In this document: in pieces, positions 1 to 64,000 of the stretch
How the letters are laid out: every line of letters begins with the position of its first letter
How positions within the stretch are numbered: position 1 is the first letter of the stretch
Source of the DNA: an uncultured Gammaproteobacteria bacterium
GTDB taxonomy: Bacteria; Patescibacteriota; Patescibacteriia; Magasanikbacterales; GWA2-37-8
Direction of reading: 5' to 3'
DNA length: 64,000 nucleotides
NCBI GenBank assembly: GCA_964540825.1
Contig: CAZINT010000002.1
Span: 128,993 to 192,992, forward strand
Program-made: the position numbers and the translations under genes
Notes under the pieces: generated by a model
The model's database searches: none
Told to the model about the DNA's origin: nothing
Seen by the model: only the letters and a program-made list of their open reading frames with translations

Positions 1-1279
1 CTTCACCGCGTACTGGAGACTGGAAGGCCAGCATTTTATCTTTTTCGATAACTTCTGCGACGCGCGCTTCGAGGTGATCATAGTTTGCCAAGCGTTTTAC
101 CTTTTTGTTTGGGTTGCCGGTCGTAATATCGCTTTTACCTAAAATAAGCAAATCATTAATTTCTTGCCCAGCATTAAAAATAAGGCGTCGCACTGCCGAA
201 TCAGTTACGCCTTCGTCCATCAGGGCTATTGGCTGCATATGCCAACGGACTAATTTTGCCAGGTAATTTGTATGTTCAGTCGACAAACGAAGACGTTTCG
301 CAAAAGCATAGACCATTTTGCGCCCGACATGTTCATGGGCATGAAACGTCCAGCCAATGCGCGGTATAAATCGTTTGGTAGCCGGCTTACCGATATCATG
401 AAGTAACCCCGCGAGGCGGAGCCAAACATTGTTCGAACGCAAGGCAATATTATCCACCACCTTGAAAGTATGATACAAATTATTTTTATGACTGTGACCA
501 TAGACATCCTCTACTCCATCGAGCGCCGCTATCTCCGGTAAAATAACATCCATTAATTTAGTCTGGAATAACAACAGAAAACCAATTGAAGGCTCGGGCG
601 TTGTGAGGAGTTTAAGCAGTTCTTCCTGAATGCGCTCGCCGGAAACTATTTTAATCCGTTCGCGGTTGCGATGAATTGCTTCAAGGGTAGCAGGCTCAAT
701 GCTAAACCGAAGCTGCGCCGCAAAACGAATAGCCCGGAGCATACGAAGCGGATCTTCGCTAAACGTAATGTCCGGGTCAAGTGGGGTACGCAAAATTTTA
801 TCTGCCAGATCTACTTTGCCGTTAAAAGGATCGATGACACCGGCAAAAAGCGCCTCAGCGGTCGGCACAACCTTTTTACCCCAAAGCGTAATAGGAATGG
901 CCATGGCGTTTACTGTAAAATCACGGCGTTCCAAGTCTTGCTCAAGTGTTGTTGCGGTAACTACGGGCTTGCGTGAATCAGCAGTATATTTTTCACTGCG
1001 CGCTCCAGCAAACTCAAGCTCGACGGCTTCACCACCTTCACCCAAGATATACCGCGCTGTATCAAAATCTGGAAACTCAATCAGACTTCCCTTTTGTTTA
1101 TACGCTTCATCAACAAGTTTGGCGAAAGCGAGACCGCTTCCTTCTACGACAAAATCATAATCTTTCTTTTCCACTCCGGTTAAAAAAAGATCACGAACAA
1201 AACCGCCGACCACAGAGACCGGCAGTTTACTTTTTTTTGAAATAGCGGCAATTTTCTTAAAGACTTTCTCGTATTCCAT
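1..1279 (-). CDS. cca: CCA-adding tRNA nucleotidyltransferase / poly(A) polymerase family enzyme with HD domain. It is 5'-complete at its 3' side and runs off the window start.
   Basis: The minus-strand translation begins MEYEKVFKKIAAISKKSKLPVSVVGGFVRD at the ATG at 1279..1277, giving the GG nucleotidyltransferase motif. Further downstream it reads ...LLHDIGKPAT...HAHEHVG..., an HD-domain signature. It is absent from the ORF track only because it runs off the window edge. Confidence 0.65.
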   Translation of the reverse strand, partial: MEYEKVFKKIAAISKKSKLPVSVVGGFVRDLFLTGVEKKDYDFVVEGSGLAFAKLVDEAYKQKGSLIEFPDFDTARYILGEGGEAVELEFAGARSEKYTADSRKPVVTATTLEQDLERRDFTVNAMAIPITLWGKKVVPTAEALFAGVIDPFNGKVDLADKILRTPLDPDITFSEDPLRMLRAIRFAAQLRFSIEPATLEAIHRNRERIKIVSGERIQEELLKLLTTPEPSIGFLLLFQTKLMDVILPEIAALDGVEDVYGHSHKNNLYHTFKVVDNIALRSNNVWLRLAGLLHDIGKPATKRFIPRIGWTFHAHEHVGRKMVYAFAKRLRLSTEHTNYLAKLVRWHMQPIALMDEGVTDSAVRRLIFNAGQEINDLLILGKSDITTGNPNKKVKRLANYDHLEARVAEVIEKDKMLAFQSPVRGE

Positions 1280-1285
1280 ACACTC

Positions 1286-2320
1286 TTAAATTTTCTTGTT
1301 CATCCCCATTCTATTTTGAGCAACTTCTTCATCTACCCAGCCGCCTTTAACAAGCGCCTTGAGTGAATTTTCCATGGAAACCATGTTATCTCTTGAACCT
1401 GTCTGAATGACCGATTTTAATTGAGCAATATTGTTTTCACGCACCAGGTTGGCAACAGCCGGAGTATTAATCAGTATTTCGCGGGCAGGAACACGGCCAC
1501 TGTCTTTTGACGGAACAAGTTGCTGCGCCACAACCACACGCAGCACGGCTGCCAATTGGATAAGAATTTGTTTTTGTTTAGGACCGTCAAACACGTCCAC
1601 AATGCGTTCGATTGCTTCAGCTGCGCTGGAAGTATGTAGGGTAGAAAAAACCAAATGCCCTGTTTCTGCAGCGGTCAGTACTGTAGCGATCGTTTCGGGG
1701 TCGCGCATTTCACCGACCACAATAACGTTCGGATCTTGGCGAAGGACATATTTAAGCGCAGCAGCAAACGATTCAGTATCTGTTCCGACTTCGCGCTGCT
1801 CAATAAGACTTTGCTTATTTTCAAAAACAAATTCAATTGGATCTTCAACTGTAATGATATGCGCTTTGCGGGCTTTGTTGATTTCTTCAACCAAAGAAGC
1901 AATCGTTGTTGATTTACCCGACCCAGTCGGACCAGTCACCAAAACTAAACCATCCAGCATTTTGGGAATTTCGAGGAGCGCCGGCTCAAAATTAAGATCT
2001 TCTGCCGAAGGAACAGTCGCGGGGATAAGCCGGGCAGCCAATCCAATCTGCTCTTCCTGACTATGCAGGTTGACGCGGAAGCGTGTGCCATCGAGCGCAT
2101 ACCCAAAGTCCAATTCTTTGTGCTCCAGATATGCATCTTTTTGCTCCTTGGTGAGTAACCCAAAAATTGCCGTTTCAAGTTCTTTGCCCGGCAAATTTTC
2201 ATCTCCAATTTCTTTAAGCTCGCCTTCAATACGGATCATGGGTTTCTCGCCCGCAACCAAATGAAGGTCGGAAGCATCTTGTTTAATCGCTTCTTTAAAG
2301 AAATTTTTAATGGTAAGCAT
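1286..2320 (-). CDS. pilT: Type IV pilus retraction ATPase PilT (twitching motility)
   Basis: The 344-aa product carries the Walker A motif GPTGSGKSTT, the VVGEMRD Asp box and the TLHTSSAAEAIERI His box, and has the typical PilT/PilU length. Confidence 0.85.
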   Translation of the reverse strand: MLTIKNFFKEAIKQDASDLHLVAGEKPMIRIEGELKEIGDENLPGKELETAIFGLLTKEQKDAYLEHKELDFGYALDGTRFRVNLHSQEEQIGLAARLIPATVPSAEDLNFEPALLEIPKMLDGLVLVTGPTGSGKSTTIASLVEEINKARKAHIITVEDPIEFVFENKQSLIEQREVGTDTESFAAALKYVLRQDPNVIVVGEMRDPETIATVLTAAETGHLVFSTLHTSSAAEAIERIVDVFDGPKQKQILIQLAAVLRVVVAQQLVPSKDSGRVPAREILINTPAVANLVRENNIAQLKSVIQTGSRDNMVSMENSLKALVKGGWVDEEVAQNRMGMNKKI

Positions 2321-2419
2321 ACCGAGGAAAGGCTAAAAGTACCTCACCATACTACCACACCCTTTAGTGCTTGAAAAGAAGAAAATCGTATGGTAGGATT
2401 GACCTACAAGGAGGCTGTA

Positions 2420-2656
2420 ATGAGCAGCTCAGAACCAAAACCGTCTAGCGGTAAGGCCGCGCGTGAACAGGTCAAGTTTTGCTGCCGCCTGTGTGGCCAT
2501 CACAGCTACACCGAAGTTCGCGCTCCCCGTCCTGTATGCCTCGGCGGACCTCGTAGCGCTTCACCCGAAGTGCTCCATTGCGTCTGCGACGGCTGCAGCG
2601 CAGTCTTCGTTGATCCAAAAAAATTCTCGGGATATATTCGCCCCGACCTTCCATAG
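2420..2656 (+). CDS. Small hypothetical zinc-ribbon protein with CxxC and CxCxxC motifs
   Basis: An AGGAGG sequence at 2408–2413 precedes the ATG at 2420. The product is Cys-rich (CCRLCGHH ... CVCDGC). Its GC is visibly higher than the flanking sequence. A 10-bp perfect inverted-repeat hairpin lies just downstream. Confidence 0.35.
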   Translation: MSSSEPKPSSGKAAREQVKFCCRLCGHHSYTEVRAPRPVCLGGPRSASPEVLHCVCDGCSAVFVDPKKFSGYIRPDLP

Positions 2657-2677
2657 TCAGAGCACATCCCTCTCCCC

Positions 2678-2713
2678 GGTCAAGGTGCCGAGGCCCCCAC
2701 CTTGACCTTGTTC
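2678..2713 (+). terminator. Hairpin GGTCAAGGTG–(10 nt)–CACCTTGACC followed by TTGTTC; a candidate terminator after the Zn-ribbon ORF
   Basis: A perfect 10-bp inverted repeat was read directly from the sequence. The 3' U-tract is weak. Confidence 0.35.
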
Positions 2714-2808
2714 AGACTCAAAATTTAAAACAATGGGGTTGTACTAAAGCACAACCCTCAACGTTCAGTACTACGCAAGCCCATCTTGCTTAGTACACTC
2801 ACTTACTT

Positions 2809-2882
2809 CGGGTTGTAGCTCAGTTGGCTAGAGCGCTTGCATGGGGTGCAAGAGGTCGCAGGTTCAAGTCCTGTCAGCCCGA
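2809..2882 (+). tRNA. tRNA-Pro (anticodon GGG)
   Basis: The cloverleaf was folded by hand: acceptor CGGGTTG/CAGCCCG, D-stem GCTC/GAGC, anticodon stem CTTGC/GCAAG with loop ATGGGGT (U33, GGG, G37), T-arm GCAGG-TTCAAGT-CCTGT, discriminator A. It is 74 nt long and no CCA is encoded. Confidence 0.9.
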
Positions 2883-3062
2883 CACACACAAAACTTCAAA
2901 GATTTAAAAAAATGGCCATATTGCCGCTTTTTTAATACCACGTTTACTAGATGGCACCAAACAAAAAACCGGAGCCACACTCTACTTCCAAAATTTTAGA
3001 AATAAAGTGTAGAGACTCCGGTCTCTAGTACATCGCGCTACTGAGCGTATGGTGTAGGTAAA

Positions 3063-3095
3063 AAATGAACGGCACTTCAGAACTTAGTCTGAAGT
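3063..3095 (-). terminator. Hairpin ACTTCAGA–ACTTAG–TCTGAAGT with a T-run on the minus strand a few nt downstream; a weak terminator candidate for the minus-strand lipoprotein gene
   Basis: An 8-bp perfect stem is followed on the minus strand by TTTTTT after an 8-nt spacer. Confidence 0.3.
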
Positions 3096-3114
3096 GGATA
3101 GTTGGCAGGGCGGC

Positions 3115-3564
3115 CTAGCCGAGGGTGAAGTCGACCAGCTGAACACCCTTTGACGGATCGTAGGTGATCGTGGCGGGCTGCGCGAACACCGCGCTCTTCA
3201 CCACATCACCCTCCGCCTGGAGGGTCAGCGACTGTACCACCACTTCCCCCATCTGCGTCAGGCAGGGCGAGTAGTTCAGGATGGTGACATCGCCGATGCC
3301 GCCGAACGCGAAGGTGACGACGCGCTTCACAGGCGTACCACCGCGAGGGGTCTCGGTCACCGTGAGGACAGCGCTGTACACGCTGCCGGCCTTGTAGGTC
3401 GCCGCCGAACCGTCGTGGTTCTTTCCCCGGAACACTACAGACGGGTGCGTATCGGACAGGGGGGTCTGATCCGAGCACAACGCGACGGCGCTGCTCCCGG
3501 GAACTACCTCCAGGCAGCCAGCAAAAAGGAAACCACTCAGAGCCAACAGCATCGACTTCATCAT
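3115..3564 (-). CDS. Secreted lipoprotein of high-GC codon usage, function unknown
   Basis: The track ORF is 3115..3648. The likely true start is the MMKSMLLALSGFLFAGC... at 3564, with GGAG 9 nt upstream. The signal peptide carries the lipobox LFAGC. Third codon positions are strongly G/C, unlike the host locus. Confidence 0.6.
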   Translation of the reverse strand: MMKSMLLALSGFLFAGCLEVVPGSSAVALCSDQTPLSDTHPSVVFRGKNHDGSAATYKAGSVYSAVLTVTETPRGGTPVKRVVTFAFGGIGDVTILNYSPCLTQMGEVVVQSLTLQAEGDVVKSAVFAQPATITYDPSKGVQLVDFTLG

Positions 3565-3601
3565 CTTAGTAACTCCGATCAACACGAGACGGGATTGCCT
3601 C

Positions 3602-3641
3602 GGTACCATGGTTACAGAGTAAGTTCTGTAACCATGGTACC
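3602..3641. promoter_or_regulatory. Perfect 17-bp inverted repeat GGTACCATGGTTACAGA–GTAAGT–TCTGTAACCATGGTACC (nested ACCATGGT palindromes), a candidate operator lying in the divergent lipoprotein intergenic region
   Basis: Read directly from the sequence. It lies about 40 bp upstream of the minus-strand lipoprotein start codon and in the shared 5' region with the plus-strand lipoprotein gene. Confidence 0.5.
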
Positions 3642-3916
3642 CGGCCATTCCACTGTAACTGAAGGTGAATTTACTTTCGATTACGACAAATAGGCATATT
3701 ATAAAATCGGCTTTTTGTCAATATAACAGCTAAAAATAGCCTGACCGTATTTTCAAACTTTGGCACTAAAAAATAAAAATACAAAGCTTCTTCGTTTATT
3801 TTTTTGCTTAAATTAACAACTTTTACTTACTACCCTTGACAACGAGGGCGTTTTAAGGTAGCGTTTTTCCGCGTGGTAAAAGTGCCACGCTGCACACCCC
3901 TTGGAGGTACCTGTCC

Positions 3917-4567
3917 ATGAACCTGTTCACGAGAAGCTCTGGAACCACCGCCTTCGGCCTGATCCTCGGCCTCAGCACCCTCGGGTGCGGCGCGCCGCCC
4001 GTGGCCCCGCAGCCCGTCGACACGATCGTCAACACGCAGCCCGAGGACCTCCCGCCCGCCGACTCGAGCGGCCTGCACCGCGACGGGAACTGCCTCTGGA
4101 CGTGGGGCGACGGCAAGCAGATCTACACCAAGGTGGATGCGACCACCCTCAAGCCCTCGCCGGAAGCGACGGTCTTCGAGGGGTCGGGCGAGACCATCCA
4201 GCTCGCCCACCACTTCTTCCCCGACGGCGCCGTCGGCGGCACGCCCGCCTGGGACTTCAGCCTGCCCGCTGTCAGCCACGTCGAGCGCAAGTTCGGCTCG
4301 ACGCCCGCGACCCTCCTCCCGGCGCAGAACGGCAACCTGAGCTGGGTGGGGATGCAGGTGAACGCGACGCCCGACTTCGAGGGCGTCACCATGGCCTACC
4401 GGCTCTTCACCAGCGCCGGCGCAACCCCGGCCAAGGGCGTGAACGCCACCCCCAAGGAGCTGGAGGCGCCCTACACCGCGTGGTACGTCTTCTGCAAGGA
4501 GGCCATCGAGCCCACGAAGATCGAGGCCCTGAAGACCAAGGCCCCCTACGGCCGCACCCGCCGCTAG
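3917..4567 (+). CDS. Secreted lipoprotein with extreme-GC codon usage, function unknown
   Basis: GGAGG lies 9 nt upstream of the ATG. The N-terminus MNLFTRSSGTTAFGLILGLSTLGCG carries a lipobox. Nearly every third codon position is G/C (ctg, ttc, acg, ggc, ctc ...). Long antisense ORFs on both strands are artefacts of the stop-codon-poor GC-rich sequence. Confidence 0.65.
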   Translation: MNLFTRSSGTTAFGLILGLSTLGCGAPPVAPQPVDTIVNTQPEDLPPADSSGLHRDGNCLWTWGDGKQIYTKVDATTLKPSPEATVFEGSGETIQLAHHFFPDGAVGGTPAWDFSLPAVSHVERKFGSTPATLLPAQNGNLSWVGMQVNATPDFEGVTMAYRLFTSAGATPAKGVNATPKELEAPYTAWYVFCKEAIEPTKIEALKTKAPYGRTRR

Positions 4568-4627
4568 CGGGCGCACTACGACCAAAGTTCCGCTCATAGC
4601 CTCATAAACTAAGAGGTGGCGCGAACT

Positions 4628-4683
4628 GATTCCGCCCCCTCTACCACTACCTATTGTATGTAGCTAGTGGTAGGGGCGGAATC
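4628..4683. other. Long imperfect hairpin GATTCCGCCCCCTCTACCACTA ... TAGTGGTAGGGGCGGAATC, about 19 bp with a 3-nt bulge; a structured element at the right boundary of the GC-rich island
   Basis: The inverted repeat was read from the sequence. No adjacent U-tract on either strand. Confidence 0.4.
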
Positions 4684-4694
4684 TTTAAAAAAAT

Positions 4695-4723
4695 AACCTC
4701 GATTTAATCGAGGTTATTTTTTT
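4695..4723. terminator. Bidirectional rho-independent terminator: A7 – AACCTCGAT–TTA–ATCGAGGTT – T7
   Basis: A perfect 9-bp stem is flanked by an A-run upstream and a T-run downstream. Confidence 0.6.
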
Positions 4724-4768
4724 ACTTGCTAAGTGAAAAACGCTATGTTATTATTTTATTCGCCTACT

Positions 4769-4842
4769 CGGGCTATAGCGCAGTTGGCTAGCGCGCATCG
4801 TTCGGGACGATGAGGTCGTGGGTTCAAGTCCCACTAGCCCGA
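4769..4842 (+). tRNA. tRNA-Pro (anticodon CGG)
   Basis: The hand-folded cloverleaf has acceptor CGGGCTA/TAGCCCG, D-stem GCGC/GCGC, anticodon stem CATCG/CGATG with loop TTCGGGA (U33, CGG, G37) and T-arm GTGGG-TTCAAGT-CCCAC. It is 74 nt long. Confidence 0.9.
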
Positions 4843-4854
4843 CAATAACAAAAA

Positions 4855-4883
4855 AACATTCTCACAGCTAGAGGATGTTTTTT
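4855..4883 (+). terminator. Rho-independent terminator after tRNA-Pro(CGG): AACATTCTC–ACAGCTA–GAGGATGTT followed by TTTTTT
   Basis: A 9-bp stem with one G·U pair is followed by a T6 run. Confidence 0.55.
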
Positions 4884-4972
4884 AATTATGCAAATATTTT
4901 TACGCTAAAGCTTATTTTACTTTTTAAGCAAAATAACATACATTGTGTCTAGACAAGTACCAGGAGGTAACC

Positions 4973-5326
4973 GTGTTTAATCATGAAGATTTTGCATGCA
5001 ACTTCACGCTTCATGGACTTGAGCTCAAAGCCGTCGGTTTTCTAAAGCCTGATGAGGAATTTTGTCCCGGCGAAGAGATGCTGCGCCGCGCCACGAGCGA
5101 TACTTGGCAACCAGTCGAGGCTGCGGAAGGAAAAATAATTTTGGACCACGCGCAAGAACTTCCCTTCGACTTATGTGACAAGCGGCTTGTGCTTGGATGG
5201 TTAAACGAAACTACCCGCACACTTGTTTGCTTCGGTTGGGAAGCTGGGCGTTGGTATTATTTTGGAGATTACATACGGCTCGGCTTCAATGATACGTATG
5301 TTGTCCTTTGTTCACGCCGACAATAA
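4973..5326 (+). CDS. Hypothetical protein
   Basis: AGGAGG at 4962–4967 precedes a GTG at 4973 (the track gives an upstream alternative start at 4943). No recognisable motifs. The 10-bp palindrome TGTCTAGACA at 4946–4955 lies just upstream. Confidence 0.4.
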   Translation: MFNHEDFACNFTLHGLELKAVGFLKPDEEFCPGEEMLRRATSDTWQPVEAAEGKIILDHAQELPFDLCDKRLVLGWLNETTRTLVCFGWEAGRWYYFGDYIRLGFNDTYVVLCSRRQ

Positions 5327-5330
5327 AAAG

Positions 5331-5360
5331 AAGCGCACCGGATTCGTCCGGCGCGCTTCT
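5331..5360 (-). terminator. Hairpin GAAGCGCACCGGA–TTCG–TCCGGCGCGCTTC with a T-run on the minus strand; a terminator for membrane-protein gene 5416..6621 and possibly bidirectional
   Basis: A 13-bp stem with one mismatch and a TTCG tetraloop. On the minus strand it is followed by TTTTTATTG. Confidence 0.5.
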
Positions 5361-5415
5361 CCCCACCTATCTGTCAAAAATTTATTTTTTAATGCTTGCA
5401 ATAATCCTTAAAAGA

Positions 5416-6621
5416 TTATTGTATTTTTTTAAGCAACTTTTTCCTAAACTTCCATTCATTAATCCGATTAGCCAAAATTACAGTAAGGCCAGCCACAATA
5501 GATTCAGTAGAACCTACAGCCGCAAGGACAAAACCATTATGCATTACCCCCGAAAGCGCAGCGATCATACCCATAATAGGAGCCATACAGGCACCGATCA
5601 AAAGACCTAAGCGTGCCGGGTTGGTAAAGTCCTGACGCAGTGCAATATGATACAAACGTTCGTGATGAACCTCGGTAAGTTTATTTTCCAGCTGCAGCTT
5701 ATGGGCACTGTGTTGATACAAAAATAAAGACTGTATTGCCGTGGTCAGCGACAAAGCAACTGCTGAAAGCCCAAAGACAATACCTGCTAAAGCAACATGG
5801 CCGGTCTCAAGCAGGTGCTCTACTTGAAAGGCCCCATAGGTGGCAGCACCAAACACTGGCACAAGAATGATTGAACGGCGCGCCAGGACCTTCCAACCAA
5901 ATCCCGAACCGCGCAGCGCAGTCATTTCAGCCGCTTCGCCCAACAGATCATCGGCTGAGGCGGCGAAGACTTTACCGATGCCCGAAGCATACTTTTCAAG
6001 TACATGGGCAATCGGACCAACAATAAATAAAATTTTAATGATTGACTGAGCAATTTCCGTGCGTTCGTGCGCGTTATCATTGATAATTCTAAAGACCGAA
6101 TAATCTACTGATAGTGGATACAAAATTTCTGTCAGCTCGGTCATTAATTTTTGTTCTTCAGGTTTTATGCCGACGTTTTCTTCATCGATTAAAACTAAAC
6201 GTTTAAACCGCAAACGGTCACGCAACAGTATTTCAACAGCTTCGTCTAAATTTTCTTTGTGCTCGCGCGCTTTTTGGCGATCAGCTTCAGTGATACGGGG
6301 TAAATGCTTACTTTTCAGCAGTTCTGGCAGCCAAGTAATAATGTAATTTTCTTGGGAATATACACTAATTGTATGAACGGCTTTCAAAATAATTTCCGGA
6401 CTTTTGAGAACTGTGCGCACACCGATAGCTTTGCCGTCAACAAGAATTTGACGAATTTTTTCTTTGTACTCGGGATATTTTTTAAGAATGTACCTCAGTT
6501 CAATAGGTAAATATTCTTCAAATTCCAATTCTTTTTCAAGTGATATAACATCAATGCGGTACGTTCCGATCAGCGATTCTTCTGGCGGTTTTTTCATTAT
6601 ACGTGATAAAAATTTGGGCAT
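5416..6621 (-). CDS. Integral membrane protein with an N-terminal soluble domain of about 200 aa and C-terminal TM helices; function unknown
   Basis: 401 aa. The C-terminal half is hydrophobic with Gly/Ala-rich helices (GPIAHVLEKYASGIGKVF..., AAVGSTESIVAGLTVILA). No confident family motif was recognised. Confidence 0.55.
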   Translation of the reverse strand: MPKFLSRIMKKPPEESLIGTYRIDVISLEKELEFEEYLPIELRYILKKYPEYKEKIRQILVDGKAIGVRTVLKSPEIILKAVHTISVYSQENYIITWLPELLKSKHLPRITEADRQKAREHKENLDEAVEILLRDRLRFKRLVLIDEENVGIKPEEQKLMTELTEILYPLSVDYSVFRIINDNAHERTEIAQSIIKILFIVGPIAHVLEKYASGIGKVFAASADDLLGEAAEMTALRGSGFGWKVLARRSIILVPVFGAATYGAFQVEHLLETGHVALAGIVFGLSAVALSLTTAIQSLFLYQHSAHKLQLENKLTEVHHERLYHIALRQDFTNPARLGLLIGACMAPIMGMIAALSGVMHNGFVLAAVGSTESIVAGLTVILANRINEWKFRKKLLKKIQ

Positions 6622-6633
6622 ATACTCAAAATA

Positions 6634-7719
6634 TTATAATTCAACAAATGTTTGATCCCCAATAATAAGGCGGTGAGGACTGTTTTCTGGGTGTGCGAGC
6701 ACCTTTGCTTCTTTACCAATAATACTTTCCGTAATAGACACATCAGCCTCAAGGCGGCAGTCATTAAAGACAATAGAATTTTCAATCGTCATACTTTTCA
6801 CGATCGAATTTGAGCCGATGGTTGTATAGGCTCCAAGTGTGCAGTTTTCAAGATAGCAATTATCACCGACCAGTACCGGGCCATTAATAATTACATTTTT
6901 ACCAATAACCGTGTTTTTACCGAGCCCGATTTTCCCAGCATACTTTGTGTCCGCAAGGCACGCACACTCAAGTTTAAAATCTTTATCTGGCATTTCTTCA
7001 AACAGCAGTCTGTTAGCAGCGATAAGATCATTGGGTTTACCGGTATCTTTCCACCAGCCGGTGATTTCACGATACCCAACTTTATAGTTATTTTTTAGAA
7101 AGTAGGAATGAATGCTTGAAATTTCATACTCCCCGCGATCGGATTTAGCAATGTAATCAAAGGCCTTAAAGAAATTACGATTGTATAAATAAATACCCGT
7201 AACCGCAAAATCGCTCGCCGGTTTTTTTGGCTTTTCGATAATGTCTATAAGCGTTCCCTGACTATTAAATTCAGGAACTCCAAAACGCTCAGGGTCAGGA
7301 ACTTTTGACAAAGCCAACATGCAGTCCAAATTTTCTGTATCAAATGTTTCAAACAGCGGCACTAAACTGCCGAGCACAATATTATCGGAGAGGTAAAACA
7401 TAAACGGGTCGTCCCCAATAAATTTTTCGGCGCACTTCACCACATGAGCAATTCCTTGCGGCCCTCCGGTCTGTTCAAAGCACGTTACACGTATCCCCCA
7501 GCGACTGCCACCACCAACCGCTTCCTGAATCTGGGTTTCACCAGGATTAGTATTGATAAAAATTTCTTCTACGCCGGCCTCGACTGCTTTTTCAATTGCA
7601 TGAAAAATCATTGGCTTACCAACCAAGGGAATAAGGTGTTTATTAATAGTCGTGGTAATTGGGCGCAGGCGCGTTGCGCGCCCACCGCCTGTCAAAATTG
7701 CTTTTTTAATGCGTGCCAT
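6634..7719 (-). CDS. rmlA: Glucose-1-phosphate thymidylyltransferase-like sugar nucleotidyltransferase, long form with a C-terminal left-handed beta-helix
   Basis: The N-terminus KKAILTGGGRATRLRPIT carries the G-x-G-T-R-L pyrophosphorylase motif. The protein is 361 aa with a C-terminal hexapeptide-repeat-like region. RmlB and RmlD lie downstream. Confidence 0.7.
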   Translation of the reverse strand: MARIKKAILTGGGRATRLRPITTTINKHLIPLVGKPMIFHAIEKAVEAGVEEIFINTNPGETQIQEAVGGGSRWGIRVTCFEQTGGPQGIAHVVKCAEKFIGDDPFMFYLSDNIVLGSLVPLFETFDTENLDCMLALSKVPDPERFGVPEFNSQGTLIDIIEKPKKPASDFAVTGIYLYNRNFFKAFDYIAKSDRGEYEISSIHSYFLKNNYKVGYREITGWWKDTGKPNDLIAANRLLFEEMPDKDFKLECACLADTKYAGKIGLGKNTVIGKNVIINGPVLVGDNCYLENCTLGAYTTIGSNSIVKSMTIENSIVFNDCRLEADVSITESIIGKEAKVLAHPENSPHRLIIGDQTFVEL

Positions 7720-7723
7720 AGAT

Positions 7724-8830
7724 TTACCAAAAGAGAATTTTTTTTATTATGCGCCAGTAAAGCGATAACACAGGATTACCGATTGAATTCAAAAGAAAAT
7801 TATTAACCGCCGGATCATCAAAAACAATCTTCCCTACGGTTGTTTTTAAGAGCGTGCGATCTGAAACCATACGAAACTCTTGCATATGCCGCCTTTTTCT
7901 AAGCCAAAATATCCAATTTCCAGGGTGCAGCCAATACCAGTATACCCGGATTTTTTCCTTTAGCCAACCTTTTTTGGCCGCAACTACCAAGAGTCCAAGT
8001 TCGGTCAAAAAGCCTGCCGGAAGTGTAAGCAATATCGTTCGCCAGCGATAATACATAAGAATAACCGCGTAGCGATTGCGTTCCATTAAATACATTTTTT
8101 CGGAATTACGGCTAAAGGCATATTCATGATAAAAAAGTGAAGTAGTGGCTACCCCCACTTTTAAACCAGCCAGTTTGAGACGCAGCGAAAACTCTAAATC
8201 TTCGTGATACAAAAATAAGTCTTCATCAAGCAAGCCGTATGTTTTAACAAGGTCTTTACCAATCAGTAGAGCCGCCCCGCTGGCATAGCCAATTTCTGTT
8301 ATTTTTTCCGGCGTATCACGGAGCTGATCTTGGAGCGGCAGTTTATATTTATCGCAATAACCAAAGCCTAAAAAATGTAAGTTATTGCCCATGCTATTAA
8401 TTTTTTCAGGAGCGTGATGCAGCAAAATTACTGATTGGAGCGCGCCAAAACTTTTATCAGATTCAGCTGCAGCCACAATTTCAGCAAGCGCGTTTTTTTC
8501 TAAATACCCATCTTGATTATGTAAAAAAATGTAGTCACACCCAAGTTCAAGCGCTCGGGCAATACCGACATTATTGCCGCCAGCAAAGCCCAAATTTTTT
8601 GTTTGCGGTAAAATGATTATTTCCGGTAATTCTTTTGTGGACAAAGGCTCCAACAGCGCTCTCAGGTACTGCTCGGCGGATCCAAAATCGGGGTGCGGAT
8701 TATCTACTACAATAAAAACTAACCTATCCTTAGGATAGGTAGTTTTTGCCAAGGCCTCAATCGCTCGGGGTAAAAACGGTTCAGGGTGATAGGCCAGATA
8801 GACGATGCCCAGCTTAGGATATTGGTCCAT
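7724..8830 (-). CDS. Glycosyltransferase family 2
   Basis: The N-terminal GT-A region reads VFIVVDNPHPD and a DxD-like motif reads HNQDGY. Confidence 0.8.
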   Translation of the reverse strand: MDQYPKLGIVYLAYHPEPFLPRAIEALAKTTYPKDRLVFIVVDNPHPDFGSAEQYLRALLEPLSTKELPEIIILPQTKNLGFAGGNNVGIARALELGCDYIFLHNQDGYLEKNALAEIVAAAESDKSFGALQSVILLHHAPEKINSMGNNLHFLGFGYCDKYKLPLQDQLRDTPEKITEIGYASGAALLIGKDLVKTYGLLDEDLFLYHEDLEFSLRLKLAGLKVGVATTSLFYHEYAFSRNSEKMYLMERNRYAVILMYYRWRTILLTLPAGFLTELGLLVVAAKKGWLKEKIRVYWYWLHPGNWIFWLRKRRHMQEFRMVSDRTLLKTTVGKIVFDDPAVNNFLLNSIGNPVLSLYWRIIKKILFW

Positions 8831-9680
8831 AGTATTTATGCGTACCGCGCCATTTCCACATGTACTTAAGCCAGCTTAACAGGTGCAAACGGGCTAAACG
8901 ATTTTTAAAAAGAGCACGCCATACTCCCGGGATTTTCGCAGATTCGCGCTCATGGCGGTGTTTAATAACAATATCGTGCACAAAATAAACCGGCCATCCT
9001 TTCTCCCACATCGACCGGCACCAATCACAATCTTCCATATAAATAAAATACCGTTCATCAAACCAGCCCACCTCCATCGCGACTTCATGGCGCACGACCA
9101 TGGCTGCGCCCAAGACCCAATCCACCGGGCGCGTCGAATTACGGTCAAAATCGGCCATGAGCAGTCGATCCGTATACTTTTTCACCCACGCGTATTTCTT
9201 GTCCCAGTTAATTTGTTTGAATGGTTTGATCAAAATAGAGCTCAAGTCAAACCGAAAGCATGCTTGCTGCACACTGTCATCCATGCCGATCAGCTTCGGC
9301 CCAATACATCCAATTTTAGGATGAACATCCATAAAGGTAATTAAGCGGTCAATCGTCTTGTTGCCCTCGGGAATAATCGTGTCTCGATTGAGGGCAAAAT
9401 AATAACGAGCGGGTACGGCTTTGAAGCCAGCTGCATTGCCTTTACCGAAACCAACGTTATCTTTCAAATTAATATATTTAACGCTGGGAAATTTTTGATA
9501 CAGGTCTTTGCCAATACTATCTTGATTATTTGAATTATCAACGACCGTAATATGAATAGCATAAGACGACCCGGCAATGTCTTTCATAACCGAATCGATC
9601 GCGCGCAAGATATCATCCTTGCAAAAGTAATTGAGAAATACGATGTTAAGATCTTTCATTTGTATAATTAAGTCCACCAT
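8814..9680 (-). CDS. Glycosyltransferase family 2
   Basis: GT-A fold motifs (VVDNSNNQD, DxD region). The 3' end overlaps the downstream gene by 17 bp, consistent with translational coupling. Confidence 0.8.
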   Translation of the reverse strand: MVDLIIQMKDLNIVFLNYFCKDDILRAIDSVMKDIAGSSYAIHITVVDNSNNQDSIGKDLYQKFPSVKYINLKDNVGFGKGNAAGFKAVPARYYFALNRDTIIPEGNKTIDRLITFMDVHPKIGCIGPKLIGMDDSVQQACFRFDLSSILIKPFKQINWDKKYAWVKKYTDRLLMADFDRNSTRPVDWVLGAAMVVRHEVAMEVGWFDERYFIYMEDCDWCRSMWEKGWPVYFVHDIVIKHRHERESAKIPGVWRALFKNRLARLHLLSWLKYMWKWRGTHKYYGPIS

Positions 9681-10702
9681 TTTCGAAGTTCCAGCGCAGT
9701 TATCTTTTTGTATGCTTGGATAACTTTTTGTGCTTGCTTAAAATCTTGGCGGTGCTTCCACAGCTCGAGCAGCCCCTTTAAAATACTTGGCTTAAAGAAT
9801 AAAAAATACCCAAACTTCTTTATTTCATACCATAAAAGGGCCAAAAAATCAAGGGTAGAACCCTCCCATGCTGCGTTTTTATAAAGCGTAGCCAAATGAT
9901 TTTTATAGCTGTGATACGCAACAAAATCAGACTGCAAACGTTTACCCCGTACTGCTGCAGCATCACCGAGTTTAGCGCCGTGGGCCGCTGTTCGATCGTG
10001 ATACGCTACTGCATTCATGACGCTGTAGGCCTCAAACCCAGCTAGGCGAAGGCGGAAAGCCAAATCGACATCTTCTTTATACATAGTGTATAAACCGTCA
10101 AAAACTGTACCGGCCGGAAGAAGCACTGCTTCAAGACAGCTTCGTCTGAAGAGCGGCAATGCACCGGAAACGCCAAATACTTCAACGGTGCCAGACTTCT
10201 GATGAGGCCCCCAAGTCTCCCCCGCCCCCCACTCAACAACGCGCCGATTTTTGAGGACACGCAAGCCCAAAGAATCAATTGTTGTTGTAAAGCCGTGCTC
10301 CGCGCCTGCTGTGGCTGACCGGACAAAATCCCAGCGCATAAGGCGCGGTGTACAGACGGCTGCCTGTGGACGTTCTTTAAGCGCGGCTAGTAATTTTTCA
10401 AAACAGTCAGCTGCGAGATACAGATCTTGATTAAGAAGTACCACAAACCGACTAGCACTTTTCGTAAAGGCAAGATTATGCCCACCCGCAAAACCCTGAT
10501 TGGTCGTACTTATAATCAGTTCTGACTTTTGTACCAGTGATTGCAGCTCATTTTCTAAGATATGCACGGTTTCGTCGGTGGAATTATTATCAACAACAAT
10601 AATATCCCAATCAGTAAAGGTCTGATGCTTAAGCGAAGCAAAAAGAAACGGCAAATATTTAGCGCCGTTCCAGGTGACTAGTTGTACTGTCAGCTGAGAC
10701 AT
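9668..10702 (-). CDS. Glycosyltransferase family 2
   Basis: TVQLVTWNGAKYL...IIVVDNNSTDET is a typical GT2 N-terminus. Confidence 0.8.
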   Translation of the reverse strand: MSQLTVQLVTWNGAKYLPFLFASLKHQTFTDWDIIVVDNNSTDETVHILENELQSLVQKSELIISTTNQGFAGGHNLAFTKSASRFVVLLNQDLYLAADCFEKLLAALKERPQAAVCTPRLMRWDFVRSATAGAEHGFTTTIDSLGLRVLKNRRVVEWGAGETWGPHQKSGTVEVFGVSGALPLFRRSCLEAVLLPAGTVFDGLYTMYKEDVDLAFRLRLAGFEAYSVMNAVAYHDRTAAHGAKLGDAAAVRGKRLQSDFVAYHSYKNHLATLYKNAAWEGSTLDFLALLWYEIKKFGYFLFFKPSILKGLLELWKHRQDFKQAQKVIQAYKKITALELRKWWT

Positions 10703-10704
10703 AT

Positions 10705-11592
10705 CTAACGCTCAATGGCATTTCTGAATTTAAAAATTTTTTCAGCGCTTAGTAAGCTATACAGCCAAACTACCAAAATGCTTAGTGGACTCAAAATTTG
10801 CAGCACAAATGCTTGGTAGGGCTTATGCCATTTCTTAAAATAAATGACTGCGCTTTTGAGAAACTGCTTTTGTCGCCTCACATGATTAACTTGTTTGAAA
10901 GACTGCCCCATATAATCCACGCACGATACGTGACTCAAATAATACACCTCCCAGCCTAAACGCTTGGCTTCTTTGCAAATATCGACATCTTCAAACCAAA
11001 TAAAATACCGCGGATCAAAAGCAAAACCTAGCTGCTTAACTAGTGTTCGGCGCATCAGAAAGCACGACCCTCGAACAGTATCGACACGCGCCGGCTCGCT
11101 ATCAGGCGGAAGCATATAACACCATCTTCCTAGTAATTTTGGGTAAAAAACCGGCAGCTTAAAAATAATGGCCATGAGCTGACTGAACGAAGGAAAAAGT
11201 GATGGCCTAAGAACCAGGCGGTTTTCACCCTGCTCGTTTACCAATCGGCACCCGACAATTGCTGTTTGAGCATTGGCGTCTAAAAATTTTTTCATTTCAA
11301 GCACGCTAGCACCAGACACTTCCATGTCGGGATTGAGAAATAAAAAATAATTTCCTTGCGCCCCTTTAAGTGCTTGATTGTTAGCTGCCGCAAAACCAAC
11401 ATTTTTGGTATTTTGTATTAAGGTAACCTCGGAAAATTGCTGGGAAATAATAGCGGCAGTGTTGTCGCTCGAACCATTGTCAACTACAACATGTTCGTAC
11501 GATAACCCACGCAGTGCCCGCCTGACAGAATCAAGCTGCCGGGCAATATGTCCGGCAGAATTCCAGGTGACTGTAATAACGGAAATATCCAT
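10705..11592 (-). CDS. Glycosyltransferase family 2
   Basis: The sequences ISVITVTWNSAGHI and VVDNGSSDNT match the GT2 fold. Confidence 0.8.
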   Translation of the reverse strand: MDISVITVTWNSAGHIARQLDSVRRALRGLSYEHVVVDNGSSDNTAAIISQQFSEVTLIQNTKNVGFAAANNQALKGAQGNYFLFLNPDMEVSGASVLEMKKFLDANAQTAIVGCRLVNEQGENRLVLRPSLFPSFSQLMAIIFKLPVFYPKLLGRWCYMLPPDSEPARVDTVRGSCFLMRRTLVKQLGFAFDPRYFIWFEDVDICKEAKRLGWEVYYLSHVSCVDYMGQSFKQVNHVRRQKQFLKSAVIYFKKWHKPYQAFVLQILSPLSILVVWLYSLLSAEKIFKFRNAIER

Positions 11593-11594
11593 AA

Positions 11595-12668
11595 TTATTT
11601 TTTGAGTGCTGCTTTGAAAAAATCGACAACTGGAATAGCCGTTGGATCAATGCCTTCGAGGAGCGCTGAATAGTAACTGGCATAACTGGTAAGGAGCAGC
11701 ACTTCAAAAACTTGGGCCAAAGCATTTTTTTCTTGAGCCACATACGAAACAACAGGAATTTTGCGTTTATCTAAAATCTGTTTGCCGACTTCATATCGTT
11801 TTTGGATACGTTTATCGTAAAGACGTGACTCAACAAAAACAAACAATAGATTCTGAGCGTTAGTTTTAGGATACAATAGCCCTTCCATGAGGTGGTGATT
11901 GAGTTCTGGCACCAAAAAGTACCCCGCAAATCGTTTGGCATTTTCGTTCATCTGGTTGGCGCCGATATGCACATTCCCGGCCAAATGCTCACTGGCAGCA
12001 TACCACACCGTTTTACCGACCGTGCCCCAAGCGAGCGCTTTGGCAAAATTATTACCGCTTTCTGCAGCAACACCGAATAAAGCGCCGTATTTGGCAATAG
12101 CTGAAAGAATTATTTTTATTTCTTTGTCGCCAAACGTAATGAGGCCGGCTGCAGCAAAAATAAGCAGCTGTCCGACTATCGAATACCCCAACCCCATGCG
12201 CGGCGAACCGCACGGATTATTTTCGGTTGTAAATAAAAAGCTGGGTAGTTTGTTTTTTTCAGCCCATGTTTTGAGTGTTCCGCCCGAAGAAATAGTAACC
12301 ACTTTCGCTTTTTTAGCGAGCGCTTCTTTGCCAGCAGCGACCGGCTCTTCGGTTGTTCCTGAATAACTGGAAACAATTACCAGCGTATCTTTTGATGCCG
12401 AAGCTGGCACATGGTACCCATTAATAATGTCTACGGGAACCTGAAGCGAGTTTGCGTAAAGCGCTTTTATAACATGCGAACCGAGCGTTGAGCCGCCCAT
12501 ACCAAGCACAATCACATTCTTAATGTTTGCATATGCTTTAGGAAGCGTAAAACGCTTACCGGAAGTAATTTGCTCAACCTGCTTACCCAAGAGCTCTAAA
12601 CTTCCGAGCATGTTTTGCGTATCTAATTTTTTTATTTTTTCACGCGAGTTGAGAATTGCCTGATGCAT
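11595..12668 (-). CDS. Bifunctional phosphoglucose/phosphomannose isomerase (archaeal-type SIS-domain PGI/PMI)
   Basis: 357 aa with SIS-domain features (VIVLGMGGSTLGSH ... VIVSSYSGTTEE). Its length and architecture match the PGI/PMI family that supplies Man-6-P and Fru-6-P. Confidence 0.65.
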   Translation of the reverse strand: MHQAILNSREKIKKLDTQNMLGSLELLGKQVEQITSGKRFTLPKAYANIKNVIVLGMGGSTLGSHVIKALYANSLQVPVDIINGYHVPASASKDTLVIVSSYSGTTEEPVAAGKEALAKKAKVVTISSGGTLKTWAEKNKLPSFLFTTENNPCGSPRMGLGYSIVGQLLIFAAAGLITFGDKEIKIILSAIAKYGALFGVAAESGNNFAKALAWGTVGKTVWYAASEHLAGNVHIGANQMNENAKRFAGYFLVPELNHHLMEGLLYPKTNAQNLLFVFVESRLYDKRIQKRYEVGKQILDKRKIPVVSYVAQEKNALAQVFEVLLLTSYASYYSALLEGIDPTAIPVVDFFKAALKK

Positions 12669-12694
12669 AAAAAGAAAATTAAAGATAAATCTCT

Positions 12695-13540
12695 CTAGGT
12701 ACTACTCTTTTTACTGACCGCATATTTCATCATCGTGGCCTGCACCGCTTCTTTAATCGGCCTCATCGTGATGCCAAAGTTGCCTAAATTTTCTGACTGC
12801 AAAATTGTATTAGAGCGTTTTTTATCAGCCAACCCTTGTTCAACTAATTCTTCGGCAGTGATCCATTCGTTGGTATGCGTAGGATCGATAAGCTCCCTGT
12901 ACATCTCGAGAATTTCTCGATGACGAATACTGCCCGGATTGGTAACATGAAAAATTCCTGAGGCCCGCGCGCCGAGGAGTTTATAGAATACCTCAATCAT
13001 ATCTTCGACAACCGTCGCACTATTTACCACGTCAACCACCTTGGGATAATGAGCCAACTTGTCAATTAAATTTTGCGGCACTGAAACGCTATCAATTGGC
13101 ATACGAATTCGAGCAATACCAACATTCGGTAGGGTCGAAAGCGTTAAGTCTGCGGCATATTTTGCTTTGGTATATACTGCCAAAGGATTGGCTGGATCGC
13201 TTTCCTTGTAGCCATTCGGATCAGCTGCGTAGCCATAATAAATACAGCCCGTACCCATATGCAGCAAATACACCGATCGCTCCTGACAAGCGTGCGCAAT
13301 TTTAAGCGGCAAAATAGTGTTGCCTGCTATAGTTTCTAACTGGTGCGTTTCGCACCAATCAACGTTTGGTTTTCCGACCACACCTGCCGCATTGAGTACA
13401 ACGTCGGGATGGTGAACATCAAGCAGCGCTCGCACATCAGCGACCGTTTCTATCCTTCCCTCGGCTACAATCGCCTCATCCTTCCACGCCTCAGCACACC
13501 TGAGCCCTAAGTACCCTCGACCGATAATAAGTATTTTCAT
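12695..13540 (-). CDS. rmlD: dTDP-4-dehydrorhamnose reductase-like SDR
   Basis: The N-terminal Rossmann motif is MKILIIGRGYLG, YTKAK matches YxxxK, the length is 281 aa, and the gene is adjacent to rmlB. Confidence 0.65.
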   Translation of the reverse strand: MKILIIGRGYLGLRCAEAWKDEAIVAEGRIETVADVRALLDVHHPDVVLNAAGVVGKPNVDWCETHQLETIAGNTILPLKIAHACQERSVYLLHMGTGCIYYGYAADPNGYKESDPANPLAVYTKAKYAADLTLSTLPNVGIARIRMPIDSVSVPQNLIDKLAHYPKVVDVVNSATVVEDMIEVFYKLLGARASGIFHVTNPGSIRHREILEMYRELIDPTHTNEWITAEELVEQGLADKKRSNTILQSENLGNFGITMRPIKEAVQATMMKYAVSKKSST

Positions 13541-13549
13541 ATGTAAACA

Positions 13550-14554
13550 TTAAAAACGTTGTTGTGCTCCAGGATCGATATCGGGCCGTCCAGCTTTCAG
13601 CGGCCGCCACCAGGCTTCATGGGCCTGATACCAGGCAACCGTTTCCTGGAGCCACGTATCAAAATCATGCTCGGGCTGCCAGCCTAATTTTCTAATTTTA
13701 CTGTCGTCAAGCGCATAACGAAAATCATGTCCTAAACGATTCGGTACATACTCAATCAGCGCTTCAGACTTGCCAAGAAGCTGTAAAATTTTCTGAGTAA
13801 CTGTGTAATTAGTTTCTTCTGCACCTCCAACACAATACGTCTCCCCGAGCGTACCTTTTTCGATAACAGTTTCAATCGCTCGGCAGTGATCAACTACATA
13901 CAGCCACGAGCGGATATTTTCACCCCTGCCCATAAGTGGAACCTTTTGATTATCAAGCACATTGGTAACAAACCGTGGAATTAATTTTTCCGGATCACAC
14001 CAGGGGCCAAAGTTATTGGCGCAATTGGTGATTGTAATTGGAAGGCCGTACGTAGAAAAATAACTTTTCACCAAAAGATCAGCGGCCGCTTTCGATGCCG
14101 CATACGGCGTGCGCGGCTGGAGGGGCGTGGTTTCAGTAAAAGGCGCGTCATTGAGACCCAGATGACCAAAAACTTCGTCAGTTGAAATGTGGTGGAATCG
14201 TTTAATTTTATTTTTAAGCGCAGCGGCCAATAGCACGTGGGTGCCAAGCACATTTGTTGTGACAAAAATATTCGGATTCATAATTGACCGATCGACATGA
14301 CTTTCAGCAGCAAAGTGCACTACGAGATCCGTTTGAGCCATAAGCGTAGCGACAAGCTCCACATCTGTAATATCGCCGCGCACAAAAGTGTATCGGGGAT
14401 CATTTTCTATATCGCGCAGATTTTCGAGGTGGCCAGCATAGGTCAGGGCATCGAGATTTGTTACACTGTCTTCGGGGTGTTTATTCAGCCAATACCGAAT
14501 AAAATTTGATCCGATAAATCCGGCTCCGCCAGTGACGAGTACGCGCATATGCAA
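13550..14554 (-). CDS. rmlB: dTDP-glucose 4,6-dehydratase
   Basis: The start is probably the third M (14548): MRVLVTGGAGFIGSNF. The catalytic YxxxK (YAASKAAAD) is present, as is strong overall RmlB-like sequence. Confidence 0.85.
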   Translation of the reverse strand: MHMRVLVTGGAGFIGSNFIRYWLNKHPEDSVTNLDALTYAGHLENLRDIENDPRYTFVRGDITDVELVATLMAQTDLVVHFAAESHVDRSIMNPNIFVTTNVLGTHVLLAAALKNKIKRFHHISTDEVFGHLGLNDAPFTETTPLQPRTPYAASKAAADLLVKSYFSTYGLPITITNCANNFGPWCDPEKLIPRFVTNVLDNQKVPLMGRGENIRSWLYVVDHCRAIETVIEKGTLGETYCVGGAEETNYTVTQKILQLLGKSEALIEYVPNRLGHDFRYALDDSKIRKLGWQPEHDFDTWLQETVAWYQAHEAWWRPLKAGRPDIDPGAQQRF

Positions 14555-14558
14555 TACA

Positions 14559-15686
14559 TTAAACAGTTGTCTTAAGAGTACTTACCTTGCTTACGTTGGT
14601 CACGAGCCCCATCGCTGCCATAAGGGCCATGAGCGCCGAGCCTCCTTGGCTGATAAACGGGAGCGGCACCCCCGTTAGCGGCAACGCCCCAACCATGGCC
14701 CCAATATTCAGAAAAGATTGCCACACAAACCAAACCATAATTCCCGTTACCAAAACTTTACCCGCTTCGTCAGGTGCTCCGGCTGCAATTTTAAGACCCC
14801 GCCAACCAATAATTAAAATCAAGATTACAATCGCAGCCGAAATAACAAAACCGGTTTCTTCGCTCATAACTGCAAAAACAGAATCAGTATTTACTTCAGG
14901 CAAGTACTGAAACTTTTGGCGCGACTGCCCGAGGCCCAAACCCCACCAGCCGCCTGATCCGACAGCCAAAAAAGCCTGATTAATCTGATACCCCACTCCT
15001 TGCGGATCAAGCTCAGGGTGCAAAAATGTCGTAAGACGCTGAACACGGTACGGCGCAGCAATAACCATGATTAAAAAACCTGTAAGACCAAGTAAGCCCA
15101 GTACCGAGAGATATTTAACCGGTATTTTTAAAAGATAGAGTATGACAAAAATAATCATTCCAATAATTGAGAGCGTGCCAACATCGCCGGTCAGGAGTAT
15201 AGCCGGACTGAGGGCCAGTAAAATGGGAGCTAGTGTATTTTGCCAATCGTTCCAATCTCTTCGGCGGTCGGCTAATAAATAGGCAAGAATAAAAATTACC
15301 CCGAGCTTAACTAATTCAGACGGCTGAAAACTAAACCCAGCAATACGAAGCCAATTGCGCGAACCGTTAATAACCACGCCAATTCCTGGTACAAATCGCA
15401 GACACAAAAGTACCAGCGAAAAACCATAAAACACCCAGGCGTACTTTACGGAGCGGTGATAATTGACCTTAGAAAAAAAAAGAAAAAGTGCAATACCCGG
15501 CAAAAGACCAAGCAAAATTTGGCGCTTAACAAAAAAATAGCTATCATGAAACTTGAGATAGGCCAAAGGTGCGCTAGCAGAAGTGAGCGCAATAAGACCG
15601 CACACAATTAAAATACCGAGATACAAAAGCAGCCGATAATCTGCTCGGGCGGATTCTCCTGGCTTACGCAATGACAAACGAACCAT
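14559..15686 (-). CDS. SEDS-family peptidoglycan glycosyltransferase (FtsW/RodA/SpoVE)
   Basis: 375 aa and polytopic. It carries the conserved SEDS motifs (...GSRNWLRIAGFSFQPSE..., PEVNTDSVFAV, ...PLPFISQGGSAL). Confidence 0.8.
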   Translation of the reverse strand: MVRLSLRKPGESARADYRLLLYLGILIVCGLIALTSASAPLAYLKFHDSYFFVKRQILLGLLPGIALFLFFSKVNYHRSVKYAWVFYGFSLVLLCLRFVPGIGVVINGSRNWLRIAGFSFQPSELVKLGVIFILAYLLADRRRDWNDWQNTLAPILLALSPAILLTGDVGTLSIIGMIIFVILYLLKIPVKYLSVLGLLGLTGFLIMVIAAPYRVQRLTTFLHPELDPQGVGYQINQAFLAVGSGGWWGLGLGQSRQKFQYLPEVNTDSVFAVMSEETGFVISAAIVILILIIGWRGLKIAAGAPDEAGKVLVTGIMVWFVWQSFLNIGAMVGALPLTGVPLPFISQGGSALMALMAAMGLVTNVSKVSTLKTTV

Positions 15687-15693
15687 ACGATTA

Positions 15694-16113
15694 CTAAATA
15701 TTTAATCCGACAATGAGTACTATGGCGTAGGCTACAAAAGCAATTAATGGCACGGTTAACAGTGATGTGATGCGGGCCAAAATAGCGTTATCCCGATGTA
15801 AAAAAAATGCTGCTATATAATTAACAATCACAACTCCAGTGGCTTCACCGCCGAGATAATACATCTTTTGCCAACTTCCGGCTAAATCAATGCCAAAAAT
15901 GATATTATAATGCAAAAAAATCTGATCTCCGGTTGGGTGGATATGGCTCATAATGTACCACCAGAGCCCACCCAGAATAAGAACTGACAGTGCAAGCGGC
16001 AGCCAGATATAAATGTCTCGAAAATAAATTTTTAAAGCGTAAAACATGTAAATTGAGCTTAAAAAATGGTTTTTGGCGGTCTTGACAGGCATTACATTTG
16101 TAGAGCCTAGCAT
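15694..16113 (-). CDS. Small integral membrane protein, hypothetical
   Basis: 139 aa with about 4 predicted hydrophobic helices. There is a 7-bp gap to the downstream SEDS gene. Confidence 0.45.
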   Translation of the reverse strand: MLGSTNVMPVKTAKNHFLSSIYMFYALKIYFRDIYIWLPLALSVLILGGLWWYIMSHIHPTGDQIFLHYNIIFGIDLAGSWQKMYYLGGEATGVVIVNYIAAFFLHRDNAILARITSLLTVPLIAFVAYAIVLIVGLNI

Positions 16114-16130
16114 ACCAAATTAGCTAGATC

Positions 16131-16160
16131 TTGACAATAATTACCTCAATCAGGTATACT
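16131..16160 (+). promoter_or_regulatory. Sigma-70-like promoter for rpmA: TTGACA–18 nt–TATACT, preceded by the AGCTAGAT upstream motif
   Basis: Read from the sequence. The start codon lies about 40 nt downstream. Confidence 0.5.
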
Positions 16161-16203
16161 CTCTTTACTTATTACACATCTTTTCAGTTAGTTACTTAAC
16201 CCT

Positions 16204-16476
16204 ATGTCCCATAAGAAAGCCGGTGGTTCTACAGACCTGGGCCGCGATTCGCGAGCCCAGCGACTCGGTATTAAACTCCACCAAGGTCAAGCCGCGAAAA
16301 CTGGTATGATTATCGTTCGCCAGCGCGGTACTAAAATTCACCCTGGAAAAAACGTCAAAAAAGGCAGTGACGACACTCTGTTCGCAGCCGCTCCAGGCAA
16401 AGTTGCTTTTTCTTCTCGCAAACGCCGCCGTTTTGATGGCAGCCTTAAACTGAGCAAGTTTGTAAGTGTTGTCTAA
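16204..16476 (+). CDS. rpmA: 50S ribosomal protein L27
   Basis: [16 protein letters not shown]...[16 protein letters not shown]...DTLFA... is a canonical L27 sequence. Confidence 0.95.
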
Positions 16477-16484
16477 AGAATAAA

Positions 16485-16514
16485 TAAAAAACGACCTCAA
16501 TGGTCGTTTTTTTG
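16485..16514. terminator. Bidirectional rho-independent terminator: A-run – ACGACC–TCAAT–GGTCGT – T6
   Basis: The hairpin and flanking runs were read from the sequence. It lies between the convergent rpmA (+) and epimerase (−) genes. Confidence 0.6.
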
Positions 16515-16550
16515 TTACCCGTCGTAAGGTATGCGATCACGTACTCTGAT

Positions 16551-17465
16551 CTATAGTAAGCGGGCATCTTTTTTTAACTGCGCAACACCTTCAGCTAGCT
16601 TAATGGTTGGTTTCCAGCCAAGCAAACGCTCCGCTTTAGCGTTATCCGCATGAGTGTATGGCATTTCACCAGCCAGTGCCGGCACAAAGATGGTGTCTCC
16701 GCCAATAAGTGCAGCTAATTCATTAACTGAGTGAGGGTCACCATTACCAACATTTATTACCTCCCCTTTTCCTACCGTATCCTTGGTCATCGCCAGTATG
16801 TTAGCTCTAACGATATCACTCACATGCGTGTAGTCGCGAGACATTTCTCCGTCTCCTCTAATCGTAAGCGGCTTGCCTTCCTGACGCAATTTTATAAACC
16901 GACCAATAACAAGCGCATATGCCCCTTCGGGGTCAAAATACGGCCCATACACATTAAAATAGCACAGAGCGACAGTTTCAAGACCATACAGCTCAGAAAA
17001 AACACGACAATATTCTTCGCCAATGAGTTTATGCAGTGCGTATGGACTCAAAGGCTTTTTAATTGACCCGTCTTCTTTAAACGGCCCCGGGGGCTGAATA
17101 CCATAGGCTGCAGAAGAAGTAGCAAACACTACGCGCTTCACTCCAGTATCGCGCGCAGCGATAAGCACGTTCAATGTACCGTTAACATTAACATCATGTG
17201 TCTCAAGCGGATTTTCGACGGAAAAAACTACCCGGGGCAGAGCCGCTAAATGGAAAATACCCTCGACCCCTACACAGGCTTTTTTAAGCTGTGCCAAGTC
17301 ACGAATGTCACCGGTAATATATTCAGCACCGGGTAAAATCCGGTCGGCTTTTTTACCACCGGCATAATTATCATACACTTTGACTGTGTTTCCTGCCTCA
17401 AGCAGGGCTTTCACTAAATTTGTTCCAATAAATCCCGCACCGCCGGTTACAAGATAGGTCGACAT
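16551..17465 (-). CDS. NAD-dependent nucleotide-sugar epimerase/dehydratase (SDR; UDP-hexose 4-epimerase-like)
   Basis: The likely start is MSTYLVTGGAGFIGTNL (the track ORF extends to 17522). Catalytic YxxxK is SPYALHK. Confidence 0.8.
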   Translation of the reverse strand: MSTYLVTGGAGFIGTNLVKALLEAGNTVKVYDNYAGGKKADRILPGAEYITGDIRDLAQLKKACVGVEGIFHLAALPRVVFSVENPLETHDVNVNGTLNVLIAARDTGVKRVVFATSSAAYGIQPPGPFKEDGSIKKPLSPYALHKLIGEEYCRVFSELYGLETVALCYFNVYGPYFDPEGAYALVIGRFIKLRQEGKPLTIRGDGEMSRDYTHVSDIVRANILAMTKDTVGKGEVINVGNGDPHSVNELAALIGGDTIFVPALAGEMPYTHADNAKAERLLGWKPTIKLAEGVAQLKKDARLL

Positions 17466-17475
17466 AGTAGTTGCA

Positions 17476-18894
17476 TTATTTTTTTCCGCTAATAAAAGGT
17501 GACCCCACCATAATAAGATCAAAACCTTGTTCTTGCAAACTTTCGGCTTGGCTTACGAGCATACGCCGGCCATCCATAATTAAGTATGGTGACCGCACCG
17601 TTTCTGTAAAGACTGCTGCAAGCCCCTTAAATTGAATCCAATCCGTGCAAATAATTGCGGCATCAGTACCGGTAACAGCCTCTTTTTCCGAACCCGCGTA
17701 TGTAAGTCTAGTATAGAGCTCATTCCTGTCAGTTCTGAAGTATTTTTTGCACTCTTCCATAGCAGCCGGATCGTAGATTTTTATTTCAGCAACACCGGCA
17801 CCCAATAATTGCTGAATAATTCCGATTGCTCCGGAATTACGAATATCATTTGTGTCGTATTTAAAAGCTACACCCAAAAGAGCAACTTTTTTACCAGACC
17901 ATTCAAAATGCGCCTCGGTTTCTGCCCGGCCAAAAAAGTGGTCACGCTGAAATACGTTAGCCTCAAGCGTCGATCGAACGAGGTTAGCGTGTGTTCCCGC
18001 CTGTTCCAGTTGGTGTGCCAAGGAGCCAGCGTCTTTAATAAAGCAACTACCGCCACAATACAGACTATCATAAAGGCCCCATTTACCAATACGCGGATCA
18101 GCAACGATAATTTTCCGAACCTGTTCATAGGCAACATTTGGGAAATATTCACAAGTGCGCCCTATTACATCGTAGGTTGTAACAACCTTATTGAACAAAA
18201 TATAGTTAGCCAACAGTTTGGAACAGGCCGCTTCGTAGGGATTTACTTCAAAATAACTTATTCCGGCAGCGTCATAAAAGCGACGATACACCTGACGCAT
18301 TACTTCAAAATCTTCTTTGCTATGAGCGCCCACTACGACCCGGTCTGGGTGGATCGAATCCTGAATCGCCCTGCCTTCTACTAAAAATTCAGGATTTGAT
18401 ACAATACCAAAATTTTTCACCCCTTGATGCGTAAAAAGATCGTTAGTGTAATCAATCATTCTAATAGGCACGGTGCTCTTGTTTACCACTACTAAATGGC
18501 GGGTCTGCGCTCCTCCGTCCCGCGCAGCAAGCAAGGGACCGATCATGGACACCGCACTCTCATAATAGGATAAATCAGACTCACCCGCTGCCCCTTCTTT
18601 TTCTGGGGTTGGCAGACACATGAAGACTGCGTCAGCAGTTTCGATAAATGCCGCTAGCTGTTGAAGATCAGTTGTAAAACCAATACGCTCACGATTACGA
18701 ATAAGCAGTTCTGCTAAACCCTGTTCATGCAGTGCGGACTGAATAGTATTCGGGTCATTGCTGGATAATTTGGCAATTTTTTGTTCGTCAATATCAAAGA
18801 CCAAAACAGTATGGCCTGAGTCGGCCGATACAGCTGCGGAACAAGCGCCTACGAAACCACCACCGATATACAGAATTTTCATACCACCTAACAA
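17476..18894 (-). CDS. Nucleotide-sugar dehydrogenase (UDP-glucose 6-dehydrogenase family)
   Basis: The start is TTG in the track, and the likely true start is MKILYIGGGFVG. The catalytic-Cys motif is GGSCFIKD. The length is 472 aa. Confidence 0.85.
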   Translation of the reverse strand: MLGGMKILYIGGGFVGACSAAVSADSGHTVLVFDIDEQKIAKLSSNDPNTIQSALHEQGLAELLIRNRERIGFTTDLQQLAAFIETADAVFMCLPTPEKEGAAGESDLSYYESAVSMIGPLLAARDGGAQTRHLVVVNKSTVPIRMIDYTNDLFTHQGVKNFGIVSNPEFLVEGRAIQDSIHPDRVVVGAHSKEDFEVMRQVYRRFYDAAGISYFEVNPYEAACSKLLANYILFNKVVTTYDVIGRTCEYFPNVAYEQVRKIIVADPRIGKWGLYDSLYCGGSCFIKDAGSLAHQLEQAGTHANLVRSTLEANVFQRDHFFGRAETEAHFEWSGKKVALLGVAFKYDTNDIRNSGAIGIIQQLLGAGVAEIKIYDPAAMEECKKYFRTDRNELYTRLTYAGSEKEAVTGTDAAIICTDWIQFKGLAAVFTETVRSPYLIMDGRRMLVSQAESLQEQGFDLIMVGSPFISGKK

Positions 18895-18920
18895 ATAAGT
18901 AAGTAACCTCGAACACCGAA

Positions 18921-20714
18921 TTAAAGATTTTCTTTAATATGCAGCATTCTATAAAAATAGGATTCTTTTGCCTCAGCTAAAATTTTAGGAGAACCTTGCT
19001 CGACAATTTTTCCACCTTCGAGGACCACCACTTTATCCGCAGCCATAACGGTTGAAAGACGGTGGGCAATTGCAATGATAGTTGTTTTTCCCCGAAGTTT
19101 TTGAATGCTTTCGTCAATATAGGATTCTGACTCTGAATCGAGCGCGCTCGTTGCTTCGTCTAAGATTAAAATTTGAGGCTGCAGTAAAAATATTCTAGCG
19201 AGAACAATGCGCTGACGTTGACCCACAGATAAAAACACCCCCCTGTCCCCGATCACAGTGTCAAATTTTTCAGGCAGACCCATAATCACCTCATAAACAG
19301 ACGCTGCTTTTGCCGCCTCTTCTAACGCTTCATCGGTAATTTTTTGATTATAAAAAGTAATATTATTCCTAATTGAATCGTTTAAAAGAAATGGCTCCTG
19401 AGCAACATACCCAATATTATGTCGCCACTCTTCCAATTTTATTTGATCAATAGGCACACCGTCGAGTGCGATCTCGCCTGCTTGTGGAGTATATAATTGA
19501 AGCAATAAATCAGCAAGGGTGGTTTTTCCTCCTCCCGACGGACCTACCAGTCCAATCATTTCACCCTTTTTAATACTAAGGTCAACAGCTTTGAGCACGG
19601 TTTTTTCGGGGCGATAATTAAAACTAAGTTTTTTGAACAAGATTATTTCTTTAAAGGAAAAAGGCGCTGTTCCAGCATGAAGTTCCTGAGCTTCTGAAAC
19701 TTTTGCTCGGTATTCTTCAACAGCGACCAGATACGGAAGTGTTTCGTTGATCTGGTATATTTGTCCTTGCAAAGTCTGAATACTACCAAATACTTTGTTA
19801 ATGGCGTAGACAACTACCGCAAACGAAGCAAAATGAAAATTATTTGTCTTATAAAAAAAGGCAAAAATTCCTAAAATAAAAATAATACCTATTGGTTGCA
19901 AGACAACCGTAGTGGCGTTTTTGAACCAGGCAATACGTATACTCAAGCTACGAATGACATCAAAGTACTTATATACCCGCGTGGTAAATGCTGGCTCAAC
20001 TGCCATAGCCTTAATTGTTTTCATACCCCACATGCCTTGCCCTACCTGATGAGCAATATTTTTATAGAGCTTGTTGACTTCTCGCGCCCCTAAACGATTG
20101 CGGTAAAATAAAGGGTTGAATATTGCTAATAACCCTAATCCAAAAACAAATGTCAGGACGGCAATAATTAGAGATATATTTACGACCAATAAAGAATAGA
20201 TAAGAAGGCTTGTAAATAGCGTGGTACTATTTACTAAAAAACCAATCAACGAGGAGGCACGATTAACATCTGCAGTTAATACCTGCTCAATATGACCACC
20301 TTTCTGCTCTATTAAAAAGGGCCAAGAAGCTTTAAACGTCTTCTGGAGGATCTCGGTTCGTATCTTTTGTTCATAACTAAAGATATAGTTTGCGGAATAA
20401 TACATTACTCCCATAAGTATAAGACCCTTGATAATAAAAATACAAACAATCGCAACGAGAATGCTGGTGATTGAAAATGGTACATGAAAAAACAAAAACC
20501 ACGATTTAATGGAGCTAGAAACAACATCAGTTCCTCCATTTTGCTCATCAAGCAAAGAAAATAAAGGAATAATGGCATTGATACCAAGCCCTTCTAAGAA
20601 GCTACTAATCAGACTGAATATAAATAAGCCAAACATAGGCCATTTATAGCCAGGGAAAGCTTTTCGTAAAAAGGCTACTGTTGTAAAAAATTTCTTATTA
20701 ATAGTGTTTTGCAT
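18921..20714 (-). CDS. ABC transporter, fused permease/ATPase (MsbA-like exporter)
   Basis: The N-terminal half has 6 TM helices. Walker A is GPSGGGKTT, the signature is LSVGQRQRIVLAR, and Walker B is ILILDEATSALD. Confidence 0.85.
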   Translation of the reverse strand: MQNTINKKFFTTVAFLRKAFPGYKWPMFGLFIFSLISSFLEGLGINAIIPLFSLLDEQNGGTDVVSSSIKSWFLFFHVPFSITSILVAIVCIFIIKGLILMGVMYYSANYIFSYEQKIRTEILQKTFKASWPFLIEQKGGHIEQVLTADVNRASSLIGFLVNSTTLFTSLLIYSLLVVNISLIIAVLTFVFGLGLLAIFNPLFYRNRLGAREVNKLYKNIAHQVGQGMWGMKTIKAMAVEPAFTTRVYKYFDVIRSLSIRIAWFKNATTVVLQPIGIIFILGIFAFFYKTNNFHFASFAVVVYAINKVFGSIQTLQGQIYQINETLPYLVAVEEYRAKVSEAQELHAGTAPFSFKEIILFKKLSFNYRPEKTVLKAVDLSIKKGEMIGLVGPSGGGKTTLADLLLQLYTPQAGEIALDGVPIDQIKLEEWRHNIGYVAQEPFLLNDSIRNNITFYNQKITDEALEEAAKAASVYEVIMGLPEKFDTVIGDRGVFLSVGQRQRIVLARIFLLQPQILILDEATSALDSESESYIDESIQKLRGKTTIIAIAHRLSTVMAADKVVVLEGGKIVEQGSPKILAEAKESYFYRMLHIKENL

Positions 20715-20755
20715 TGTACTGGTAATTAAATGAAAGCGATAACAAGCGTGTTACG

Positions 20756-22270
20756 CTACTTCTCTAAACCAGCCTTTTCCGCCAGTAAATGAGTTAGCAG
20801 CGCAAGCTCTTGCGCACGGGCCGGGTCATTTAAGTTCATACCGCCTTCAACATCCCAAATCGTCGCCAAATTAACATCGACGCTGTCTTTATATATCGCA
20901 GTCAAGTACTGTAACAGCGCTTCATCATTATGAGCTGGTTTAGTTAACTGTTCGCTAACAAGCTGCGGCAAGCATGAAACAACTTCACACTTACGGACTC
21001 CGGGCAACTTATTAAAAAACACATCACCAAAAATAATCACGGGTTTTTGAAGTAAGAGTGCCTCCCAACCAACCGTGCTGGTTATAACAGTAACCAGCGC
21101 CGCTTTTGTAGTTAGATCGAAACTCATAACGTTCGGCTTAACAAGCCTGACATTAGGAATTTTTTTGAGTTCCCGGTAAAAACGGAGCGGCCGTTTACCG
21201 TACATAGCTGGATGCTCCTTAATATACAGCTTAAAATCAATAGGCAGTGAACGAGCAAATTGCTTGGCAACCCAGATTTGATCCATAAAATATGGCGCAT
21301 ACAACGAAGTCGAAATCTCTGGTTCTACCTGTAGCGGGAAAAAAGCAAAGTTGTGATTAAGATCAATATCATTATAGATGTCCCCGTACCCCACCAGCAT
21401 ACGTAGTTTTTGCTGTACCTTATCTAATAAAAAATACCACGGTTTGATGGTTGTATAATCATTCTGATAATTGCCTGTAAAATAATCATGCGTCATTTTT
21501 ACTATCCAGCGCAAGGATTTAAGAGCATTCCATGGTAACAGAAACTTTAATTGGCGATTGCGGGTAACCGGTCGATTTTTTGGCGAAACAGTTGAAGTAT
21601 ACGGTGCTGGATGACGTCTAAATTCATCTAAAAACGCTTCGGCCAAACTACGCTCCTTGGGAAAAGAGAGTTCGCCTTTCTTGATTTTTTCGTACAGCGC
21701 ATCAATCGAGGTAAGTGTTCTAAAATCTTCAGAAATAGAATAGCGATTCTTTACACGCGTTAAATTGATGATATGTATTTTAATACCCTTGGCCTTGGCT
21801 ATGGTGTTAAGCAGATAACTCGCCAAACCTCCGACGACTGAAAAAACAATACCGTCGGGCCGCTCTGTTTCCAAAAAAGACAAAACCTCTTTGGCAGTCA
21901 CTTGGAGTATGCGCAACATTTCTTCATGCGTATACTTTGGCGTGTCATACGGATAGTCTCGAACAAGCTGGTTATAACGGATCACTCGATCAAGTTCGAT
22001 GTGCTGCCACAGATATGGCACACCATACTCTTGTTCCAATTGCTTTAAAAATACTAGATCTAGTGGTTCGTTTTTATAACGACTATTAACTTCTTCTTCT
22101 AGAACAAGCTTGGTATAAGAAACTTCAGTTTGCCGCAACAAATAATCATAGCCTGTTCGAAGTTCTACAAAACCACAAAATTCTACATTTTTGTATGCAT
22201 TTTGAAGCTGTTTCGCCATGGTGTGACCAATGTAGGCAAAACGACGTTGAAGATAGAAACAAAGTTTCAT
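20756..22270 (-). CDS. Capsule polysaccharide biosynthesis protein, KpsC/KpsS (beta-Kdo transferase) family-like
   Basis: 504 aa. The C-terminal region FFPLQVEPEIS ... YIKEHPAMYGKRP resembles the Capsule_synth family K-x-HP motif. The assignment comes from motif memory only. Confidence 0.5.
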   Translation of the reverse strand: MKLCFYLQRRFAYIGHTMAKQLQNAYKNVEFCGFVELRTGYDYLLRQTEVSYTKLVLEEEVNSRYKNEPLDLVFLKQLEQEYGVPYLWQHIELDRVIRYNQLVRDYPYDTPKYTHEEMLRILQVTAKEVLSFLETERPDGIVFSVVGGLASYLLNTIAKAKGIKIHIINLTRVKNRYSISEDFRTLTSIDALYEKIKKGELSFPKERSLAEAFLDEFRRHPAPYTSTVSPKNRPVTRNRQLKFLLPWNALKSLRWIVKMTHDYFTGNYQNDYTTIKPWYFLLDKVQQKLRMLVGYGDIYNDIDLNHNFAFFPLQVEPEISTSLYAPYFMDQIWVAKQFARSLPIDFKLYIKEHPAMYGKRPLRFYRELKKIPNVRLVKPNVMSFDLTTKAALVTVITSTVGWEALLLQKPVIIFGDVFFNKLPGVRKCEVVSCLPQLVSEQLTKPAHNDEALLQYLTAIYKDSVDVNLATIWDVEGGMNLNDPARAQELALLTHLLAEKAGLEK

Positions 22271-22361
22271 AAGGACTTAAGGATTTTCAACAAAACACCT
22301 TGTTTAAAAGTCTTAGTATAAGCCAAATTACCAGGTTTAGCCTCCCTTCTAAATCTCTCAA

Positions 22362-22390
22362 AGTATACTTGAATAAGCTAAAAAACTCAA
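22362..22390 (-). promoter_or_regulatory. Candidate promoter (minus strand) TTGAGT–17 nt–TATACT upstream of the KpsS-like/ABC/dehydrogenase operon
   Basis: Read on the reverse complement of the 186-bp intergenic region 22271–22456. Confidence 0.3.
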
Positions 22391-22456
22391 GTTTTGGGCC
22401 CTTGATTGAGAAAGTCCGCTTTCAAATTAGAATTATTTTTTAATTGTATTATTTCT

Positions 22457-23632
22457 TTAGGACTCCCACGCGTCCTCTAAATCCAAAAATTGTTTTTGTA
22501 ACTTAGTGCTCCAAAAACGCTTGTCGGAGATAATTTCAAAAAACTTCTCAGCGCTATCCCCTTCTCCAAAATAACTTACTGTGGGCACTCTTCTCTTTTT
22601 TACTTTTTGTATCGCAGCGAGTATTTCTTTTTTATTTACGTCAACATGCAAAATGCTTTTATTTTTACTGCGATTTTTCTGTCGAGTACCGATATTTACC
22701 GTTGGAATACCATAGACTTCGGCCTCACGAATTCCACTGCTTGAATTACCAATAACGTAGGTCGCGTGTTTGAGCAATGTCAAAAAGTGCTCAAAACGAA
22801 CTGAAGGGAAAATTTTAAACTTTTTATGACCTTCAAGTTTTTTATACTCCATCAAAATTATATCACTCCCCAGGTCATTATTCGGAAAAATAACTACATA
22901 ATTATGACCAGATTCTTTAAGCGCTGTCACCACTTCCTTTATCTGATGCGCCAAGCTATCCACTTCTGTTACAACTGGATGAAAAATAAAAATAGCGTGT
23001 TCATCAAATGGAATGTTATAACGTTTTTTACTCTCAGCGAGCGAAGGAAGTGTGTCCGACTTCATAATATCAATATCCGGCGAACCAATCGTAAAGATAT
23101 CATTGCTTGATTCGCCCATTTGAACCAAACGACGTTTTGCCTCACTATTTGCGACAAAATGAAGGTGCGCAAGCTTGGAAATAGCATGACGAATAACTTC
23201 ATCTACCGTGCCTGAAAGCTCTCCCCCTTCAATATGGGCGACTAAAATATTATTTAGCGTGCCCACAATCGCTCCCGCTAAAGGTTCGACGCGGTCGCCG
23301 TGCACCACAATCATATCTGGTTTAATTTTTTTGACGTAGGTACTAAACTTTTTAATTGTCGTTGCCAAAATGAGGTCCATATCAGCTGCCCCCTCAATCT
23401 GATTAGCTGTCTTGTAAACATTTTTATACCCTTGGAGCAAAACCTCATTATACGTAGAGCCATACTTTTCAAGCATATGCATGCCTGTCACAAATACAAA
23501 GCACTCAAAATCACTTGATTCGTCAACAATTTTAATAAGTCGCTTTATTTTTCCAAAATCAGCTCTTGTTCCGGTTAAAAAAACTATTTTTTTCTTAGTC
23601 TGCATAGAGTAATTAATGAACCACTGAACCAA
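22457..23632 (-). CDS. neuC: UDP-N-acetylglucosamine 2-epimerase (hydrolysing), NeuC-like
   Basis: The likely start is MQTKKKIVFLTGTRADFGK at 23605. The motifs HGDRVE and HIEGGE are typical of hydrolysing 2-epimerases. Confidence 0.75.
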   Translation of the reverse strand: MVQWFINYSMQTKKKIVFLTGTRADFGKIKRLIKIVDESSDFECFVFVTGMHMLEKYGSTYNEVLLQGYKNVYKTANQIEGAADMDLILATTIKKFSTYVKKIKPDMIVVHGDRVEPLAGAIVGTLNNILVAHIEGGELSGTVDEVIRHAISKLAHLHFVANSEAKRRLVQMGESSNDIFTIGSPDIDIMKSDTLPSLAESKKRYNIPFDEHAIFIFHPVVTEVDSLAHQIKEVVTALKESGHNYVVIFPNNDLGSDIILMEYKKLEGHKKFKIFPSVRFEHFLTLLKHATYVIGNSSSGIREAEVYGIPTVNIGTRQKNRSKNKSILHVDVNKKEILAAIQKVKKRRVPTVSYFGEGDSAEKFFEIISDKRFWSTKLQKQFLDLEDAWES

Positions 23633-24311
23633 AAAGCTGCTCGGCTAATGTAAAATCGGCCAAAGTATCAATATCGATCGCTTCTTTGAAATCAGTTACG
23701 ACAAAAGGGTACATTTTTTTGCCAAACCCTTTTCCTTTTTGAAGCAAATTTGTCTTGACCAAAAAAACCGTTCCACACTCCCGATAGAGGTCCTTCATAT
23801 CCTGGCGTCTGGTAGCACCAACTACATACTTCGGTTCGTATATCCCCTTACGGATTGTTCCCATTTTTCCTTCTACTCGAAAAAGTGGTACGAGCGAATC
23901 GTAAGAATCAAAATTTTTGCGAAAAGCAGCAACCGCCCGATCAATTGTGGCAACCGTACGAAGCGGCGACGTTGCTTGTAAAATTAAAATTGCGTCAGGC
24001 ACTTTGTCTTCTGTTTTAAGCTGCTCAACAGCGTGTTTAAGAGCATCCATTACCGACGAGCTATCTCCGGCCAACGATTTTGGCCTGGTAACAACCGTTG
24101 CTCCATATTTTTTAGCAACAGCGCTAATTTCTTTGTCTTCTGTTGAAACCACCACCCAATCGATTCGCTGAGCTGCTTTAGCCTGCTCGATCGTCCAGGC
24201 AATCAGCGGTTTACCCGCAAAATCTTTTACATTCTTACGCGGTAAACCTTTAGAACCACCCCGTGCGGGTATAAAAGCCAAAATTTTCTTATGATCCATT
24301 TTTTGTGCCAT
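23613..24311 (-). CDS. neuA: Acylneuraminate (nonulosonate) cytidylyltransferase, CMP-NulO synthetase
   Basis: KILAFIPARGGSKGLPRKN is the CMP-sugar synthetase P-loop-like motif. The length is 232 aa. Confidence 0.8.
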   Translation of the reverse strand: MAQKMDHKKILAFIPARGGSKGLPRKNVKDFAGKPLIAWTIEQAKAAQRIDWVVVSTEDKEISAVAKKYGATVVTRPKSLAGDSSSVMDALKHAVEQLKTEDKVPDAILILQATSPLRTVATIDRAVAAFRKNFDSYDSLVPLFRVEGKMGTIRKGIYEPKYVVGATRRQDMKDLYRECGTVFLVKTNLLQKGKGFGKKMYPFVVTDFKEAIDIDTLADFTLAEQLFGSVVH

Positions 24312-24474
24312 ACAAAGATTTTACAGTAATTTTGGCTAAAATAAGAGCTAAAATTACTTCAGGATTAGTATAATACATTTTTTGGGGCTCAACAAGGGCA
24401 AAAACCCTTGCACGAGAACCATATTTAATTTGATTTTAACAGGCCAAAGATCCAGCGCTATCAAAACATATCGG

Positions 24475-24502
24475 TTGCTTTTATTAAAAAAGATGCTATA
24501 CT
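24475..24502 (+). promoter_or_regulatory. Candidate promoter TTGCTT–16 nt–TGcTATACT (extended −10) for the plus-strand kinase–HAD–neuB arm
   Basis: Read from the 225-bp divergent intergenic region. A further TAGTATAAT lies at 24366–24374. Confidence 0.4.
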
Positions 24503-24535
24503 AAGGCAATAAAACTCCTGGTTACTATCCTAATT

Positions 24536-25426
24536 TTGGTTTGTATGTCTTCGTCCAAGATCGACATCTGTGCTGGTTTCAACCTGTTTCTTGAACACAT
24601 TTTGCCCTATACCGCCACAGTCGAAAAAGGACGCATGCCTTCAGCGCCGCTACTCAACTTGGGTGGCGGAGCTTGGAATATCCTTAAATCACTCAGTGAG
24701 ATCGATCCGGCGCTCAAGCTTCACCTCCTGGCGTTCTCCGCTCAAAACGATGTCCGTGAAGGAACTTTAAAAAAACTTCTTCAAAAACATGCGATCCCGG
24801 TAACACTCCTTTCTTGCAAGCCACGACTCATGAGCTCGTATTACCTTGCACCCGTCGCAGGTCCTCTATGGTCCTTTGGCGATAACGGAGGCACTATCAA
24901 TAACCTGGATGCTTTGGAGCCGAAAATTAACGCTTTTGCAAAAAGGACTGCGATTCGTATTGTGGCCGAAATAAGCTCAGAAGCAAAAGAGGTGCGGGCG
25001 GCTAAGGCACTATTTAAAAAAGAAAATGCTGAGCAAATTAATGTCCTTATCCCCTCTTTAGATTTGCTTAAAAATAAAAAACTAGGCGGTTTACATCCCG
25101 ATATCCTCGTGGTTAACCAAGCGGAAGCTCAAGCGCTATTTCAAAAAGAACCCACCCAGCAAGACGTGCTCGTTTTTTCAGTTCCGACGATCCTTGTTAC
25201 GCGCGGCAGTGGTCCAGCCTGGTTAAAGCATGCGGGTCATATATATACCTTGCAGCCTAAAGCGAGCAAAGCTCCCTACACTAACGGGGCTGGCGATGCT
25301 GCGACCGCCGGCTTACTCTACGCTCTAGTCTATAAAGAAAAAAAACCGCAAGAAGCGCTGGCTTTTGCTCTTGAAATAGCCCGAAAAACCTTACTTATTC
25401 CTACTCCGTATTATGTCAAACGGTAA
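24536..25426 (+). CDS. PfkB/ribokinase-family carbohydrate kinase
   Basis: The track start is TTG and the first ATG is at 24545 (MSSSKIDI). The C-terminal PfkB signature is NGAGDAATAGLLYAL. The 3' end overlaps the next gene by 14 nt. Confidence 0.75.
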   Translation: MVCMSSSKIDICAGFNLFLEHILPYTATVEKGRMPSAPLLNLGGGAWNILKSLSEIDPALKLHLLAFSAQNDVREGTLKKLLQKHAIPVTLLSCKPRLMSSYYLAPVAGPLWSFGDNGGTINNLDALEPKINAFAKRTAIRIVAEISSEAKEVRAAKALFKKENAEQINVLIPSLDLLKNKKLGGLHPDILVVNQAEAQALFQKEPTQQDVLVFSVPTILVTRGSGPAWLKHAGHIYTLQPKASKAPYTNGAGDAATAGLLYALVYKEKKPQEALAFALEIARKTLLIPTPYYVKR

Positions 25427-26108
25427 AACACTCGCTGTTGTTGATTTTGATAATACGCTTTTTAAAACCAAAGAATTTTGGCGGGAGTGTTTATTTCCAG
25501 CATATGAAAAACTGGGAATGTCACGCGAAACCCTGGAAGAAGCTTTTAAGGAAGCCACCGCGCTCAAGGCGGATTATTTTGTAATTGATAATTTTATCGA
25601 TTCTCTGGCCGACCGTGTCAGCATGCCCCAAGAAAAATTACTTGTTGTCTTTAAAGAAACTGTTTTTTCAGAAAAAGTAAAAGATTTTTTTTATCCGAGC
25701 AGTACAGAACTACTCGCAGCAATTAAAAAAGCTTATGATACTATGCTTTTGGTAAGCTATGGAGACAAGGCTTTTAAAGAGGAATTTTTTAAGTGCTGCG
25801 ATCTCGAAACATATTTTGACCCTCAAGAAATGATTATTACCAACGAGCCAAAGGTTCGCTTATTGCCTCGCTTCGCAGCATACACCCACATCACGTACAT
25901 TAACGATGTCTTCAAAGAAACCGAGGATCTGCTGCGCGAAACTAAAGCGATGGGCATTGTTACAGACGCCTACCTCGTTGACCATAAAAATAGTCTAGGT
26001 GAAGTAAATACTTCTGAGATCAAAAAATATCGGACGCTCAATGACTTAGCCTATGATGTAAGACTAAAGATAGAATCCACAGAACACACACCTGAAAATA
26101 AAATGTGA
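25413..26108 (+). CDS. HAD-superfamily phosphatase
   Basis: VVDFDNTLF is the DxDxT motif I. The length is 231 aa, consistent with a cap domain. Confidence 0.7.
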   Translation: MSNGKTLAVVDFDNTLFKTKEFWRECLFPAYEKLGMSRETLEEAFKEATALKADYFVIDNFIDSLADRVSMPQEKLLVVFKETVFSEKVKDFFYPSSTELLAAIKKAYDTMLLVSYGDKAFKEEFFKCCDLETYFDPQEMIITNEPKVRLLPRFAAYTHITYINDVFKETEDLLRETKAMGIVTDAYLVDHKNSLGEVNTSEIKKYRTLNDLAYDVRLKIESTEHTPENKM

Positions 26109-26155
26109 AGATCTAAAAATACGATAGTGCATACTTACTACTAAATAATTCGGTT

Positions 26156-35611: not shown

Positions 35612-36175
35612 CTAGCGCGAGAGCTTGTACCCGAGATGAGGAAGGGAGCGGGTGGTCGCCGCGACCGAGAAGGTCTCGGTGGTCTCGCCGCCGAGGACGC
35701 GACCCAGCCAGTCTTCGAGCGGTATGCTGACGACCTCGATCTCGACCTCCTCGCTGTCGGGGGTGGGCTCACCCTCGAGCACGCACTCAAGTGCGAGGTA
35801 GAGCTGGACCCGTCCGCTCGAGTGTCGCGGGATGATGTCGACGTGTCCGAGGTCGATGAGCTGCCCCGCACGGTGGCCGGTCTCCTCCCTGACCTCGCGC
35901 CGCGCCGCCTCGTTGAGCGACTCTCCATCGTTGCAGTAGCCGCCCACGAGGCCGATCTGGATGCGGTCTGCACCCTGCTTGTACTCGCGTACGGCGAGCA
36001 CATTTAGATCGACAGTCACCGGCAGGACAACTACCGAATCCTGCAAGGTGTAGAGATAGAAATCATGCACCTTTCCGAACGGGTCCTCGAAGTCCTGGTG
36101 CACGATCTGCTTGCCATAGTGGCGCGGGCCTATGGGAACTGCTTCACCTACTTTTTTCCACCGTCGTACTGCCAT
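35612..36175 (-). CDS. NUDIX hydrolase with high-GC codon usage
   Basis: The Nudix box reads GGYCNDGESLNEAARREVREETG. The length is 187 aa. The GC content and GC3 are markedly higher than in neighbouring genes. Long antisense ORFs here are GC artefacts. Confidence 0.8.
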   Translation of the reverse strand: MAVRRWKKVGEAVPIGPRHYGKQIVHQDFEDPFGKVHDFYLYTLQDSVVVLPVTVDLNVLAVREYKQGADRIQIGLVGGYCNDGESLNEAARREVREETGHRAGQLIDLGHVDIIPRHSSGRVQLYLALECVLEGEPTPDSEEVEIEVVSIPLEDWLGRVLGGETTETFSVAATTRSLPHLGYKLSR

Positions 36176-36222
36176 AACGATCCTCCATACAATTCGTTTA
36201 GGGGGAAACAGCTGAGCATATC

Positions 36223-36250
36223 AAAAAACCTGCTTTTTGTCAAGCAGGTT
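36223..36250 (-). terminator. Rho-independent terminator for SDR gene 36282..37274: ACCTGCTT–TTTGTC–AAGCAGGT, with T6 on the minus strand
   Basis: An 8-bp perfect stem. An A-run lies on the plus strand upstream, which is a T-run on the minus strand downstream. Confidence 0.55.
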
Positions 36251-36281
36251 AGCTGAATATATGGACTTTAAAATTCAAAAA

Positions 36282-37274
36282 TTATTTTTTTGGATGAGCC
36301 AGATACCATTCATACGTACGCCGCAAACCCTCTTCCAGAGATACTTCAGGCTTCCAGCCTACAAGCGACTGCAATTTACTTACGTCAGCCAAACGGCGTT
36401 TTACACTACCCTCAGGCGAATTTTCAATAACAATTTTTTCTGGCCGCCAGCCAATAATATCAAATAACCGGTCAGCCAGATCGCGAATTTTTATTTCATC
36501 AAAAGCACCAATATGCACCGTCTCAACCGGTAACGTATCTGTCTTTGGTGAATCCATCAAAACCTGCATAGCCCGAACCACATCATCGATATAACAGAAC
36601 GTTCGTGTATCATCGGCGCCAAAAATGGTAAACGGATCAGTCTTGGCCGCAGCTCTGAGACAAAACTCTGGAATAACGTGTTCGTAGCCTGCCCGTGGAC
36701 CATAAAAATTATGAGGGCGAACAATCACTGCGCGAAATTTATACTGAGCAGCATAATGAATTACAAACGGCTCCCCTACCAGCTTGCTAGCGTCATACGA
36801 AGCACGGGGGTTATAGGGGTCAGCAATGACGAGCGGTACTTTTTCCGGGGTTGGAATGGGCAGCACTCCAAAGGCTTCTAGCGCGCCTGCATACACTTCA
36901 CTCGAAGAAGTGAAGCAAAATTTGCCATCTGCACTTTCTTGCCTAAACCATTCGAGCATGTAAATCAGCGTCAGCGTGTTAATACGCAACGTCTCGTGGG
37001 GCATGGTATAAAAAAACTTGGTACCGTTCACTGCCGCTAAATGATAAACGTGATCATACCCACCACCAAATTCTTTATATGAAACAGGATTTGTTAAATC
37101 GAGATTTAAAAAGCGCACCCGCGGATCTTTGAGTACGGCCGACAAATCATCATCCATTACCCCTCGCTGCAAATTATCTGCTAAAACCAATTCTACCGCA
37201 GGATCTTGCAATAAATGCTTTGCCAAATGATGTCCGATAAAGCCAGCTCCGCCGGTAATAAGAACTTTTTTCAT
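36282..37274 (-). CDS. NAD-dependent nucleotide-sugar epimerase/dehydratase (SDR)
   Basis: MKKVLITGGAGFIGHHL. YxxxK reads YDASK. The length is 330 aa. Confidence 0.8.
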   Translation of the reverse strand: MKKVLITGGAGFIGHHLAKHLLQDPAVELVLADNLQRGVMDDDLSAVLKDPRVRFLNLDLTNPVSYKEFGGGYDHVYHLAAVNGTKFFYTMPHETLRINTLTLIYMLEWFRQESADGKFCFTSSSEVYAGALEAFGVLPIPTPEKVPLVIADPYNPRASYDASKLVGEPFVIHYAAQYKFRAVIVRPHNFYGPRAGYEHVIPEFCLRAAAKTDPFTIFGADDTRTFCYIDDVVRAMQVLMDSPKTDTLPVETVHIGAFDEIKIRDLADRLFDIIGWRPEKIVIENSPEGSVKRRLADVSKLQSLVGWKPEVSLEEGLRRTYEWYLAHPKK

Positions 37275-37285
37275 ACATTACTTAA

Positions 37286-38926
37286 TTAAGGCTTTTGTAA
37301 CCACAACCACAAATCTTTCGTATTTTCAACTTTGGAACTAACTACTCGAAGACCGGCATTTTGAGCAAGTTCTCGAGCTTGCTCGGGTGTTACTGAAACA
37401 CCATAAAACCAGCGTCGTTTATATATTTCCGGCCCGGTTCGCAGGTGAATTTTAGCATACCCCCCAGATACAAGGACGCGAGCGATCTCTTTTAAGTAGT
37501 CGCTGATAAGAATAGTGCTTGGCAAATATTTAAATACTTGATAGGCAAAAACAGCATCTACCGAAGCACTGGTAACGGACAAACTCTGTCCGTCTGTGGG
37601 CAACCACGTAACATTAGTGAGATTGTGAAGACGTTTTTGAGCAATCGCCAACATCCTCTCAGAGATATCAACAGCGAACACCTGAGCAAAATGTCGAGCG
37701 AGATTTTCAGTAAGGCGCCCAACACCCGAACCAATCTCAACTATTTTTTTATCTGAAAAAGCACCCGTTCTTTTAAGAATTTCGTCTTCACCAATTAATC
37801 GCGCGTAATCAGCTTCACCCGTTTCTTTTGCTTCGAACTCATCTGCCTTGCGGCCGCTTCTGGTATCCGGATTACTATAATAATACGGCTGATGCAGTGC
37901 AAAATCATTCCATCTATTCTTCACATCCTGGAGCGTACTATCACTGGTTATATACCTATCCACAAGGCGCCGGGCCGGGCGAAGCTTCGAGCGAACAAAG
38001 CGAATTGGCGGCAACAGATTAAATCGCTGCCACGACTGCAAAAGGTGCGTAGAAATTTGTTTAGGCGCATTCGAATAGTCCCACGTCGAAAACCATTGAG
38101 GTAATGTCTGATATTTTTGACTAAGCTCTTCGTGAAAAGTGTTCGATTCATAGGCTCCTTTGAGGAGGGGTATACGGCGGCCTTCACTTTCGGCCATACG
38201 CCTAAAGGCGCGCATATCTTTTGGTAAGCAGTGGCCGCCAAAACCGGTCCCATACCGCAAGTAACTCTTCTTTTCTAAAATAAAGTTTATTACTTCTTCA
38301 ATTTTCTCACGACTTTCCGCAGTATCCGGATTCATCATGCTATCCCCAAATTCATTCACAAAAGCGATGCGAACAGCGTTCCAGATATTAGACAAGTATT
38401 TAATATATGCTGCTTGCTCCGGAGTTCCTTCAAAAACTTTATAGGCCCGCGCTTTCCACTCCTCTAAAAAACCAGGTATTCCTTCAGGGACGCGACTACC
38501 GATAACAAAATAATACGGGTTAAGACATTCTTCTACCGCCCGAATTTCGTGTAAAAATTCTGGCACGTAATAATGAAACGGAAGCTTGGCGAGTGAAGTC
38601 GGTAAAATAGTGGAGCGCAAAATAACTTTTCCTTGCGCACTCGTGAGTTGTTCAAGCGCCTTTTCAATAAAGGTAATATCTTGCGTGCCATCCTCAGCAA
38701 CACGGTCCCCTACGCAAACAATATAATGAGTAGTGGGCGCATCGAATTCTAGGAGTGATTTAAGTACCGTTATTTTTTCGTACAGCTCGTAATACTTGTC
38801 TGAGTAATGGAATTTGGGCGTAATTACGTCATAAAAACCAACCTCATACCCCATTCGCGCCAGCGAGAGAGCATTTGCCTGTCCAACCCACCCAAAACCG
38901 ACGACAACGATTTTATTATTAGCCAT
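37286..38926 (-). CDS. Fusion protein: N-terminal UDP-glucose/GDP-mannose dehydrogenase-like domains (NAD-binding plus catalytic central domain) fused to a C-terminal class I SAM methyltransferase
   Basis: The N-terminal Rossmann motif is KIVVVGFGWVGQANA. The dehydrogenase central-domain motifs are IKYLSNIWNAVRIAFVNEF and GTGFGGHCLPKD (catalytic Cys). The C-terminal MTase motif I is IVEIGSGVGRLT and motif II is VDAVFAYQVF. The canonical UDP-binding C-terminal domain of the dehydrogenase family is absent. Confidence 0.7.
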   Translation of the reverse strand: MANNKIVVVGFGWVGQANALSLARMGYEVGFYDVITPKFHYSDKYYELYEKITVLKSLLEFDAPTTHYIVCVGDRVAEDGTQDITFIEKALEQLTSAQGKVILRSTILPTSLAKLPFHYYVPEFLHEIRAVEECLNPYYFVIGSRVPEGIPGFLEEWKARAYKVFEGTPEQAAYIKYLSNIWNAVRIAFVNEFGDSMMNPDTAESREKIEEVINFILEKKSYLRYGTGFGGHCLPKDMRAFRRMAESEGRRIPLLKGAYESNTFHEELSQKYQTLPQWFSTWDYSNAPKQISTHLLQSWQRFNLLPPIRFVRSKLRPARRLVDRYITSDSTLQDVKNRWNDFALHQPYYYSNPDTRSGRKADEFEAKETGEADYARLIGEDEILKRTGAFSDKKIVEIGSGVGRLTENLARHFAQVFAVDISERMLAIAQKRLHNLTNVTWLPTDGQSLSVTSASVDAVFAYQVFKYLPSTILISDYLKEIARVLVSGGYAKIHLRTGPEIYKRRWFYGVSVTPEQARELAQNAGLRVVSSKVENTKDLWLWLQKP

Positions 38927-39023
38927 ACTGCTAGCTATCCCTTAAAACTGAATAAAGCACTGATAATCCTTTATAACTACCATAATGTACCATGTTCTCC
39001 CGCGCCTGACTAGGCCAAGCAGC

Positions 39024-40001
39024 TTAGCGAGTGACGCTAAAATCCTTTTGAAGCCGACGAGCTAAATCTTGGCTAAGCTTAGAGCTTCCTGAACTATTTA
39101 AATGGGCCGAATCATAAAAATCCGTATCGTTAAAAACTGGATAATCCGGTCCTGAAAGCGTGTAGTCAAAATACTCCAACCCCGCTTTTTCAGCCACTTT
39201 TTTTACATAGGCATGAATATCAGGGTAATTCGTAATTGTGTCCAAACGATCACGTCTCGTAGGCGAGGTAACCAAAACAACTTTGATATTTTGGGCTTTA
39301 GCCAATTGTATAACATCGCTTAGATACCTTAATTGCCGCGGATCACTGTCGGTTTCTAGGTGAACCGTGGTTGTTGCAATACGCTCACCATAGACCGGAA
39401 CCAGCGTTCCTTCGTTTTCGCGGTACCCTTTGTAAACAGTTATTCTTTTAAAATCATTAGTTGCAATTTTTGGAATGGCAAACAGGCCATCTTGCCAAGG
39501 TTTTATTGGTAACAAAAAGGGAGCCTGCTGATATTCTTTGGCAGCCATTAAAAAACTAATCTTATTTGTGCTTAGTTTCATATACGGAAAAGCGGCAAAA
39601 AAACTTTCGGTTAAATTTTGGTCTTCCCACGTCAACCAGTATGTCTCGAGCACGAGTACTTTCGGATGCTGTGTTTTAAGCGCCTCCCGCAAAGCAAAAT
39701 AGGTAACTAAGGGCGGTTGAAACTGACTTCCCAGGTTATAAGCTCTGATACCAAGCATATCTTCAAAAACTTTAGGGTTGAAAGCGTTATATGAGCGTGA
39801 TGAGCCAAAAAAAAGTAGGTCAACAGACTGAGCAGGCTGATGATAAAAATCTTCCCAATCTGGCACTCTCCCCTGCCCTACCGTACGCAAATGCTGACGT
39901 GGAATTGACAGAATAAAAGTAACTCCAAAACCAACCACGATCAAACCGACGCAGAAGAGCAGAAAATCAAAAATAAATTTTTTAGGTGGCGTCACATTCA
40001 A
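39024..40001 (-). CDS. DltD/AlgJ-like membrane-anchored protein, partner of MBOAT (SGNH-like fold), putative polysaccharide O-acyltransferase subunit
   Basis: An N-terminal TM anchor is followed by an extracytoplasmic domain of about 290 aa. The gene lies immediately downstream of an MBOAT gene with a 2-bp gap, as in the dltBD and algIJ operons. Confidence 0.5.
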   Translation of the reverse strand: MNVTPPKKFIFDFLLFCVGLIVVGFGVTFILSIPRQHLRTVGQGRVPDWEDFYHQPAQSVDLLFFGSSRSYNAFNPKVFEDMLGIRAYNLGSQFQPPLVTYFALREALKTQHPKVLVLETYWLTWEDQNLTESFFAAFPYMKLSTNKISFLMAAKEYQQAPFLLPIKPWQDGLFAIPKIATNDFKRITVYKGYRENEGTLVPVYGERIATTTVHLETDSDPRQLRYLSDVIQLAKAQNIKVVLVTSPTRRDRLDTITNYPDIHAYVKKVAEKAGLEYFDYTLSGPDYPVFNDTDFYDSAHLNSSGSSKLSQDLARRLQKDFSVTR

Positions 40002-40003
40002 TT

Positions 40004-41506
40004 TTAAAATTGGAAATAAATAAAACTACTCGTAGTAACAAATACCCCAAGAGCTCCCAAAGCGATCAAGAGGCCGTAGTACAAAGCCCACCGCCTCAGA
40101 CGAGACCATGTAGGTGCTACATACACCGTTTGATCAGCGGTCAAACGGTACGTTGATTCAAGAACCGGCAGTAAAAAAACAAGCAACACAATGACCATAA
40201 ATTTCGTCCGATCAACACCCAAAAAATATCCCAGAAACGTACCTGAGAACATAGATCTACCTCCTGATTCAATTACCTGTCTAAACAGCAGCGCGCTTCC
40301 GGTGAACAGATGGGTAACAATAAAAAGAGCTTCTTTCAAGGAAGCGGCCCGAAAAAAAATAAATGCCACTGAAACCAAAATAAGAGTATACATTCGTGCG
40401 AAGGCTGTATGCCAACCAGTAAAACGATGAGTTTTAAAAAGGGCAGATAGTTTGGCACGTAGTGTAATCGAGTATTCACTCGTTACACGATACAGACCAT
40501 GCAGCGCCCCCCAGACAATGAACGTCCAGGCAGCACCGTGCCACAAACCACTGAGCAAAAAAACCACAAGAATATTAAGACATTTACGCAGTCGTCCATA
40601 CCGATTTCCGCCGAGTGGAATATAGACATAGTCCCTAAACCAACTCGACAACGAAATATGCCAACGCTGCCAAAATTCAGCCATATTCTTGGCCAGATAA
40701 GGTCGGTTAAAATTAGTCATGAGTTTAAAACCCATCACCCGGGCTGCGCCAACGGCAATTTCTGAATAACCAGAGAAGTCACAATAAATTTGCACCGTAA
40801 AAAATATACTAGCAATCAAAAGCGGAATACCGGTATATGCCGCCGGATCAGCAAAGACACGATTCACAACTATTGCCAGCTGGTCAGCAATGACTATTTT
40901 TTTAAACAGCCCGGTCAACATGAGCCCAAGACCGCTGGCAACTTGTTGACGATCAAAAATATGTCGCTCGTGAAATTGGTGCAACATATTTTGCGGGCGT
41001 TCTATCGGACCAGCTACAAGCTGCGGGTAAAACATCACGTACAACGCATAAATACCAAGATGCCGCTCTGCTTTTTGTTTGCCCCGATATACCTCGATAG
41101 TATAACTCATTGCTTGAAAGGTGTGAAAAGAGAGTCCGATAGGCAGAAGGATATTGAGCGCGGGGAGCGAATAATTCCAATGTAAAAGCTCGGCTAAGCC
41201 GTTTATATTGGCCCCTAAAAAAGCATAGTATTTAAAAAACACTAGCACCCCGAGGTTAGAAATAATACTAAGAAGTAAATAGATTTTTCTTGTTCGCAGG
41301 CTCGGAGCTCCTTCAATAAGTATTCCGGCAATGTAATCGACGACAATCGTGCCCAGTAAAATAAAAATATACTTTGGCACGAAAAACATGTAAAAAAAGC
41401 AGCTCACTGTCAGAAGCAATACCCAGCGGTAGCGGTGCGGCAACAGAAAGTAAGCGACCGTGACGATCGGAAAGAAAATAAAAAATTGCACCGAACTGAA
41501 GGACAT
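40004..41506 (-). CDS. MBOAT-family membrane-bound O-acyltransferase (DltB/AlgI-like)
   Basis: 500 aa and polytopic. The conserved His region reads WQRWHISLSSWFRDYVYIPLGGNR. Confidence 0.85.
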   Translation of the reverse strand: MSFSSVQFFIFFPIVTVAYFLLPHRYRWVLLLTVSCFFYMFFVPKYIFILLGTIVVDYIAGILIEGAPSLRTRKIYLLLSIISNLGVLVFFKYYAFLGANINGLAELLHWNYSLPALNILLPIGLSFHTFQAMSYTIEVYRGKQKAERHLGIYALYVMFYPQLVAGPIERPQNMLHQFHERHIFDRQQVASGLGLMLTGLFKKIVIADQLAIVVNRVFADPAAYTGIPLLIASIFFTVQIYCDFSGYSEIAVGAARVMGFKLMTNFNRPYLAKNMAEFWQRWHISLSSWFRDYVYIPLGGNRYGRLRKCLNILVVFLLSGLWHGAAWTFIVWGALHGLYRVTSEYSITLRAKLSALFKTHRFTGWHTAFARMYTLILVSVAFIFFRAASLKEALFIVTHLFTGSALLFRQVIESGGRSMFSGTFLGYFLGVDRTKFMVIVLLVFLLPVLESTYRLTADQTVYVAPTWSRLRRWALYYGLLIALGALGVFVTTSSFIYFQF

Positions 41507-41538
41507 AACTGATTTTAACTATATACATTCCAAGGATC

Positions 41539-43320
41539 TTATTCCTCTACCTGATAAATAGCCAATTGACCATCGTCAAAAACCTTGTGCTTAAAAAAAC
41601 GGTCGAGCTGCCACTGTGGATCCAATTTTTTATCCCATACCGCATAGGTTATGCGGTATTTTTTTAAGTTTGTAAGTAAAGGGGCTTCTACAAACTCTTG
41701 ATACTCATTGATAAAGGTCTGATCCAATTCTGGCGGATAGCACTCGTAACAACCATTTTTAGCACGATAATAATTTCCAAAAATAAAACGACTGACATTC
41801 CTCCGATTAAGAGGATCAGAAAAATAATTCTTTGCCTCGCTGCTCGGAATGCCGTCTAGATACATATAGGTATAGAATGCTTCTCGAAGTCGCTCAGCTG
41901 CTACCAGATTTTCGCCGGCATACCCATTATAGTAAGCGTTTGCGGGCGTATATACCACCACAAGGGATGAAAAAACATCCGAAGAAAATACCGCATCATC
42001 CTTATTGGTATTTTGGCCGAGCCACTCGATAGCCCCGGCATAGCGCTGCCAGGCAACAAATTGGTCCTTTTGAACGCTGTACGACCAACGCTGGAATACT
42101 ATAGCGACAACTAAAAACAAAATACAGGCAAGGGCGGTGGCTACGGACAACCAACGCTCCGAAATTTTTTTAGATACCTGAGTAAAAAGTATGTACGTAA
42201 AAAGTAAACCCGCTAGTGGCGCCATATAATACCAATGGTAATGCGCTGGAATCGGCAAGGTTCGACCGGTAATGATTTGTTGATTAGAGACTATAAAAAT
42301 AGCTCCTAAAAAAGTCGTCATGAAAATACCAAACGTGTCAAAACGTCGGTATGCCAGCAGGAAGAGCACAAGTGCACCGCACCACACCAAGCTAATTACC
42401 GGGTCGTGGGTCACGACCTGCCCCGCCCTGACTACCAATTCAGGATAATAGGGCGAAGCGATTAATTTGAACGTATTAATAAAATAAGGAATGCCTATGA
42501 TAAGTCCACCTATGGTAATTAACGTAATGATCTTCAATTCTTTAAATCTGCGGCGCACTAAAAAATAAACCCATACCGCACCATTCATGACGAACAGAAG
42601 CGTGAAGGAAAAAACGTATGTATAAAAAGTTAGTCCTAAAAAAAGTGCAGCCAGGGCTCCGATACCCCATTTTTTTCGGGACTCCCAGGTTTCGAAGCGG
42701 GTAAGAACTGTAAAGAGCGCTACGAGATAGGCAAAAAAAACAAGATTACTTACTTGAGGGTTAATAGGTCGACCATACAATAAAAACTCTGCATCATTAG
42801 CTACAAAAACGCCGTGTCTTAGGAGGGGCAGCCAGGTATGCGGGTTGAGGAGCGCAGTGGTCGCCGGTGATAATAAAACAAAACAGGCTCCAATGAGCGA
42901 GACATCCTTACGCTTGGTCAGGAGAAGACCAAGGGCGTACACTAAAAAAAAGATGGTAAAGGGAAAAACAAATTTTGCCGCCAAATTAACATCTGGGACT
43001 GATAAACCCAGCAGCTTGCCTAGTCCCGCAGTAATAACAGCGGGGAGTGGTTGTTTGAGGTATGGCTGATCCTTGCCCTCATACATGTATACGTTGCCAA
43101 AAGAAAAATCCCCATTATACACCGCATGGATCTGCGCCAGATAGCTTGCCTCTCCATCAGTTCCCAGAAAGTCTATCCCTTTAAACGACGGATCAAACCT
43201 GAAAATAACACTAGGCACAGCGATGATAAACGCGCACAAAAACGCAAGCACAATAGCAAAGACATGCGCTTTGACCAGTACTCGGCACCTGAGCACACCC
43301 TCTTTAAGAGATACTGCCAT
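41539..43320 (-). CDS. Large polytopic membrane protein, hypothetical (possible GT-C-like polymerase or transferase)
   Basis: 593 aa with about 12 hydrophobic helices and a C-terminal soluble domain of about 150 aa. No confident motif was found. It lies adjacent to a polyprenol-P GT2. Confidence 0.4.
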   Translation of the reverse strand: MAVSLKEGVLRCRVLVKAHVFAIVLAFLCAFIIAVPSVIFRFDPSFKGIDFLGTDGEASYLAQIHAVYNGDFSFGNVYMYEGKDQPYLKQPLPAVITAGLGKLLGLSVPDVNLAAKFVFPFTIFFLVYALGLLLTKRKDVSLIGACFVLLSPATTALLNPHTWLPLLRHGVFVANDAEFLLYGRPINPQVSNLVFFAYLVALFTVLTRFETWESRKKWGIGALAALFLGLTFYTYVFSFTLLFVMNGAVWVYFLVRRRFKELKIITLITIGGLIIGIPYFINTFKLIASPYYPELVVRAGQVVTHDPVISLVWCGALVLFLLAYRRFDTFGIFMTTFLGAIFIVSNQQIITGRTLPIPAHYHWYYMAPLAGLLFTYILFTQVSKKISERWLSVATALACILFLVVAIVFQRWSYSVQKDQFVAWQRYAGAIEWLGQNTNKDDAVFSSDVFSSLVVVYTPANAYYNGYAGENLVAAERLREAFYTYMYLDGIPSSEAKNYFSDPLNRRNVSRFIFGNYYRAKNGCYECYPPELDQTFINEYQEFVEAPLLTNLKKYRITYAVWDKKLDPQWQLDRFFKHKVFDDGQLAIYQVEE

Positions 43321-43328
43321 AGTAAAAG

Positions 43329-44267
43329 CTACTCATTAAAATTAATTTTTTCCTCAATAAGGTATGGCGGACGGCGTTTAACTTCGTCAAACATGGCTCC
43401 AATATATTCTGCGACTATTCCAAGCGCCACAAACTGCAGTGCAAATAAAAAGGTTACCACTATTCCCAAAATACCTAATCCACTTATTTTCCATGTACCA
43501 ACTAAAGTAACAATCAACACTGCGAGCGCGCACACTCCATCGGCCAAGGCTAACAGTACGCCAAAAGAAAAAATGATACGCAGCGGTTTGCGGCTAAACG
43601 AAACAATACCGGAAACACCTAAATTAATCAGACGTCTTAGAGAATACTTAGTTGCCCCTCCGGGGCGCGGTGCCGCCACAAAACGAATGCTTGTTTGCTT
43701 ATATCCCATCCAAGGAATAATGCCGCGTAAGAAAAAATTACGCTCTCTAATTTGAGTGCCGATAACGTGAGCGACACGTCCAGAAATTAAACGAAAATCC
43801 GGGGCGTTTTGACCCATAGGTATTTCCGATATCGAATTCATGAAAGCATAAAAAATTTTTGAACTGATATTTTTAAAAAAACCAATCGAGTCAGTCCGGT
43901 CGCGAACGGCATTTACTACTTCAAACCCCTTTTCATATTCAGCGATAAGTTTGGGAATGATTTCTGGCGGGTGCTGGAGATCGGAATCCATCATGATAAC
44001 CACATCTGCCCGAGCATGCTCAATACCTGCAAGGAGCGACATTTGGTGCCCAAAACGAGTTGACATACCAAGTATCTGCACTTTTTTATCCACCCGGGCA
44101 ATGTCTTTTAAAATCTCAAGCGTGTTGTCCTGGCCCTTATCGACCACAAACACTATCGACCAGGTATAGGCGTTTACTACATCCAGCTGCTTCTTAACCG
44201 CTTCATAAAAATCGCGAATAATAGCTGCTTCCTGAAATACCGGGCTAATCACTGTCAACGTTTTCAT
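43329..44267 (-). CDS. Polyprenol-phosphate glycosyltransferase (GT2; DPM1/GtrB/ArnC-like) with C-terminal TM helices
   Basis: TVISPVFQE ... IVFVVDKGQDNT ... MDSDLQHPPE. The two C-terminal TM helices are typical of GtrB and ArnC. Confidence 0.8.
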   Translation of the reverse strand: MKTLTVISPVFQEAAIIRDFYEAVKKQLDVVNAYTWSIVFVVDKGQDNTLEILKDIARVDKKVQILGMSTRFGHQMSLLAGIEHARADVVIMMDSDLQHPPEIIPKLIAEYEKGFEVVNAVRDRTDSIGFFKNISSKIFYAFMNSISEIPMGQNAPDFRLISGRVAHVIGTQIRERNFFLRGIIPWMGYKQTSIRFVAAPRPGGATKYSLRRLINLGVSGIVSFSRKPLRIIFSFGVLLALADGVCALAVLIVTLVGTWKISGLGILGIVVTFLFALQFVALGIVAEYIGAMFDEVKRRPPYLIEEKINFNE

Positions 44268-44270
44268 ACG

Positions 44271-44993
44271 TTATGCGTTAAGCAAAGACTCAGCGAGCAT
44301 AGCTTTAATACTCTCATAATTTTCTACGACATGACGGTAATCCTCCGGGCGCCCAATATCATACCAATACCCGTTGAAATCATAAATCCAGATTGGCAGC
44401 TGCTTTTTAAGACTATCCCACATTAACGTATCAAATCCATACCATTCTTTTTTAGGCAATTGATCGATGACAGAACGATTGAAACAATTGATACCAAGCG
44501 CTACATAGGAGTAATGGCTTGGTTTTTCCTGAAAATCGACTAAATGATTGTTTTGATCAAAGGTCAGTACTCCAAAATCAATTTTAACCTCCCGCTTTTT
44601 AGCTGCTACAGATATTACATTCTGTCGCTTAACGTGCTCGTTAAAAAATTCCCGATAATTTAAATCAGTAATAGTGTCGCCATTAACTACTAAAAAATTG
44701 TCGGGCAAATCAGGGATAGCAGTAAGTGCGCCGATAGTATGAAGCGGCTTTTCTTCAAAAGAATAATCAATCTTTACATTCCACTTTGAACCGTCACCAA
44801 AGTAACTGATAATTAAATTACTAAAATGACTGACAGTAATAGTGATATGATCAAAACCATATTTAGCCAATTGCCCAATAACAACTTCCAAAATGACCTG
44901 ATTGTCACCCAGCGGCACAAGGGGCTTCGGAATAGCCATGGTGTATGGATAGAGCCGCGTCCCCTTTCCTCCGGCCAGAATAATCGCGCGCAT
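44271..44993 (-). CDS. Sugar-1-phosphate nucleotidyltransferase, short form (glucose-1-P cytidylyl/thymidylyl-transferase-like)
   Basis: MRAIILAGGKGTRLYPYT is the G-x-G-T-R-L motif. The length is 240 aa. It is adjacent to a 4,6-dehydratase. Confidence 0.8.
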   Translation of the reverse strand: MRAIILAGGKGTRLYPYTMAIPKPLVPLGDNQVILEVVIGQLAKYGFDHITITVSHFSNLIISYFGDGSKWNVKIDYSFEEKPLHTIGALTAIPDLPDNFLVVNGDTITDLNYREFFNEHVKRQNVISVAAKKREVKIDFGVLTFDQNNHLVDFQEKPSHYSYVALGINCFNRSVIDQLPKKEWYGFDTLMWDSLKKQLPIWIYDFNGYWYDIGRPEDYRHVVENYESIKAMLAESLLNA

Positions 44994-45002
44994 GTAAAAA
45001 AA

Positions 45003-46001
45003 TTAAATAGTATACAAATGAGGTTTGTACTGGGCCAAATTTTTTGGCTCTTTAAACCAAGTGACCGTTTCTACCAAAGCGCTTCTTAAATCATACTCAG
45101 GCTCCCAACCAGTCAGATTTTTAATCTTTTCGTTTGATCCAATCAGCCGCTCAACTTCGGATTTTTCCGGACGAATGCGTTCGTTATCAGTAATAACTGT
45201 AATTCTTTGACCGGTAATATCCTGAACATGATTAATAACTTCATCGATGGTAACTCCCGCGCCAGTCGCAATATTTATTTCTTCACCAATCACTTTTTCT
45301 GCCTTTGCAATAGCAACAAATCCACCAACCACATCTTTGACATAGTTAAAATCCCGAATGGTATCCGTGCGTCCTAATTTAATTTCTGTTTTCCCGGCGA
45401 GGATCTGAGTTATAATAGTCGGTATCACTGCCCGGGCAGATTGACGAGGCCCAAAAGTATTAAAAGGACGGACCAGTACAACCGGCACATTAAACGATCG
45501 ATAAAAGGATTCTGCAAGGTGATCAGCCCCAATCTTCGTGGCACTGTATGGTGATTGACCTTGTAGAGGATGTTTTTCATCTATAGGCACATAGAGAGCG
45601 GTCCCATAGACTTCGGAGGTTGAGGTAACGAGTAATTTTTGAACTCCTGCCTGACGAGCAGCCTGCAGCATATTCAACGTACCTGTAATATTTGTTTCAA
45701 CAAAAGTACGGGGTGAATGGTAAGAAAAAGGAATTGGAATAAGGGCAGCCAAGTGAAAAACAATCTCACAGCCTTCGGTGGCCTGACTTACTCTATCGCT
45801 ATCCCGAATGTCTCCACTCAACACTTCAATTTGAGCTAAAATATCTGGTGCAAGAGAGTCGAGCCAGCCCCAGGTGTTAAATGAATTATACAAAACAAAT
45901 GCCCTGACCGAGGCTCCAAGCTGAACCAGTAACTCAACCAGATGACTACCAATAAATCCGTCCGCCCCTGTCACTAATACTTTTTTACCTCGCAAGTCCA
46001 T
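45003..46001 (-). CDS. NDP-hexose 4,6-dehydratase-like SDR (CDP-glucose 4,6-dehydratase-like)
   Basis: KKVLVTGADGFIGSHL. YxxxK reads YSATKIGAD. The length is 332 aa. It is paired with the upstream nucleotidyltransferase. Confidence 0.7.
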   Translation of the reverse strand: MDLRGKKVLVTGADGFIGSHLVELLVQLGASVRAFVLYNSFNTWGWLDSLAPDILAQIEVLSGDIRDSDRVSQATEGCEIVFHLAALIPIPFSYHSPRTFVETNITGTLNMLQAARQAGVQKLLVTSTSEVYGTALYVPIDEKHPLQGQSPYSATKIGADHLAESFYRSFNVPVVLVRPFNTFGPRQSARAVIPTIITQILAGKTEIKLGRTDTIRDFNYVKDVVGGFVAIAKAEKVIGEEINIATGAGVTIDEVINHVQDITGQRITVITDNERIRPEKSEVERLIGSNEKIKNLTGWEPEYDLRSALVETVTWFKEPKNLAQYKPHLYTI

Positions 46002-46075
46002 ATGGATTTATCCCTTTAATTAAGCTCAAATTCGCCTAAATAGCCCATCTATTATCTAATATTTTGCCCCTAGTG

Positions 46076-47518
46076 TCAAGCAATTTTTTCGAGGGGTTTT
46101 TGGTTTTTTAGTTCGTTATTACTACTTTTTTTCTGGCAACATATGTATCCTTCGCATACTACGAGCAGCACTAAACCATTGACCGGGAAACGAAAACGGG
46201 CGTTAATACTCAATCCATTACTAATAGTTGTTAGAGAAAAATAAGCAATAATTAAAATAAACAACACCCTTGTAACAGATAATCGGCGGCGAATAAGACA
46301 GTGGAGCGTGGTAACCACAAATAGTACTCCCACCACAGTCCACACACACCGATCCAGAACGAGGGCTATCATGGCGGGCTGAAAAAGGGTGGCGAGCAAA
46401 GCATTCCTCGCTTCGGGGGTAAGGTGAAAGAACCGAACGATCTCTGAAGCAGCTATTTCCGGACGCTGTATGTCCCAAAGCGATAGCAAATCCAGAAGTC
46501 CGTCATGCGTAAAGAAAGTGGTTACGCTAATTGCAGCAACAATTATAAATTCCCGGGGATACTGCTTAATAGTTTCGATGGCTCGCTGCCGAAACCAAGG
46601 GGCCTTATCAACACTGAGCGAGGGAGTACCCGTTATCCCATCGGCCGCCAGATACTCTTGCTGAGCCACAGTAAAAGGTTGATGATTTTTGATGACTAAT
46701 AAAGATGGCGCCAAAGTTTCGTAGAGCACTTGCTCTTTAATCGCTGAATACGAAAATGTTTTAAACTCAACATAGTTACGAATCATCCAAGGGAAGACGG
46801 GTAGCACAGAGCATACTAAAAATAGCCCCATATACAACGTAAAAGCAGTTTGTTTTCGAATAAGACGATACCCAAGCCAAGCAATTGCCAACAAGGTACT
46901 TAAATACATGGTTGAAGGACGAAAAAGCGTTGCACACCCCAGCAGCACACCGGCAAAGTAAAGCGATCTGAACGAAGGCGTACTCCTAAAATTTTGTTCG
47001 CTACTTTGGATAAACCTCACCAGCTGAATAACAGCCGAGAGTAGGAGTAGGGTAAAAAATATTTCAGTAAAAAATCTGATTGATAAGCTTATGCTAAATG
47101 GATCGATCGCTAAAAAAATCATTGCCCCATATCTTAGGCGATCAGGTAGCGTTAACATGTGAGCGAGCTTCCCTACCAGAATAGGTAAATAACTGGCAAT
47201 TAGAATTTGCACCCCAAGCACAAACCAAATACTGTGTGTAAGGAACAGGCTCGCAACGATCAACGCCGGGTAACCGGGAGTACGCGTCGAATCAGGGATT
47301 AAAGTGGTTTGGTCTTGAGAGAAGACGTGGTGCTCATACAGATTGGAGGCAATTTCATAGTATCCATCAGCTTTTACTCTATGTATAAATTGGTTCGTGT
47401 CAAAGTTAGTATGCGCGAAGGTAATACAGCCAACTGCTAGGCGCAAAAATAAACCTAACAAAAAAATATAGAAAGCAGCATGAGTCGCCATTTTTTTACC
47501 CACCGCTTGCAGTATCAT
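46076..47518 (-). CDS. GT-C family membrane glycosyltransferase (ArnT/PMT-like)
   Basis: 480 aa and polytopic. A charged motif lies in the first extracytoplasmic loop (RVKADGYYEIASNLYEH). It is adjacent to a polyprenol-P GT2. Confidence 0.55.
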   Translation of the reverse strand: MILQAVGKKMATHAAFYIFLLGLFLRLAVGCITFAHTNFDTNQFIHRVKADGYYEIASNLYEHHVFSQDQTTLIPDSTRTPGYPALIVASLFLTHSIWFVLGVQILIASYLPILVGKLAHMLTLPDRLRYGAMIFLAIDPFSISLSIRFFTEIFFTLLLLSAVIQLVRFIQSSEQNFRSTPSFRSLYFAGVLLGCATLFRPSTMYLSTLLAIAWLGYRLIRKQTAFTLYMGLFLVCSVLPVFPWMIRNYVEFKTFSYSAIKEQVLYETLAPSLLVIKNHQPFTVAQQEYLAADGITGTPSLSVDKAPWFRQRAIETIKQYPREFIIVAAISVTTFFTHDGLLDLLSLWDIQRPEIAASEIVRFFHLTPEARNALLATLFQPAMIALVLDRCVWTVVGVLFVVTTLHCLIRRRLSVTRVLFILIIAYFSLTTISNGLSINARFRFPVNGLVLLVVCEGYICCQKKSSNNELKNQKPLEKIA

Positions 47519-48654
47519 ACAGAGTGTTTATTATATAACAAAGAAATAATAATTTTTGCCCGATTCGGCCAGCTGTAGAGACGCGCCTTGACCGGCAACT
47601 GCTGAGCTTTTAACGCATAAGCAGGCAAATTACTCAGCATCTTGGTAATTGCTGCGGTCAGCGACTCCACGCTATCGGGAGTAAAAAAAATTACTTCTTC
47701 AGCTGTAACCACTTCTTTTAAAGAAGGAAGGTCGGCAACTACCATAGGAATACCTGCGGCCAAATATTCAAATAACTTCATGGGTGAAGTGAAGTGTGAA
47801 GAAATCTTTTCCTGAGCGCTATTGGGAAGCACGGCAATATCGGCAGCTTTGAGCCAGAGCGGTATACGACTGCGCTCTTGCCACCCAACAATATGCAAAC
47901 CGGTATGCTGGTATTTCTTTTGAAAGTCCGCGACATCTTGAGACGTACCGCCAACAATATACACATGCGCTGCACTGGGCAAAAATACCGTTGATTGCGC
48001 CAATAAATCCGCTCCTTTCCAAGCGTATAAATGGCCGGTATAGATAATAACCGTTTGATCCAAAGGAACTCCAAGTACTGTCCGGCATTGGGCACGTGAC
48101 AGGGGTGGATTAAAATTTTCAACATCCACCCCTTCGCGGGCAATAACAATTTTCTCAGCCCGAGTCCCCTGCTCTACGAGCACAGTCTTTATTCCCTGGC
48201 TGATAACTACCACCCCGGAAGAACGTTTCCAAACCTGTTTATGCCAGAACAATCCTGTTTGAGGAATAGTATGTGCTTCATAAAATACTCGTTTGGAAAA
48301 CAAACTTAAAATCCAAGCAACACTTGCATCGCGGGTATAATACGCTGCATACTTATTCCGCAACACGAACCACAGAACGCTCAGGTTAAACGTAAAAGTT
48401 TCCAGCCAAAAAGCAGCTTTTTTAAAACGGCTCGTCGCTAAAAAATCCAAACACCATACTCGTATAATAGTAAAGGGGTTCGGAAGCTCATAAAAGGTAA
48501 AAACATCTTCGCTCAAATAGTTATGTCTCTTGGCTATAAGCAAATCAACTCTCTGACCTTCCATTTGCAGCGATTCAACAGTTTTTACAATCTGCCAACC
48601 ATGAGCTTTTTCAGTTGGCAGTCGTATGTTGGCGATATACAGCACATCCTTCAT
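47515..48654 (-). CDS. Glycosyltransferase family 4
   Basis: The C-terminal EX7E-like region reads KLFEYLAAGIPMVVADLPSL. There is a 4-bp overlap with the downstream gene. Confidence 0.8.
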   Translation of the reverse strand: MKDVLYIANIRLPTEKAHGWQIVKTVESLQMEGQRVDLLIAKRHNYLSEDVFTFYELPNPFTIIRVWCLDFLATSRFKKAAFWLETFTFNLSVLWFVLRNKYAAYYTRDASVAWILSLFSKRVFYEAHTIPQTGLFWHKQVWKRSSGVVVISQGIKTVLVEQGTRAEKIVIAREGVDVENFNPPLSRAQCRTVLGVPLDQTVIIYTGHLYAWKGADLLAQSTVFLPSAAHVYIVGGTSQDVADFQKKYQHTGLHIVGWQERSRIPLWLKAADIAVLPNSAQEKISSHFTSPMKLFEYLAAGIPMVVADLPSLKEVVTAEEVIFFTPDSVESLTAAITKMLSNLPAYALKAQQLPVKARLYSWPNRAKIIISLLYNKHSV

Positions 48655-48657
48655 ACG

Positions 48658-49323
48658 CTAATTATTTACGGCCGTAAAAAAATGACCGAGCGGAAACTTG
48701 GCCGCATTCATCCGCGGACGGAACTTACCAATAATTATGTCTAACCAGCGAGCCAAAGGAATTGCTCCAATTTTAATAAGGCGCGGCATGACCGGTTCAA
48801 GTTGCGACCAGGCGGCTGTAAACGGGCCTTTGCCAAAGGGCCGAATAATAACTTCTTTAAAACCAATATTGGTAAAAATAGTAAAGAGCGTTTCACTGGT
48901 ATAGCGCCAATAATCATGCGGGTCAGGATGGTATGCAACAAGGAATGGCACTGCGCCCAGTATAGTTCCACCAGGCTTTAGAATGCGGCGAACTTCCTTA
49001 AGGACCCATTCATAATTATAAATATGCTCAAGCACGTTGAACATAAGTACTGTATCACAACTCGCGTCAGCATAGGGAAGCGGATCTTTTTCAAGATTAA
49101 TTTCTTTACCTCCTTGCACTCCCCCCTCAAAACCAAGGTCAAGGCATTCTACTGTTACTACAACATCTTTTTTTAAATACCGATGATAGCTCGCGAGCTT
49201 TACGCCACTACCAATATCAATTGTTTTTCCACGAATAGTGTAATGAGAACTTTCAATATTCATAAGGAGTCGGTATACATCTTTACCGCGCCAGATCTCA
49301 TGTGTGTCTTTGAATATGTGCAT
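48658..49323 (-). CDS. Class I SAM-dependent methyltransferase
   Basis: Motif I is TIDIGSGVK, and an ...ILKPGG... motif follows. The length is 221 aa. Confidence 0.65.
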   Translation of the reverse strand: MHIFKDTHEIWRGKDVYRLLMNIESSHYTIRGKTIDIGSGVKLASYHRYLKKDVVVTVECLDLGFEGGVQGGKEINLEKDPLPYADASCDTVLMFNVLEHIYNYEWVLKEVRRILKPGGTILGAVPFLVAYHPDPHDYWRYTSETLFTIFTNIGFKEVIIRPFGKGPFTAAWSQLEPVMPRLIKIGAIPLARWLDIIIGKFRPRMNAAKFPLGHFFTAVNN

Positions 49324-49326
49324 ATT

Positions 49327-51183
49327 TTATTTTTTAAAAAATTCAGTATACCAGACTTGCCACATGACAACCGCCCAAATGCTATTTAAATTATAACGCT
49401 TACCAGAGCAATGATCCTGCCACATTTTTTGAACACCCGCTCTATCAAACAAAGCCTCGTCAAGATTGCTCGGAGCAATAATCTCTGAAACCACATCTTT
49501 TAAATCACCCCGCAACCACTTGGCCATTGGTGTAAACCACCCACGTTTTTTTTGATTGAGTACGTGTGCCGGCAGGTAGGGCATGATGGCTTCTCGCCAA
49601 ATTGTTTTACCTTGAAAGTTGCGCGGAGTACTTTGCAGTATATTAATTTTCCAAGCAGTAGGAATACGGTACGCCAGCTCTACAAGACGCCTGTCGAGTA
49701 TGGGAACACGTTCTTCCAGGCCAAATGCCATAGTCATAGTATCGGTACGCTGCAGGGACTCATCAACCAGCCAACTTTGGCGATCGATATTCATAAATTG
49801 CTTCTCAAAATCCACATTTTTGTTTTCTTTAAAATAACGTTTGTTGAAATGTTCCGCGACGAGCGCAGAATCTCTATAGTGAGGTTTAAGAAATTGCGCT
49901 ACCCCTCGAGCGTCTTGAGCTAAAAAAGCAACGACACGTTCAGCGTCAGGTGACAGATTACTCTTAGCTGCTAAGGCAGTATGCCCAGTGGTTTGTAAGA
50001 GTGCCGCAAAAACCCTTCGCAGTGACTGAGGAAGCAGTTGGTATTTACTTAACAAACGACTGTAATAATAACGCGGATAGCCTCCGAAGAGCTCGTCAGC
50101 ACCATCGCCTCCCAAAACTACGGCTACTTGTTTTTTAGCTGCTTGTGCAAGCAAAAAAATTGCACCGGCAGTTGGGTTGAAATTGGGCTGATCCAAATGC
50201 CAGGCAATTTGAGAAAGATTATTTTTAATGTCTTTGGCTGAAACCACCAGTTCGTGATGATCGGTCGCGTAATAGGCTGCCGTCTTTCGAGCCAAAACAA
50301 AATCAGCGTTAAATTTATTACTGTCTTCCGGTATATCAAAACCAACTGAAAATGTTTTTACCGGGCCAGTACTATATTTTTTTGTTACCCCAACTATGGC
50401 GGTAGAGTCTAATCCCCCACTTAAAAAAACACCCACAGGACGATCAGAAATTAATTGACCTCGCACCGCATCATCAAATACGGCAGCAATTTGCTGAGCA
50501 GCTTCTCGGCGATTTTTTAAATTAGTGAAATTAGTGACTTGCCAATACCGCGTTACCTGCAATTTTCCTTGTTTCCACACAGCATAATGAGCCGCAGGCA
50601 ATTTAGAAATTCCTTCAAAAAGGGTCTGGGGTTCTGGAATGTACAGCAAATTAAAAAAGAAGGTCGTCGCTTCTTTGTTAATACTTTTCGGAACACCGGC
50701 GGCGAGCAAGCTCTTAATTTCAGAAGAAAAAAATAGTTTTCCCTGGTTAATTGTATAATATAAGGGTTTAATACCCATCTGATCGCGGGCTAAAAAAAGT
50801 TCGGATGTCGCAGTATCCCAAATAGCTAAAGCAAAGATACCGTTGAATTTGTCAAGACATGCCGGTCCATATTCCCGATAGGCATACAAAATTACTTCAG
50901 TATCACTCTCGGAAACAAACGTATATTTTTTTTGTAGTTCCGCCTTCAATTCCGCGAAATTATAAATCTCTCCATTAAAAATAATAATAAAACGACCTTC
51001 AGCGTCGCGCATAGGCTGACGTCCGCGCTCAGACAAATCAATAATAGAAAGCCTGTCATGACCAAAAGAGACTCCATCAGCGCACCAAAAATCAGTCTGA
51101 TCAGGACCGCGATGCTTGATGCATGCATTCATTTTTTGAATGAGTGCCTCGTCTTTAAAACTGAAACCATTAATACCGCACAT
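49327..51183 (-). CDS. asnB: Asparagine synthetase (glutamine-hydrolysing) family amidotransferase
   Basis: The N-terminus MCGINGF carries the catalytic Cys2. The PP-loop is SGGLDS. The length is 618 aa. Its context in a glycan locus suggests a WbpS-like sugar amidotransferase rather than housekeeping AsnB. Confidence 0.8.
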   Translation of the reverse strand: MCGINGFSFKDEALIQKMNACIKHRGPDQTDFWCADGVSFGHDRLSIIDLSERGRQPMRDAEGRFIIIFNGEIYNFAELKAELQKKYTFVSESDTEVILYAYREYGPACLDKFNGIFALAIWDTATSELFLARDQMGIKPLYYTINQGKLFFSSEIKSLLAAGVPKSINKEATTFFFNLLYIPEPQTLFEGISKLPAAHYAVWKQGKLQVTRYWQVTNFTNLKNRREAAQQIAAVFDDAVRGQLISDRPVGVFLSGGLDSTAIVGVTKKYSTGPVKTFSVGFDIPEDSNKFNADFVLARKTAAYYATDHHELVVSAKDIKNNLSQIAWHLDQPNFNPTAGAIFLLAQAAKKQVAVVLGGDGADELFGGYPRYYYSRLLSKYQLLPQSLRRVFAALLQTTGHTALAAKSNLSPDAERVVAFLAQDARGVAQFLKPHYRDSALVAEHFNKRYFKENKNVDFEKQFMNIDRQSWLVDESLQRTDTMTMAFGLEERVPILDRRLVELAYRIPTAWKINILQSTPRNFQGKTIWREAIMPYLPAHVLNQKKRGWFTPMAKWLRGDLKDVVSEIIAPSNLDEALFDRAGVQKMWQDHCSGKRYNLNSIWAVVMWQVWYTEFFKK

Positions 51184-51198
51184 ACCTTTTAAGAAAAC

Positions 51199-52554
51199 CT
51201 AAAATATTTTTAAATGCGTCACAATTTGTCCAAACGACACAATCACGTCAACGGAACTGAGCAAGCCTAAAATTATTACCGTCCAGAGTAACGTTTTTTT
51301 AACTACCAGCGGCTGTACTTTTAACCAGTACACGCTATAGGCAAATCCAACCACCAAAAAAGGATAAATTTGAAAACGGTACCGTGATTCGACAACTGTG
51401 GGCAAAAGTAACAACGGACAACTCAGCGCGAGAAAAATTACCAATAACCATCCTTCCCGGCGCTTGATGCTCGCTGCCGCAAGCCCAGCGTACCCACCAA
51501 CAAAGGTTACAGCAATCCAAACTGCGGAACTGGCTACAAATACTGCCTGTTTGATTCCATGCTGATAAAACCAAAAACCCATTGGTCTAATCAAACTAAA
51601 GTAGCGAATAAACCGCAAAAAGCACAGCTTGATAAATACGACCGGATAATGAGTCAAAAACAATAGAAATTCTTGTTTAGTTTTTTGAGGTAAGTCATAA
51701 AAACCATACACGCTGGTATAATCTGTTAACTGATTTACCCCACCTGCAATTTGCCCCCCATTACTTTCAAGACGGTTGCCGATCCAAAGATTGTACTGTC
51801 CTATCATAGTGGTAAGAACAAACTGATCATAGATCAAAAAATTTCGGTATACCCACGGAAGCAATGCTGCAGTCAATCCTAAAATAAAAAGAATTAAAGT
51901 ACGATATTGTTTTTTAATTAAAAAATAAACACTAAAAATAACAACAAAAAGAACTACTGGTGGACGAGTTAAAATAGTGACGCCGGTTACGAGCCCCAAA
52001 ACTAGAGCAGTGGTTTTTTGGTATCGGCTGCTCGCCAAATAGATAAAAAACCACCAGGTCAGAATAACCAAAAAAAGATAGAGTGTCTCAGTTAACAACA
52101 TGGCGGAAATTTCTACCAAATCCGGAGATAGCGCAAACCACAACGCTGCAAAAGCGCCAACAAATAGTCCTTCATTCTCTGCCAGCAATCTTCGAACAAT
52201 AGCATAGAGGAGTCCGGCTGAAAAAGCATGCAAAAGCGCCTGAAACACCCAGACCGCTTCGTAATGATGCCCAAACACACCATAGATAGCTGCTAAAAAA
52301 AATTCGTAGCCCGGTCCTGCCCGAATAATAGCGGTATCAAACTGATAGCTCGTTGTGCATATTTCTTTAAAACCGCAACCATTAAGCAAATTAACCGCGA
52401 TAGCATCATACGCCGCAGCATCTACAGCCGGCGTAATCCGATAAGCAAAACTATAGACACAAGAAACAATAAAAGCGATCCCAACAATTAGCAGAATCAT
52501 TTTTTTAGACTCTTTCTGGCACCACAGGCTTAGGCGACCAAATTTCATAGACAC
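51199..52554 (-). CDS. GT-C family membrane glycosyltransferase (ArnT/PMT-like)
   Basis: 451 aa. The first-loop motif ITPAVDAAAYDAIAVNLLNG resembles the GT39/83 D-x-x-x-Y...G motif. The neighbouring polyprenol-P GT2 (52588..53286) is on the opposite side. Confidence 0.6.
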   Translation of the reverse strand: MSMKFGRLSLWCQKESKKMILLIVGIAFIVSCVYSFAYRITPAVDAAAYDAIAVNLLNGCGFKEICTTSYQFDTAIIRAGPGYEFFLAAIYGVFGHHYEAVWVFQALLHAFSAGLLYAIVRRLLAENEGLFVGAFAALWFALSPDLVEISAMLLTETLYLFLVILTWWFFIYLASSRYQKTTALVLGLVTGVTILTRPPVVLFVVIFSVYFLIKKQYRTLILFILGLTAALLPWVYRNFLIYDQFVLTTMIGQYNLWIGNRLESNGGQIAGGVNQLTDYTSVYGFYDLPQKTKQEFLLFLTHYPVVFIKLCFLRFIRYFSLIRPMGFWFYQHGIKQAVFVASSAVWIAVTFVGGYAGLAAASIKRREGWLLVIFLALSCPLLLLPTVVESRYRFQIYPFLVVGFAYSVYWLKVQPLVVKKTLLWTVIILGLLSSVDVIVSFGQIVTHLKIF

Positions 52555-52587
52555 TCCTTAAAACACTACTTTTAACAGTATTTGTAC

Positions 52588-53286
52588 CTACACAAACAAG
52601 TTAAACTTAATAATTGACCAAATAGCGCTAAAACCATCTTTCCAGTTTATCTTTTTACCTTCAGCGTAGGTTCGTCCATAGTAAGAAATACCTACTTCAT
52701 AAAGCCGCAGCTTGGCCTGGGCAACTCGAGCGGTAATTTCCGGCTCGATGTTAAAACGATTAGCGGTTAGACGAGGCAAAATCTTGGCCAACGCCTCTTT
52801 ACTAAACATTTTATAACACGTTTCCATATCAGTGAGATTGAGGTCCGTAAAAATATTTGAAAAAAAGGTTAAAAATTTATTGCCAATCGAATGAAAGAAA
52901 AATAAAATCCGGTGTGGATTACCTCCCATAAAACGCGATCCGTAGACCACGTCAGCATGGCCACTTGTGAGCGGCGCCAAAAGCAAACGGTACTCACCCG
53001 GATCATACTCGAGGTCAGCATCCTGAATAATAATGAAGTCCCCCGTTGCGATGGCAAGTCCCTGGCGAATTGCCGCTCCTTTACCTTGGTTAACCGGCTG
53101 AAAATGGATTTTGTAATCCGGGCGCTGCATGGTTGCCAAAAGATCACGCGTGCCATCTTTGGAACCATCATCAACGATGATAATTTCTTTCTCAAAATCA
53201 GGAAGAACTACCTTGTCAATAGCCCCCAGAATCAAATGAATAGTTTCAACTTCATTATAGACCGGGATTACAATGGAAAGCTTCAT
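52588..53286 (-). CDS. Polyprenol-phosphate glycosyltransferase (GT2, DPM1-like, soluble short form)
   Basis: [10 protein letters not shown] ... [12 protein letters not shown] ... QDADLEYDP. The length is 232 aa. Confidence 0.8.
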
Positions 53287-54338
53287 ACGGTGGTAGCAGC
53301 AATAAAATAAGAAACGATATTGTTAATTAAGCGACTTAAATTGTGGTTTTTAACCACGTATTCACGAGCCTTTTCATTGGGTTTTAGTATACCAGACTGA
53401 TATATTTTTTCAATATTTTTAGCCAAATCAACAGCGTCTCCTTGTTTAAAAGAAGTAACCACACCCTTTTCAGACAAATCGCTGAAGGCTTCACTGGAAG
53501 TAATTACTGAAAGACCGACAGCCAAGGGTTCAAGCACAGCCTTATCTACACTCCCTGTTTGGCTGGCATGCAAAAAAACCGATTGCTCTTGAAGAAATGA
53601 TGGTACATCCGTATACGTTAGCGCGCCTCTAAACGTAATTATTTTTTCAGCCTCAAGCTCAACTACAAGAGCCCCAAGCTCAGCAAAGTATACCTGATCA
53701 TCTGGCAAGATAGGCGCCCCAACAATGGTAAAATAACACTCTCCGGCTGGTATGCGTTTAGCTGCCTCTGCAGCCCCTTTTATAAGCGTTACCAGGTCTT
53801 TAGAGCGGGCAATGCGTCCTACGGTCACTAGTTTGAAGGGGTGCCGCGAGATGTATGGAGCAGGCAAAAAAGCTTCAGTATTAATACCATGACCAACATA
53901 CGCGACTTTTGAGCTTGGCAAACGAAAACTTTCCGGAGATGTTGTAAAAATTTGATTCACAAATTTTTCAGCCACACGAAGTTGCCAGGTAACTGAGCGG
54001 TGGACATACCAAAGCAAAATTGGCTTTTTCCAAAGTTTCCACAAAAAAGCACCTAAAATAACATAGATTTGGTTCATATGAACCCACACACCATCGTACT
54101 CGCCGCGCCGCGAAATAATGTACCGATAAAAATTAACCAGATACTTCAGGCGCGATTCACCCGCCTCTTTTCCTAACGTCAAAATTTCAACATTAGCCGG
54201 TAAATCGTAAGAGCCTTTTTGTAAACAAATAACTGTTAACTTTTCTACCTGCAAAGCTAACCGGCGGAGCCATTCGTGAAACGATCCGAGGTTGCTGTCA
54301 GTTTGATCTACCTTTTGGGTGATGACGAGGAGTTTCAT
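53283..54338 (-). CDS. Glycosyltransferase family 4
   Basis: A GT-B C-terminal domain. The gene has 4-bp overlaps with genes on both sides. Confidence 0.7.
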
Positions 54339-55336
54339 ATACGCAGCATAGCATTTTTAAAACCTTCGCCGTCGTTAACGGGGAGGATAGTTACTTTAGG
54401 CCCAGGCTTGAGTTCAAAGCCCGCAACTCCAACATCAGACATGATAACCGGCGTACCAACCGCCGACGCTTCCATAACGACACGACCGTAACTTTCACTG
54501 CGACTTGGGAATAATACGGCGCTCGCTGCCAAATAATAACTATAAGGATCAGTCGTCCAGGGCACAAAAAAAACTTTTTTTTCGAGTAGACCTAGTTTTT
54601 TGGCAAGCGCCGTTAAACGCTCTTTCTCTTCACCCTCTCCAACTATAATTAAAGCGGCACTACCACCTTCTTCAACATATGCTTTAAAAACACCTAGTAA
54701 CCAGGCAATATTTTTTACCGGATCGAGTCGCCCTATAACAATAAAAAATTTTTCATATCCTGGATACGCTGCACGCAGATCGCGAGGCTGGTGAACCATT
54801 TCTCGCCAAAGGATATCCCGCTTACTGACAGCCGGTCGTACGATAATCAGGTCATGGGAGAAACCCAAATTTAAAAGATTCTCTTGTACGCGCTGACTAA
54901 CCACACGCAACCTGTCTGCTCTTTTTAAGGTCCACAAGCCAAACTTTCTTCGCCACCACGGATATTCATAGGTACCATCTGACAATTGGTTAAAAAAATC
55001 ACCATGGAGCTGAATTTCAAGGGCAACATTAAATCTTTTTTTTAATAAAACACCAATAAGTCCAGTAAAAAATGGGTCCTGACAAGTAATGGTGTCGATT
55101 TTATTTTTTTTAAAGCACTCTTTGCCGATCCGGTAGAGATTAAAGAACTGCAGCACCTTAGATCCGCCGCCTGATCCAATGGCTATAATCGAGGTGCCGA
55201 ATTTTTTTATTACACGCTCACTACACGGAACAATAATGCTCAATTCGTTTTCATATTCATAATCAATCATCCGCTGGGCTACGGCGGATGTTTCGTCAAA
55301 TACCTTTTTGTCAAGACTAATCATTAACTGGCGCAT
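54335..55336 (-). CDS. Glycosyltransferase family 4
   Basis: The sequence ESYGRVVMEASAVGTPVI. The gene contains three A8/T8 homopolymer tracts within the coding sequence. Confidence 0.75.
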   Translation of the reverse strand: MRQLMISLDKKVFDETSAVAQRMIDYEYENELSIIVPCSERVIKKFGTSIIAIGSGGGSKVLQFFNLYRIGKECFKKNKIDTITCQDPFFTGLIGVLLKKRFNVALEIQLHGDFFNQLSDGTYEYPWWRRKFGLWTLKRADRLRVVSQRVQENLLNLGFSHDLIIVRPAVSKRDILWREMVHQPRDLRAAYPGYEKFFIVIGRLDPVKNIAWLLGVFKAYVEEGGSAALIIVGEGEEKERLTALAKKLGLLEKKVFFVPWTTDPYSYYLAASAVLFPSRSESYGRVVMEASAVGTPVIMSDVGVAGFELKPGPKVTILPVNDGEGFKNAMLRI

Positions 55337-56496
55337 ATATGTTCCAACAAATCTTTAGTTTCTCCTATCATTGTACCAACAGTAAACTTTTTTAGCGAAA
55401 TACCAGTGTCTGAATACTTCAAAGTCTCAACTGGAGTTATGCGCACCGGATTTTCATCAAGCAGCTCTTTAATCTTATTTTTAATTTCATCAGCGTTATT
55501 ATAGGTAAAAAGCCGATCAGACGCTACCAATTCGGGGTTACCGCCTTTTTTGCTTGCCAGTACGGGTATACCGAGGGCTTGCGCTTCAAGAATAGCGTGC
55601 GACATACCTTCGTAACTACTATTCAAAACAAAAAGATCTGCGCCTGCTATATACTCAAGTGCTTCTGTTCGCCGTTTATTACCTAATAATTCTACAAAGT
55701 TTTCAGCTTTTAAAGTTGCAACTTTATTCTTGAGCGCACCCATCTCTGGTCCATCACCAATAATTTTCAACTTAAGATTGGCATAGTGCGAATCTTTGAC
55801 GAGCATGCTTACAGCCTCGACGAGCGCTTCCATCCCTTTCCAGGGCAATAAACGCGCCACACTCACTACCCACCGTTCACCTGAGTGCATTTTTGGTTCT
55901 GCTTTTTTAAATTCAACAGCATTATAGACTACTGTTACTTTGTCATTTATTGCACCCCAGCCAAGCACCATTTTTCTTAAATAATTACAGGGCGTAATAA
56001 CATGGTCAGCGCGGCGAACAACAGACGACTCAATCCGCCGCAATACTCCTACTTTATTGAAACTTTTTTTCTCATATTGAAAGTCATCTATGAGCGCGGT
56101 TATCCCATACTGCGCGACCCCTTGCTCCCAAGCATAGTCTCCCACGACTTTAACTACAAATTTCTTACCAAGTTTACGAGCAGCACGAAGCGCCGGGTAG
56201 CCGGCATTCACCGGTCCCATTGCATAGATTATGTCTGCACTCTTGCCTTTTGCGAGCAGGAGCTTGTAATACTGCCGATAACGGAGCGGTTTGAAGCGGC
56301 TCGCTACTGCTACCAATTCCACTTTGTCATCAAGCACTTTTTTATCTGAATGTGGATTTAAAGAAACAATCGTAACCTCGACCCCTTGCTTAACGAGCTC
56401 ATTGGCTAGCGTCACTGAATAGGTCGCGGGACCACCGGACTCAGGCGGAAATATATCGGCTGCAATTATAAGTTTCATACATTTAGAGCGATTCAA
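55324..56496 (-). CDS. Glycosyltransferase family 4
   Basis: The sequence EGMSHAILEAQALGIPVLAS. 13-bp overlap with the downstream GT4 (54335..55336). Confidence 0.8.
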   Translation of the reverse strand: MNRSKCMKLIIAADIFPPESGGPATYSVTLANELVKQGVEVTIVSLNPHSDKKVLDDKVELVAVASRFKPLRYRQYYKLLLAKGKSADIIYAMGPVNAGYPALRAARKLGKKFVVKVVGDYAWEQGVAQYGITALIDDFQYEKKSFNKVGVLRRIESSVVRRADHVITPCNYLRKMVLGWGAINDKVTVVYNAVEFKKAEPKMHSGERWVVSVARLLPWKGMEALVEAVSMLVKDSHYANLKLKIIGDGPEMGALKNKVATLKAENFVELLGNKRRTEALEYIAGADLFVLNSSYEGMSHAILEAQALGIPVLASKKGGNPELVASDRLFTYNNADEIKNKIKELLDENPVRITPVETLKYSDTGISLKKFTVGTMIGETKDLLEHICAS

Positions 56497-57685
56497 ACAA
56501 GGACTTCATCTGCTGGGCAAGTATTTTCCACGTATACTTTTCAGCAATTAATTTTTGGGCGTTCGTTACCACGCGATTAACGTCTGATTTATTTTCTTCA
56601 TTTATAATATAGAGCACCTTTTCGGCAATGCTCTTGGGGTTTTTTACTTTACAAAACCAACCAGTAACTCCGTCAGTCAAAAATTCAGGAATGCCTCCAA
56701 CAGGCGTAGCGATTACTGGAGTTGCGGCGGCCATCGCTTCAAGAAAAGAAATTCCGAGACCTTCAGAAAGACTTGGCCTGCAAAAAATGTCGCTCCCCCA
56801 TAAATAGGCCGGCAATTCGGCATTTGGTTTAGAACCCAAAAAATGAGTTCGTTCGCTGACATGAAGGGTTTCTGCCAGTTGGCGAAGGGAGGTTTCGAGT
56901 TCTCCGCCACCGAATATAACGAGATGAACTGAAAAAGGTAAAAAGGACAAGCTTCTGATTAAATCAGCTACAGCATTTTTAGGTACAAGACGTGATGAGG
57001 TAAAAAGTATTTTTGTGTCAAATGGAATACCGATTTTTGCCCGCAGATCACTCGCAGCTTTTTGACGGATATCTGACGTTCCTGGATCGAATACCTCTAG
57101 TTTTACACCGTTTGGTATAACACTAATCAAACTTTTTGAACCCATTTTGATAGCCCAATTTTTTAAATACGTACTGATAGCCTGAATACGATCTGCCCGC
57201 TGAAAAATTTGTTTAAAGTACGGCCAACACCACCAGACATGTTTATAAATATGCCACTTACTATCCCCCTCTTGCAAATTAAGCAAAAAAGGAACCGTTG
57301 GATTTTGGTTCTTGTACCTAAGGGCTGCAAAGCCGGCATAGCTTGCCATGATACCCCACACAGCATCAAACTTCCCCAGGGTTGCGGCTTTTTTGGGCCC
57401 CTGCCAGATAAGGCGATATTTATCAAACGATGTTCCCCTTCCAAGGCGATGCACCTGAATGACGCCAATTTTTTCTTGCTCCGGAAGTTTGGGATCAAGC
57501 CGGGGAGTAACCATGACAAATTCAAAATCATCTGCCAGTCGATCAGTAATTTCTTTAACTGCAACTTCAGCTCCCCCAATAAAGGGCAGATACGCTGTGG
57601 AAAAGATAAGAATACGTTTTGACATAGTATAATTATTTTTGAGGAGCCTCAGCAACGTAATACACTTTAAAAGCCAGCACTCCAT
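56483..57685 (-). CDS. Glycosyltransferase family 4
   Basis: The sequence EGLGISFLEAMAAATPVIAT. The likely start is MSKRILIFST at about 57628. The track ORF begins earlier. Confidence 0.8.
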   Translation of the reverse strand: MECWLLKCITLLRLLKNNYTMSKRILIFSTAYLPFIGGAEVAVKEITDRLADDFEFVMVTPRLDPKLPEQEKIGVIQVHRLGRGTSFDKYRLIWQGPKKAATLGKFDAVWGIMASYAGFAALRYKNQNPTVPFLLNLQEGDSKWHIYKHVWWCWPYFKQIFQRADRIQAISTYLKNWAIKMGSKSLISVIPNGVKLEVFDPGTSDIRQKAASDLRAKIGIPFDTKILFTSSRLVPKNAVADLIRSLSFLPFSVHLVIFGGGELETSLRQLAETLHVSERTHFLGSKPNAELPAYLWGSDIFCRPSLSEGLGISFLEAMAAATPVIATPVGGIPEFLTDGVTGWFCKVKNPKSIAEKVLYIINEENKSDVNRVVTNAQKLIAEKYTWKILAQQMKSLFESL

Positions 57686-59327
57686 CGTCGCGATAAATCA
57701 AATCCGGTACAATGCCGAGCTTGTCTAATTTTTCTTCCATTTCTGGTGCTAATCTGGATTTCTTCGTTATAGAGTCCAAGGGCGCTCCTGCCTCGGCTTT
57801 AATAAAATAAAAACTATTGAGGGTTAATTGTTTAAGCAGGTTATTCTCGGCTATCGAAATATACGGCAAATTTTGATAAAACCGGCGTCGTTCAAAAAGC
57901 CATACGCGGCTAAACCAACTAATCCGGTCATCAAATATAATAATATTGCTATGCGCTAAACTTTCGGCTAACTTTTGCTGGTTTGTTTTTAATAAATAGG
58001 GCACAGTCCTGTCATCCTTCACCTTTATTTCACCATACAGATCAAGGGGTGTAAGATTTTTGTCACGTGCAGCGAGAGCATCAAGATAGGCGTCGAGCTG
58101 AGCAACACCATAATTTTGCGAGGATGCTTCGCTATAGGTCCAGCCGATTCGCCCATAATGGACTGCTAAAACATGACTATTAATAACAAAAAAAGCAAGG
58201 TAGACCAGCAGTATCACTTTCCCAACCTGCAGGCTAATTTCGGCTTTTTTACCATAGACAGCGCCTAAACGTTTCGCAAGATCGACTGACGCCAGCGCAA
58301 TGAGCGGGGCGGCAAAAATTGCATACAGCGAAAGAATATACCCGTATTGGCCAATAAAAAATTGTTGGACGGTAAAAAGAAGAACAAGGCTCAGCAGAAA
58401 GGTAAGACGGCGTTTCCACCAAAGTGTATAGCCGAGAGCCAGTACGAAAAGTGCGAGATAAGGCCAGGAAATAAGATGTCCGAGCTCTAAAAACAGATCT
58501 CCAAACCTTGCCAGCGTGGGCGCGGAAACAGCTGAAAGATGCCAAGGACTGGACTGATGGAATAAACGGACAAACTGCAACGAAAAATGTCCGGTCGCTT
58601 GGTACATGGAAAGATTGTAGATAATAAGTGGTAGTTGCAGCGAAAATGCAATCCCCAAAGCCCCGTAGAACTTCACGCTTCTAAACCAGCTCCGATGGTT
58701 GAGGGCGATAAAAAGAAGAAGAGCAGGAAAAAGGAAAAGCGTCGTAAATTTAAGCGCGAGCGCCACACCAAAAGCAAGCCCGAATTTCCACCACTGTCTA
58801 TTATTTTCTTCATAACGAATAAAATAATAAACAGCGAGGAGTACGCCAAACATGACACCGCTTTCAAGGTACGCAACGCGGCCCGTCCAAATAAAATGGG
58901 CATTAAGCACTAAAAGCAGACAGGCCAAGACTGCTGCTCGCCGATCGAGACGACGAACAAAAAAATACATGAGGACCAGGCTACCGAGCGCAAAAAGGGC
59001 GGAGGGCAATTTAGCAAAAAAACCAGTTTGATGCATTGCCAAAAACAGATGCTGAACTAAAAACAGCGGCTTGGGGTGGTCGTGGAATGAAAGCGCTGAC
59101 CACCATGGCGTATGATCAAACCATTGTACGGGGGTTGATTGCGCATTTACTTCGCCAAACATAAAATCAATCGGCGCAACTGCTCGAGCGCTGTAATGAG
59201 CATCATCGCCTGTCATATCCACATGAGAAATACGAAAAAAGAGAAGAAAGGCCGTAACAAGAAAAACTGCCACCAAGGGACGCGGCAGGCGTGCCGACAA
59301 CGAAGAAGTGGTAGGTTGTTTGGCCAT
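57633..59327 (-). CDS. GT-C family membrane glycosyltransferase (PMT/ArnT-like, GT39-like)
   Basis: 564 aa. The first-loop motif is HVDMTGDDAHYSARAV (DD.HY). It is polytopic with a C-terminal soluble domain. Confidence 0.65.
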   Translation of the reverse strand: MAKQPTTSSLSARLPRPLVAVFLVTAFLLFFRISHVDMTGDDAHYSARAVAPIDFMFGEVNAQSTPVQWFDHTPWWSALSFHDHPKPLFLVQHLFLAMHQTGFFAKLPSALFALGSLVLMYFFVRRLDRRAAVLACLLLVLNAHFIWTGRVAYLESGVMFGVLLAVYYFIRYEENNRQWWKFGLAFGVALALKFTTLFLFPALLLFIALNHRSWFRSVKFYGALGIAFSLQLPLIIYNLSMYQATGHFSLQFVRLFHQSSPWHLSAVSAPTLARFGDLFLELGHLISWPYLALFVLALGYTLWWKRRLTFLLSLVLLFTVQQFFIGQYGYILSLYAIFAAPLIALASVDLAKRLGAVYGKKAEISLQVGKVILLVYLAFFVINSHVLAVHYGRIGWTYSEASSQNYGVAQLDAYLDALAARDKNLTPLDLYGEIKVKDDRTVPYLLKTNQQKLAESLAHSNIIIFDDRISWFSRVWLFERRRFYQNLPYISIAENNLLKQLTLNSFYFIKAEAGAPLDSITKKSRLAPEMEEKLDKLGIVPDLIYRDDGVLAFKVYYVAEAPQK

Positions 59328-59335
59328 ATCAAAAA

Positions 59336-60292
59336 TTAAGCCGCGTCCTCTGCGACGAGACGTAATTTAAAGTCTTCAATAGTTTTAGCAAGACCAGTAT
59401 CAAGATTAATGGCCGGCTCCCAACCAAGTAGTGTTTTCGCCAACTGTATATCCGGGCAGCGCTGCATGGGATCATCTTCACGGAACTTTCCGGAAAATAC
59501 AAAACCAGCAGTATTTCCAATAAGCTTGGAAATTTTTTCAGCGAGCTCTCTAATGGTAAATTCAACCGGGTTACCAACATTAATCGGCCCTCGCACTTCT
59601 GTGGGCGTATTCATAAGCATCATCATACCCCGAACCAAATCGTCGACATAACAAAAGCTGCGTGTCTGCGACCCATCACCATCGATGGTTAGTTGTTTAC
59701 CTTTGAGCGCCTGATAAATAAAGTTAGAAATTACCCGTCCATCATTAAAAGCCATTCGCGGACCATACGTATTAAAAATACGTATGATCTTGATTTCTAA
59801 ACCATGCATGCGGTAATAATCTAAAAAGAGTGTCTCTGCGCAGCGTTTGCCCTCGTCATAACACGCGCGCGGGCCAAGCGTATTTACATTCCCGCGGTAT
59901 GTCTCCGGTTGAGGGTGCACCTCAGGATCGCCATATACTTCTGAGGTTGAAGCTTGAAGAATACGAGCAGCGTGTTTCCGGGCCAACCCCAGCATGTTAA
60001 TGACCCCGACGGTACAGGCTTTTGTAGTATGTACCGGATTATGCTGATAATGTACTGGAGAAGCCGGACAAGCCAGGTTATATATCTGGTCAATCTTTTC
60101 GTCGAAAAAAAACGGTTCGACAATATCGTGTTTGATAAAAGTAAAACGCGGATTATCAAGCAAATGCTGAATGTTAGCAGTCGAACCGGTAAAGAGATTA
60201 TCGAGACAAATAACCGAATGCCCCGCTTCAAGCAGCTGCTCGGAAAGATGAGAACCAATAAAACCACCACCTCCCGTTACTAAAATACGCAT
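59336..60292 (-). CDS. uxs: UDP-glucuronate decarboxylase (UDP-xylose synthase)
   Basis: [16 protein letters not shown] ... [16 protein letters not shown] ... [14 protein letters not shown] shows near-canonical UXS motifs, including YxxxK. Confidence 0.85.
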
Positions 60293-60428
60293 AGAAATAA
60301 GCTAGGTCTACAGCCGAATAGTTTAAGAAGTGGCAGCCATAGTAACACCGCACTTTTTTACACTTAAACCCCGAATTTAGACATTTTTTAGTACTTATAG
60401 TATGCTGTATTTAGCCTAAAAAGTCAAT

Positions 60429-61613
60429 ATGGATGCAAAAATAAAAATTCTCTACGTCATCACCCAAGGAGCATGGGGCGGAGCTCAGCGATACATTTTT
60501 GATCTCGCCACAAACTTGTCGGACACTTTTGAAATCTCGGTCGCAATCGGTGAATTACCCACTACTAATGACCTCCAAAAAAAATTGGAAGAATGGCAAA
60601 CCGAACATCCAAGCGTCCAACTCACCATCATACAACTTAAGCACCTCCATCGTTCCATTCGTCCTGCCGAAGATATACGGGGCGTTATTGAACTAGCCGG
60701 ACTTTACCACCGCCTCAAGCCCGACATTATCCATCTCAACAGCACTAAAGCAGGTATCATTGGATCTTTTGCAAAGCTGGGAACTGCTTTAAGAACAACG
60801 AAGTACATTTATACTGTTCACGGATGGGTATTTAACGAATCACTTAGCCCCAAAATCCGCTCTCTCTATGTTTGGCTCGAAAAATTAACCGCTCGAGTCA
60901 AAGACAAAATAATTGTTTTATCCGAACAAGACCGCACTTCTGGGGAACGTGTTTTAGGGATTTCCAAAAATAATTTTTGCCTTATTCCACTCGGGATTGC
61001 CCTGCCACGTCCAACCTGGAGCAAAACCAAAGCGCGGGAGATATTGACTGCCTACCTTGGCGACGCTGCTACTAACGATAAGCGCTGGATCGGTACGGTC
61101 GCTAATTTCTACCCTACCAAGGGGCTCGATATTCTCATCGAAGCTATTAGAATTATTAAAGAAAAATTGCCCCCCGTTGTATTTGTTCTTATTGGTGAAG
61201 GACCCGAACAAACTGCTATCGAGGCACATATTAAAAAGTACAAATTAACTGATATAGTGCACTTGACTGGCGCCTTAGATAATGCCGCAGCTCTTATGCC
61301 AGCCTTTGACCTCTTTGTTGTACCGTCGCGCAAGGAAGGTCTTCCCTATGTTATACTTGAAGCCTCAGGAAGCGGTGTTCCGGTTATTGCAACTGCTGTA
61401 GGCGGCATCCCAACGCTTATCCAAAATAATAAAACCGGCGTACTCGTAGAACAACCTTCGGCCGGTTTATTAAGTGAAAAAATTCTATTCGCACTGGCGA
61501 ATCCTGATATAATGCTTCGCTATGCTCTAGCTGCAAAAAACAATCAAGATACTTCATCACTCGCTGCTATGCTAGATGCGACCGAAGCTATTTACCGCTC
61601 TTTGCTGGAGTAG
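60429..61613 (+). CDS. Glycosyltransferase family 4
   Basis: The sequence EGLPYVILEASGSGVPVIATAVGG. Its 3' end overlaps the convergent gene by 26 bp. Confidence 0.8.
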   Translation: MDAKIKILYVITQGAWGGAQRYIFDLATNLSDTFEISVAIGELPTTNDLQKKLEEWQTEHPSVQLTIIQLKHLHRSIRPAEDIRGVIELAGLYHRLKPDIIHLNSTKAGIIGSFAKLGTALRTTKYIYTVHGWVFNESLSPKIRSLYVWLEKLTARVKDKIIVLSEQDRTSGERVLGISKNNFCLIPLGIALPRPTWSKTKAREILTAYLGDAATNDKRWIGTVANFYPTKGLDILIEAIRIIKEKLPPVVFVLIGEGPEQTAIEAHIKKYKLTDIVHLTGALDNAAALMPAFDLFVVPSRKEGLPYVILEASGSGVPVIATAVGGIPTLIQNNKTGVLVEQPSAGLLSEKILFALANPDIMLRYALAAKNNQDTSSLAAMLDATEAIYRSLLE

Positions 61614-63645
61614 ACGAGGCAACAATTTGTTCAACTTGCAAAGCTTGATCGGTAAACGTCAAACCTCGTTCGTGGGCAAGTTTTAAAATATCACGTGCCT
61701 TGGCATTTTGGCCCATGAGCTGGTAGAGATATGCAAAACGCCAATATGTTTCAATAATCTTTGGATCATCGTCAAGTGCTTGCTGCATTAAAGCAACCGC
61801 TTCATCGTTTTTTCCAAGCTGCAGTTTAAAATTAGCCAGCGTATACAAAAACTGCTGCCGGCGCGGCGAAAACGTAAGTCCTGTGCTTATGTAGCTTTCG
61901 GCTTCAGCAATAAATTTAGGATCTTTTGTAAAAGTATAGCCAAGCTGCCCAAGCTGCGATAAAAGAAGATATGCTCGGATATCAGCAGGATGTAACTTAA
62001 GATTTTCTTGAAGCGCTCCATAGGCAGTATTTAACAACTCTGTATTAGTTGCCTTGTCCATTTTTTGATAGTTGGACGATAAAACATCTGCTATAGTGCG
62101 AGAAATGTCACTGCGAATATCATCGATATGAGGCGAGTTAAAAGCAATGGCTTCTTTAGCCGCTGAAAGACCCAGAACAGGATTGCGTGACAGTTCCTGA
62201 AGGGCTGTTAAGGTTTTTTGGTTAGCACGCGCCGGTTGAATGTTAAAAATAAAGATAAGCACACCCACAGCTATAAGCGAACCGATGCCAAGGCCGGTTC
62301 CCAGCGGCCGATCGGCAGCAATTGTTTTAGCTCCAGTTTCTGTAGCAGCCAATTCTTGTGAAGACGGTACAGCAGCCAAACGATTAACCATCGCCAGCCA
62401 AAAAATAAAGTAAAGGTATGAGGTGGGATTTTCAAAAACAGTAATATTTTGAATTAAATGCGCTACCAAGAAACCAGAACACCACAAAACCAGATGCAGC
62501 TTATTCTGTCGGTTATCCCGGGTTTGCCAGAGGGTCATGAGTGTTACCACAAAGATACCCAAATACGTAAGCACACCAAAGATACCCTGAACTGTTAGTG
62601 TGTTAACCAGAATATTATGCGCATTATCAAACCACGTTTCTCCATAGCCGTATTCGAGCGAACGAGGATTATAGTACTTGTTAAAAGCGTAGAAAAAATT
62701 ATTTGGCCCCCACCCAAAAATAGGATATTCTTTCCAACTTTCAAAACCGATTTTCCAAGCTATCAAACGCGTATCGCTCGTTCCTCCGCTTAAATTAGTT
62801 GTGACTAAACGCCCAAGCGCTGGAATTTTTTGAACAAAAGGGTTGGCACGGAGGGCAAATAAAACTGCCAAAACAACAACTCCAACCCCAATACTGCCCA
62901 GCAGTGAATTGCGAACCTTAGTATTACCATTTAAAAGAAAAATGTAGCCAAGCATAACTACAGCTAAACCTGCAAATAAGCCAAGCACTGAACCGCGCGT
63001 ACCACTGAAAAATATTCCAAGAAGCGCTAAAAAGGCGAATAAACCATAGATTATTTTTTTACTAAGAACTTTTTCTTTAACTAAAAGAAGCATGGCAACG
63101 AACAACAAAAATAGTCCGTAACCTCCAACATAAATTGCGTTTCCGAGCGTGCTTGCCACACGGTCACTCCCCTGATTTAAGAGCAGGTCGGGATTAAACT
63201 TTTGTAAAACACCAATAAACATGACAACTGAGCCTGCCCCTAAAAAAATTTGTAATGCAAGCTTCCAATCTGACCATTTTTTAAATACAGCAGTACAAAC
63301 AAAATAATAAATAACGTAATGAACAATAGTAAACAGCCCGAGCATACGCTCGTGATTATCCCAAAAACTGTGGTAGGCATCAAAACCAACAAATGTAGAT
63401 ATGGCAAAGCTCAATAAAAACCCAGCCAAAGCTAAACTTGTTGGGCTGATACGGGGTCGATATTCTTCATAATTAATATAAAGAAGTGTGATATAGCCAC
63501 CAAGCATCGCAATGACGAGGGAGCGAAAAAGAAGGACTTTCGGTACTACAAAAGGAAAGATAAACGAACTGGGCGCCAAAACAAGTGGAACAAAAAAAGT
63601 AGCGTAAATAAGGAGCTTAACTACCTGTTCAATAGTTCGTTTCAT
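61588..63645 (-). CDS. O-antigen ligase/polymerase-like (Wzy_C) membrane protein with C-terminal TPR repeats
   Basis: 685 aa with about 12 TM helices. A Wzy_C-like region reads FSGTRGSVLGLFAGL. The C-terminal soluble domain of about 200 aa has TPR-like repeats (AYLLLSQLGQL...YWRFAYLYQLMGQNAKA). Confidence 0.65.
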   Translation of the reverse strand: MKRTIEQVVKLLIYATFFVPLVLAPSSFIFPFVVPKVLLFRSLVIAMLGGYITLLYINYEEYRPRISPTSLALAGFLLSFAISTFVGFDAYHSFWDNHERMLGLFTIVHYVIYYFVCTAVFKKWSDWKLALQIFLGAGSVVMFIGVLQKFNPDLLLNQGSDRVASTLGNAIYVGGYGLFLLFVAMLLLVKEKVLSKKIIYGLFAFLALLGIFFSGTRGSVLGLFAGLAVVMLGYIFLLNGNTKVRNSLLGSIGVGVVVLAVLFALRANPFVQKIPALGRLVTTNLSGGTSDTRLIAWKIGFESWKEYPIFGWGPNNFFYAFNKYYNPRSLEYGYGETWFDNAHNILVNTLTVQGIFGVLTYLGIFVVTLMTLWQTRDNRQNKLHLVLWCSGFLVAHLIQNITVFENPTSYLYFIFWLAMVNRLAAVPSSQELAATETGAKTIAADRPLGTGLGIGSLIAVGVLIFIFNIQPARANQKTLTALQELSRNPVLGLSAAKEAIAFNSPHIDDIRSDISRTIADVLSSNYQKMDKATNTELLNTAYGALQENLKLHPADIRAYLLLSQLGQLGYTFTKDPKFIAEAESYISTGLTFSPRRQQFLYTLANFKLQLGKNDEAVALMQQALDDDPKIIETYWRFAYLYQLMGQNAKARDILKLAHERGLTFTDQALQVEQIVASSTPAKSGK

Positions 63646-63731
63646 AGCTAAAGCAATATAAATATAGAATAAGTATAAGCCCGCTTTACCTAAAAGTCAA
63701 AAATACCTTTATACAGGCCCGTTTAAAGGCA

Positions 63732-64000
63732 TTATTCTGCCAAACGACGCAATTTTTTACTCTGCGAAGTACGTTGTTTACTCTCCCGACGCATTATTTT
63801 TGAAGCTAGCGTGGGACGTGTCGGACGGCGTATTTTTTTTATTTTAAGTGCCTTACTTACCATATCACGAAGTCCTTCTATTGCTGCCAGACGATTTTGA
63901 AATTGCGATCTGGTTCGCTCTGAAACTACAACCAACTCATCACTACCAGTGATACGGCCATGCAACTTTTCGCGCAATCTCGCTTTCTGCTCCGCGGAAT
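63732..64000 (-). CDS. arfB: Alternative ribosome-rescue factor ArfB-like peptidyl-tRNA hydrolase. Only the C-terminal part lies in the window, and the gene runs off the right edge.
   Basis: The C-terminal tail RSQFQNRLAAIEGLRDMV...KKIRRPTRPTLASKIMRRESKQRTSQSKKLR matches the basic ArfB/YaeJ C-terminus. The GGQ domain would be beyond position 64000. Confidence 0.65.
   Translation of the reverse strand, partial: SAEQKARLREKLHGRITGSDELVVVSERTRSQFQNRLAAIEGLRDMVSKALKIKKIRRPTRPTLASKIMRRESKQRTSQSKKLRRLAE

What the first reader, a model, noticed from the sequence alone, without database searches (positions are those of the whole stretch)
2883..4768. Compositionally foreign island with extreme GC3, carrying two divergent lipoprotein genes, bracketed by two tRNA-Pro genes
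The two lipoprotein genes (3115–3564 minus, 3917–4567 plus) use almost exclusively G/C in third codon positions. The surrounding locus is AT-rich, at about 40% GC. The island sits exactly between tRNA-Pro(GGG) and tRNA-Pro(CGG). tRNA genes are classic integration hot spots, yet no integrase, transposase or direct repeats are visible. The AT-rich promoter and UTR regions look native while the coding sequences look actinobacterial-like. If the source is a CPR episymbiont, acquisition of surface lipoproteins from a high-GC host is an attractive explanation.
Basis: partly seen in the sequence, partly recalled or inferred. Interest (0 to 1): 0.7.

Follow-up and report, generated by a model that had tools for sequence, protein, structure and literature searches.

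The report
Old GC-rich lipoprotein islet between tRNA-Pro genes
Two surface lipoprotein genes with extreme G/C codon endings sit between two proline tRNA genes in an AT-rich Patescibacteria genome, and comparison with one related genome indicates the islet is old and its odd codon usage is actively preserved.

Summary
tRNA-Pro(GGG) 2809-2883 and tRNA-Pro(CGG) 4769-4843 bracket two divergent lipobox genes. LP1 (3115-3564, minus) has GC3 0.81 and LP2 (3917-4567, plus) has GC3 0.97. Native genes have a median GC3 of 0.40, and the spacers are 40-42% GC.

It is not a misassembly. Identical contigs come from three sequencing runs. A related MAG at about 80% nucleotide identity (GCA_964510495.1) has the orthologous islet between the same tRNAs, with two extra GC-rich genes.

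More distant relatives have the two tRNAs 107 bp apart with nothing between them, or carry a different GC-rich gene (a desaturase) there. The inter-tRNA spacer is therefore a variable cargo site.

No donor was found. LP1 and LP2 have no relatives outside this lineage among 1.8-5.8 billion proteins. LP2 only matches Pfam DUF3455 distantly. "Actinobacterial" origin is unsupported by homology.

The new result concerns synonymous change between the two genomes. G/C-to-A/T changes are almost absent in LP2 (3 against 16 G<->C at fourfold sites; 6% of twofold sites changed against 27% in native genes). G<->C changes have accumulated as in native genes. This comes from a single genome pair. High GC3 appears to be held by a gene-specific force whose mechanism is unknown.

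The parts
2809..2883 (+). tRNA-Pro(GGG), left border of the islet
   Evidence: Found by ARAGORN and Rfam at 63 bits. It is 95% identical to the L003 copy.
2965..3114 (-). LP1 3' untranslated region with two strong hairpins. The second is a 55-nt stem-loop followed by a U-run, which looks like a terminator.
   Evidence: RNA fold gives -52.6 kcal/mol, z = -6.7. This block is about 98% identical to L003, although the less conserved stretches of the same spacer (2884-2960) differ much more. It also gives terminator-like hits.
3115..3564 (-). LP1: 149-aa predicted lipoprotein with GC3 0.81, an orphan family. The model is an all-beta sandwich.
3602..3641 (-). Perfect 17-bp hairpin in the LP1 5' leader. 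It lies inside the longer 177-aa ORF that gene callers report.
   Evidence: Inverted repeat I1; fold z = -5.0. It occurs only once in the window. L003 carries a compensatory C:G to T:A change in the stem. That favours an RNA or DNA hairpin over coding sequence, so the real start is at 3564.
3690..3721 (-). LP1 promoter-like site: TTGACA, 17 nt, TATGCC
   Evidence: Sequence shown and conserved in L003. The 12-mer TTGACAAAAAGC is shared with the promoter of the GC-rich Nudix gene.
3835..3864 (+). LP2 promoter-like site: CTTGACA, 17 nt, TAGCGT
   Evidence: This pattern occurs only twice in the window, both times before a GC-rich gene. It is conserved in L003 and in front of the L003 paralogue.
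3917..4567 (+). LP2: 216-aa predicted lipoprotein with GC3 0.97, a distant member of Pfam DUF3455
   Evidence: Composition is. The Pfam PF11937 match scores 39.6 bits against a cut-off of 25. The lipobox match is and the GGAGG Shine-Dalgarno sequence. The orthologue P0002 is 79% identical and the paralogue P0003 39% identical, both in L003.
4586..4724 (+). LP2 3' untranslated region with three hairpins. These include a 56-nt GC-rich stem-loop (4628-4683) and a perfect 19-bp stem flanked by A and T runs that looks like a bidirectional terminator (4686-4724).
   Evidence: Fold gives -73.2 kcal/mol, z = -11.9. Inverted repeats I2 and I5. Conserved in L003 and duplicated behind the L003 paralogue.
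4769..4843 (+). tRNA-Pro(CGG), right border of the islet
   Evidence: Found by ARAGORN and Rfam at 68 bits.

Best explanation
The segment is a small, integrase-less gene islet in the spacer of an ancestrally adjacent tRNA-Pro(GGG)/tRNA-Pro(CGG) pair of a Patescibacteria (Saccharibacteria-like) genome. It consists of two divergently oriented, self-contained transcription units. Each has a TTGACA-N17 promoter-like site, a GGAGG-type ribosome-binding site and strong hairpin terminators. Each encodes a fast-evolving, lineage-restricted cell-surface lipoprotein: LP1 is a beta-sandwich orphan and LP2 is DUF3455-like.

The coding sequences most likely entered from a high-GC source. This happened before the window genome and GCA_964510495.1 diverged, not recently. 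Since then, a force confined to the coding sequences has removed nearly all G/C-to-A/T synonymous changes while letting G<->C changes accumulate at the neutral rate. That is why GC3 stays at 0.81-0.97 next to 40% GC spacers.

I infer, without demonstration, that this force is selection on the mRNA or its translation. A GC-rich body between conserved 5' and 3' hairpins would make a very stable message, or one with an unusual decoding pattern. I also infer that the proteins act at the cell surface, plausibly in contact with the host.
For: Real and contiguous:
- Logan contigs from SRR11567520, SRR11567528 and SRR12901024 are 100% identical across the AT-rich/GC-rich junctions.

Shared by descent:
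- L003 (GCA_964510495.1) has PilT, a Zn-ribbon gene, tRNA-Pro(GGG), four GC-rich genes including the LP1 and LP2 orthologues, tRNA-Pro(CGG), then the same membrane protein and glycosyltransferases.

Insertion site:
- L009 and L017 have the two tRNAs 107 bp apart with no cargo.
- L006 has a different cargo gene there, a desaturase with GC3 0.72 against a background of 0.51.

Foreign-looking at all codon positions:
- LP2 has GC2 0.53 against 0.29-0.40 in native genes.

Age and maintenance:
- Native neighbours have dS of 1.3-1.8. LP1 has dS 0.25 and LP2 has dS 0.29.
- At fourfold sites LP2 shows 16 S<->S and 3 S<->W differences. Native genes show 36 and 251 (Fisher p = 3e-11).
- Twofold sites changed in 6% (LP2) and 11% (LP1), against 27% in native genes (p = 6e-5).
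- The binomial probability of so few S->W changes under the native spectrum is 2e-8 for LP2.
- G<->C differences per S-ending site are 0.17 (LP2), 0.11 (LP1) and 0.16 (native). The islet therefore looks as old as its flanks.

Gene-specific force:
- Within one islet, GC3 is 0.94 in LP2, 0.81 in its tandem paralogue and 0.40 in the spacers.

Autonomous units and conserved hairpins.

Lipoboxes.

Fast protein evolution and copy-number change:
- dN/dS is 0.32-0.44, against 0.02-0.13 in native genes.
- L003 carries a tandem duplicate of LP2.
Against: - The maintenance argument rests on a single genome pair and a small number of sites (35 informative fourfold differences).
- The native genes used as the clock are near saturation.
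- No donor or outgroup homologue exists, so foreign origin is inferred only from composition and from presence/absence at the site. Loss in the outgroups cannot be excluded.
- A/T-ending codons sit at shared positions in the orthologues (17 of 28 in LP1). That also fits a younger common ancestor of the islet.
- Promoters, terminators and lipidation are pattern matches, not measurements. The terminator scan gave no more hits than shuffled sequence.
- The LP2 structure model failed (pLDDT 30). The LP1 fold matches are generic.
- Nothing here tests mRNA stability, expression level or tRNA supply.
Confidence: 0.55

Rival explanations
1. Recent horizontal acquisition of surface lipoproteins from a high-GC (actinobacterial) host of the episymbiont. 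High GC3 would then simply be an import signature that has not yet decayed.
For: - GC1, GC2 and GC3 are all above native values.
- The islet is inserted between tRNA genes that are adjacent in distant relatives.
- Other unrelated GC-rich single genes occur in this clade: Nudix, a desaturase, g176 and the L016 gene.
- LP2 matches DUF3455, a secreted-protein family cited mainly from fungal secretomes in the papers found.
Against: - No homologue of LP1 or LP2 exists outside this lineage in a word-indexed search of 5.8 billion proteins, an exhaustive HMMER search of 1.84 billion representatives, JGI metagenomes, plasmids or viral contigs.
- All 90% identity clusters are singletons.
- The islet, including its AT-rich spacers, is orthologous in a genome only about 80% identical.
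- The synonymous differences between the two copies are mostly G<->C rather than the G/C-to-A/T changes expected during decay.
- A contiguous import from a high-GC donor would not carry 40% GC promoters and terminators.
Confidence: 0.12
2. The islet is younger than the split between the two genomes. It was passed between related Patescibacteria lineages, for example by transformation and homologous recombination anchored on the conserved tRNA-Pro genes. That would explain a synonymous divergence five to six times lower than in the flanks.
For: - dS is 0.25-0.29 in the islet and 1.3-1.8 in the neighbours.
- The flanking tRNAs are 95% identical between the genomes.
- A/T-ending codon positions are largely shared between orthologues.
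- Cargo differs among relatives, so the site turns over.
- A PilT-type ATPase gene lies next to the site.
Against: - G<->C differences per S-ending site equal those of native genes (0.17 against 0.16). That fits equal age.
- Under a younger age, G<->C would have to make up an implausible share of mutations (61% of third-position differences in LP2, against about 7-10% in native genes).
- The spacers contain stretches that differ as much as the flanks do, about 18% overall with well-conserved blocks interspersed.
- Even on this reading, the shortage of S->W changes still requires a force that holds GC3.
Confidence: 0.2
3. There was no transfer. These are native, lineage-specific genes whose third positions were driven to G/C in place, by gene-specific selection or by GC-biased gene conversion among paralogues.
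For: - The families are restricted to this lineage.
- Promoters, leaders and terminators have native composition and were duplicated together with the gene in L003.
- GC3 maintenance is demonstrably ongoing.
- GC3 differs between adjacent paralogues (0.94 and 0.81).
Against: - The site is empty in L009 and L017 and holds a different cargo gene in L006.
- GC2 and amino-acid composition are also shifted (rich in Ala, Gly, Pro and Thr; poor in Ile and Lys).
- Several unrelated gene families show the same anomaly. That is easier to explain by import.
- Biased gene conversion would not stop at start and stop codons.
Confidence: 0.1
4. The segment is an assembly or binning chimera that joins reads from a high-GC organism to an AT-rich scaffold.
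For: The composition switches sharply, and the flanking tRNA genes are repeat-like (74% identity over 86 nt). Logan contigs break at exactly these points.
Against: - Independent unitig-based assemblies from three runs reproduce every AT/GC junction at 100% identity.
- A second species has the orthologous mosaic, itself seen in an NCBI MAG and in two further runs.
- The junctions fall at start and stop codons, with a Shine-Dalgarno sequence and a terminator in place.
Confidence: 0.01

Closest known systems
tRNA-associated genomic islets or islands in bacterial chromosomes
   Same: The segment lies directly against tRNA genes, has atypical base composition, is variably present and carries different cargo among relatives. 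It encodes accessory surface proteins.
   Different: There is no integrase, no att-type direct repeats derived from a tRNA 3' end, and no mobility genes. The segment sits in the spacer between two complete and different tRNA-Pro genes. It is only 1.9 kb long. Its compositional anomaly is confined to the coding sequences and has persisted through speciation.
Phage 'morons': autonomous promoter-gene-terminator units of deviant composition inserted between conserved genes
   Same: Each gene has its own promoter-like site and hairpin terminator, differs in composition from its neighbours, and lies between conserved genes. Many morons encode lipoproteins. This comparison comes from my own knowledge of the moron concept.
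   Different: The islet is not in a prophage. No phage genes lie nearby, and there are no relatives in IMG/VR. Here the flanking non-coding parts have the host's composition.
Pfam DUF3455 (PF11937), secreted proteins of unknown function
   Same: LP2 scores above the Pfam gathering threshold over residues 91-192 and is predicted to be exported.
   Different: The relationship is very distant. No DUF3455 protein reaches significance in whole-database searches, and the L003 paralogue does not match the Pfam model at all. LP2 is lipid-anchored and comes from Patescibacteria.
Reduced synonymous divergence through codon-usage selection in highly expressed bacterial genes
   Same: Low dS goes together with extreme codon bias, and one class of synonymous change is purged.
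   Different: The favoured codons are all G/C-ending, including AAG, GAG and CAG. This is the opposite of the genome's own usage. The implied strength (scaled selection of about 3-4 for GC3 of 0.94-0.97 against an equilibrium of 0.40) is unusually high, to my knowledge, for codon-usage selection. Expression level is unknown.

Membership tests
Integrase-mediated tRNA-linked genomic island | Located at a tRNA gene | tested here: met
   The islet is bounded by tRNA-Pro(GGG) and tRNA-Pro(CGG).
Integrase-mediated tRNA-linked genomic island | Site-specific recombinase (integrase) at one end | tested here: not met
   The only ORFs between the tRNAs are LP1, LP2 and their antisense shadows. The Pfam annotation of the syntenic L003 locus shows no integrase or transposase within about 10 kb on either side.
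Integrase-mediated tRNA-linked genomic island | Direct repeats (attL/attR) duplicating part of the tRNA 3' end | tested here: not met
   The only flanking direct repeat is the pair of complete, different tRNA genes (74% over 86 nt).
Integrase-mediated tRNA-linked genomic island | Atypical composition and variable presence among relatives | tested here: met
   GC3 is 0.81 and 0.97 against 0.40. The site is empty in L009 and L017, holds different cargo in L006 and is expanded in L003.
Bacterial lipoprotein (Lgt/LspA substrate) | N-terminal signal peptide ending in a lipobox with an invariant Cys | tested here: met
   LP1, LP2, both orthologues and the paralogue all match the PROSITE-style pattern, and the Cys is invariant in alignment A2.
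Bacterial lipoprotein (Lgt/LspA substrate) | Lgt and LspA present in the genome; lipid modification shown | not testable with these tools
   Only 64 kb of the genome is available, and there are no experimental data.
Pfam DUF3455 (PF11937) | HMM score above the curated gathering threshold | tested here: met
   LP2 scores 39.6 bits against a cut-off of 25, E = 9.4e-10, covering profile positions 62-155 of 157. The paralogue P0003 has no Pfam match.
Recent transfer from an actinobacterial or other high-GC donor | Close homologues in candidate donor genomes | tested here: not met
   There are no relatives outside the lineage. All 90% identity clusters are singletons.
Recent transfer from an actinobacterial or other high-GC donor | Substitutions since arrival dominated by decay towards the recipient's composition (G/C to A/T) | tested here: not met
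   LP2 fourfold sites show 16 G<->C against 3 S<->W differences. Only 6% of twofold sites changed, against 27% in native genes.
Phage moron | Own promoter and terminator; composition unlike the neighbours | tested here: inconclusive
   Consensus-like TTGACA-N17 promoters and very stable hairpins followed by U-runs are present and conserved. No transcript data exist, and generic scans give no more hits than shuffled sequence.
Phage moron | Embedded in a prophage or phage genome | tested here: not met
   The neighbours are PilT, tRNAs, a membrane protein and glycosyltransferases. No viral relatives were found.

The most novel reading that the evidence does not exclude
A gene-specific regime that stops at the coding-sequence boundaries keeps a few accessory surface or host-interface genes of an AT-rich, reduced-genome episymbiont at near-saturated GC3 over long evolutionary time. 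In that case the 'foreign' codon usage is itself the selected trait. It could work as an expression switch tied to the supply of rare G/C-decoding tRNAs, including the two flanking tRNA-Pro species that read all 20 proline codons of LP2. It could also work as a design for unusually long-lived mRNAs bracketed by conserved hairpins.
Probability: 0.3. Interest if true: 0.75.

Novelty: new variant of a known kind. Interest (0 to 1): 0.55.

Why it matters
Atypical GC3 is routinely read as a time stamp of recent gene transfer. Here the same signal persists across a species split in which neutral sites are saturated. The synonymous changes that would erase it are specifically missing. Composition-based calls of 'recent transfer' can therefore be wrong by a wide margin.

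If the pattern is confirmed in more genomes, it would be a clean natural case of strong selection, or another directional force, on synonymous sites of a few genes in a small-genome symbiont. Such selection is usually assumed to be weak in these organisms.

The finding also marks two orphan lipoproteins and the spacer of the tRNA-Pro pair as a fast-changing surface-protein locus in a Saccharibacteria-like lineage. This is a sensible place to look for host-contact factors.

There is a practical point as well. Public gene calls put several of these genes on the wrong strand.

Tried and rejected
- **Misassembly.** Rejected by identical independent contigs and an orthologous locus.
- **Structured RNA as the cause of high GC.** Rfam finds only the two tRNAs at gathering thresholds and nothing credible at E <= 1.
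- **Repeated-element (REP-like) origin of the hairpins.** Each hairpin occurs only once in the window.
- **LP1 and LP2 as paralogues.** They show no similarity.
- **L003 gene g176 as a relative of window ORF 4943-5326.** No similarity.
- **Donor hunt.** Two word-indexed searches, one profile search, one exhaustive HMMER run, JGI metagenomes, plasmids and IMG/VR all returned only the lineage's own copies.
- **Integron-cassette reading.** I considered this because each gene is followed by a long imperfect palindrome. I dropped it because the genes are divergent, each carries its own promoter, there is no integrase, and I saw no attC core motifs. The last point is from inspection only, not a formal test.
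- **The longer 177-aa LP1 start at 3648.** Rejected because the extension coincides with a hairpin that shows a compensatory change.
- **Literature.** I found no paper describing this pattern in Patescibacteria.
Full report
**1. The observation**

ARAGORN and Rfam place tRNA-Pro(GGG) at 2809-2883 and tRNA-Pro(CGG) at 4769-4843, both on the plus strand. They are the only tRNAs in the window. Two divergent ORFs lie between them.

| Gene | Coordinates | Length | GC | GC1/2/3 |
|---|---|---|---|---|
| LP1 | 3115-3564, minus | 149 aa | 0.63 | 0.60/0.47/0.81 |
| LP2 | 3917-4567, plus | 216 aa | 0.70 | 0.60/0.53/0.97 |

The window as a whole is 43.4% GC. Its 51 ORFs of at least 200 aa have a median GC3 of 0.40, and the native genes range from 0.33 to 0.48. 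The three non-coding pieces of the islet are 0.40-0.42 GC.

LP2 uses TTC 10:0, AAG 10:0, ATC 6:0, AAC 7:0 and TAC 5:0. Native genes use TTT 87%, AAA 75%, ATT 63%, AAT 70% and TAT 69%. All 20 proline codons of LP2 are CCC or CCG.

Both proteins begin with a signal peptide that ends in a lipobox. This holds in the orthologues and the paralogue too. LP1 is less extreme than the finding states, with 28 A/T-ending codons.

**2. Not an artefact**

A Logan contig from SRR11567520 is 100% identical to window 2815-4798. It therefore covers every AT/GC junction and breaks only inside the two similar tRNA genes. Contigs from SRR11567528 and SRR12901024 are also 100% identical.

A different organism carries the orthologous locus. 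This is MAG GCA_964510495.1, contig CAZECR010000002.1 (locus L003). It is also seen in SRR12762304 and ERR8482638.

**3. Comparative anatomy**

L003 is collinear with the window. Its order is PilT, a small Zn-ribbon gene, tRNA-Pro(GGG), the islet, tRNA-Pro(CGG), a 401/429-aa membrane protein, a nucleotidyltransferase and glycosyltransferases. Native segments are 79-82% identical in DNA.

The L003 islet holds four GC-rich genes separated by AT-rich spacers:
- an extra 176-aa gene (GC3 0.81);
- the LP1 orthologue (85% amino-acid identity);
- the LP2 orthologue (79%);
- a tandem LP2 paralogue (39%, GC3 0.81), which was duplicated together with its promoter region and terminator.

Searching species-representative genomes and JGI metagenomes with the neighbouring 401-aa protein gave more distant relatives. 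Their records are labelled Patescibacteria or Saccharibacteria; some carry a doubtful 'Gammaproteobacteria' label.
- In L009 and L017 the two tRNA-Pro genes are 107 bp apart, next to PilT, with nothing between them.
- In L006 the pair encloses a single, unrelated gene, a fatty-acid desaturase with GC3 0.72 against a background of 0.51.

No remnants of LP1 or LP2 occur in any other locus. The spacer of the tRNA-Pro pair is therefore a site where cargo comes and goes, and the cargo is GC-rich each time.

There is no integrase and there are no att-like repeats. The only flanking direct repeat is the tRNA pair itself.

**4. The genes as transcription units**

Each GC-rich gene is preceded by TTGACA, a 17-nt spacer, a TAnnnT-like hexamer and a GGAG(G) ribosome-binding site. 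This is true of LP1, LP2, the L003 paralogue, g176, the window's Nudix gene and the L006 desaturase. In the window, CTTGACA-N17-TANNNT occurs only before LP2 and the Nudix gene. LP1 and the Nudix gene share the 12-mer TTGACAAAAAGC.

The untranslated regions fold into very stable hairpins:
- LP1 3' region: -52.6 kcal/mol, z = -6.7;
- LP2 3' region: -73.2 kcal/mol, z = -11.9;
- LP1 5' leader: a perfect 17-bp stem, z = -5.0.

Between the two genomes, the hairpin and promoter blocks are nearly invariant. Other parts of the spacers differ much more.

The LP1 leader hairpin shows a compensatory C:G to T:A change. This argues that the true LP1 start is at 3564, not the 177-aa ORF used in public gene calls.

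These are pattern and conservation arguments. No transcript data are available, and the generic terminator and promoter scans are not enriched over shuffled sequence.

**5. What the proteins are**

LP2 passes the Pfam threshold for DUF3455 (39.6 bits against 25). In the papers found, this family of unknown function appears mostly in lists of secreted fungal proteins.

LP1 matches no Pfam or NCBIfam family.

Neither protein has relatives outside this lineage:
- The word-indexed searches returned only LP2, P0002 and P0003, and for LP1 only itself.
- An exhaustive HMMER search of 1.84 billion representatives added only two weak hits in giant proteins.
- JGI metagenomes, plasmids and viral contigs gave nothing.
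- All 90% identity clusters are singletons.

From this I infer that both are lipid-anchored surface proteins. They evolve fast (dN/dS 0.32-0.44 against 0.02-0.13 for the neighbours) and vary in copy number. That fits a role at the cell surface, possibly in host contact. Their molecular function is unknown.

**6. Age of the islet and the fate of its GC3**

Between the window and L003, native neighbours have dS of 1.3-1.8, which is effectively saturated. LP1 has dS 0.25 and LP2 has dS 0.29. This could mean either a younger islet or constrained synonymous sites. The kinds of change discriminate between the two.

| Class of site | LP2 | LP1 | Four native genes |
|---|---|---|---|
| Fourfold, G<->C differences | 16 | 7 | 36 |
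| Fourfold, S<->W differences | 3 | 9 | 251 |
| Twofold sites changed | 6% | 11% | 27% |

The fourfold contrast gives Fisher p = 3e-11. At twofold sites every synonymous change is S<->W, and that contrast gives p = 6e-5.

Overall, 61% of third-position differences in LP2 are G<->C transversions, against about 7-10% in native genes. The islet's own spacers show an ordinary spectrum, with 54% transitions and 10% G<->C.

The native fourfold counts give a minimum neutral ratio of 3.5 S->W changes for every S->S change. Under that ratio, the probability of seeing 3 or fewer S<->W among 19 changes in LP2 is 2e-8. For LP1 the probability is 0.046.

G<->C differences per G/C-ending fourfold site are the same in LP2 (0.17) as in native genes (0.16), and somewhat lower in LP1 (0.11).

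The simplest reading has three parts:
- The islet was already present in the common ancestor of the two genomes.
- G<->C changes have accumulated at the neutral rate.
- Changes from G/C to A/T have been removed.

Holding GC3 at 0.94-0.97 against an equilibrium of 0.40 needs a scaled directional force of about 3-4.

The force is gene-specific and respects the coding boundaries. Spacers a few bases away are 40% GC, and the tandem paralogue 300 bp from LP2 in L003 has fallen to GC3 0.81. Regional mutation bias or ordinary GC-biased gene conversion is therefore unlikely.

Caveats:
- This rests on one genome pair and a few dozen informative sites.
- The native genes used as the clock are near saturation.
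- A/T-ending codons sit at shared positions in the orthologues (17 of 28 in LP1). That retention resembles native third-position identity (about 55%), but it also fits a younger common ancestor.

Even if the islet moved between lineages after they split, the shortage of S->W changes remains.

**7. Origin**

Foreign origin is the best reading, for three reasons:
- The site is empty or differently filled in relatives.
- GC1, GC2 and amino-acid composition are also shifted (GC2 0.53 in LP2 against 0.29-0.40; rich in Ala, Gly, Pro and Thr; poor in Ile and Lys).
- Unrelated gene families show the same anomaly in this clade.

No donor can be named, and the 'actinobacterial host' idea has no homology support. 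The promoters and terminators have native composition. So either only coding sequence was retained from the import, or the non-coding parts were rebuilt while the coding parts were held.

**8. Mechanism, marked by status**

- **Shown:** the anatomy, conservation, variable cargo, absence of mobility genes and the substitution asymmetry.
- **Inferred:** lipoprotein export, autonomous transcription and ancient import.
- **Speculative:** why GC3 is held.

I favour selection on the message. A GC-rich body flanked by conserved, very stable 5' and 3' hairpins would resist ribonucleases that prefer AU-rich RNA, giving a long-lived mRNA. Alternatively, the codon set could couple expression to the supply of G/C-decoding tRNAs. 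None of this is testable with sequence alone.

**9. Verdict**

The finding is real and the locus is a genuine insertion site. It is not a fresh import from an identifiable high-GC host and it is not an assembly error. In kind it is a small tRNA-linked islet of accessory surface lipoprotein genes.

The unusual part is the long-term preservation of extreme GC3, confined to the coding sequences, in an AT-rich reduced genome. That is a new variant of a known kind. It is of moderate to good interest and needs more genomes or population data for confirmation.

Noticed in passing
window 35612-36175 (-): A Nudix hydrolase gene (Pfam NUDIX, E = 5e-14) is a third GC3 outlier (0.78 against 0.40). It lies between an aminotransferase gene and an epimerase gene. 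It has its own CTTGACA-N17-TATGCT promoter-like site and shares the 12-mer TTGACAAAAAGC with the LP1 promoter. I could not check whether it is also an insertion, because no related locus covering that region was fetched.
   Followed up: partly
window 2420-2656 (+): A small Zn-ribbon-like ORF (CxxC ... CxCxxC; GC 0.57) lies just upstream of tRNA-Pro(GGG). It is conserved in L003 (66% amino-acid identity) and followed by a hairpin. No family matches, apart from a weak sub-threshold resemblance to ribosomal protein L37e.
   Followed up: partly
window 4839-4854 and 5317-5332: A 16-nt direct repeat brackets ORF 4973-5326 (117 aa, no family). One copy is CCGACAATAACAAAAA, which includes the 3' end of tRNA-Pro(CGG). 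The other is CCGACAATAAAAAGAA. This could be an att-like duplication from a second tiny insertion, or it could be chance.
   Followed up: no
L003 7382-7921, 8212-8814, 9014-9703; window 3830-4597 (-): Public gene calls for GCA_964510495.1 place three of the four islet genes on the antisense strand. LP2 of the window genome is missing from the NCBI protein set and is present only in Logan. High GC3 leaves long open antisense frames that mislead gene callers.
   Followed up: partly
L006 11206-11280 and 12471-12545: In this relative the order of the GGG and CGG tRNA-Pro genes relative to the flanks is swapped. The CGG gene has the acceptor and T arms of the window's GGG gene. This suggests an anticodon-arm exchange or gene conversion between the two tRNA-Pro genes.
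   Followed up: no
window 3078-3091 and 3615-3628: The loop of the first LP1 3' hairpin is complementary to the loop of the LP1 5' leader hairpin (14 nt, 93%). The L003 difference would turn one pair into a G-U pair. The two ends of the mRNA might contact each other, or this could be chance.
   Followed up: no
L016 12-647 (+) (JGI Ga0114944_1010098): Another relative carries a different gene with GC3 0.90, cut off by the end of the contig, next to the 401-aa membrane-protein gene. Single GC-rich genes therefore seem to recur in this clade.
   Followed up: no
window 4123-4392 (-) and L003 9250-9519 (-): An 89-aa antisense ORF inside LP2 shares third codon positions with LP2 (GC3 0.97) and remains open in both genomes. 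It is most likely a by-product of conservation of the sense strand. I did not test it.
   Followed up: no

What the first reader, a model, noticed from the sequence alone, without database searches (positions are those of the whole stretch)
3602..3641. Perfect 17-bp inverted repeat with nested ACCATGGT palindromes between the divergent lipoprotein genes
GGTACCATGGTTACAGA–GTAAGT–TCTGTAACCATGGTACC is a 40-bp perfect palindrome, which is unlikely by chance. It lies about 40 bp upstream of the minus-strand lipoprotein start and inside the shared upstream region of the plus-strand lipoprotein. Its geometry, two 17-bp arms each containing a palindromic core, fits an operator for a dimeric or tetrameric regulator controlling both divergent genes. 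Alternatively it could form a strong RNA hairpin in the minus-strand transcript leader. No adjacent regulator gene is present, so the regulator would act in trans or the element is a relic of the donor genome.
Basis: seen in the sequence. Interest (0 to 1): 0.5.

Follow-up and report, generated by a model that had tools for sequence, protein, structure and literature searches.

The report
Conserved leader hairpin before lipoprotein gene
A perfect 40-base palindrome lies in the probable untranslated leader of an orphan lipoprotein gene in a candidate-phyla-radiation bacterium; it most likely forms an RNA hairpin that affects that one mRNA, which makes it a real but fairly ordinary kind of element.

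Summary
Window 3602-3618 and 3625-3641 form a perfect 17+6+17 palindrome, the longest inverted repeat without a T-run in the 64 kb, and far beyond chance.

It is single-copy. It lies 37 nt upstream of the real start (3564) of a minus-strand orphan lipoprotein gene. It is also downstream of that gene's probable promoter (TTGACA 3721-3716), so it probably sits in the 5' leader.

A sister genome (about 85% identical here) keeps the palindrome perfect through one compensatory pair of changes (C>T with G>A). The flank just upstream diverges at the neutral rate.

The whole minus-strand leader folds into one long irregular hairpin (-52 kcal/mol, z -5.3). The palindrome is its apex, and the Shine-Dalgarno and AUG region lies in its base.

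Best reading (about 0.5): a cis-acting RNA stem-loop in this gene's leader that affects stability, processing or translation. Its perfection is probably helped by replication template switching.

An operator shared by both divergent genes is not favoured: it would sit at about +65 of one promoter and about 200 bp from the other, is far longer than a dimer needs, and has no recognisable regulator nearby. The REP-like, terminator, attC and known-RNA-family readings all fail.

Only two alleles exist, so the covariation evidence is thin. Interest is low to moderate.

The parts
3602..3641 (-). Perfect 17+6+17 palindrome, read as the apical stem-loop of the gene A leader RNA. The sequence is symmetric, so the DNA is identical on both strands apart from the loop.
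   Evidence: RNA hairpin -36.2 kcal/mol, z -8.0. Conserved with one compensatory pair in L005/L004.
3592..3651 (-). Imperfect extension of the inverted repeat: 27-nt arms, 85% complementary, with GCC/GGC pairing beyond a 1-2 nt bulge.
3557..3690 (-). Predicted long irregular leader hairpin. The 5' end of the inferred transcript pairs with the SD/AUG region, and the palindrome forms the apex. This is predicted, not shown.
   Evidence: Substitutions break fewer pairs than random on the minus strand only.
3693..3721 (-). Inferred gene A promoter: TTGACA (3721-3716), 17 nt, TATGCC (3698-3693). It has the same architecture as the gene B promoter. The -10 is weak and non-canonical.
   Evidence: Sequence. 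Conserved block GGCTTTTTGTCAATA. Not called by the consensus scanner. Inference.
3573..3576 (-). Shine-Dalgarno GGAG of gene A, 8 nt before ATG 3564. Predicted to be mostly paired with the conserved UUCACC segment of the leader.
3115..3564 (-). Gene A: 149-aa orphan lipoprotein (MMKSMLLALSGFLFAGC...), 65% GC, under purifying selection.
   Evidence: (dN/dS 0.32). No Pfam or NCBIfam family.
3073..3096 (-). Intrinsic terminator of gene A (stem plus T-run). It makes gene A a stand-alone transcription unit.
3836..3868 (+). Context: promoter of divergent gene B (TTGACA-17-TAGCGT), followed by a short leader hairpin with covariation across three cassettes.
3917..4567 (+). Context: gene B, a DUF3455 lipoprotein, 69% GC.

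Best explanation
The palindrome is a cis-acting element of a single gene. It is transcribed from the minus strand as part of the roughly 120-nt 5' leader of the orphan lipoprotein gene A (3564-3115). There it forms a very stable 17-bp stem-loop, which reaches 20 bp with the flanking GCC/GGC.

This stem nucleates a longer irregular hairpin. The hairpin joins the 5' end of the mRNA to the Shine-Dalgarno and start-codon region.

Its likely effect is post-transcriptional. It could protect the leader against 5'-end-dependent decay, offer a double-stranded RNase III-type processing site, or limit ribosome access. These effects may combine.

The perfect Watson-Crick symmetry is probably kept by two things together: selection for pairing, and replication template switching, which copies one arm onto the other.

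Shown: the palindrome itself, its single-copy status, its conservation with a mirrored substitution, its position relative to the SD and ATG, and its predicted thermodynamics.

Inferred: the promoter and transcription start, that the element is transcribed, and every functional consequence.
For: Position and transcription unit:
- It lies between the best promoter candidate (TTGACA 3721-3716, in a block invariant between the two species) and the SD/ATG of gene A.
- Gene A has its own terminator at 3096-3073.

Folding:
- The stem alone folds at -36.2 kcal/mol (z -8.0). The whole leader folds at -52.4 (z -5.3, 0/200 shuffles as good).

Conservation:
- In the sister genome the palindrome is still 17/17 perfect. 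The one arm difference is compensatory (C-G to U-A), and a second compensatory pair (A-U to G-C) lies in the extension.
- Arm divergence is 2/34, against 20% in the adjoining 3642-3700 and 21% at synonymous sites.
- P(all 17 pairs remain complementary) is 0.02 at the intergenic mean rate and about 5e-4 at the neutral rate. P(2 or fewer arm changes) is about 0.015-0.02 at the neutral rate.

Strand specificity:
- Structures predicted from one species alone lose fewer pairs in the other species than randomly placed substitutions would. This holds on the minus strand (3-4 broken vs about 7, P 0.013-0.08) but not on the plus strand (6 vs 6-7.5, P 0.24-0.61).
- The consensus structure uses several G-U pairs, which exist only in minus-strand RNA.
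- SD bases are predicted to be mostly paired in both species.

Supporting context:
- Neighbouring cassettes in the same island also carry leader hairpins with covariation.
- 5' stem-loops and RNase III-cleaved leaders are established controls of bacterial mRNA decay (review PMC3997798).
- Template switching can create perfect stems and produce compensatory changes in one event (PMC8794818, PMC7202029).
Against: - There are only two distinct alleles. The formal shuffle control on covariation is uninformative (135/500), and one mirrored substitution can be a single template-switch event rather than selection.
- The promoter is inferred. Its -10 (TATGCC/TATACC) lacks the conserved final T and was not called by the scanner. 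There are no transcript data.
- Under the inferred start, the perfect stem begins about 45 nt into the leader, not at the 5' end where classical stabilisers act.
- RNA stems under selection usually tolerate G-U pairs and bulges. A stem that is 17/17 Watson-Crick in both species points at least partly to a DNA-level process.
- In silico removal of the palindrome changes SD accessibility in one species but not the other.
- The extended structure was predicted from the same sequences on which it was scored.
Confidence: 0.5

Rival explanations
1. DNA operator. A trans-encoded dimeric or tetrameric regulator binds the dyad and blocks elongation or initiation of gene A, and perhaps also gene B. It could have a dual DNA/RNA role like CIRCE.
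For: - Perfect dyad symmetry with nested ACCATGGT cores.
- The arms are conserved above the neutral rate.
- Perfect Watson-Crick symmetry fits a DNA-level constraint better than an RNA-only one.
- A small zinc-ribbon ORF of unknown function (2390-2656) occurs only in the two genomes that carry the island. It is an untested candidate binder.
Against: - The centre lies about +65 from the inferred gene A start and about 200 bp upstream of gene B's -35. These are atypical positions for repression and poor ones for joint control.
- 17-bp perfect arms far exceed the 4-8 bp half-sites a dimer reads.
- The two ACCATGGT cores are 26 bp apart, or 2.5 helical turns, so they face opposite sides of the helix.
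- The mirrored substitution is not expected for independent half-sites.
- No Pfam-recognisable DNA-binding protein lies within +/-10 kb. The zinc-ribbon ORF matches no family.
- No second site exists in 64 kb even with 3 mismatches.
Confidence: 0.2
2. Neutral by-product. A short inverted repeat was extended to a perfect palindrome by a replication template switch and is kept symmetric by the same mutational process, with no function.
For: - Template switching creates perfect stems and mirrored changes in one event (PMC8794818, PMC7202029).
- The stem is perfectly Watson-Crick in both alleles.
- A phage gene shares 36/39 nt with the left flank, left arm, loop and inner 7 nt of the right arm, then diverges exactly where the window continues with the reverse complement of its own left arm. 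This is the footprint expected of such an extension, if the similarity is real.
Against: - The arms carry 2 changes where about 7 are expected at the neutral rate (P about 0.015-0.02), while the adjacent 59 nt diverge at about 20%.
- Homogenisation alone explains the symmetry but not the low divergence.
- The imperfect flanking extension and its bulges are also retained with pair-preserving changes.
- There is no loop inversion between the alleles.
Confidence: 0.17
3. DNA hairpin used by a mobile or recombination system: a REP/BIME-like repeat, an IS200/IS605-type end, an integron attC-like site, or the junction of the cargo inserted between the two tRNA-Pro genes.
For: - The palindrome sits in a variable cargo slot between tRNA-Pro(GGG) and tRNA-Pro(CGG). 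That slot holds different genes in related genomes.
- The coding regions around it are compositionally foreign.
Against: - Single copy in 64 kb and in the sister genome.
- No integrase, transposase or RAYT within +/-10 kb.
- It lies at the 5' end of a gene, between promoter and SD, not at a cassette 3' end or an island boundary.
- It is perfect, without the extrahelical bases of attC.
- No similarity to plasmids or phages in annotated collections.
Confidence: 0.05
4. Transcription terminator or insulator separating the two divergent units.
For: A strong hairpin forms on both strands.
Against: - No U/T tract follows it on either strand, and the terminator scan did not call it.
- The two promoters point away from each other, so nothing needs insulating.
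- It lies upstream of the gene it would terminate.
Confidence: 0.03

Closest known systems
5'-leader stem-loops that stabilise bacterial mRNAs (E. coli ompA and papA; B. subtilis aprE-type leaders)
   Same: A stable hairpin in the untranslated leader of a highly structured mRNA for an envelope protein. It is cis-acting on one gene and needs no dedicated protein.
   Different: The classical stabilisers sit within a few nucleotides of the 5' end and have 5-10 bp stems. Here the perfect stem is 17 bp and begins about 45 nt into the inferred leader. Only the predicted, unverified outer helix reaches the 5' end. No half-life data exist.
RNase III-processed leader hairpins (rncO of rnc, the pnp leader, the lambda N leader, T7 R1.1)
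   Same: About two helical turns of nearly uninterrupted double-stranded RNA in a 5' leader, upstream of the ribosome-binding site.
   Different: There is no sequence relation and cleavage is untested. Whether this organism encodes RNase III was not checked.
CIRCE (TTAGCACTC-N9-GAGTGCTAA), the HrcA operator of groESL/dnaK
   Same: A perfect inverted repeat placed between promoter and start codon. CIRCE acts both as a DNA operator and as an RNA hairpin affecting stability, and it shows the two readings need not exclude each other.
   Different: The sequence is unrelated. Arms and spacer are 17/6 here versus 9/9. CIRCE recurs in a regulon alongside hrcA, whereas this element is single-copy with no known binder.
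REP/BIME extragenic palindromes
   Same: An intergenic palindrome able to form a hairpin in RNA.
   Different: REPs are multi-copy and usually lie 3' of genes. This element is unique in 64 kb and in the sister genome, and lies 5' of its gene.

Membership tests
Intrinsic (Rho-independent) terminator | G+C-rich stem-loop immediately followed by a U/T tract | tested here: not met
   No T-run follows on either strand, and the terminator scan does not call it.
REP/BIME-like repeat | Many copies dispersed in intergenic regions of the genome | tested here: not met
   Only the two arms match in 64 kb at up to 3 mismatches. The sister genome gives one locus in the genome-contig scan. The window's own complete genome could not be scanned.
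Transcription-factor operator | Dyad symmetry | tested here: met
   17/17 perfect arms.
Transcription-factor operator | Overlaps or adjoins the -35/-10/start of the controlled promoter(s) | tested here: inconclusive
   The centre is about +65 from the inferred gene A start and about 200 bp from gene B's -35. Both promoters are inferred from sequence only.
Transcription-factor operator | Cognate DNA-binding protein encoded nearby, or binding demonstrated | tested here: not met
   No Pfam DNA-binding domain within +/-10 kb of the syntenic locus. The zinc-ribbon ORF 2390-2656 matches no family. Binding itself cannot be tested with these tools.
5'-terminal mRNA-stabilising stem-loop | Transcribed, and located at the extreme 5' end of the mRNA | tested here: inconclusive
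   It is downstream of the best promoter candidate. The perfect stem starts about 45 nt in, while the predicted outer helix starts within a few nt of the inferred start. There are no transcript data.
5'-terminal mRNA-stabilising stem-loop | Base pairing maintained in evolution | tested here: met
   Two compensatory and four one-sided pair-preserving changes, with 0 of 48 consensus pairs broken. With only two sequences the shuffle control is uninformative (135/500).
RNase III leader processing site | About 20 bp of nearly uninterrupted double-stranded RNA | tested here: met
   A 17-bp perfect stem plus 3 bp beyond a 1-2 nt bulge.
RNase III leader processing site | Cleavage by RNase III | not testable with these tools
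   Needs an in vitro cleavage assay or 5'-monophosphate end mapping.
CIRCE/HrcA | Consensus TTAGCACTC-N9-GAGTGCTAA | tested here: not met
   The sequence read bears no resemblance. The consensus is quoted from my own knowledge.
Integron attC / IS200-IS605 hairpin ends | Imperfect hairpin with extrahelical bases at a cassette 3' end or element end, with an integrase or TnpA nearby | tested here: not met
   It is a perfect stem 5' of its gene. No recombinase appears among the neighbours.
Any Rfam family | Score at or above the family's gathering threshold | tested here: not met
   Only the two tRNAs pass in the whole window. In 3450-4000 the best match is 21 bits against a 74-bit threshold, a generic hairpin match.

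The most novel reading that the evidence does not exclude
The palindrome is a dedicated switch, a dual DNA/RNA element in the manner of CIRCE, bound by the co-occurring zinc-ribbon protein or cut by RNase III. Through it a candidate-phyla-radiation bacterium would control a compositionally foreign, possibly host-derived, surface lipoprotein. That would be a first cis-regulatory element described for this uncultured lineage.
Probability: 0.07. Interest if true: 0.6.

Novelty: new member of a known kind. Interest (0 to 1): 0.27.

Why it matters
Taken alone, a leader hairpin is a familiar device. The value here lies in three things.

First, it is a clean, testable cis-element in a candidate-phyla-radiation bacterium. 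Almost nothing is known about gene regulation in that group.

Second, it belongs to a gene set with 65-70% GC coding regions embedded in AT-rich native-looking promoters, leaders and terminators. That set sits in a variable slot between two tRNA-Pro genes. How foreign genes are fitted with local expression signals is an open question, and this context is more interesting than the palindrome.

Third, it is a compact natural example of how a perfect stem stays perfect: one mirrored substitution across about 0.2 neutral substitutions per site. This bears on the debate between template switching and selection.

Tried and rejected
- **Orphan check on gene A.** Protein homology found only the protein itself in 5.8 billion clusters. 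A full HMMER scan of 1.84 billion representatives added one weak repeat-protein hit of no known family.
- **Structure of protein A.** All-beta with mean pLDDT 59, too poor for a fold search. I did not pursue it.
- **More alleles.** The metagenome scan with the gene A alignment found no relatives. The scan with the inner-arm pattern gave 0 hits. The Logan contigs are 100% identical to one or other of the two known alleles.
- **Genome-contig scan with the outer-arm pattern.** Apart from the sister genome it returned only GGTACCATGGTACC tandem repeats in a Nitrososphaera MAG and unrelated single sites.
- **Plasmid and phage collections.** No similarity to the island.
- **Alternative promoter right in front of the hairpin** (TCGAAA-17-TACAGT, 3680-3652). 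Rejected because its -10 is destroyed in the sister genome (TGCAGC).
- **Upstream ATG 3648 as the true start**, as in the public gene call. Rejected because it has no SD and would put a 28-residue extension before a canonical lipoprotein signal peptide. dN/dS of the extension is uninformative.
- **Restriction-site avoidance.** GGTACC and CCATGG are not depleted in the window.
- **SOS box.** The inner arms read ACAG-N8-CTGT, the reverse order of the E. coli CTGT-N8-ACAG box (consensus from my own knowledge). I did not pursue this.
- **Shuffle control of the count of structure pairs.** It has no power with two sequences.

Full report
**Observation**

The sequence at 3602-3641 reads GGTACCATGGTTACAGA / GTAAGT / TCTGTAACCATGGTACC, a perfect 17+6+17 palindrome. 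Each arm contains ACCATGGT and GGTACC.

With up to three mismatches, the half-site occurs nowhere else in the 64 kb. Shuffles give 0.07 matches. The repeat finder ranks it first of 17 inverted repeats and extends it to imperfect 27-nt arms at 3592-3651.

Thirty Markov-simulated windows never produced a perfect arm longer than 13. The expected number of such repeats in 64 kb is about 1e-4 or less. The only comparable perfect inverted repeat, at 4686-4724, is a classical bidirectional terminator flanked by A and T runs.

Three independent Logan assemblies reproduce 2815-4798 exactly. The element and the sharp GC boundaries around it are therefore not assembly artefacts.

**Context**

The window is about 42% GC. 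Two coding regions of 65-70% GC sit between tRNA-Pro(GGG) at 2809-2883 and tRNA-Pro(CGG) at 4769-4843.

Gene A (minus strand) encodes a 149-aa protein with a canonical lipoprotein signal peptide (MMKSMLLALSGFLFAGC).
- Its start is ATG 3564, preceded by GGAG at 3576-3573.
- It has its own terminator at 3096-3073.
- It is under purifying selection (dN/dS 0.32, dS 0.25 against the sister allele).
- It is an orphan: only itself in 5.8 billion clusters, and one weak repeat-protein hit in a full HMMER scan.
- Public gene calls start it at ATG 3648. That would place the palindrome in codons 3-16, but this ATG lacks an SD and would add 28 residues before the signal peptide.

Gene B (3917-4567, plus strand) is a DUF3455 lipoprotein.

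The organism is a candidate-phyla-radiation (Patescibacteria) bacterium. The neighbouring 401-aa membrane protein has hundreds of homologues named Uhrbacteria, Magasanikbacteria or Patescibacteria. The sister MAG, however, is titled 'Gammaproteobacteria'.

**Comparative evidence**

A syntenic locus is L005 (the same contig as L010, GCA_964510495.1), which a Logan contig (L004) reproduces. It shares PilT, the zinc-ribbon ORF, both tRNAs, gene A, gene B, an extra gene B paralogue and an extra 176-aa ORF. It is about 85% identical across the island.

There the palindrome reads GGTACCATGGTTATAGA / GCAAGT / TCTATAACCATGGTACC. It is still 17/17 perfect. It has one C>T change mirrored by G>A in the other arm, plus one loop change.

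Identity by segment:

| Segment | Identity |
|---|---|
| Gene A coding region | 0.89 |
| SD to palindrome | 0.88 |
| Palindrome | 0.925 |
| 3642-3700 | 0.80 |
| Promoter block | 0.88 |

At the neutral rate (synonymous p-distance 0.21, flank 0.20) about 7 arm substitutions are expected and 2 are seen (P about 0.015-0.02). The chance that all 17 pairs remain complementary is about 5e-4, or 0.02 at the milder intergenic mean. So the arms are constrained, or homogenised, beyond neutrality.

More distant relatives keep the two tRNA-Pro genes but carry different cargo between them and have no palindrome. These relatives show 79-82% identity in the membrane protein (L044, L047, L049). The element therefore belongs to the gene A cassette in a variable slot.

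No further alleles exist in the JGI metagenomes or among the GTDB species representatives.

**Position relative to promoters**

On the minus strand the invariant block contains TTGACA (3721-3716). Seventeen nucleotides later comes TATGCC, which is TATACC in the sister genome.

Gene B and its paralogue use TTGACA-17-TAGCGT, with the same TTTTA segment ahead of the -10. I therefore infer a gene A start near 3686-3692. That places the palindrome at about +46 to +85 of a roughly 120-nt leader.

The consensus scanner did not call this promoter because the -10 lacks the final T, so this step is inference. An alternative promoter abutting the hairpin is destroyed in the sister genome and was rejected.

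The palindrome is about 195 nt from gene B's -35.

**Folding**

- As RNA the stem alone folds at -36.2 kcal/mol on the minus strand and -34.4 on the plus strand (z about -8). As DNA it folds at about -21.
- The minus-strand leader (3700 to 3555) folds at -52.4 kcal/mol, z -5.3.
- The two-species consensus is one long irregular hairpin from about 3690 to about 3557. The palindrome is its apex. Its base pairs the 5' end of the inferred transcript with the start-codon region, and the conserved UUCACC segment with the SD.
- Of 48 consensus pairs, none is broken. Two changed on both sides and four on one side, all preserving pairing. Several are G-U pairs, which are possible only in minus-strand RNA.
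- That structure was predicted from the same two sequences, so I also predicted structures from each species alone and scored the other species' substitutions. On the minus strand, 3-4 pairs break versus about 7 for randomly placed substitutions (P 0.013-0.08). On the plus strand, 6 break versus 6-7.5 (P 0.24-0.61).
- The formal shuffle control has no power with two sequences (135/500).
- SD bases are predicted to be mostly paired in both species. Deleting the palindrome in silico raises SD accessibility only in the window allele.

**What it is not**

- Not a terminator: no T tract follows it.
- Not a REP-like repeat: single copy.
- Not a known RNA family.
- Not an attC or IS200-type site: it is perfect, lies 5' of its gene, and has no recombinase within +/-10 kb.
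- Not shared with plasmids or phages in the annotated collections.
- Not CIRCE or an SOS box by sequence (consensus sequences quoted from my own knowledge).

**Explanation**

I favour a cis-acting RNA stem-loop in the gene A leader, at about 0.5. It would act on mRNA stability or processing and possibly on ribosome access.

Established precedents include 5' stem-loops that protect mRNAs and RNase III-cleaved leaders such as rnc and pnp (review PMC3997798).

The neighbouring gene B cassettes also have leader hairpins with covariation. Structured untranslated regions therefore seem to be the local design.

The stem is perfectly Watson-Crick in both alleles, which is more than RNA-level selection needs. 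Replication template switching can create perfect stems and produce 'compensatory' pairs in one event (PMC8794818, PMC7202029). It probably contributes, which also weakens the covariation argument.

**Rivals**

- An operator (0.2) remains possible, most plausibly as a roadblock on gene A alone or as a dual DNA/RNA element like CIRCE.
- A neutral template-switch product (0.17) explains the symmetry but not the low divergence.
- Mobile-element and insulator readings are unlikely.

**Unexplained side observation**

The viral scan for the half-site hit one family of roughly 86-kb phage contigs. There, TTGCCT-GGTACCATGGTTACAGA-T-GTAAGT-G-CTGTAAC lies inside a 1759-aa tail-fibre-like ORF. This matches window 3595-3632 at 36 of 39 nt with two one-base gaps.

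The similarity ends exactly where the window continues with the reverse complement of its own left arm. That is the footprint expected if a 7-bp inverted repeat had been extended by a template switch.

My rough estimate of a chance match over the whole collection lies between about 1e-5 and 2e-3. There is no other similarity between phage and island. The phage resembles gut crAss-like phages only weakly. It may be coincidence.

**Verdict**

This is a real, conserved, single-copy palindrome, best read as a leader RNA hairpin of one orphan lipoprotein gene. It is a new member of a known kind, and its interest is low to moderate. Its context is the more notable feature: foreign-composition genes under native regulatory cassettes, in a tRNA-flanked variable slot of a CPR genome.

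Noticed in passing
window 5416-6621 (-); L010/L005 record title: The organism is a candidate-phyla-radiation (Patescibacteria) bacterium. The 401-aa membrane protein has more than 500 homologues, and the named ones are Uhrbacteria, Magasanikbacteria or Patescibacteria. The sister MAG's public title, 'uncultured Gammaproteobacteria bacterium', is probably a misclassification.
   Followed up: partly
window 2809-4843; L005 7089-10951; L047 10425-11394; L049 9239-10578: The slot between tRNA-Pro(GGG) and tRNA-Pro(CGG) is a variable cargo hotspot.
- The window holds genes A and B.
- The sister genome adds a 176-aa ORF and a gene B paralogue.
- Relatives at 82% identity hold a 167-aa protein with a winged-helix-looking motif.
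- A relative at 79% identity holds a fatty-acid desaturase.
No integrase is present.
   Followed up: partly
window 3115-3564 and 3917-4567 versus 3642-3916, 4568-4768: The coding regions are 65-70% GC with boundaries at the start and stop codons. Their promoters, leaders and terminators are 30-45% GC like the host. The arrangement is shared by two genomes and by a 39%-identical tandem paralogue, so the composition contrast is old and maintained.
   Followed up: partly
window 4635-4679 and 4686-4724; L005 9753-9800, 10737-10784, 10798-10828: Each DUF3455 cassette ends with a long hairpin (CCGCCCCCTCTACCACT...AGTGGTAGGGGCGG, no T-run), followed by a separate bidirectional terminator (AAAATAACCTCGA...TCGAGGTTATTTT). 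The first hairpin occurs only at these cassette ends.
   Followed up: partly
window 2390-2656 (+); L005 6743-7003: An 88-aa zinc-ribbon ORF (CxxC...CxxC, 60% GC, 63% identical between the two genomes) is present only in the genomes that carry the island. It is absent in L047, where PilT abuts the tRNA. It matches no family. It is an untested candidate nucleic-acid binder.
   Followed up: partly
L015-L042 (IMG/VR sample 3300045988), e.g. L016 2997-3034; window 3595-3632: A family of roughly 86-kb phages shares 36/39 nt with the left flank, left arm, loop and inner right arm of the palindrome, inside a 1759-aa tail-fibre-like ORF. The similarity stops where the window's right arm becomes the mirror of its left arm. 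This is either a template-switch footprint or coincidence.
   Followed up: partly
window 35612-36175 (-): This is another high-GC (about 60%) gene in the AT-richer genome. It is a 187-aa ORF containing a Nudix-box-like motif (REVREETG, recognised by eye only), followed by a GC-rich terminator-like inverted repeat at 35515-35553.
   Followed up: no
window 3858-3916; L005 8979-9037 and 9941-10003: The gene B and gene B' leaders carry a short hairpin immediately after the TAGCGT -10 element, with two pairs changed on both sides among three cassettes. It looks like a 5'-terminal stem-loop.
   Followed up: partly
L007, L011, L012, L014 (Nitrososphaera MAG DATEUD01): Tandem GGTACCATGGTACC repeats occur at several loci of one archaeal MAG. 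They are unrelated to the finding.
   Followed up: no

What the first reader, a model, noticed from the sequence alone, without database searches (positions are those of the whole stretch)
6634..63645. Glycan-biosynthesis supercluster of more than 50 kb combining four nucleotide-sugar families and heavy post-polymerisation modification
One nearly contiguous, mostly co-directional, translationally coupled block contains about 14 GT2/GT4 glycosyltransferases. Its modification enzymes include O-acylation (MBOAT plus a DltD-like protein), pyruvylation, three or more SAM methyltransferases, an FkbM methyltransferase, a CE4 deacetylase and an AsnB-type amidotransferase. It also encodes an ABC exporter and a Wzy/ligase–TPR fusion. 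Many genes overlap by 4–17 bp, for example at 8814–8830, 9668–9680, 47515–47518, 53283–53286, 54335–54338, 55324–55336 and 56483–56496. For a small, dense genome this is an exceptional investment, and it implies a complex, highly decorated surface polysaccharide or glycoprotein. RmlA, RmlB and RmlD are present but no RmlC epimerase is seen in the window, so the dTDP product may not be L-rhamnose.
Basis: partly seen in the sequence, partly recalled or inferred. Interest (0 to 1): 0.5.

Follow-up and report, generated by a model that had tools for sequence, protein, structure and literature searches.

The report
Composite surface-glycan locus in CPR bacterium
A tiny-genome groundwater-type bacterium (Candidate Phyla Radiation, Magasanikbacteria) devotes about 57 kb to sugar-coat genes, but this is a lineage-conserved rhamnose/cell-division core joined to a strain-variable block of swappable gene cassettes, and the "missing" rhamnose gene is explained by a plant/giant-virus-type two-in-one enzyme.

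Summary
Window 6634-63645 is 97% coding. All seven cited overlaps are exact.

It is not one unit. Comparison with 160 related loci shows three layers:
- A core (5416-18894) that keeps its gene order across Magasanikbacteria: RmlA, four GT2, PGI/PMI, an RmlD-like gene, RmlB, FtsW, bL27, a 4-epimerase-like SDR and UGDH.
- A roughly 34-40 kb variable block (18921 to about 53-59 kb). Colinearity with the two nearest genomes stops at base 18883. The block is built from cassettes that recur elsewhere in other combinations.
- A semi-conserved module next to the Wzy_C-TPR gene (53283-63645).

The rmlC puzzle is resolved. The "RmlD" matches Arabidopsis NRS/ER, a bifunctional 3,5-epimerase/4-reductase, at E=2e-46, against about 1e-4 for true RmlD. 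It keeps the ER-specific T-G-C motif and all catalytic residues. L-rhamnose is therefore the likely product without RmlC.

The glycan's structure and acceptor remain inferred. No initiating phosphoglycosyltransferase, Wzx or LCP ligase lies in the window.

Verdict: a new variant of known kinds (Rha-CWPS-like bipartite locus, hypervariable glycan island). Interest is moderate.

The parts
5416..6621 (-). Conserved membrane protein of unknown family (401 aa, about 4 C-terminal TM segments).
   Evidence: 12-bp gap to RmlA. Syntenic at 66-94% identity in L002, L046, L011 and L004. No Pfam or NCBIfam hit.
6634..7719 (-). RmlA, long form (glucose-1-phosphate thymidylyltransferase with a C-terminal left-handed beta-helix).
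   Evidence: TIGR01208 rmlA_long 325.9 bits against a cut-off of 320.25. Pfam NTP_transferase plus Hexapep. Found at the syntenic position in 27 of 47 relatives with enough flank.
7724..11592 (-). Four consecutive GT2 glycosyltransferases: GT2a 7724-8830, GT2b 8814-9680, GT2c 9668-10702, GT2d 10705-11592. They are candidate backbone (rhamnosyl) transferases.
   Evidence: Pfam Glycos_transf_2 / Glyco_tranf_2_3. Syntenic in 34-40 of 48-57 relatives. Against the nearest genome L002, GT2b is 95% identical but GT2a is 76%, GT2c 67% and GT2d 49%, while flanking genes are 87-94%. There is no nucleotide alignment across most of GT2d. Sugar specificity was not tested.
11595..12668 (-). Bifunctional phosphoglucose/phosphomannose isomerase.
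   Evidence: Pfam bact-PGI_C plus SIS. The best NCBIfam families are all bifunctional PGI/PMI, but below their cut-offs.
12695..13540 (-).
   Evidence: Solved structures: 4QQR Arabidopsis 3,5-epimerase/4-reductase E=2e-46 (39% identity over 254 residues); 7JID mimivirus UDP-L-rhamnose synthase E=1e-27; true RmlD (1VL0, 3SC6, 1KBZ) E=6e-5 to 4e-3. TIGR01214 rmlD scores 75 bits against a cut-off of 224. T97, C99, Y123, K127 and K161 align with NRS/ER T113, C115, Y144, K148 and K183. The motif is T-G-C here and in both ER structures, but T-D-Y in RmlD. G98, C99, Y123, K127 and K161 are invariant in 120 of 120 homologues.
13550..14554 (-). RmlB, dTDP-glucose 4,6-dehydratase.
   Evidence: TIGR01181 450.9 bits against a cut-off of 365.1. 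Adjacent to FtsW in 51 of 74 relatives.
14559..15686 (-). FtsW (SEDS peptidoglycan polymerase), a housekeeping gene inside the core operon.
   Evidence: Pfam FTSW_RODA_SPOVE 296.6 bits. TIGR02614 ftsW 338.8 against a cut-off of 337.5. Gaps are 4 bp to RmlB and 7 bp to the upstream small gene.
15694..16113 (-). Small membrane protein (139 aa), first gene of the core operon. No family assigned.
   Evidence: tblastn hits directly upstream of FtsW in 68 of the 81 loci held (the 80 relatives plus L001, a contig of the same organism); 24 hits are at 40% identity or more. Hydrophobic segments predicted. No Pfam hit even at E<=1.
16204..16476 (+). rpmA, ribosomal protein bL27, on the opposite strand. 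It splits the core into two transcription units. The 102-aa ORF at 16192-16500(-) is its shadow.
   Evidence: tblastx conservation is strongest in the + frame (75 loci, mean 151 bits). phmmer against PDB bL27 gives E=2.5e-23.
16551..18894 (-). UDP-glucose 6-dehydrogenase (17476-18894) and a GalE/TviC-like SDR (16551-17522; probable UDP-uronate/hexose 4-epimerase). This is the end of the conserved core.
   Evidence: TIGR03026 264.6 bits against a cut-off of 189.8. AglM/TuaD and TviC/GalE are the best named families, all below cut-off. 85-93% identical in L002 and L003. Nucleotide colinearity with both genomes ends at window 18883.
18921..24311 (-). Edge of the variable block. It holds a MsbA/PglK/HepA-type ABC half-transporter (18921-20714), a KpsC-like ulosonic-acid transferase candidate (20756-22270), a NeuC/LegG-type hydrolysing UDP-GlcNAc 2-epimerase (22457-23632) and a CMP-nonulosonate synthetase (23613-24311).
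   Evidence: NCBIfam HepA/MsbA/PglK families. Pfam Capsule_synth 43 bits, and KpsC is the only PDB relative. There is a weak hit to the T. forsythia BFO_1060 NulO-transferase family (PMC5420450). TIGR03568 417.7 bits against a cut-off of 235.9. PseF-like at 147.8, below cut-off. The ABC is only 42-49% identical in L002 and L003, and the other genes are absent there.
24536..30982 (+). Plus-strand unit: PfkB kinase, HAD phosphatase, NeuB-type nonulosonate synthase (26156-27160), polysaccharide pyruvyl transferase (27290-28453), FemAB-like acyltransferase, SAM methyltransferase and CE4 deacetylase (29933-30982).
   Evidence: Pfam. NeuB_NnaB 298.5 bits against a cut-off of 399.65, and PseI 230 bits. 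No counterpart at this position in any of the 80 FtsW-anchored loci.
30979..38926 (.). Recurring cassette: weak FkbM-like methyltransferase (30979-31755 -), GT4a (31832-33028 -), TylC3-class sugar C-methyltransferase (33109-34362 +), DegT/LegC-like aminotransferase (34295-35497 +), GC-rich NUDIX (35612-36175 -), SDR2 (36282-37274 -), and a fusion of nucleotide-sugar-dehydrogenase N and central domains with a SAM methyltransferase (37286-38926 -).
   Evidence: Pfam. LegC family is the best hit at 283.6 bits against a cut-off of 420. Another contig, L162, carries CapsSynth 46%, FkbM, NUDIX 61%, GT4 39%, C-MT 48%, SDR2 60% and the fusion 57% together. L165 carries part of the same set.
39024..41506 (-). 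O-acylation pair: MBOAT (40004-41506) and an SGNH-like partner (39024-40001).
   Evidence: MBOAT 109.4 bits. Partner: DUF1574 27.4 against a cut-off of 29.1, GDSL_2 E=0.004, DltD E=0.04. 2-bp gap between them. MBOAT homologues at 47-68% sit in the Wzy-linked loci L147, L134 and L105.
41539..44267 (-). GT2e (43329-44267; C-terminal TM segments) plus a GT-C-fold glycosyltransferase from a family with no Pfam model (41539-43320).
   Evidence: AlphaFold2 model: pLDDT 91.4, pTM 0.90. Foldseek best matches are STT3, PglB, AftA, DPY19 and ArnT (probability 1.00, E about 1e-6, TM 0.45-0.53). Homologues in L164 and L165 always follow a GT2 of about 245 aa.
44271..46001 (-). Sugar-1-phosphate nucleotidyltransferase (240 aa; Rv-ManC/MurU/HddC-like, specificity open) and a LegB-type NAD-dependent 4,6-dehydratase.
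   Evidence: TIGR04180 LegB 484.2 bits against a cut-off of 475. The nucleotidyltransferase reaches no equivalog cut-off.
46076..53286 (-). Recurring cassette: GT-C (46076-47518, weak PMT_2), GT4b, SAM methyltransferase, AsnB-type amidotransferase (49327-51183), GT-C PMT_2 (51199-52554), and a 232-aa polyprenyl-phosphate-sugar-synthase-like GT2f (52588-53286).
   Evidence: Pfam. GT2f's best families are AglJ, PgfS and PpgS. L164 carries GT2f 70%, MT, GT-C 45%, AsnB 56%, GT2 and GT4b 42% in the same order.
53283..63645 (.). Wzy-proximal module: GT4c-f (53283-57685 -), GT-C PMT/PMT_2 (57633-59327 -), UXS/ArnA-like SDR3 (59336-60292 -), GT4g (60429-61613 +) and a Wzy_C + TPR membrane protein (61588-63645 -).
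   Evidence: Pfam. Wzy_C-TPR is 44-58% identical over its full length in 80 metagenome loci. The order Wzy/GT4g/SDR3/GT4f/e/d/c is kept in L105 and L115, and most of it (without GT4c, and in L090 without GT4g) in L090 and L095. SDR3 abuts UGDH in 9 of 35 relatives. In L053, Wzy_C-TPR lies about 2 kb from FtsW.

Best explanation
The window comes from a Candidatus Magasanikbacteria (CPR/Patescibacteria) genome. The region is a composite cell-envelope glycan locus with three layers.

**(1) Conserved core (5416-18894).** One minus-strand operon runs: small membrane protein, FtsW, RmlB, NRS/ER-type epimerase-reductase, PGI/PMI, four GT2, long-form RmlA, membrane protein. A second unit ends in UGDH and a 4-epimerase-like SDR. 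The two are separated by rpmA on the other strand. The core supplies dTDP-L-rhamnose by a three-enzyme route: RmlA, RmlB, then one SDR that performs both the 3,5-epimerisation and the 4-reduction, so no RmlC is needed. It also supplies UDP-uronic acids. I infer that it builds a rhamnose-containing backbone glycan on a polyprenyl carrier. The site is next to, and probably co-expressed with, septal peptidoglycan synthesis.

**(2) Strain-variable block (18921 to about 53-59 kb).** It sits between conserved UGDH and the UXS-like SDR3/Wzy_C-TPR. It is assembled from cassettes that recur in other genomes in other combinations:
- a sialic-acid-like (nonulosonic) pathway with a KpsC-like transferase;
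- a C-methyl/amino-sugar cassette with a dehydrogenase-methyltransferase fusion;
- an MBOAT/SGNH O-acylation pair;
- three pairings of GT-A and GT-C enzymes, which decorate the glycan outside the membrane from polyprenyl-phosphate sugars;
- amidation, pyruvylation, methylation and deacetylation enzymes.

**(3) Semi-conserved module next to Wzy_C-TPR.** It holds five GT4, UXS and one GT-C. Lipid-linked units are probably flipped by the PglK/MsbA-type ABC protein. They are then polymerised or transferred to their acceptor by the Wzy_C-TPR protein(s).

**Shown:** gene families, synteny, breakpoints, ER-type residues, the GT-C fold.
**Inferred:** sugar identities beyond L-rhamnose and UDP-GlcA, order of assembly, the acceptor (wall polymer or protein), and diversifying selection as the cause of variability.
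For: **Taxonomy.** The 80 genomes with the closest FtsW are almost all Magasanikbacteria or Patescibacteria MAGs (lineage).

**Core synteny.**
- tblastn of window proteins against 81 loci gives the same gene order in most relatives. Examples: RmlB 51/74, the GT2 genes about 70%, RmlA 27/47, UGDH 34/60.
- In L053 the whole locus is only about 13 kb: PBP, Mur ligase, Wzy_C-TPR, Gmd, small protein, FtsW, RmlB, ER, PGI, four GT2, RmlA, then PilT.

**Variable block.**
- blastn colinearity with L002 (FtsW 91%) and L003 (82%) ends at 18883.
- At that spot L002 has a cytidylyltransferase, GNAT, GFO/IDH/MocA oxidoreductase and inositol monophosphatase. L003 has NeuC-like, formyltransferase, DegT and PseB-like genes.
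- Cassettes recur in L162, L164, L165 and L105.
- There are no recent paralogues; all pairs are at or below 34% identity.
- There are no flanking repeats and no integrase or transposase domain. Island genes range from GC 0.38 to 0.47, overlapping the core's 0.39-0.47, apart from NUDIX.

**Rhamnose route.** JGI already labels some homologues '3,5-epimerase/4-reductase'.

**Extracytoplasmic decoration.** Three PMT_2 GT-Cs, one new GT-C fold, and the AglJ/PgfS/PpgS-like GT2f.

**Precedents.** Bipartite Rha-CWPS loci with GT-A/GT-C multicomponent systems (PMC9574508). The Pelagibacter hypervariable region.
Against: - No initiating phosphoglycosyltransferase (PF00953 or PF02397), Wzx/MurJ-type or GtrA-type flippase, ABC-2 (RgpC/D-type) exporter, chain-length regulator or LCP ligase is present in the window. 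The assembly route therefore cannot be closed from these genes.
- The specificity of the four core GT2 enzymes is unknown, and GT2b has no solved relative. 'Rhamnan-like backbone' rests only on their linkage with the rml genes.
- Co-expression with FtsW is inferred from gaps of 4-7 bp. The promoter and terminator scans were at chance level.
- The right boundary of the variable block is fuzzy. SDR3 abuts UGDH in only 9 of 35 relatives.
- Only 10 kb of flank was available per relative, so island sizes in other genomes are unknown.
- The type of nonulosonic acid is unresolved. LegB is above its cut-off, but LegC, LegI and LegF are below theirs and no LegH was found. A kinase-phosphatase-synthase trio hints at a 9-phosphate route instead.
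- ER activity is predicted from 39% identity and conserved residues. It has not been measured.
Confidence: 0.62

Rival explanations
1. The whole region is a single co-regulated supercluster. All of about 50 genes cooperate to make one giant, highly decorated polysaccharide.
For: - Every non-housekeeping gene is glycan-related.
- Coding density is 97%, with many 4-17 bp overlaps.
- No unrelated metabolic genes interrupt the run.
Against: - There are seven strand blocks, including rpmA on the opposite strand inside the region.
- The core occurs without the rest in relatives such as L053 and L004.
- Cassettes occur separately in other contigs.
- Four separate GT-A/GT-C style systems and two Wzy_C-TPR paralogues suggest several products or acceptors.
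Confidence: 0.15
2. The locus is mainly a general protein O-glycosylation system rather than a wall polysaccharide. It would target pilins, S-layer or other surface proteins. The Wzy_C-TPR proteins would act as PglL/PilO-like oligosaccharyltransferases, and the PMT_2/STT3-like GT-Cs would glycosylate proteins.
For: - The Wzy_C domain is shared by O-antigen ligases and O-oligosaccharyltransferases. That is established knowledge, not tested here.
- An organism without lipid A has no WaaL substrate.
- PMT/PMT_2 hits and the STT3/PglB-like fold of 41539-43320.
- Nonulosonic acids commonly cap protein glycans, as in T. forsythia (PMC5420450).
- A PilT gene flanks the conserved locus here and in L004 and L053.
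Against: - No acceptor protein or sequon evidence exists.
- The core is welded to ftsW and, in L053, to PBP and Mur-ligase genes. That points to the wall.
- GT-C folds of this type also act on glycopolymers (ArnT and AftA are among the best matches; Rha-CWPS systems).
- The two readings are not exclusive.
Confidence: 0.25
3. The roughly 40-kb block is a recently acquired mobile genomic island from another phylum.
For: - It is absent from the nearest relatives at this site.
- One gene (NUDIX, 35612-36175) has GC 0.63 against about 0.43.
Against: - No integrase, transposase or recombinase domain is present in any ORF.
- No flanking direct or inverted repeats of 24 nt or more lie at the borders, and no tRNA lies at the borders.
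- Island gene GC is 0.38-0.47, overlapping the core's 0.39-0.47.
- The homologue of the NUDIX gene is GC-rich in another contig too, so this is a family trait.
- Cassette homologues (39-70% identity) sit in contigs with similar gene content. Of these only L164 can be tied to the clade: it comes from the same assembly as L046, a FtsW relative. L162 and L165 are untyped.
Confidence: 0.08
4. Because RmlC is absent, the dTDP pathway ends in a 6-deoxyhexose other than L-rhamnose, such as dTDP-D-quinovose/fucose or 6-deoxy-D-allose.
For: - No RmlC is found in the window or in 81 related loci.
- The reductase is far below the rmlD equivalog cut-off.
- A C-methyltransferase and an aminotransferase in the island could divert dTDP-4-keto-6-deoxyglucose to other sugars as well.
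Against: - The reductase is an NRS/ER-type enzyme: E=2e-46, with the ER-specific T-G-C motif and the Lys counterpart of K183.
- These residues are invariant in 120 homologues.
- Characterised members of this type make dTDP- or UDP-beta-L-rhamnose (PMC9741107; PMC3220709).
Confidence: 0.15

Closest known systems
Rhamnose-rich cell-wall polysaccharide loci of streptococci, lactococci and enterococci (rgp / cwps / epa)
   Same: - rml genes are clustered with several GT-A glycosyltransferases.
- The layout is bipartite: a conserved backbone part and a strain-variable side-chain part.
- Decoration happens outside the membrane, using GT-A polyprenyl-phosphate-sugar synthases paired with poorly conserved multi-TM GT-C enzymes.
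- There is a link to cell-wall architecture and division (PMC9574508; PMC9746298).
   Different: - The epimerase/reductase step uses one NRS/ER-type enzyme instead of RmlC plus RmlD.
- The ABC protein is a MsbA/PglK-type half-transporter, not the RgpC/D ABC-2 pair.
- No TagO/WecA-type initiator, Wzx or LCP ligase lies in the locus.
- ftsW and rpmA sit inside the locus.
- The organism is a CPR bacterium, and no glycan chemistry is known for it.
Positionally conserved hypervariable surface-glycan regions of streamlined genomes (Pelagibacter HVR2); O-antigen and capsule loci between conserved flanks
   Same: - Conserved flanking genes with sharply different content between close relatives.
- Content is dominated by glycosyltransferases, SDR epimerases, DegT aminotransferases and dehydratases.
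- The size is tens of kb in a genome of about 1 Mb.
   Different: - There are no tRNA anchors at the borders.
- GC is not clearly lower.
- The flanks here are themselves glycan and cell-division genes.
- Population-level variability was not measured; only species-level representatives were compared.
Plant NRS/ER (UER1, PDB 4QQR) and mimivirus L780 UDP-L-rhamnose synthase (PDB 7JID)
   Same: - A single SDR domain of about 280-300 aa.
- 39% identity to NRS/ER.
- The Thr/Tyr/Lys reduction triad and the Cys/Lys pair are conserved.
   Different: - It is bacterial.
- It is partnered with bona fide dTDP-type RmlA and RmlB rather than a UDP-glucose dehydratase.
- Nucleotide preference and activity are untested.
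- Reviews describe this enzyme type as eukaryotic or giant-viral, and a 2011 survey found only four bacterial homologues.
Nonulosonic-acid (legionaminic / pseudaminic / neuraminic) loci of Campylobacter, Tannerella forsythia and others
   Same: - LegB and NeuC/LegG equivalogs are present.
- NeuB-type synthase, CMP-synthetase and DegT aminotransferase are present.
- A candidate dedicated transferase lies next to the pathway genes.
- Relatives carry Pse-like genes at the same site. This mirrors the strain-specific Pse/Leg swap in T. forsythia (PMC5420450).
   Different: - The pathway genes are scattered over three transcription units about 20 kb apart.
- No LegH-type N-acetyltransferase was found.
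- A PfkB kinase and a HAD phosphatase precede the synthase.
- The candidate transferase is KpsC-like rather than Maf-like.
Three-component glycosylation systems (GtrB/CsbB/PgfS-type GT-A, flippase, GT-C)
   Same: - A small GT2 without or with C-terminal TM segments lies next to a multi-TM GT-C: GT2e with 41539-43320, and GT2f with 51199-52554.
- GT2f's best families are AglJ, PgfS and PpgS.
   Different: - No GtrA-family flippase is detected.
- There are four GT-Cs in one locus.
- One GT-C belongs to a family with no Pfam model.

Membership tests
Classical bacterial dTDP-L-rhamnose pathway (RmlABCD) | RmlA glucose-1-phosphate thymidylyltransferase | tested here: met
   TIGR01208 rmlA_long 325.9 bits against a cut-off of 320.25.
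Classical bacterial dTDP-L-rhamnose pathway (RmlABCD) | RmlB dTDP-glucose 4,6-dehydratase | tested here: met
   TIGR01181 450.9 bits against a cut-off of 365.1.
Classical bacterial dTDP-L-rhamnose pathway (RmlABCD) | RmlC cupin 3,5-epimerase | tested here: not met
   No dTDP_sugar_isom hit in any ORF. tblastn with the validated Salmonella RmlC (1DZR) gave no hit below E=0.1 in the window or in 81 related loci. The rest of the genome was not available.
Classical bacterial dTDP-L-rhamnose pathway (RmlABCD) | RmlD-type 4-reductase (equivalog) | tested here: not met
   TIGR01214 75.2 bits against a cut-off of 224. PDB RmlD structures match only at E=6e-5 to 4e-3. The motif is T-G-C instead of the T-D-Y of RmlD.
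NRS/ER-type bifunctional 3,5-epimerase/4-reductase | Closest sequence relatives are characterised ER enzymes | tested here: met
   4QQR E=2e-46 (39% identity); 7JID E=1e-27.
NRS/ER-type bifunctional 3,5-epimerase/4-reductase | Reduction triad (T113/Y144/K148) and epimerisation pair (C115/K183). The role of each residue is assigned from my recollection of the 4QQR study and was not checked in the library. | tested here: met
   T97, C99, Y123, K127 and K161 align with them. They are invariant in 120 homologues, except that position 97 is Thr or Ser.
NRS/ER-type bifunctional 3,5-epimerase/4-reductase | Converts NDP-4-keto-6-deoxy-D-glucose to NDP-beta-L-rhamnose without RmlC | not testable with these tools
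   This needs an enzyme assay.
Legionaminic acid pathway (PtmE, LegB, LegC, LegH, LegG, LegI, LegF) | LegB 4,6-dehydratase | tested here: met
   TIGR04180 484.2 bits against a cut-off of 475.
Legionaminic acid pathway (PtmE, LegB, LegC, LegH, LegG, LegI, LegF) | LegG/NeuC hydrolysing 2-epimerase | tested here: met
   TIGR03568 417.7 bits against a cut-off of 235.9. This model does not separate NeuC from LegG.
Legionaminic acid pathway (PtmE, LegB, LegC, LegH, LegG, LegI, LegF) | LegC aminotransferase, LegI synthase, LegF CMP-synthetase | tested here: inconclusive
   The right families are the best hits, but all fall below cut-off: LegC 283.6 against 420, NeuB 298.5 against 399.65, PseF 147.8 against 205.7.
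Legionaminic acid pathway (PtmE, LegB, LegC, LegH, LegG, LegI, LegF) | LegH hexapeptide N-acetyltransferase | tested here: not met
   No stand-alone hexapeptide acetyltransferase is in the window. The only candidate acyltransferase is a FemAB-like protein.
Rha-CWPS (rgp/cwps) locus | rml genes clustered with several GT-A/GT-B transferases, plus GT-A/GT-C side-chain systems | tested here: met
   The feature list is taken from PMC9574508.
Rha-CWPS (rgp/cwps) locus | RgpC/D ABC-2 exporter, TagO/WecA initiator, LCP ligase | tested here: not met
   No ABC2_membrane, Glycos_transf_4, Bac_transf or LytR_cpsA_psr hit in any window ORF. The ABC protein is of the MsbA/PglK type. These genes could lie elsewhere in the genome.
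Rha-CWPS (rgp/cwps) locus | Rhamnosyltransferase activity of the clustered GTs; rhamnan attached to peptidoglycan | not testable with these tools
   This needs biochemistry or cell-wall analysis.
Wzx/Wzy-dependent O-antigen or capsule locus | Wzy-type polymerase or ligase domain | tested here: met
   Wzy_C 71.5 bits against a cut-off of 31.7, fused to TPR. A second paralogue lies beyond the window.
Wzx/Wzy-dependent O-antigen or capsule locus | Wzx flippase, chain-length regulator, initiating phosphoglycosyltransferase | tested here: not met
   No Polysacc_synt/MATE-like, Wzz or PGT domain in the window.
Hypervariable glycan island between conserved flanks | Conserved flanks with different gene content in close relatives | tested here: met
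   The break is at 18883 in both L002 and L003, and different genes sit there. The flank genes UGDH, SDR3 and Wzy_C-TPR are contiguous or nearly so in L004 and L053.
Hypervariable glycan island between conserved flanks | Within-population variability (a metagenomic island) | not tested
   This needs read recruitment or many genomes of the same species. Only one representative per species was searched.

The most novel reading that the evidence does not exclude
A whole CPR lineage may make L-rhamnose by a 'eukaryotic/giant-virus' route, with bacterial RmlA and RmlB plus an NRS/ER-type bifunctional enzyme and no RmlC. This pathway and four GT2 genes are hard-wired into the same operon as the divisome polymerase FtsW. 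That would imply a rhamnose-based secondary wall polymer laid down together with septal peptidoglycan in ultrasmall bacteria. The adjacent cassette-swapping block would then set a strain-specific outer glycan, including sialic-acid-like sugars, that governs host attachment or phage recognition. It would also make CPR bacteria a candidate reservoir or source of the eukaryotic and giant-virus rhamnose synthase.
Probability: 0.3. Interest if true: 0.62.

Novelty: new variant of a known kind. Interest (0 to 1): 0.45.

Why it matters
CPR/Patescibacteria are mostly uncultured episymbionts with genomes of about 1 Mb. Their surface presumably mediates host attachment and phage susceptibility, yet their glycans are chemically unknown. 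This analysis offers four things.

- **A concrete map.** It separates what is lineage-conserved and probably structural from what is strain-variable and probably under diversifying pressure.
- **A testable enzymology claim.** An RmlC-independent L-rhamnose route may be widespread in CPR. Reviews describe bacteria as RmlC/RmlD-dependent and treat the bifunctional enzyme as eukaryotic or viral.
- **A GT-C family with no Pfam model, and two recurring unexplained cassettes.** One cassette contains the dehydrogenase-methyltransferase fusion, an SDR, a C-methyltransferase and NUDIX. The other contains a GT2, a GT-C and AsnB.
- **A caution for annotation.** 'RmlD present, RmlC absent' should not be read as 'no rhamnose'.

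If the locus proves ordinary on chemical analysis, the value is mainly in annotation.

Tried and rejected
- **Promoter and terminator consensus scan** (two further calls failed on a length limit). Counts were at the shuffle expectation, so it gave no help with operon borders.
- **Repeat search over the whole window**. It returned only short families that look like chance. There are no island-flanking repeats.
- **Rfam at gathering and permissive thresholds**. It found only the two tRNA-Pro genes. The conserved stretch at 16.1-16.5 kb is not an RNA but rpmA.
- **PDB sequence searches.** GT2b, the HAD and the PfkB kinase gave no hits. The specificity of the GT2 enzymes and the idea of a 9-phosphate nonulosonate route therefore stay open.
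- **GDP-D-rhamnose/GDP-mannose reading of the core.** I considered it because of the PGI/PMI gene and the NTP-transferase with a left-handed beta-helix. I rejected it because RmlA_long and the dTDP-glucose dehydratase both pass their equivalog cut-offs, while gmd and ManC score far lower.
- **Foreign origin of the GC-rich NUDIX gene.** I considered it, but its homologue in another contig is GC-rich too.
- **Look-ups of window proteins in public assemblies.** They returned only short contigs of the same organism. The rest of the 248,779-bp source contig could not be read, so rmlC, a phosphoglycosyltransferase and LCP could not be sought genome-wide.
- **Literature searches.** CPR with nonulosonic acids, and Magasanikbacteria with rhamnose or glycosyltransferases, found nothing on this locus. 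The paper assigning C115/K183 was not in the library.

Full report
**1. What is in the sequence**

I called the main ORFs and scanned all of them against Pfam. The nucleotide-sugar enzymes and the unknowns were also scanned against NCBIfam.

Between 6634 and 63645 the sequence is 97% coding. Apart from two housekeeping genes, every gene is glycan-related. The glycosyltransferase count is:
- six GT2;
- seven GT4;
- three PMT_2-type GT-C enzymes;
- one further GT-C recognised only by fold (see section 5);
- one KpsC-like transferase.

- MBOAT with an SGNH-like partner;
- pyruvyl transferase;
- CE4 deacetylase;
- AsnB-type amidotransferase;
- at least four SAM methyltransferases, including a TylC3-class C-methyltransferase;
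- an ABC exporter;
- a Wzy_C-TPR fusion.

'FkbM' and 'DltD-like' are only sub-threshold hits.

Some longer apparent overlaps are probably start codons called too far upstream. These are -68 at 34295, -47 at 17522 and -53 at 57685.

No paralogue pair exceeds 34% identity. The enzyme set is therefore diverse rather than amplified.

**2. Whose genome**

The 80 species-representative genomes with the closest FtsW are almost all Candidatus Magasanikbacteria or Patescibacteria MAGs (lineage). Many records titled 'uncultured Gammaproteobacteria' sit among them with the same gene order. These look like placeholder labels.

Relatives have single contigs of 0.96-1.04 Mb, and the source contig is 248,779 bp. 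If the genome is about 1 Mb, the locus is about 5-6% of it. That figure is an inference.

**3. The region is composite**

I ran tblastn of every window protein against 81 FtsW-anchored loci. The following gene order is kept in most relatives:
- unk401, RmlA, GT2a-d, PGI/PMI, ER, RmlB, FtsW, small membrane protein;
- then bL27 on the other strand;
- then SDR1 and UGDH.

Examples of how often each gene holds its position: RmlB 51/74, the GT2 genes about 70%, RmlA 27/47, UGDH 34/60.

Nucleotide colinearity with the two nearest genomes ends at window base 18883. These are L002 (FtsW 91% identical) and L003 (82%).

Beyond that point they carry other genes:
- L002 has a methyltransferase, an ABC protein (42% identical), an inositol monophosphatase, a GFO/IDH/MocA oxidoreductase, a GNAT and a cytidylyltransferase.
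- L003 has an ABC protein (49%), a PseB-like dehydratase, DegT, a formyltransferase and a NeuC-like gene.

Other relatives show how compact the locus can be:
- In L004 and eight further relatives, the UXS-like SDR3 (window 59336-60292) directly abuts UGDH.
- In L053 the whole locus is only about 13 kb. Its order is PBP transpeptidase, Mur ligase, Wzy_C-TPR, Gmd, small protein, FtsW, RmlB, ER, PGI/PMI, four GT2, RmlA, then PilT.

A scan anchored on Wzy_C-TPR found 80 full-length homologues. In a subset, the order Wzy/GT4g/SDR3/GT4f/e/d/c is kept.

Parts of the middle block recur in other contigs in different combinations:
- KpsC-like, FkbM, NUDIX, GT4, C-MT, SDR2 and the dehydrogenase-MT fusion in L162.
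- GT2f, MT, GT-C, AsnB, GT2 and GT4b, plus the new GT-C, in L164.
- A further mix in L165.

There are no integrase or transposase domains and no border repeats or tRNAs. Island genes range from GC 0.38 to 0.47, overlapping the core's 0.39-0.47, apart from the NUDIX gene.

Even within the core, divergence is uneven. GT2b is 95% identical to L002. GT2a is 76%, GT2c 67% and GT2d 49%, while flanking genes are 87-94%. This mosaic pattern is typical of specificity-determining transferases.

**4. The rmlC question**

RmlA (long form) and RmlB pass their NCBIfam equivalog cut-offs. The 'RmlD' scores 75 bits against a cut-off of 224.

Its matches to solved structures are as follows:

| Structure | Enzyme | E-value |
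|---|---|---|
| 4QQR | Arabidopsis NRS/ER '3,5-epimerase/4-reductase' | 2e-46 (39% identity) |
| 7JID | Mimivirus UDP-L-rhamnose synthase | 1e-27 |
| 1VL0, 3SC6, 1KBZ | Genuine RmlD | 6e-5 to 4e-3 |

- **Catalytic residues.** Five NRS/ER residues are implicated in catalysis: T113, Y144 and K148 for reduction, and C115 and K183 for epimerisation. That assignment comes from my recollection of the 4QQR paper, which I could not retrieve. All five are conserved in the window protein.
- **Discriminating motif.** In the printed alignments, both ER structures and the window protein read T-G-C where both RmlD structures read T-D-Y.
- **Conservation in the family.** G98, C99, Y123, K127 and K161 are invariant in 120 of 120 database homologues. 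Where these are named, they are Patescibacteria. Some are already labelled '3,5-epimerase/4-reductase' by JGI.
- **RmlC search.** A validated RmlC query finds nothing in the window or in 81 related loci.
- **Literature view.** Reviews describe separate RmlC and RmlD as the prokaryotic pattern, and the single-domain ER as eukaryotic and giant-viral (PMC9741107). A 2011 survey found only four bacterial homologues (PMC3220709).

The absence of rmlC is therefore real. It is best explained by an RmlC-independent route that still ends in L-rhamnose.

**5. Other pathway assignments**

- **UDP-sugars.**
  - UGDH passes the nucleotide-sugar-dehydrogenase cut-off.
  - SDR1 is GalE/TviC-like.
  - SDR3 is UXS/ArnA-like.
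- **Sialic-acid-like sugar.**
  - LegB (484 bits against a cut-off of 475) and NeuC/LegG (418 against 236) pass their cut-offs.
  - The LegC-, NeuB- and PseF-like genes have the right best hits but fall below cut-off.
  - No LegH is present.
  - A PfkB kinase and a HAD phosphatase precede the synthase.
  - I therefore call this a nonulosonic-acid pathway of unresolved type.
- **Candidate transferase.** The 504-aa Capsule_synth protein has KpsC as its only solved relative. It also has a weak hit to the T. forsythia nonulosonate-transferase family (PMC5420450).
- **Transporter.** The ABC protein is of the HepA/MsbA/PglK type.
- **GT2f.** It is AglJ/PgfS/PpgS-like, that is, a polyprenyl-phosphate-sugar synthase type.
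- **The largest unknown (41539-43320).**
  - It has no Pfam hit and only 27 database homologues.
  - Its AlphaFold2 model has pLDDT 91.4 and pTM 0.90.
  - The best fold matches are STT3, PglB, AftA, DPY19 and ArnT, with probability 1.00.
  - Its homologues always follow a small GT2.
  - It is a fourth GT-C enzyme, from a family with no Pfam model.

**6. How it most likely works**

Shown:
- the gene families;
- the synteny layers and the breakpoint;
- the ER-type active site;
- the GT-C fold.

Inferred:
- The core supplies dTDP-L-rhamnose and UDP-uronic acids, and the four GT2 enzymes build a rhamnose-containing backbone on a polyprenyl carrier.
- The backbone genes are expressed from the same operon as FtsW.
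- Variable cassettes add strain-specific side chains. These include a nonulosonic acid, a C-methyl or amino sugar, uronamide, pyruvate, and O-acyl and methyl groups.
- Part of this decoration happens outside the membrane, through pairs of GT-A and GT-C enzymes.
- The PglK-like ABC protein flips lipid-linked units.
- The Wzy_C-TPR protein(s) polymerise the units or transfer them to the acceptor.

The acceptor could be peptidoglycan or another wall polymer, or surface proteins such as pilins. This is open, and I give the protein-glycosylation rival 0.25.

The model cannot be closed from the window. No initiating phosphoglycosyltransferase, Wzx/GtrA flippase, ABC-2 exporter or LCP ligase is present there.

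**7. Comparison with known systems**

- **Closest functional analogue.** This is the bipartite rhamnose-rich cell-wall polysaccharide locus of streptococci and lactococci, with its GT-A/GT-C multicomponent decoration (PMC9574508). Several defining parts of that system are not met here: RmlC/RmlD, RgpC/D, TagO and LCP.
- **Closest evolutionary analogue.** This is the positionally conserved surface-polysaccharide hypervariable region of streamlined Pelagibacter genomes, 48-59 kb in size. That precedent tempers the claim of 'exceptional investment'.

I found no paper in the library describing this locus, nonulosonic acids in CPR bacteria, or the ER-type enzyme in CPR bacteria.

**8. Verdict**

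The locus is a new variant of known kinds. Its most original elements are:
- a lineage-wide RmlC-independent rhamnose route embedded in an ftsW operon;
- the cassette architecture of the variable block;
- a GT-C family with no Pfam model, and an unexplained cassette containing a dehydrogenase-methyltransferase fusion.

Interest is 0.45.

Noticed in passing
window 16192-16500 (-) versus 16204-16476 (+): The 102-aa minus-strand ORF is a shadow. The real gene is rpmA (ribosomal protein bL27, 90 aa) on the plus strand. It is conserved at this spot in about 75 related loci and sits inside the glycan core, between the ftsW operon and the SDR1/UGDH unit.
   Followed up: yes
window 35550-36100 (NUDIX gene 35612-36175): This is a sharp 0.5-kb patch of 65-69% GC in a sequence of about 43% GC. 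It encodes a NUDIX hydrolase from a small family of about 16 homologues. The homologue in contig L162 is also GC-enriched (0.55 against 0.44) and sits in the same cassette. The bias therefore travels with the gene family; its cause is unexplained.
   Followed up: partly
window 2400-4650, between tRNA-Pro(GGG) 2809-2883 and tRNA-Pro(CGG) 4769-4843: There are three GC-rich patches of 58-73%. One encodes a probable lipoprotein (3115-3648 -, with an LFAGC lipobox). Another encodes a DUF3455 protein (3917-4567 +), and the 255-aa minus-strand ORF over it is a shadow. Part of the region (4393-4845) aligns at 74% with relative L002, so it is not an assembly artefact. The origin of the composition is unexplained.
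   Followed up: partly
window 37286-38926 (-); L162 12786-14438: This is a fusion protein. The N-terminal and central domains of a UDP-glucose/GDP-mannose dehydrogenase, without the C-terminal UDP-binding domain, are joined to a class I SAM methyltransferase. It is 57% identical in another contig. There too it is next to the same SDR (60%) and accompanied by a C-methyltransferase (48%) and a NUDIX gene (61%). The nucleotide-sugar product of this cassette is unknown.
   Followed up: partly
window 41539-43320 (-); L164 10001-11776; L165 10001-11755: This 593-aa membrane protein has no Pfam or NCBIfam hit. It folds with high confidence as a GT-C glycosyltransferase (STT3/PglB/AftA/ArnT-like). It is always encoded right after a small GT2. 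Invariant residues include R184, P188, N346, Q348, G352 and H360 (alignment A1).
   Followed up: yes
L163 3294-6851 (same organism, just beyond window base 64000): Past the right end of the window lie an RF-1-domain protein (132 aa), a TPR protein (234 aa), a second Wzy_C-TPR paralogue (756 aa, 27% identical to the first) and a protein of more than 1055 aa with no Pfam hit. A second, weaker Wzy_C-TPR-like match (25-29% identity; only partial in L090) also appears upstream in L090, L095 and L115. The envelope locus therefore continues beyond the window.
   Followed up: partly
L053 2914-9193: In this relative a PBP transpeptidase and a Mur ligase lie directly upstream of Wzy_C-TPR. A GDP-mannose 4,6-dehydratase takes the place of the SDR1/UGDH pair. 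The conserved glycan core is thus contiguous with division/cell-wall genes there.
   Followed up: partly
window 24536-27160 (+): A PfkB-family kinase and a HAD phosphatase overlap by 14 nt and directly precede the NeuB-type synthase. This resembles the sugar-6-phosphate to nonulosonate-9-phosphate to dephosphorylation route of animal Neu5Ac and Bacteroides Kdn synthesis. That resemblance comes from my own knowledge. Neither protein has a solved relative, so the idea is untested.
   Followed up: partly
window 7724-11592 versus L002 14094-17986: Within an otherwise 87-95% identical core, GT2b is 95% identical to the nearest genome. GT2a, GT2c and GT2d are 76%, 67% and 49%, and most of GT2d has no nucleotide alignment. 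GT2d is closer to the more distant genome L003 (68%). This suggests allelic replacement by recombination inside the conserved operon.
   Followed up: partly
loci L002, L003, L004 and many others: Many public MAG records that share the Magasanikbacteria gene order, with FtsW identities in the same range as MAGs named Magasanikbacteria or higher, are titled 'uncultured Gammaproteobacteria bacterium'. This is evidently a placeholder or a wrong label.
   Followed up: no
window 46051-46079 (-): This is the best sigma-70-like match in the right third of the window (45000-64000), the only part that was scanned: TTGACA, 17 nt, GATAAT, 11 of 12 positions. It lies in the 74-bp gap upstream of the LegB gene. 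It may be an internal promoter, but the scan as a whole was at chance level.
   Followed up: no
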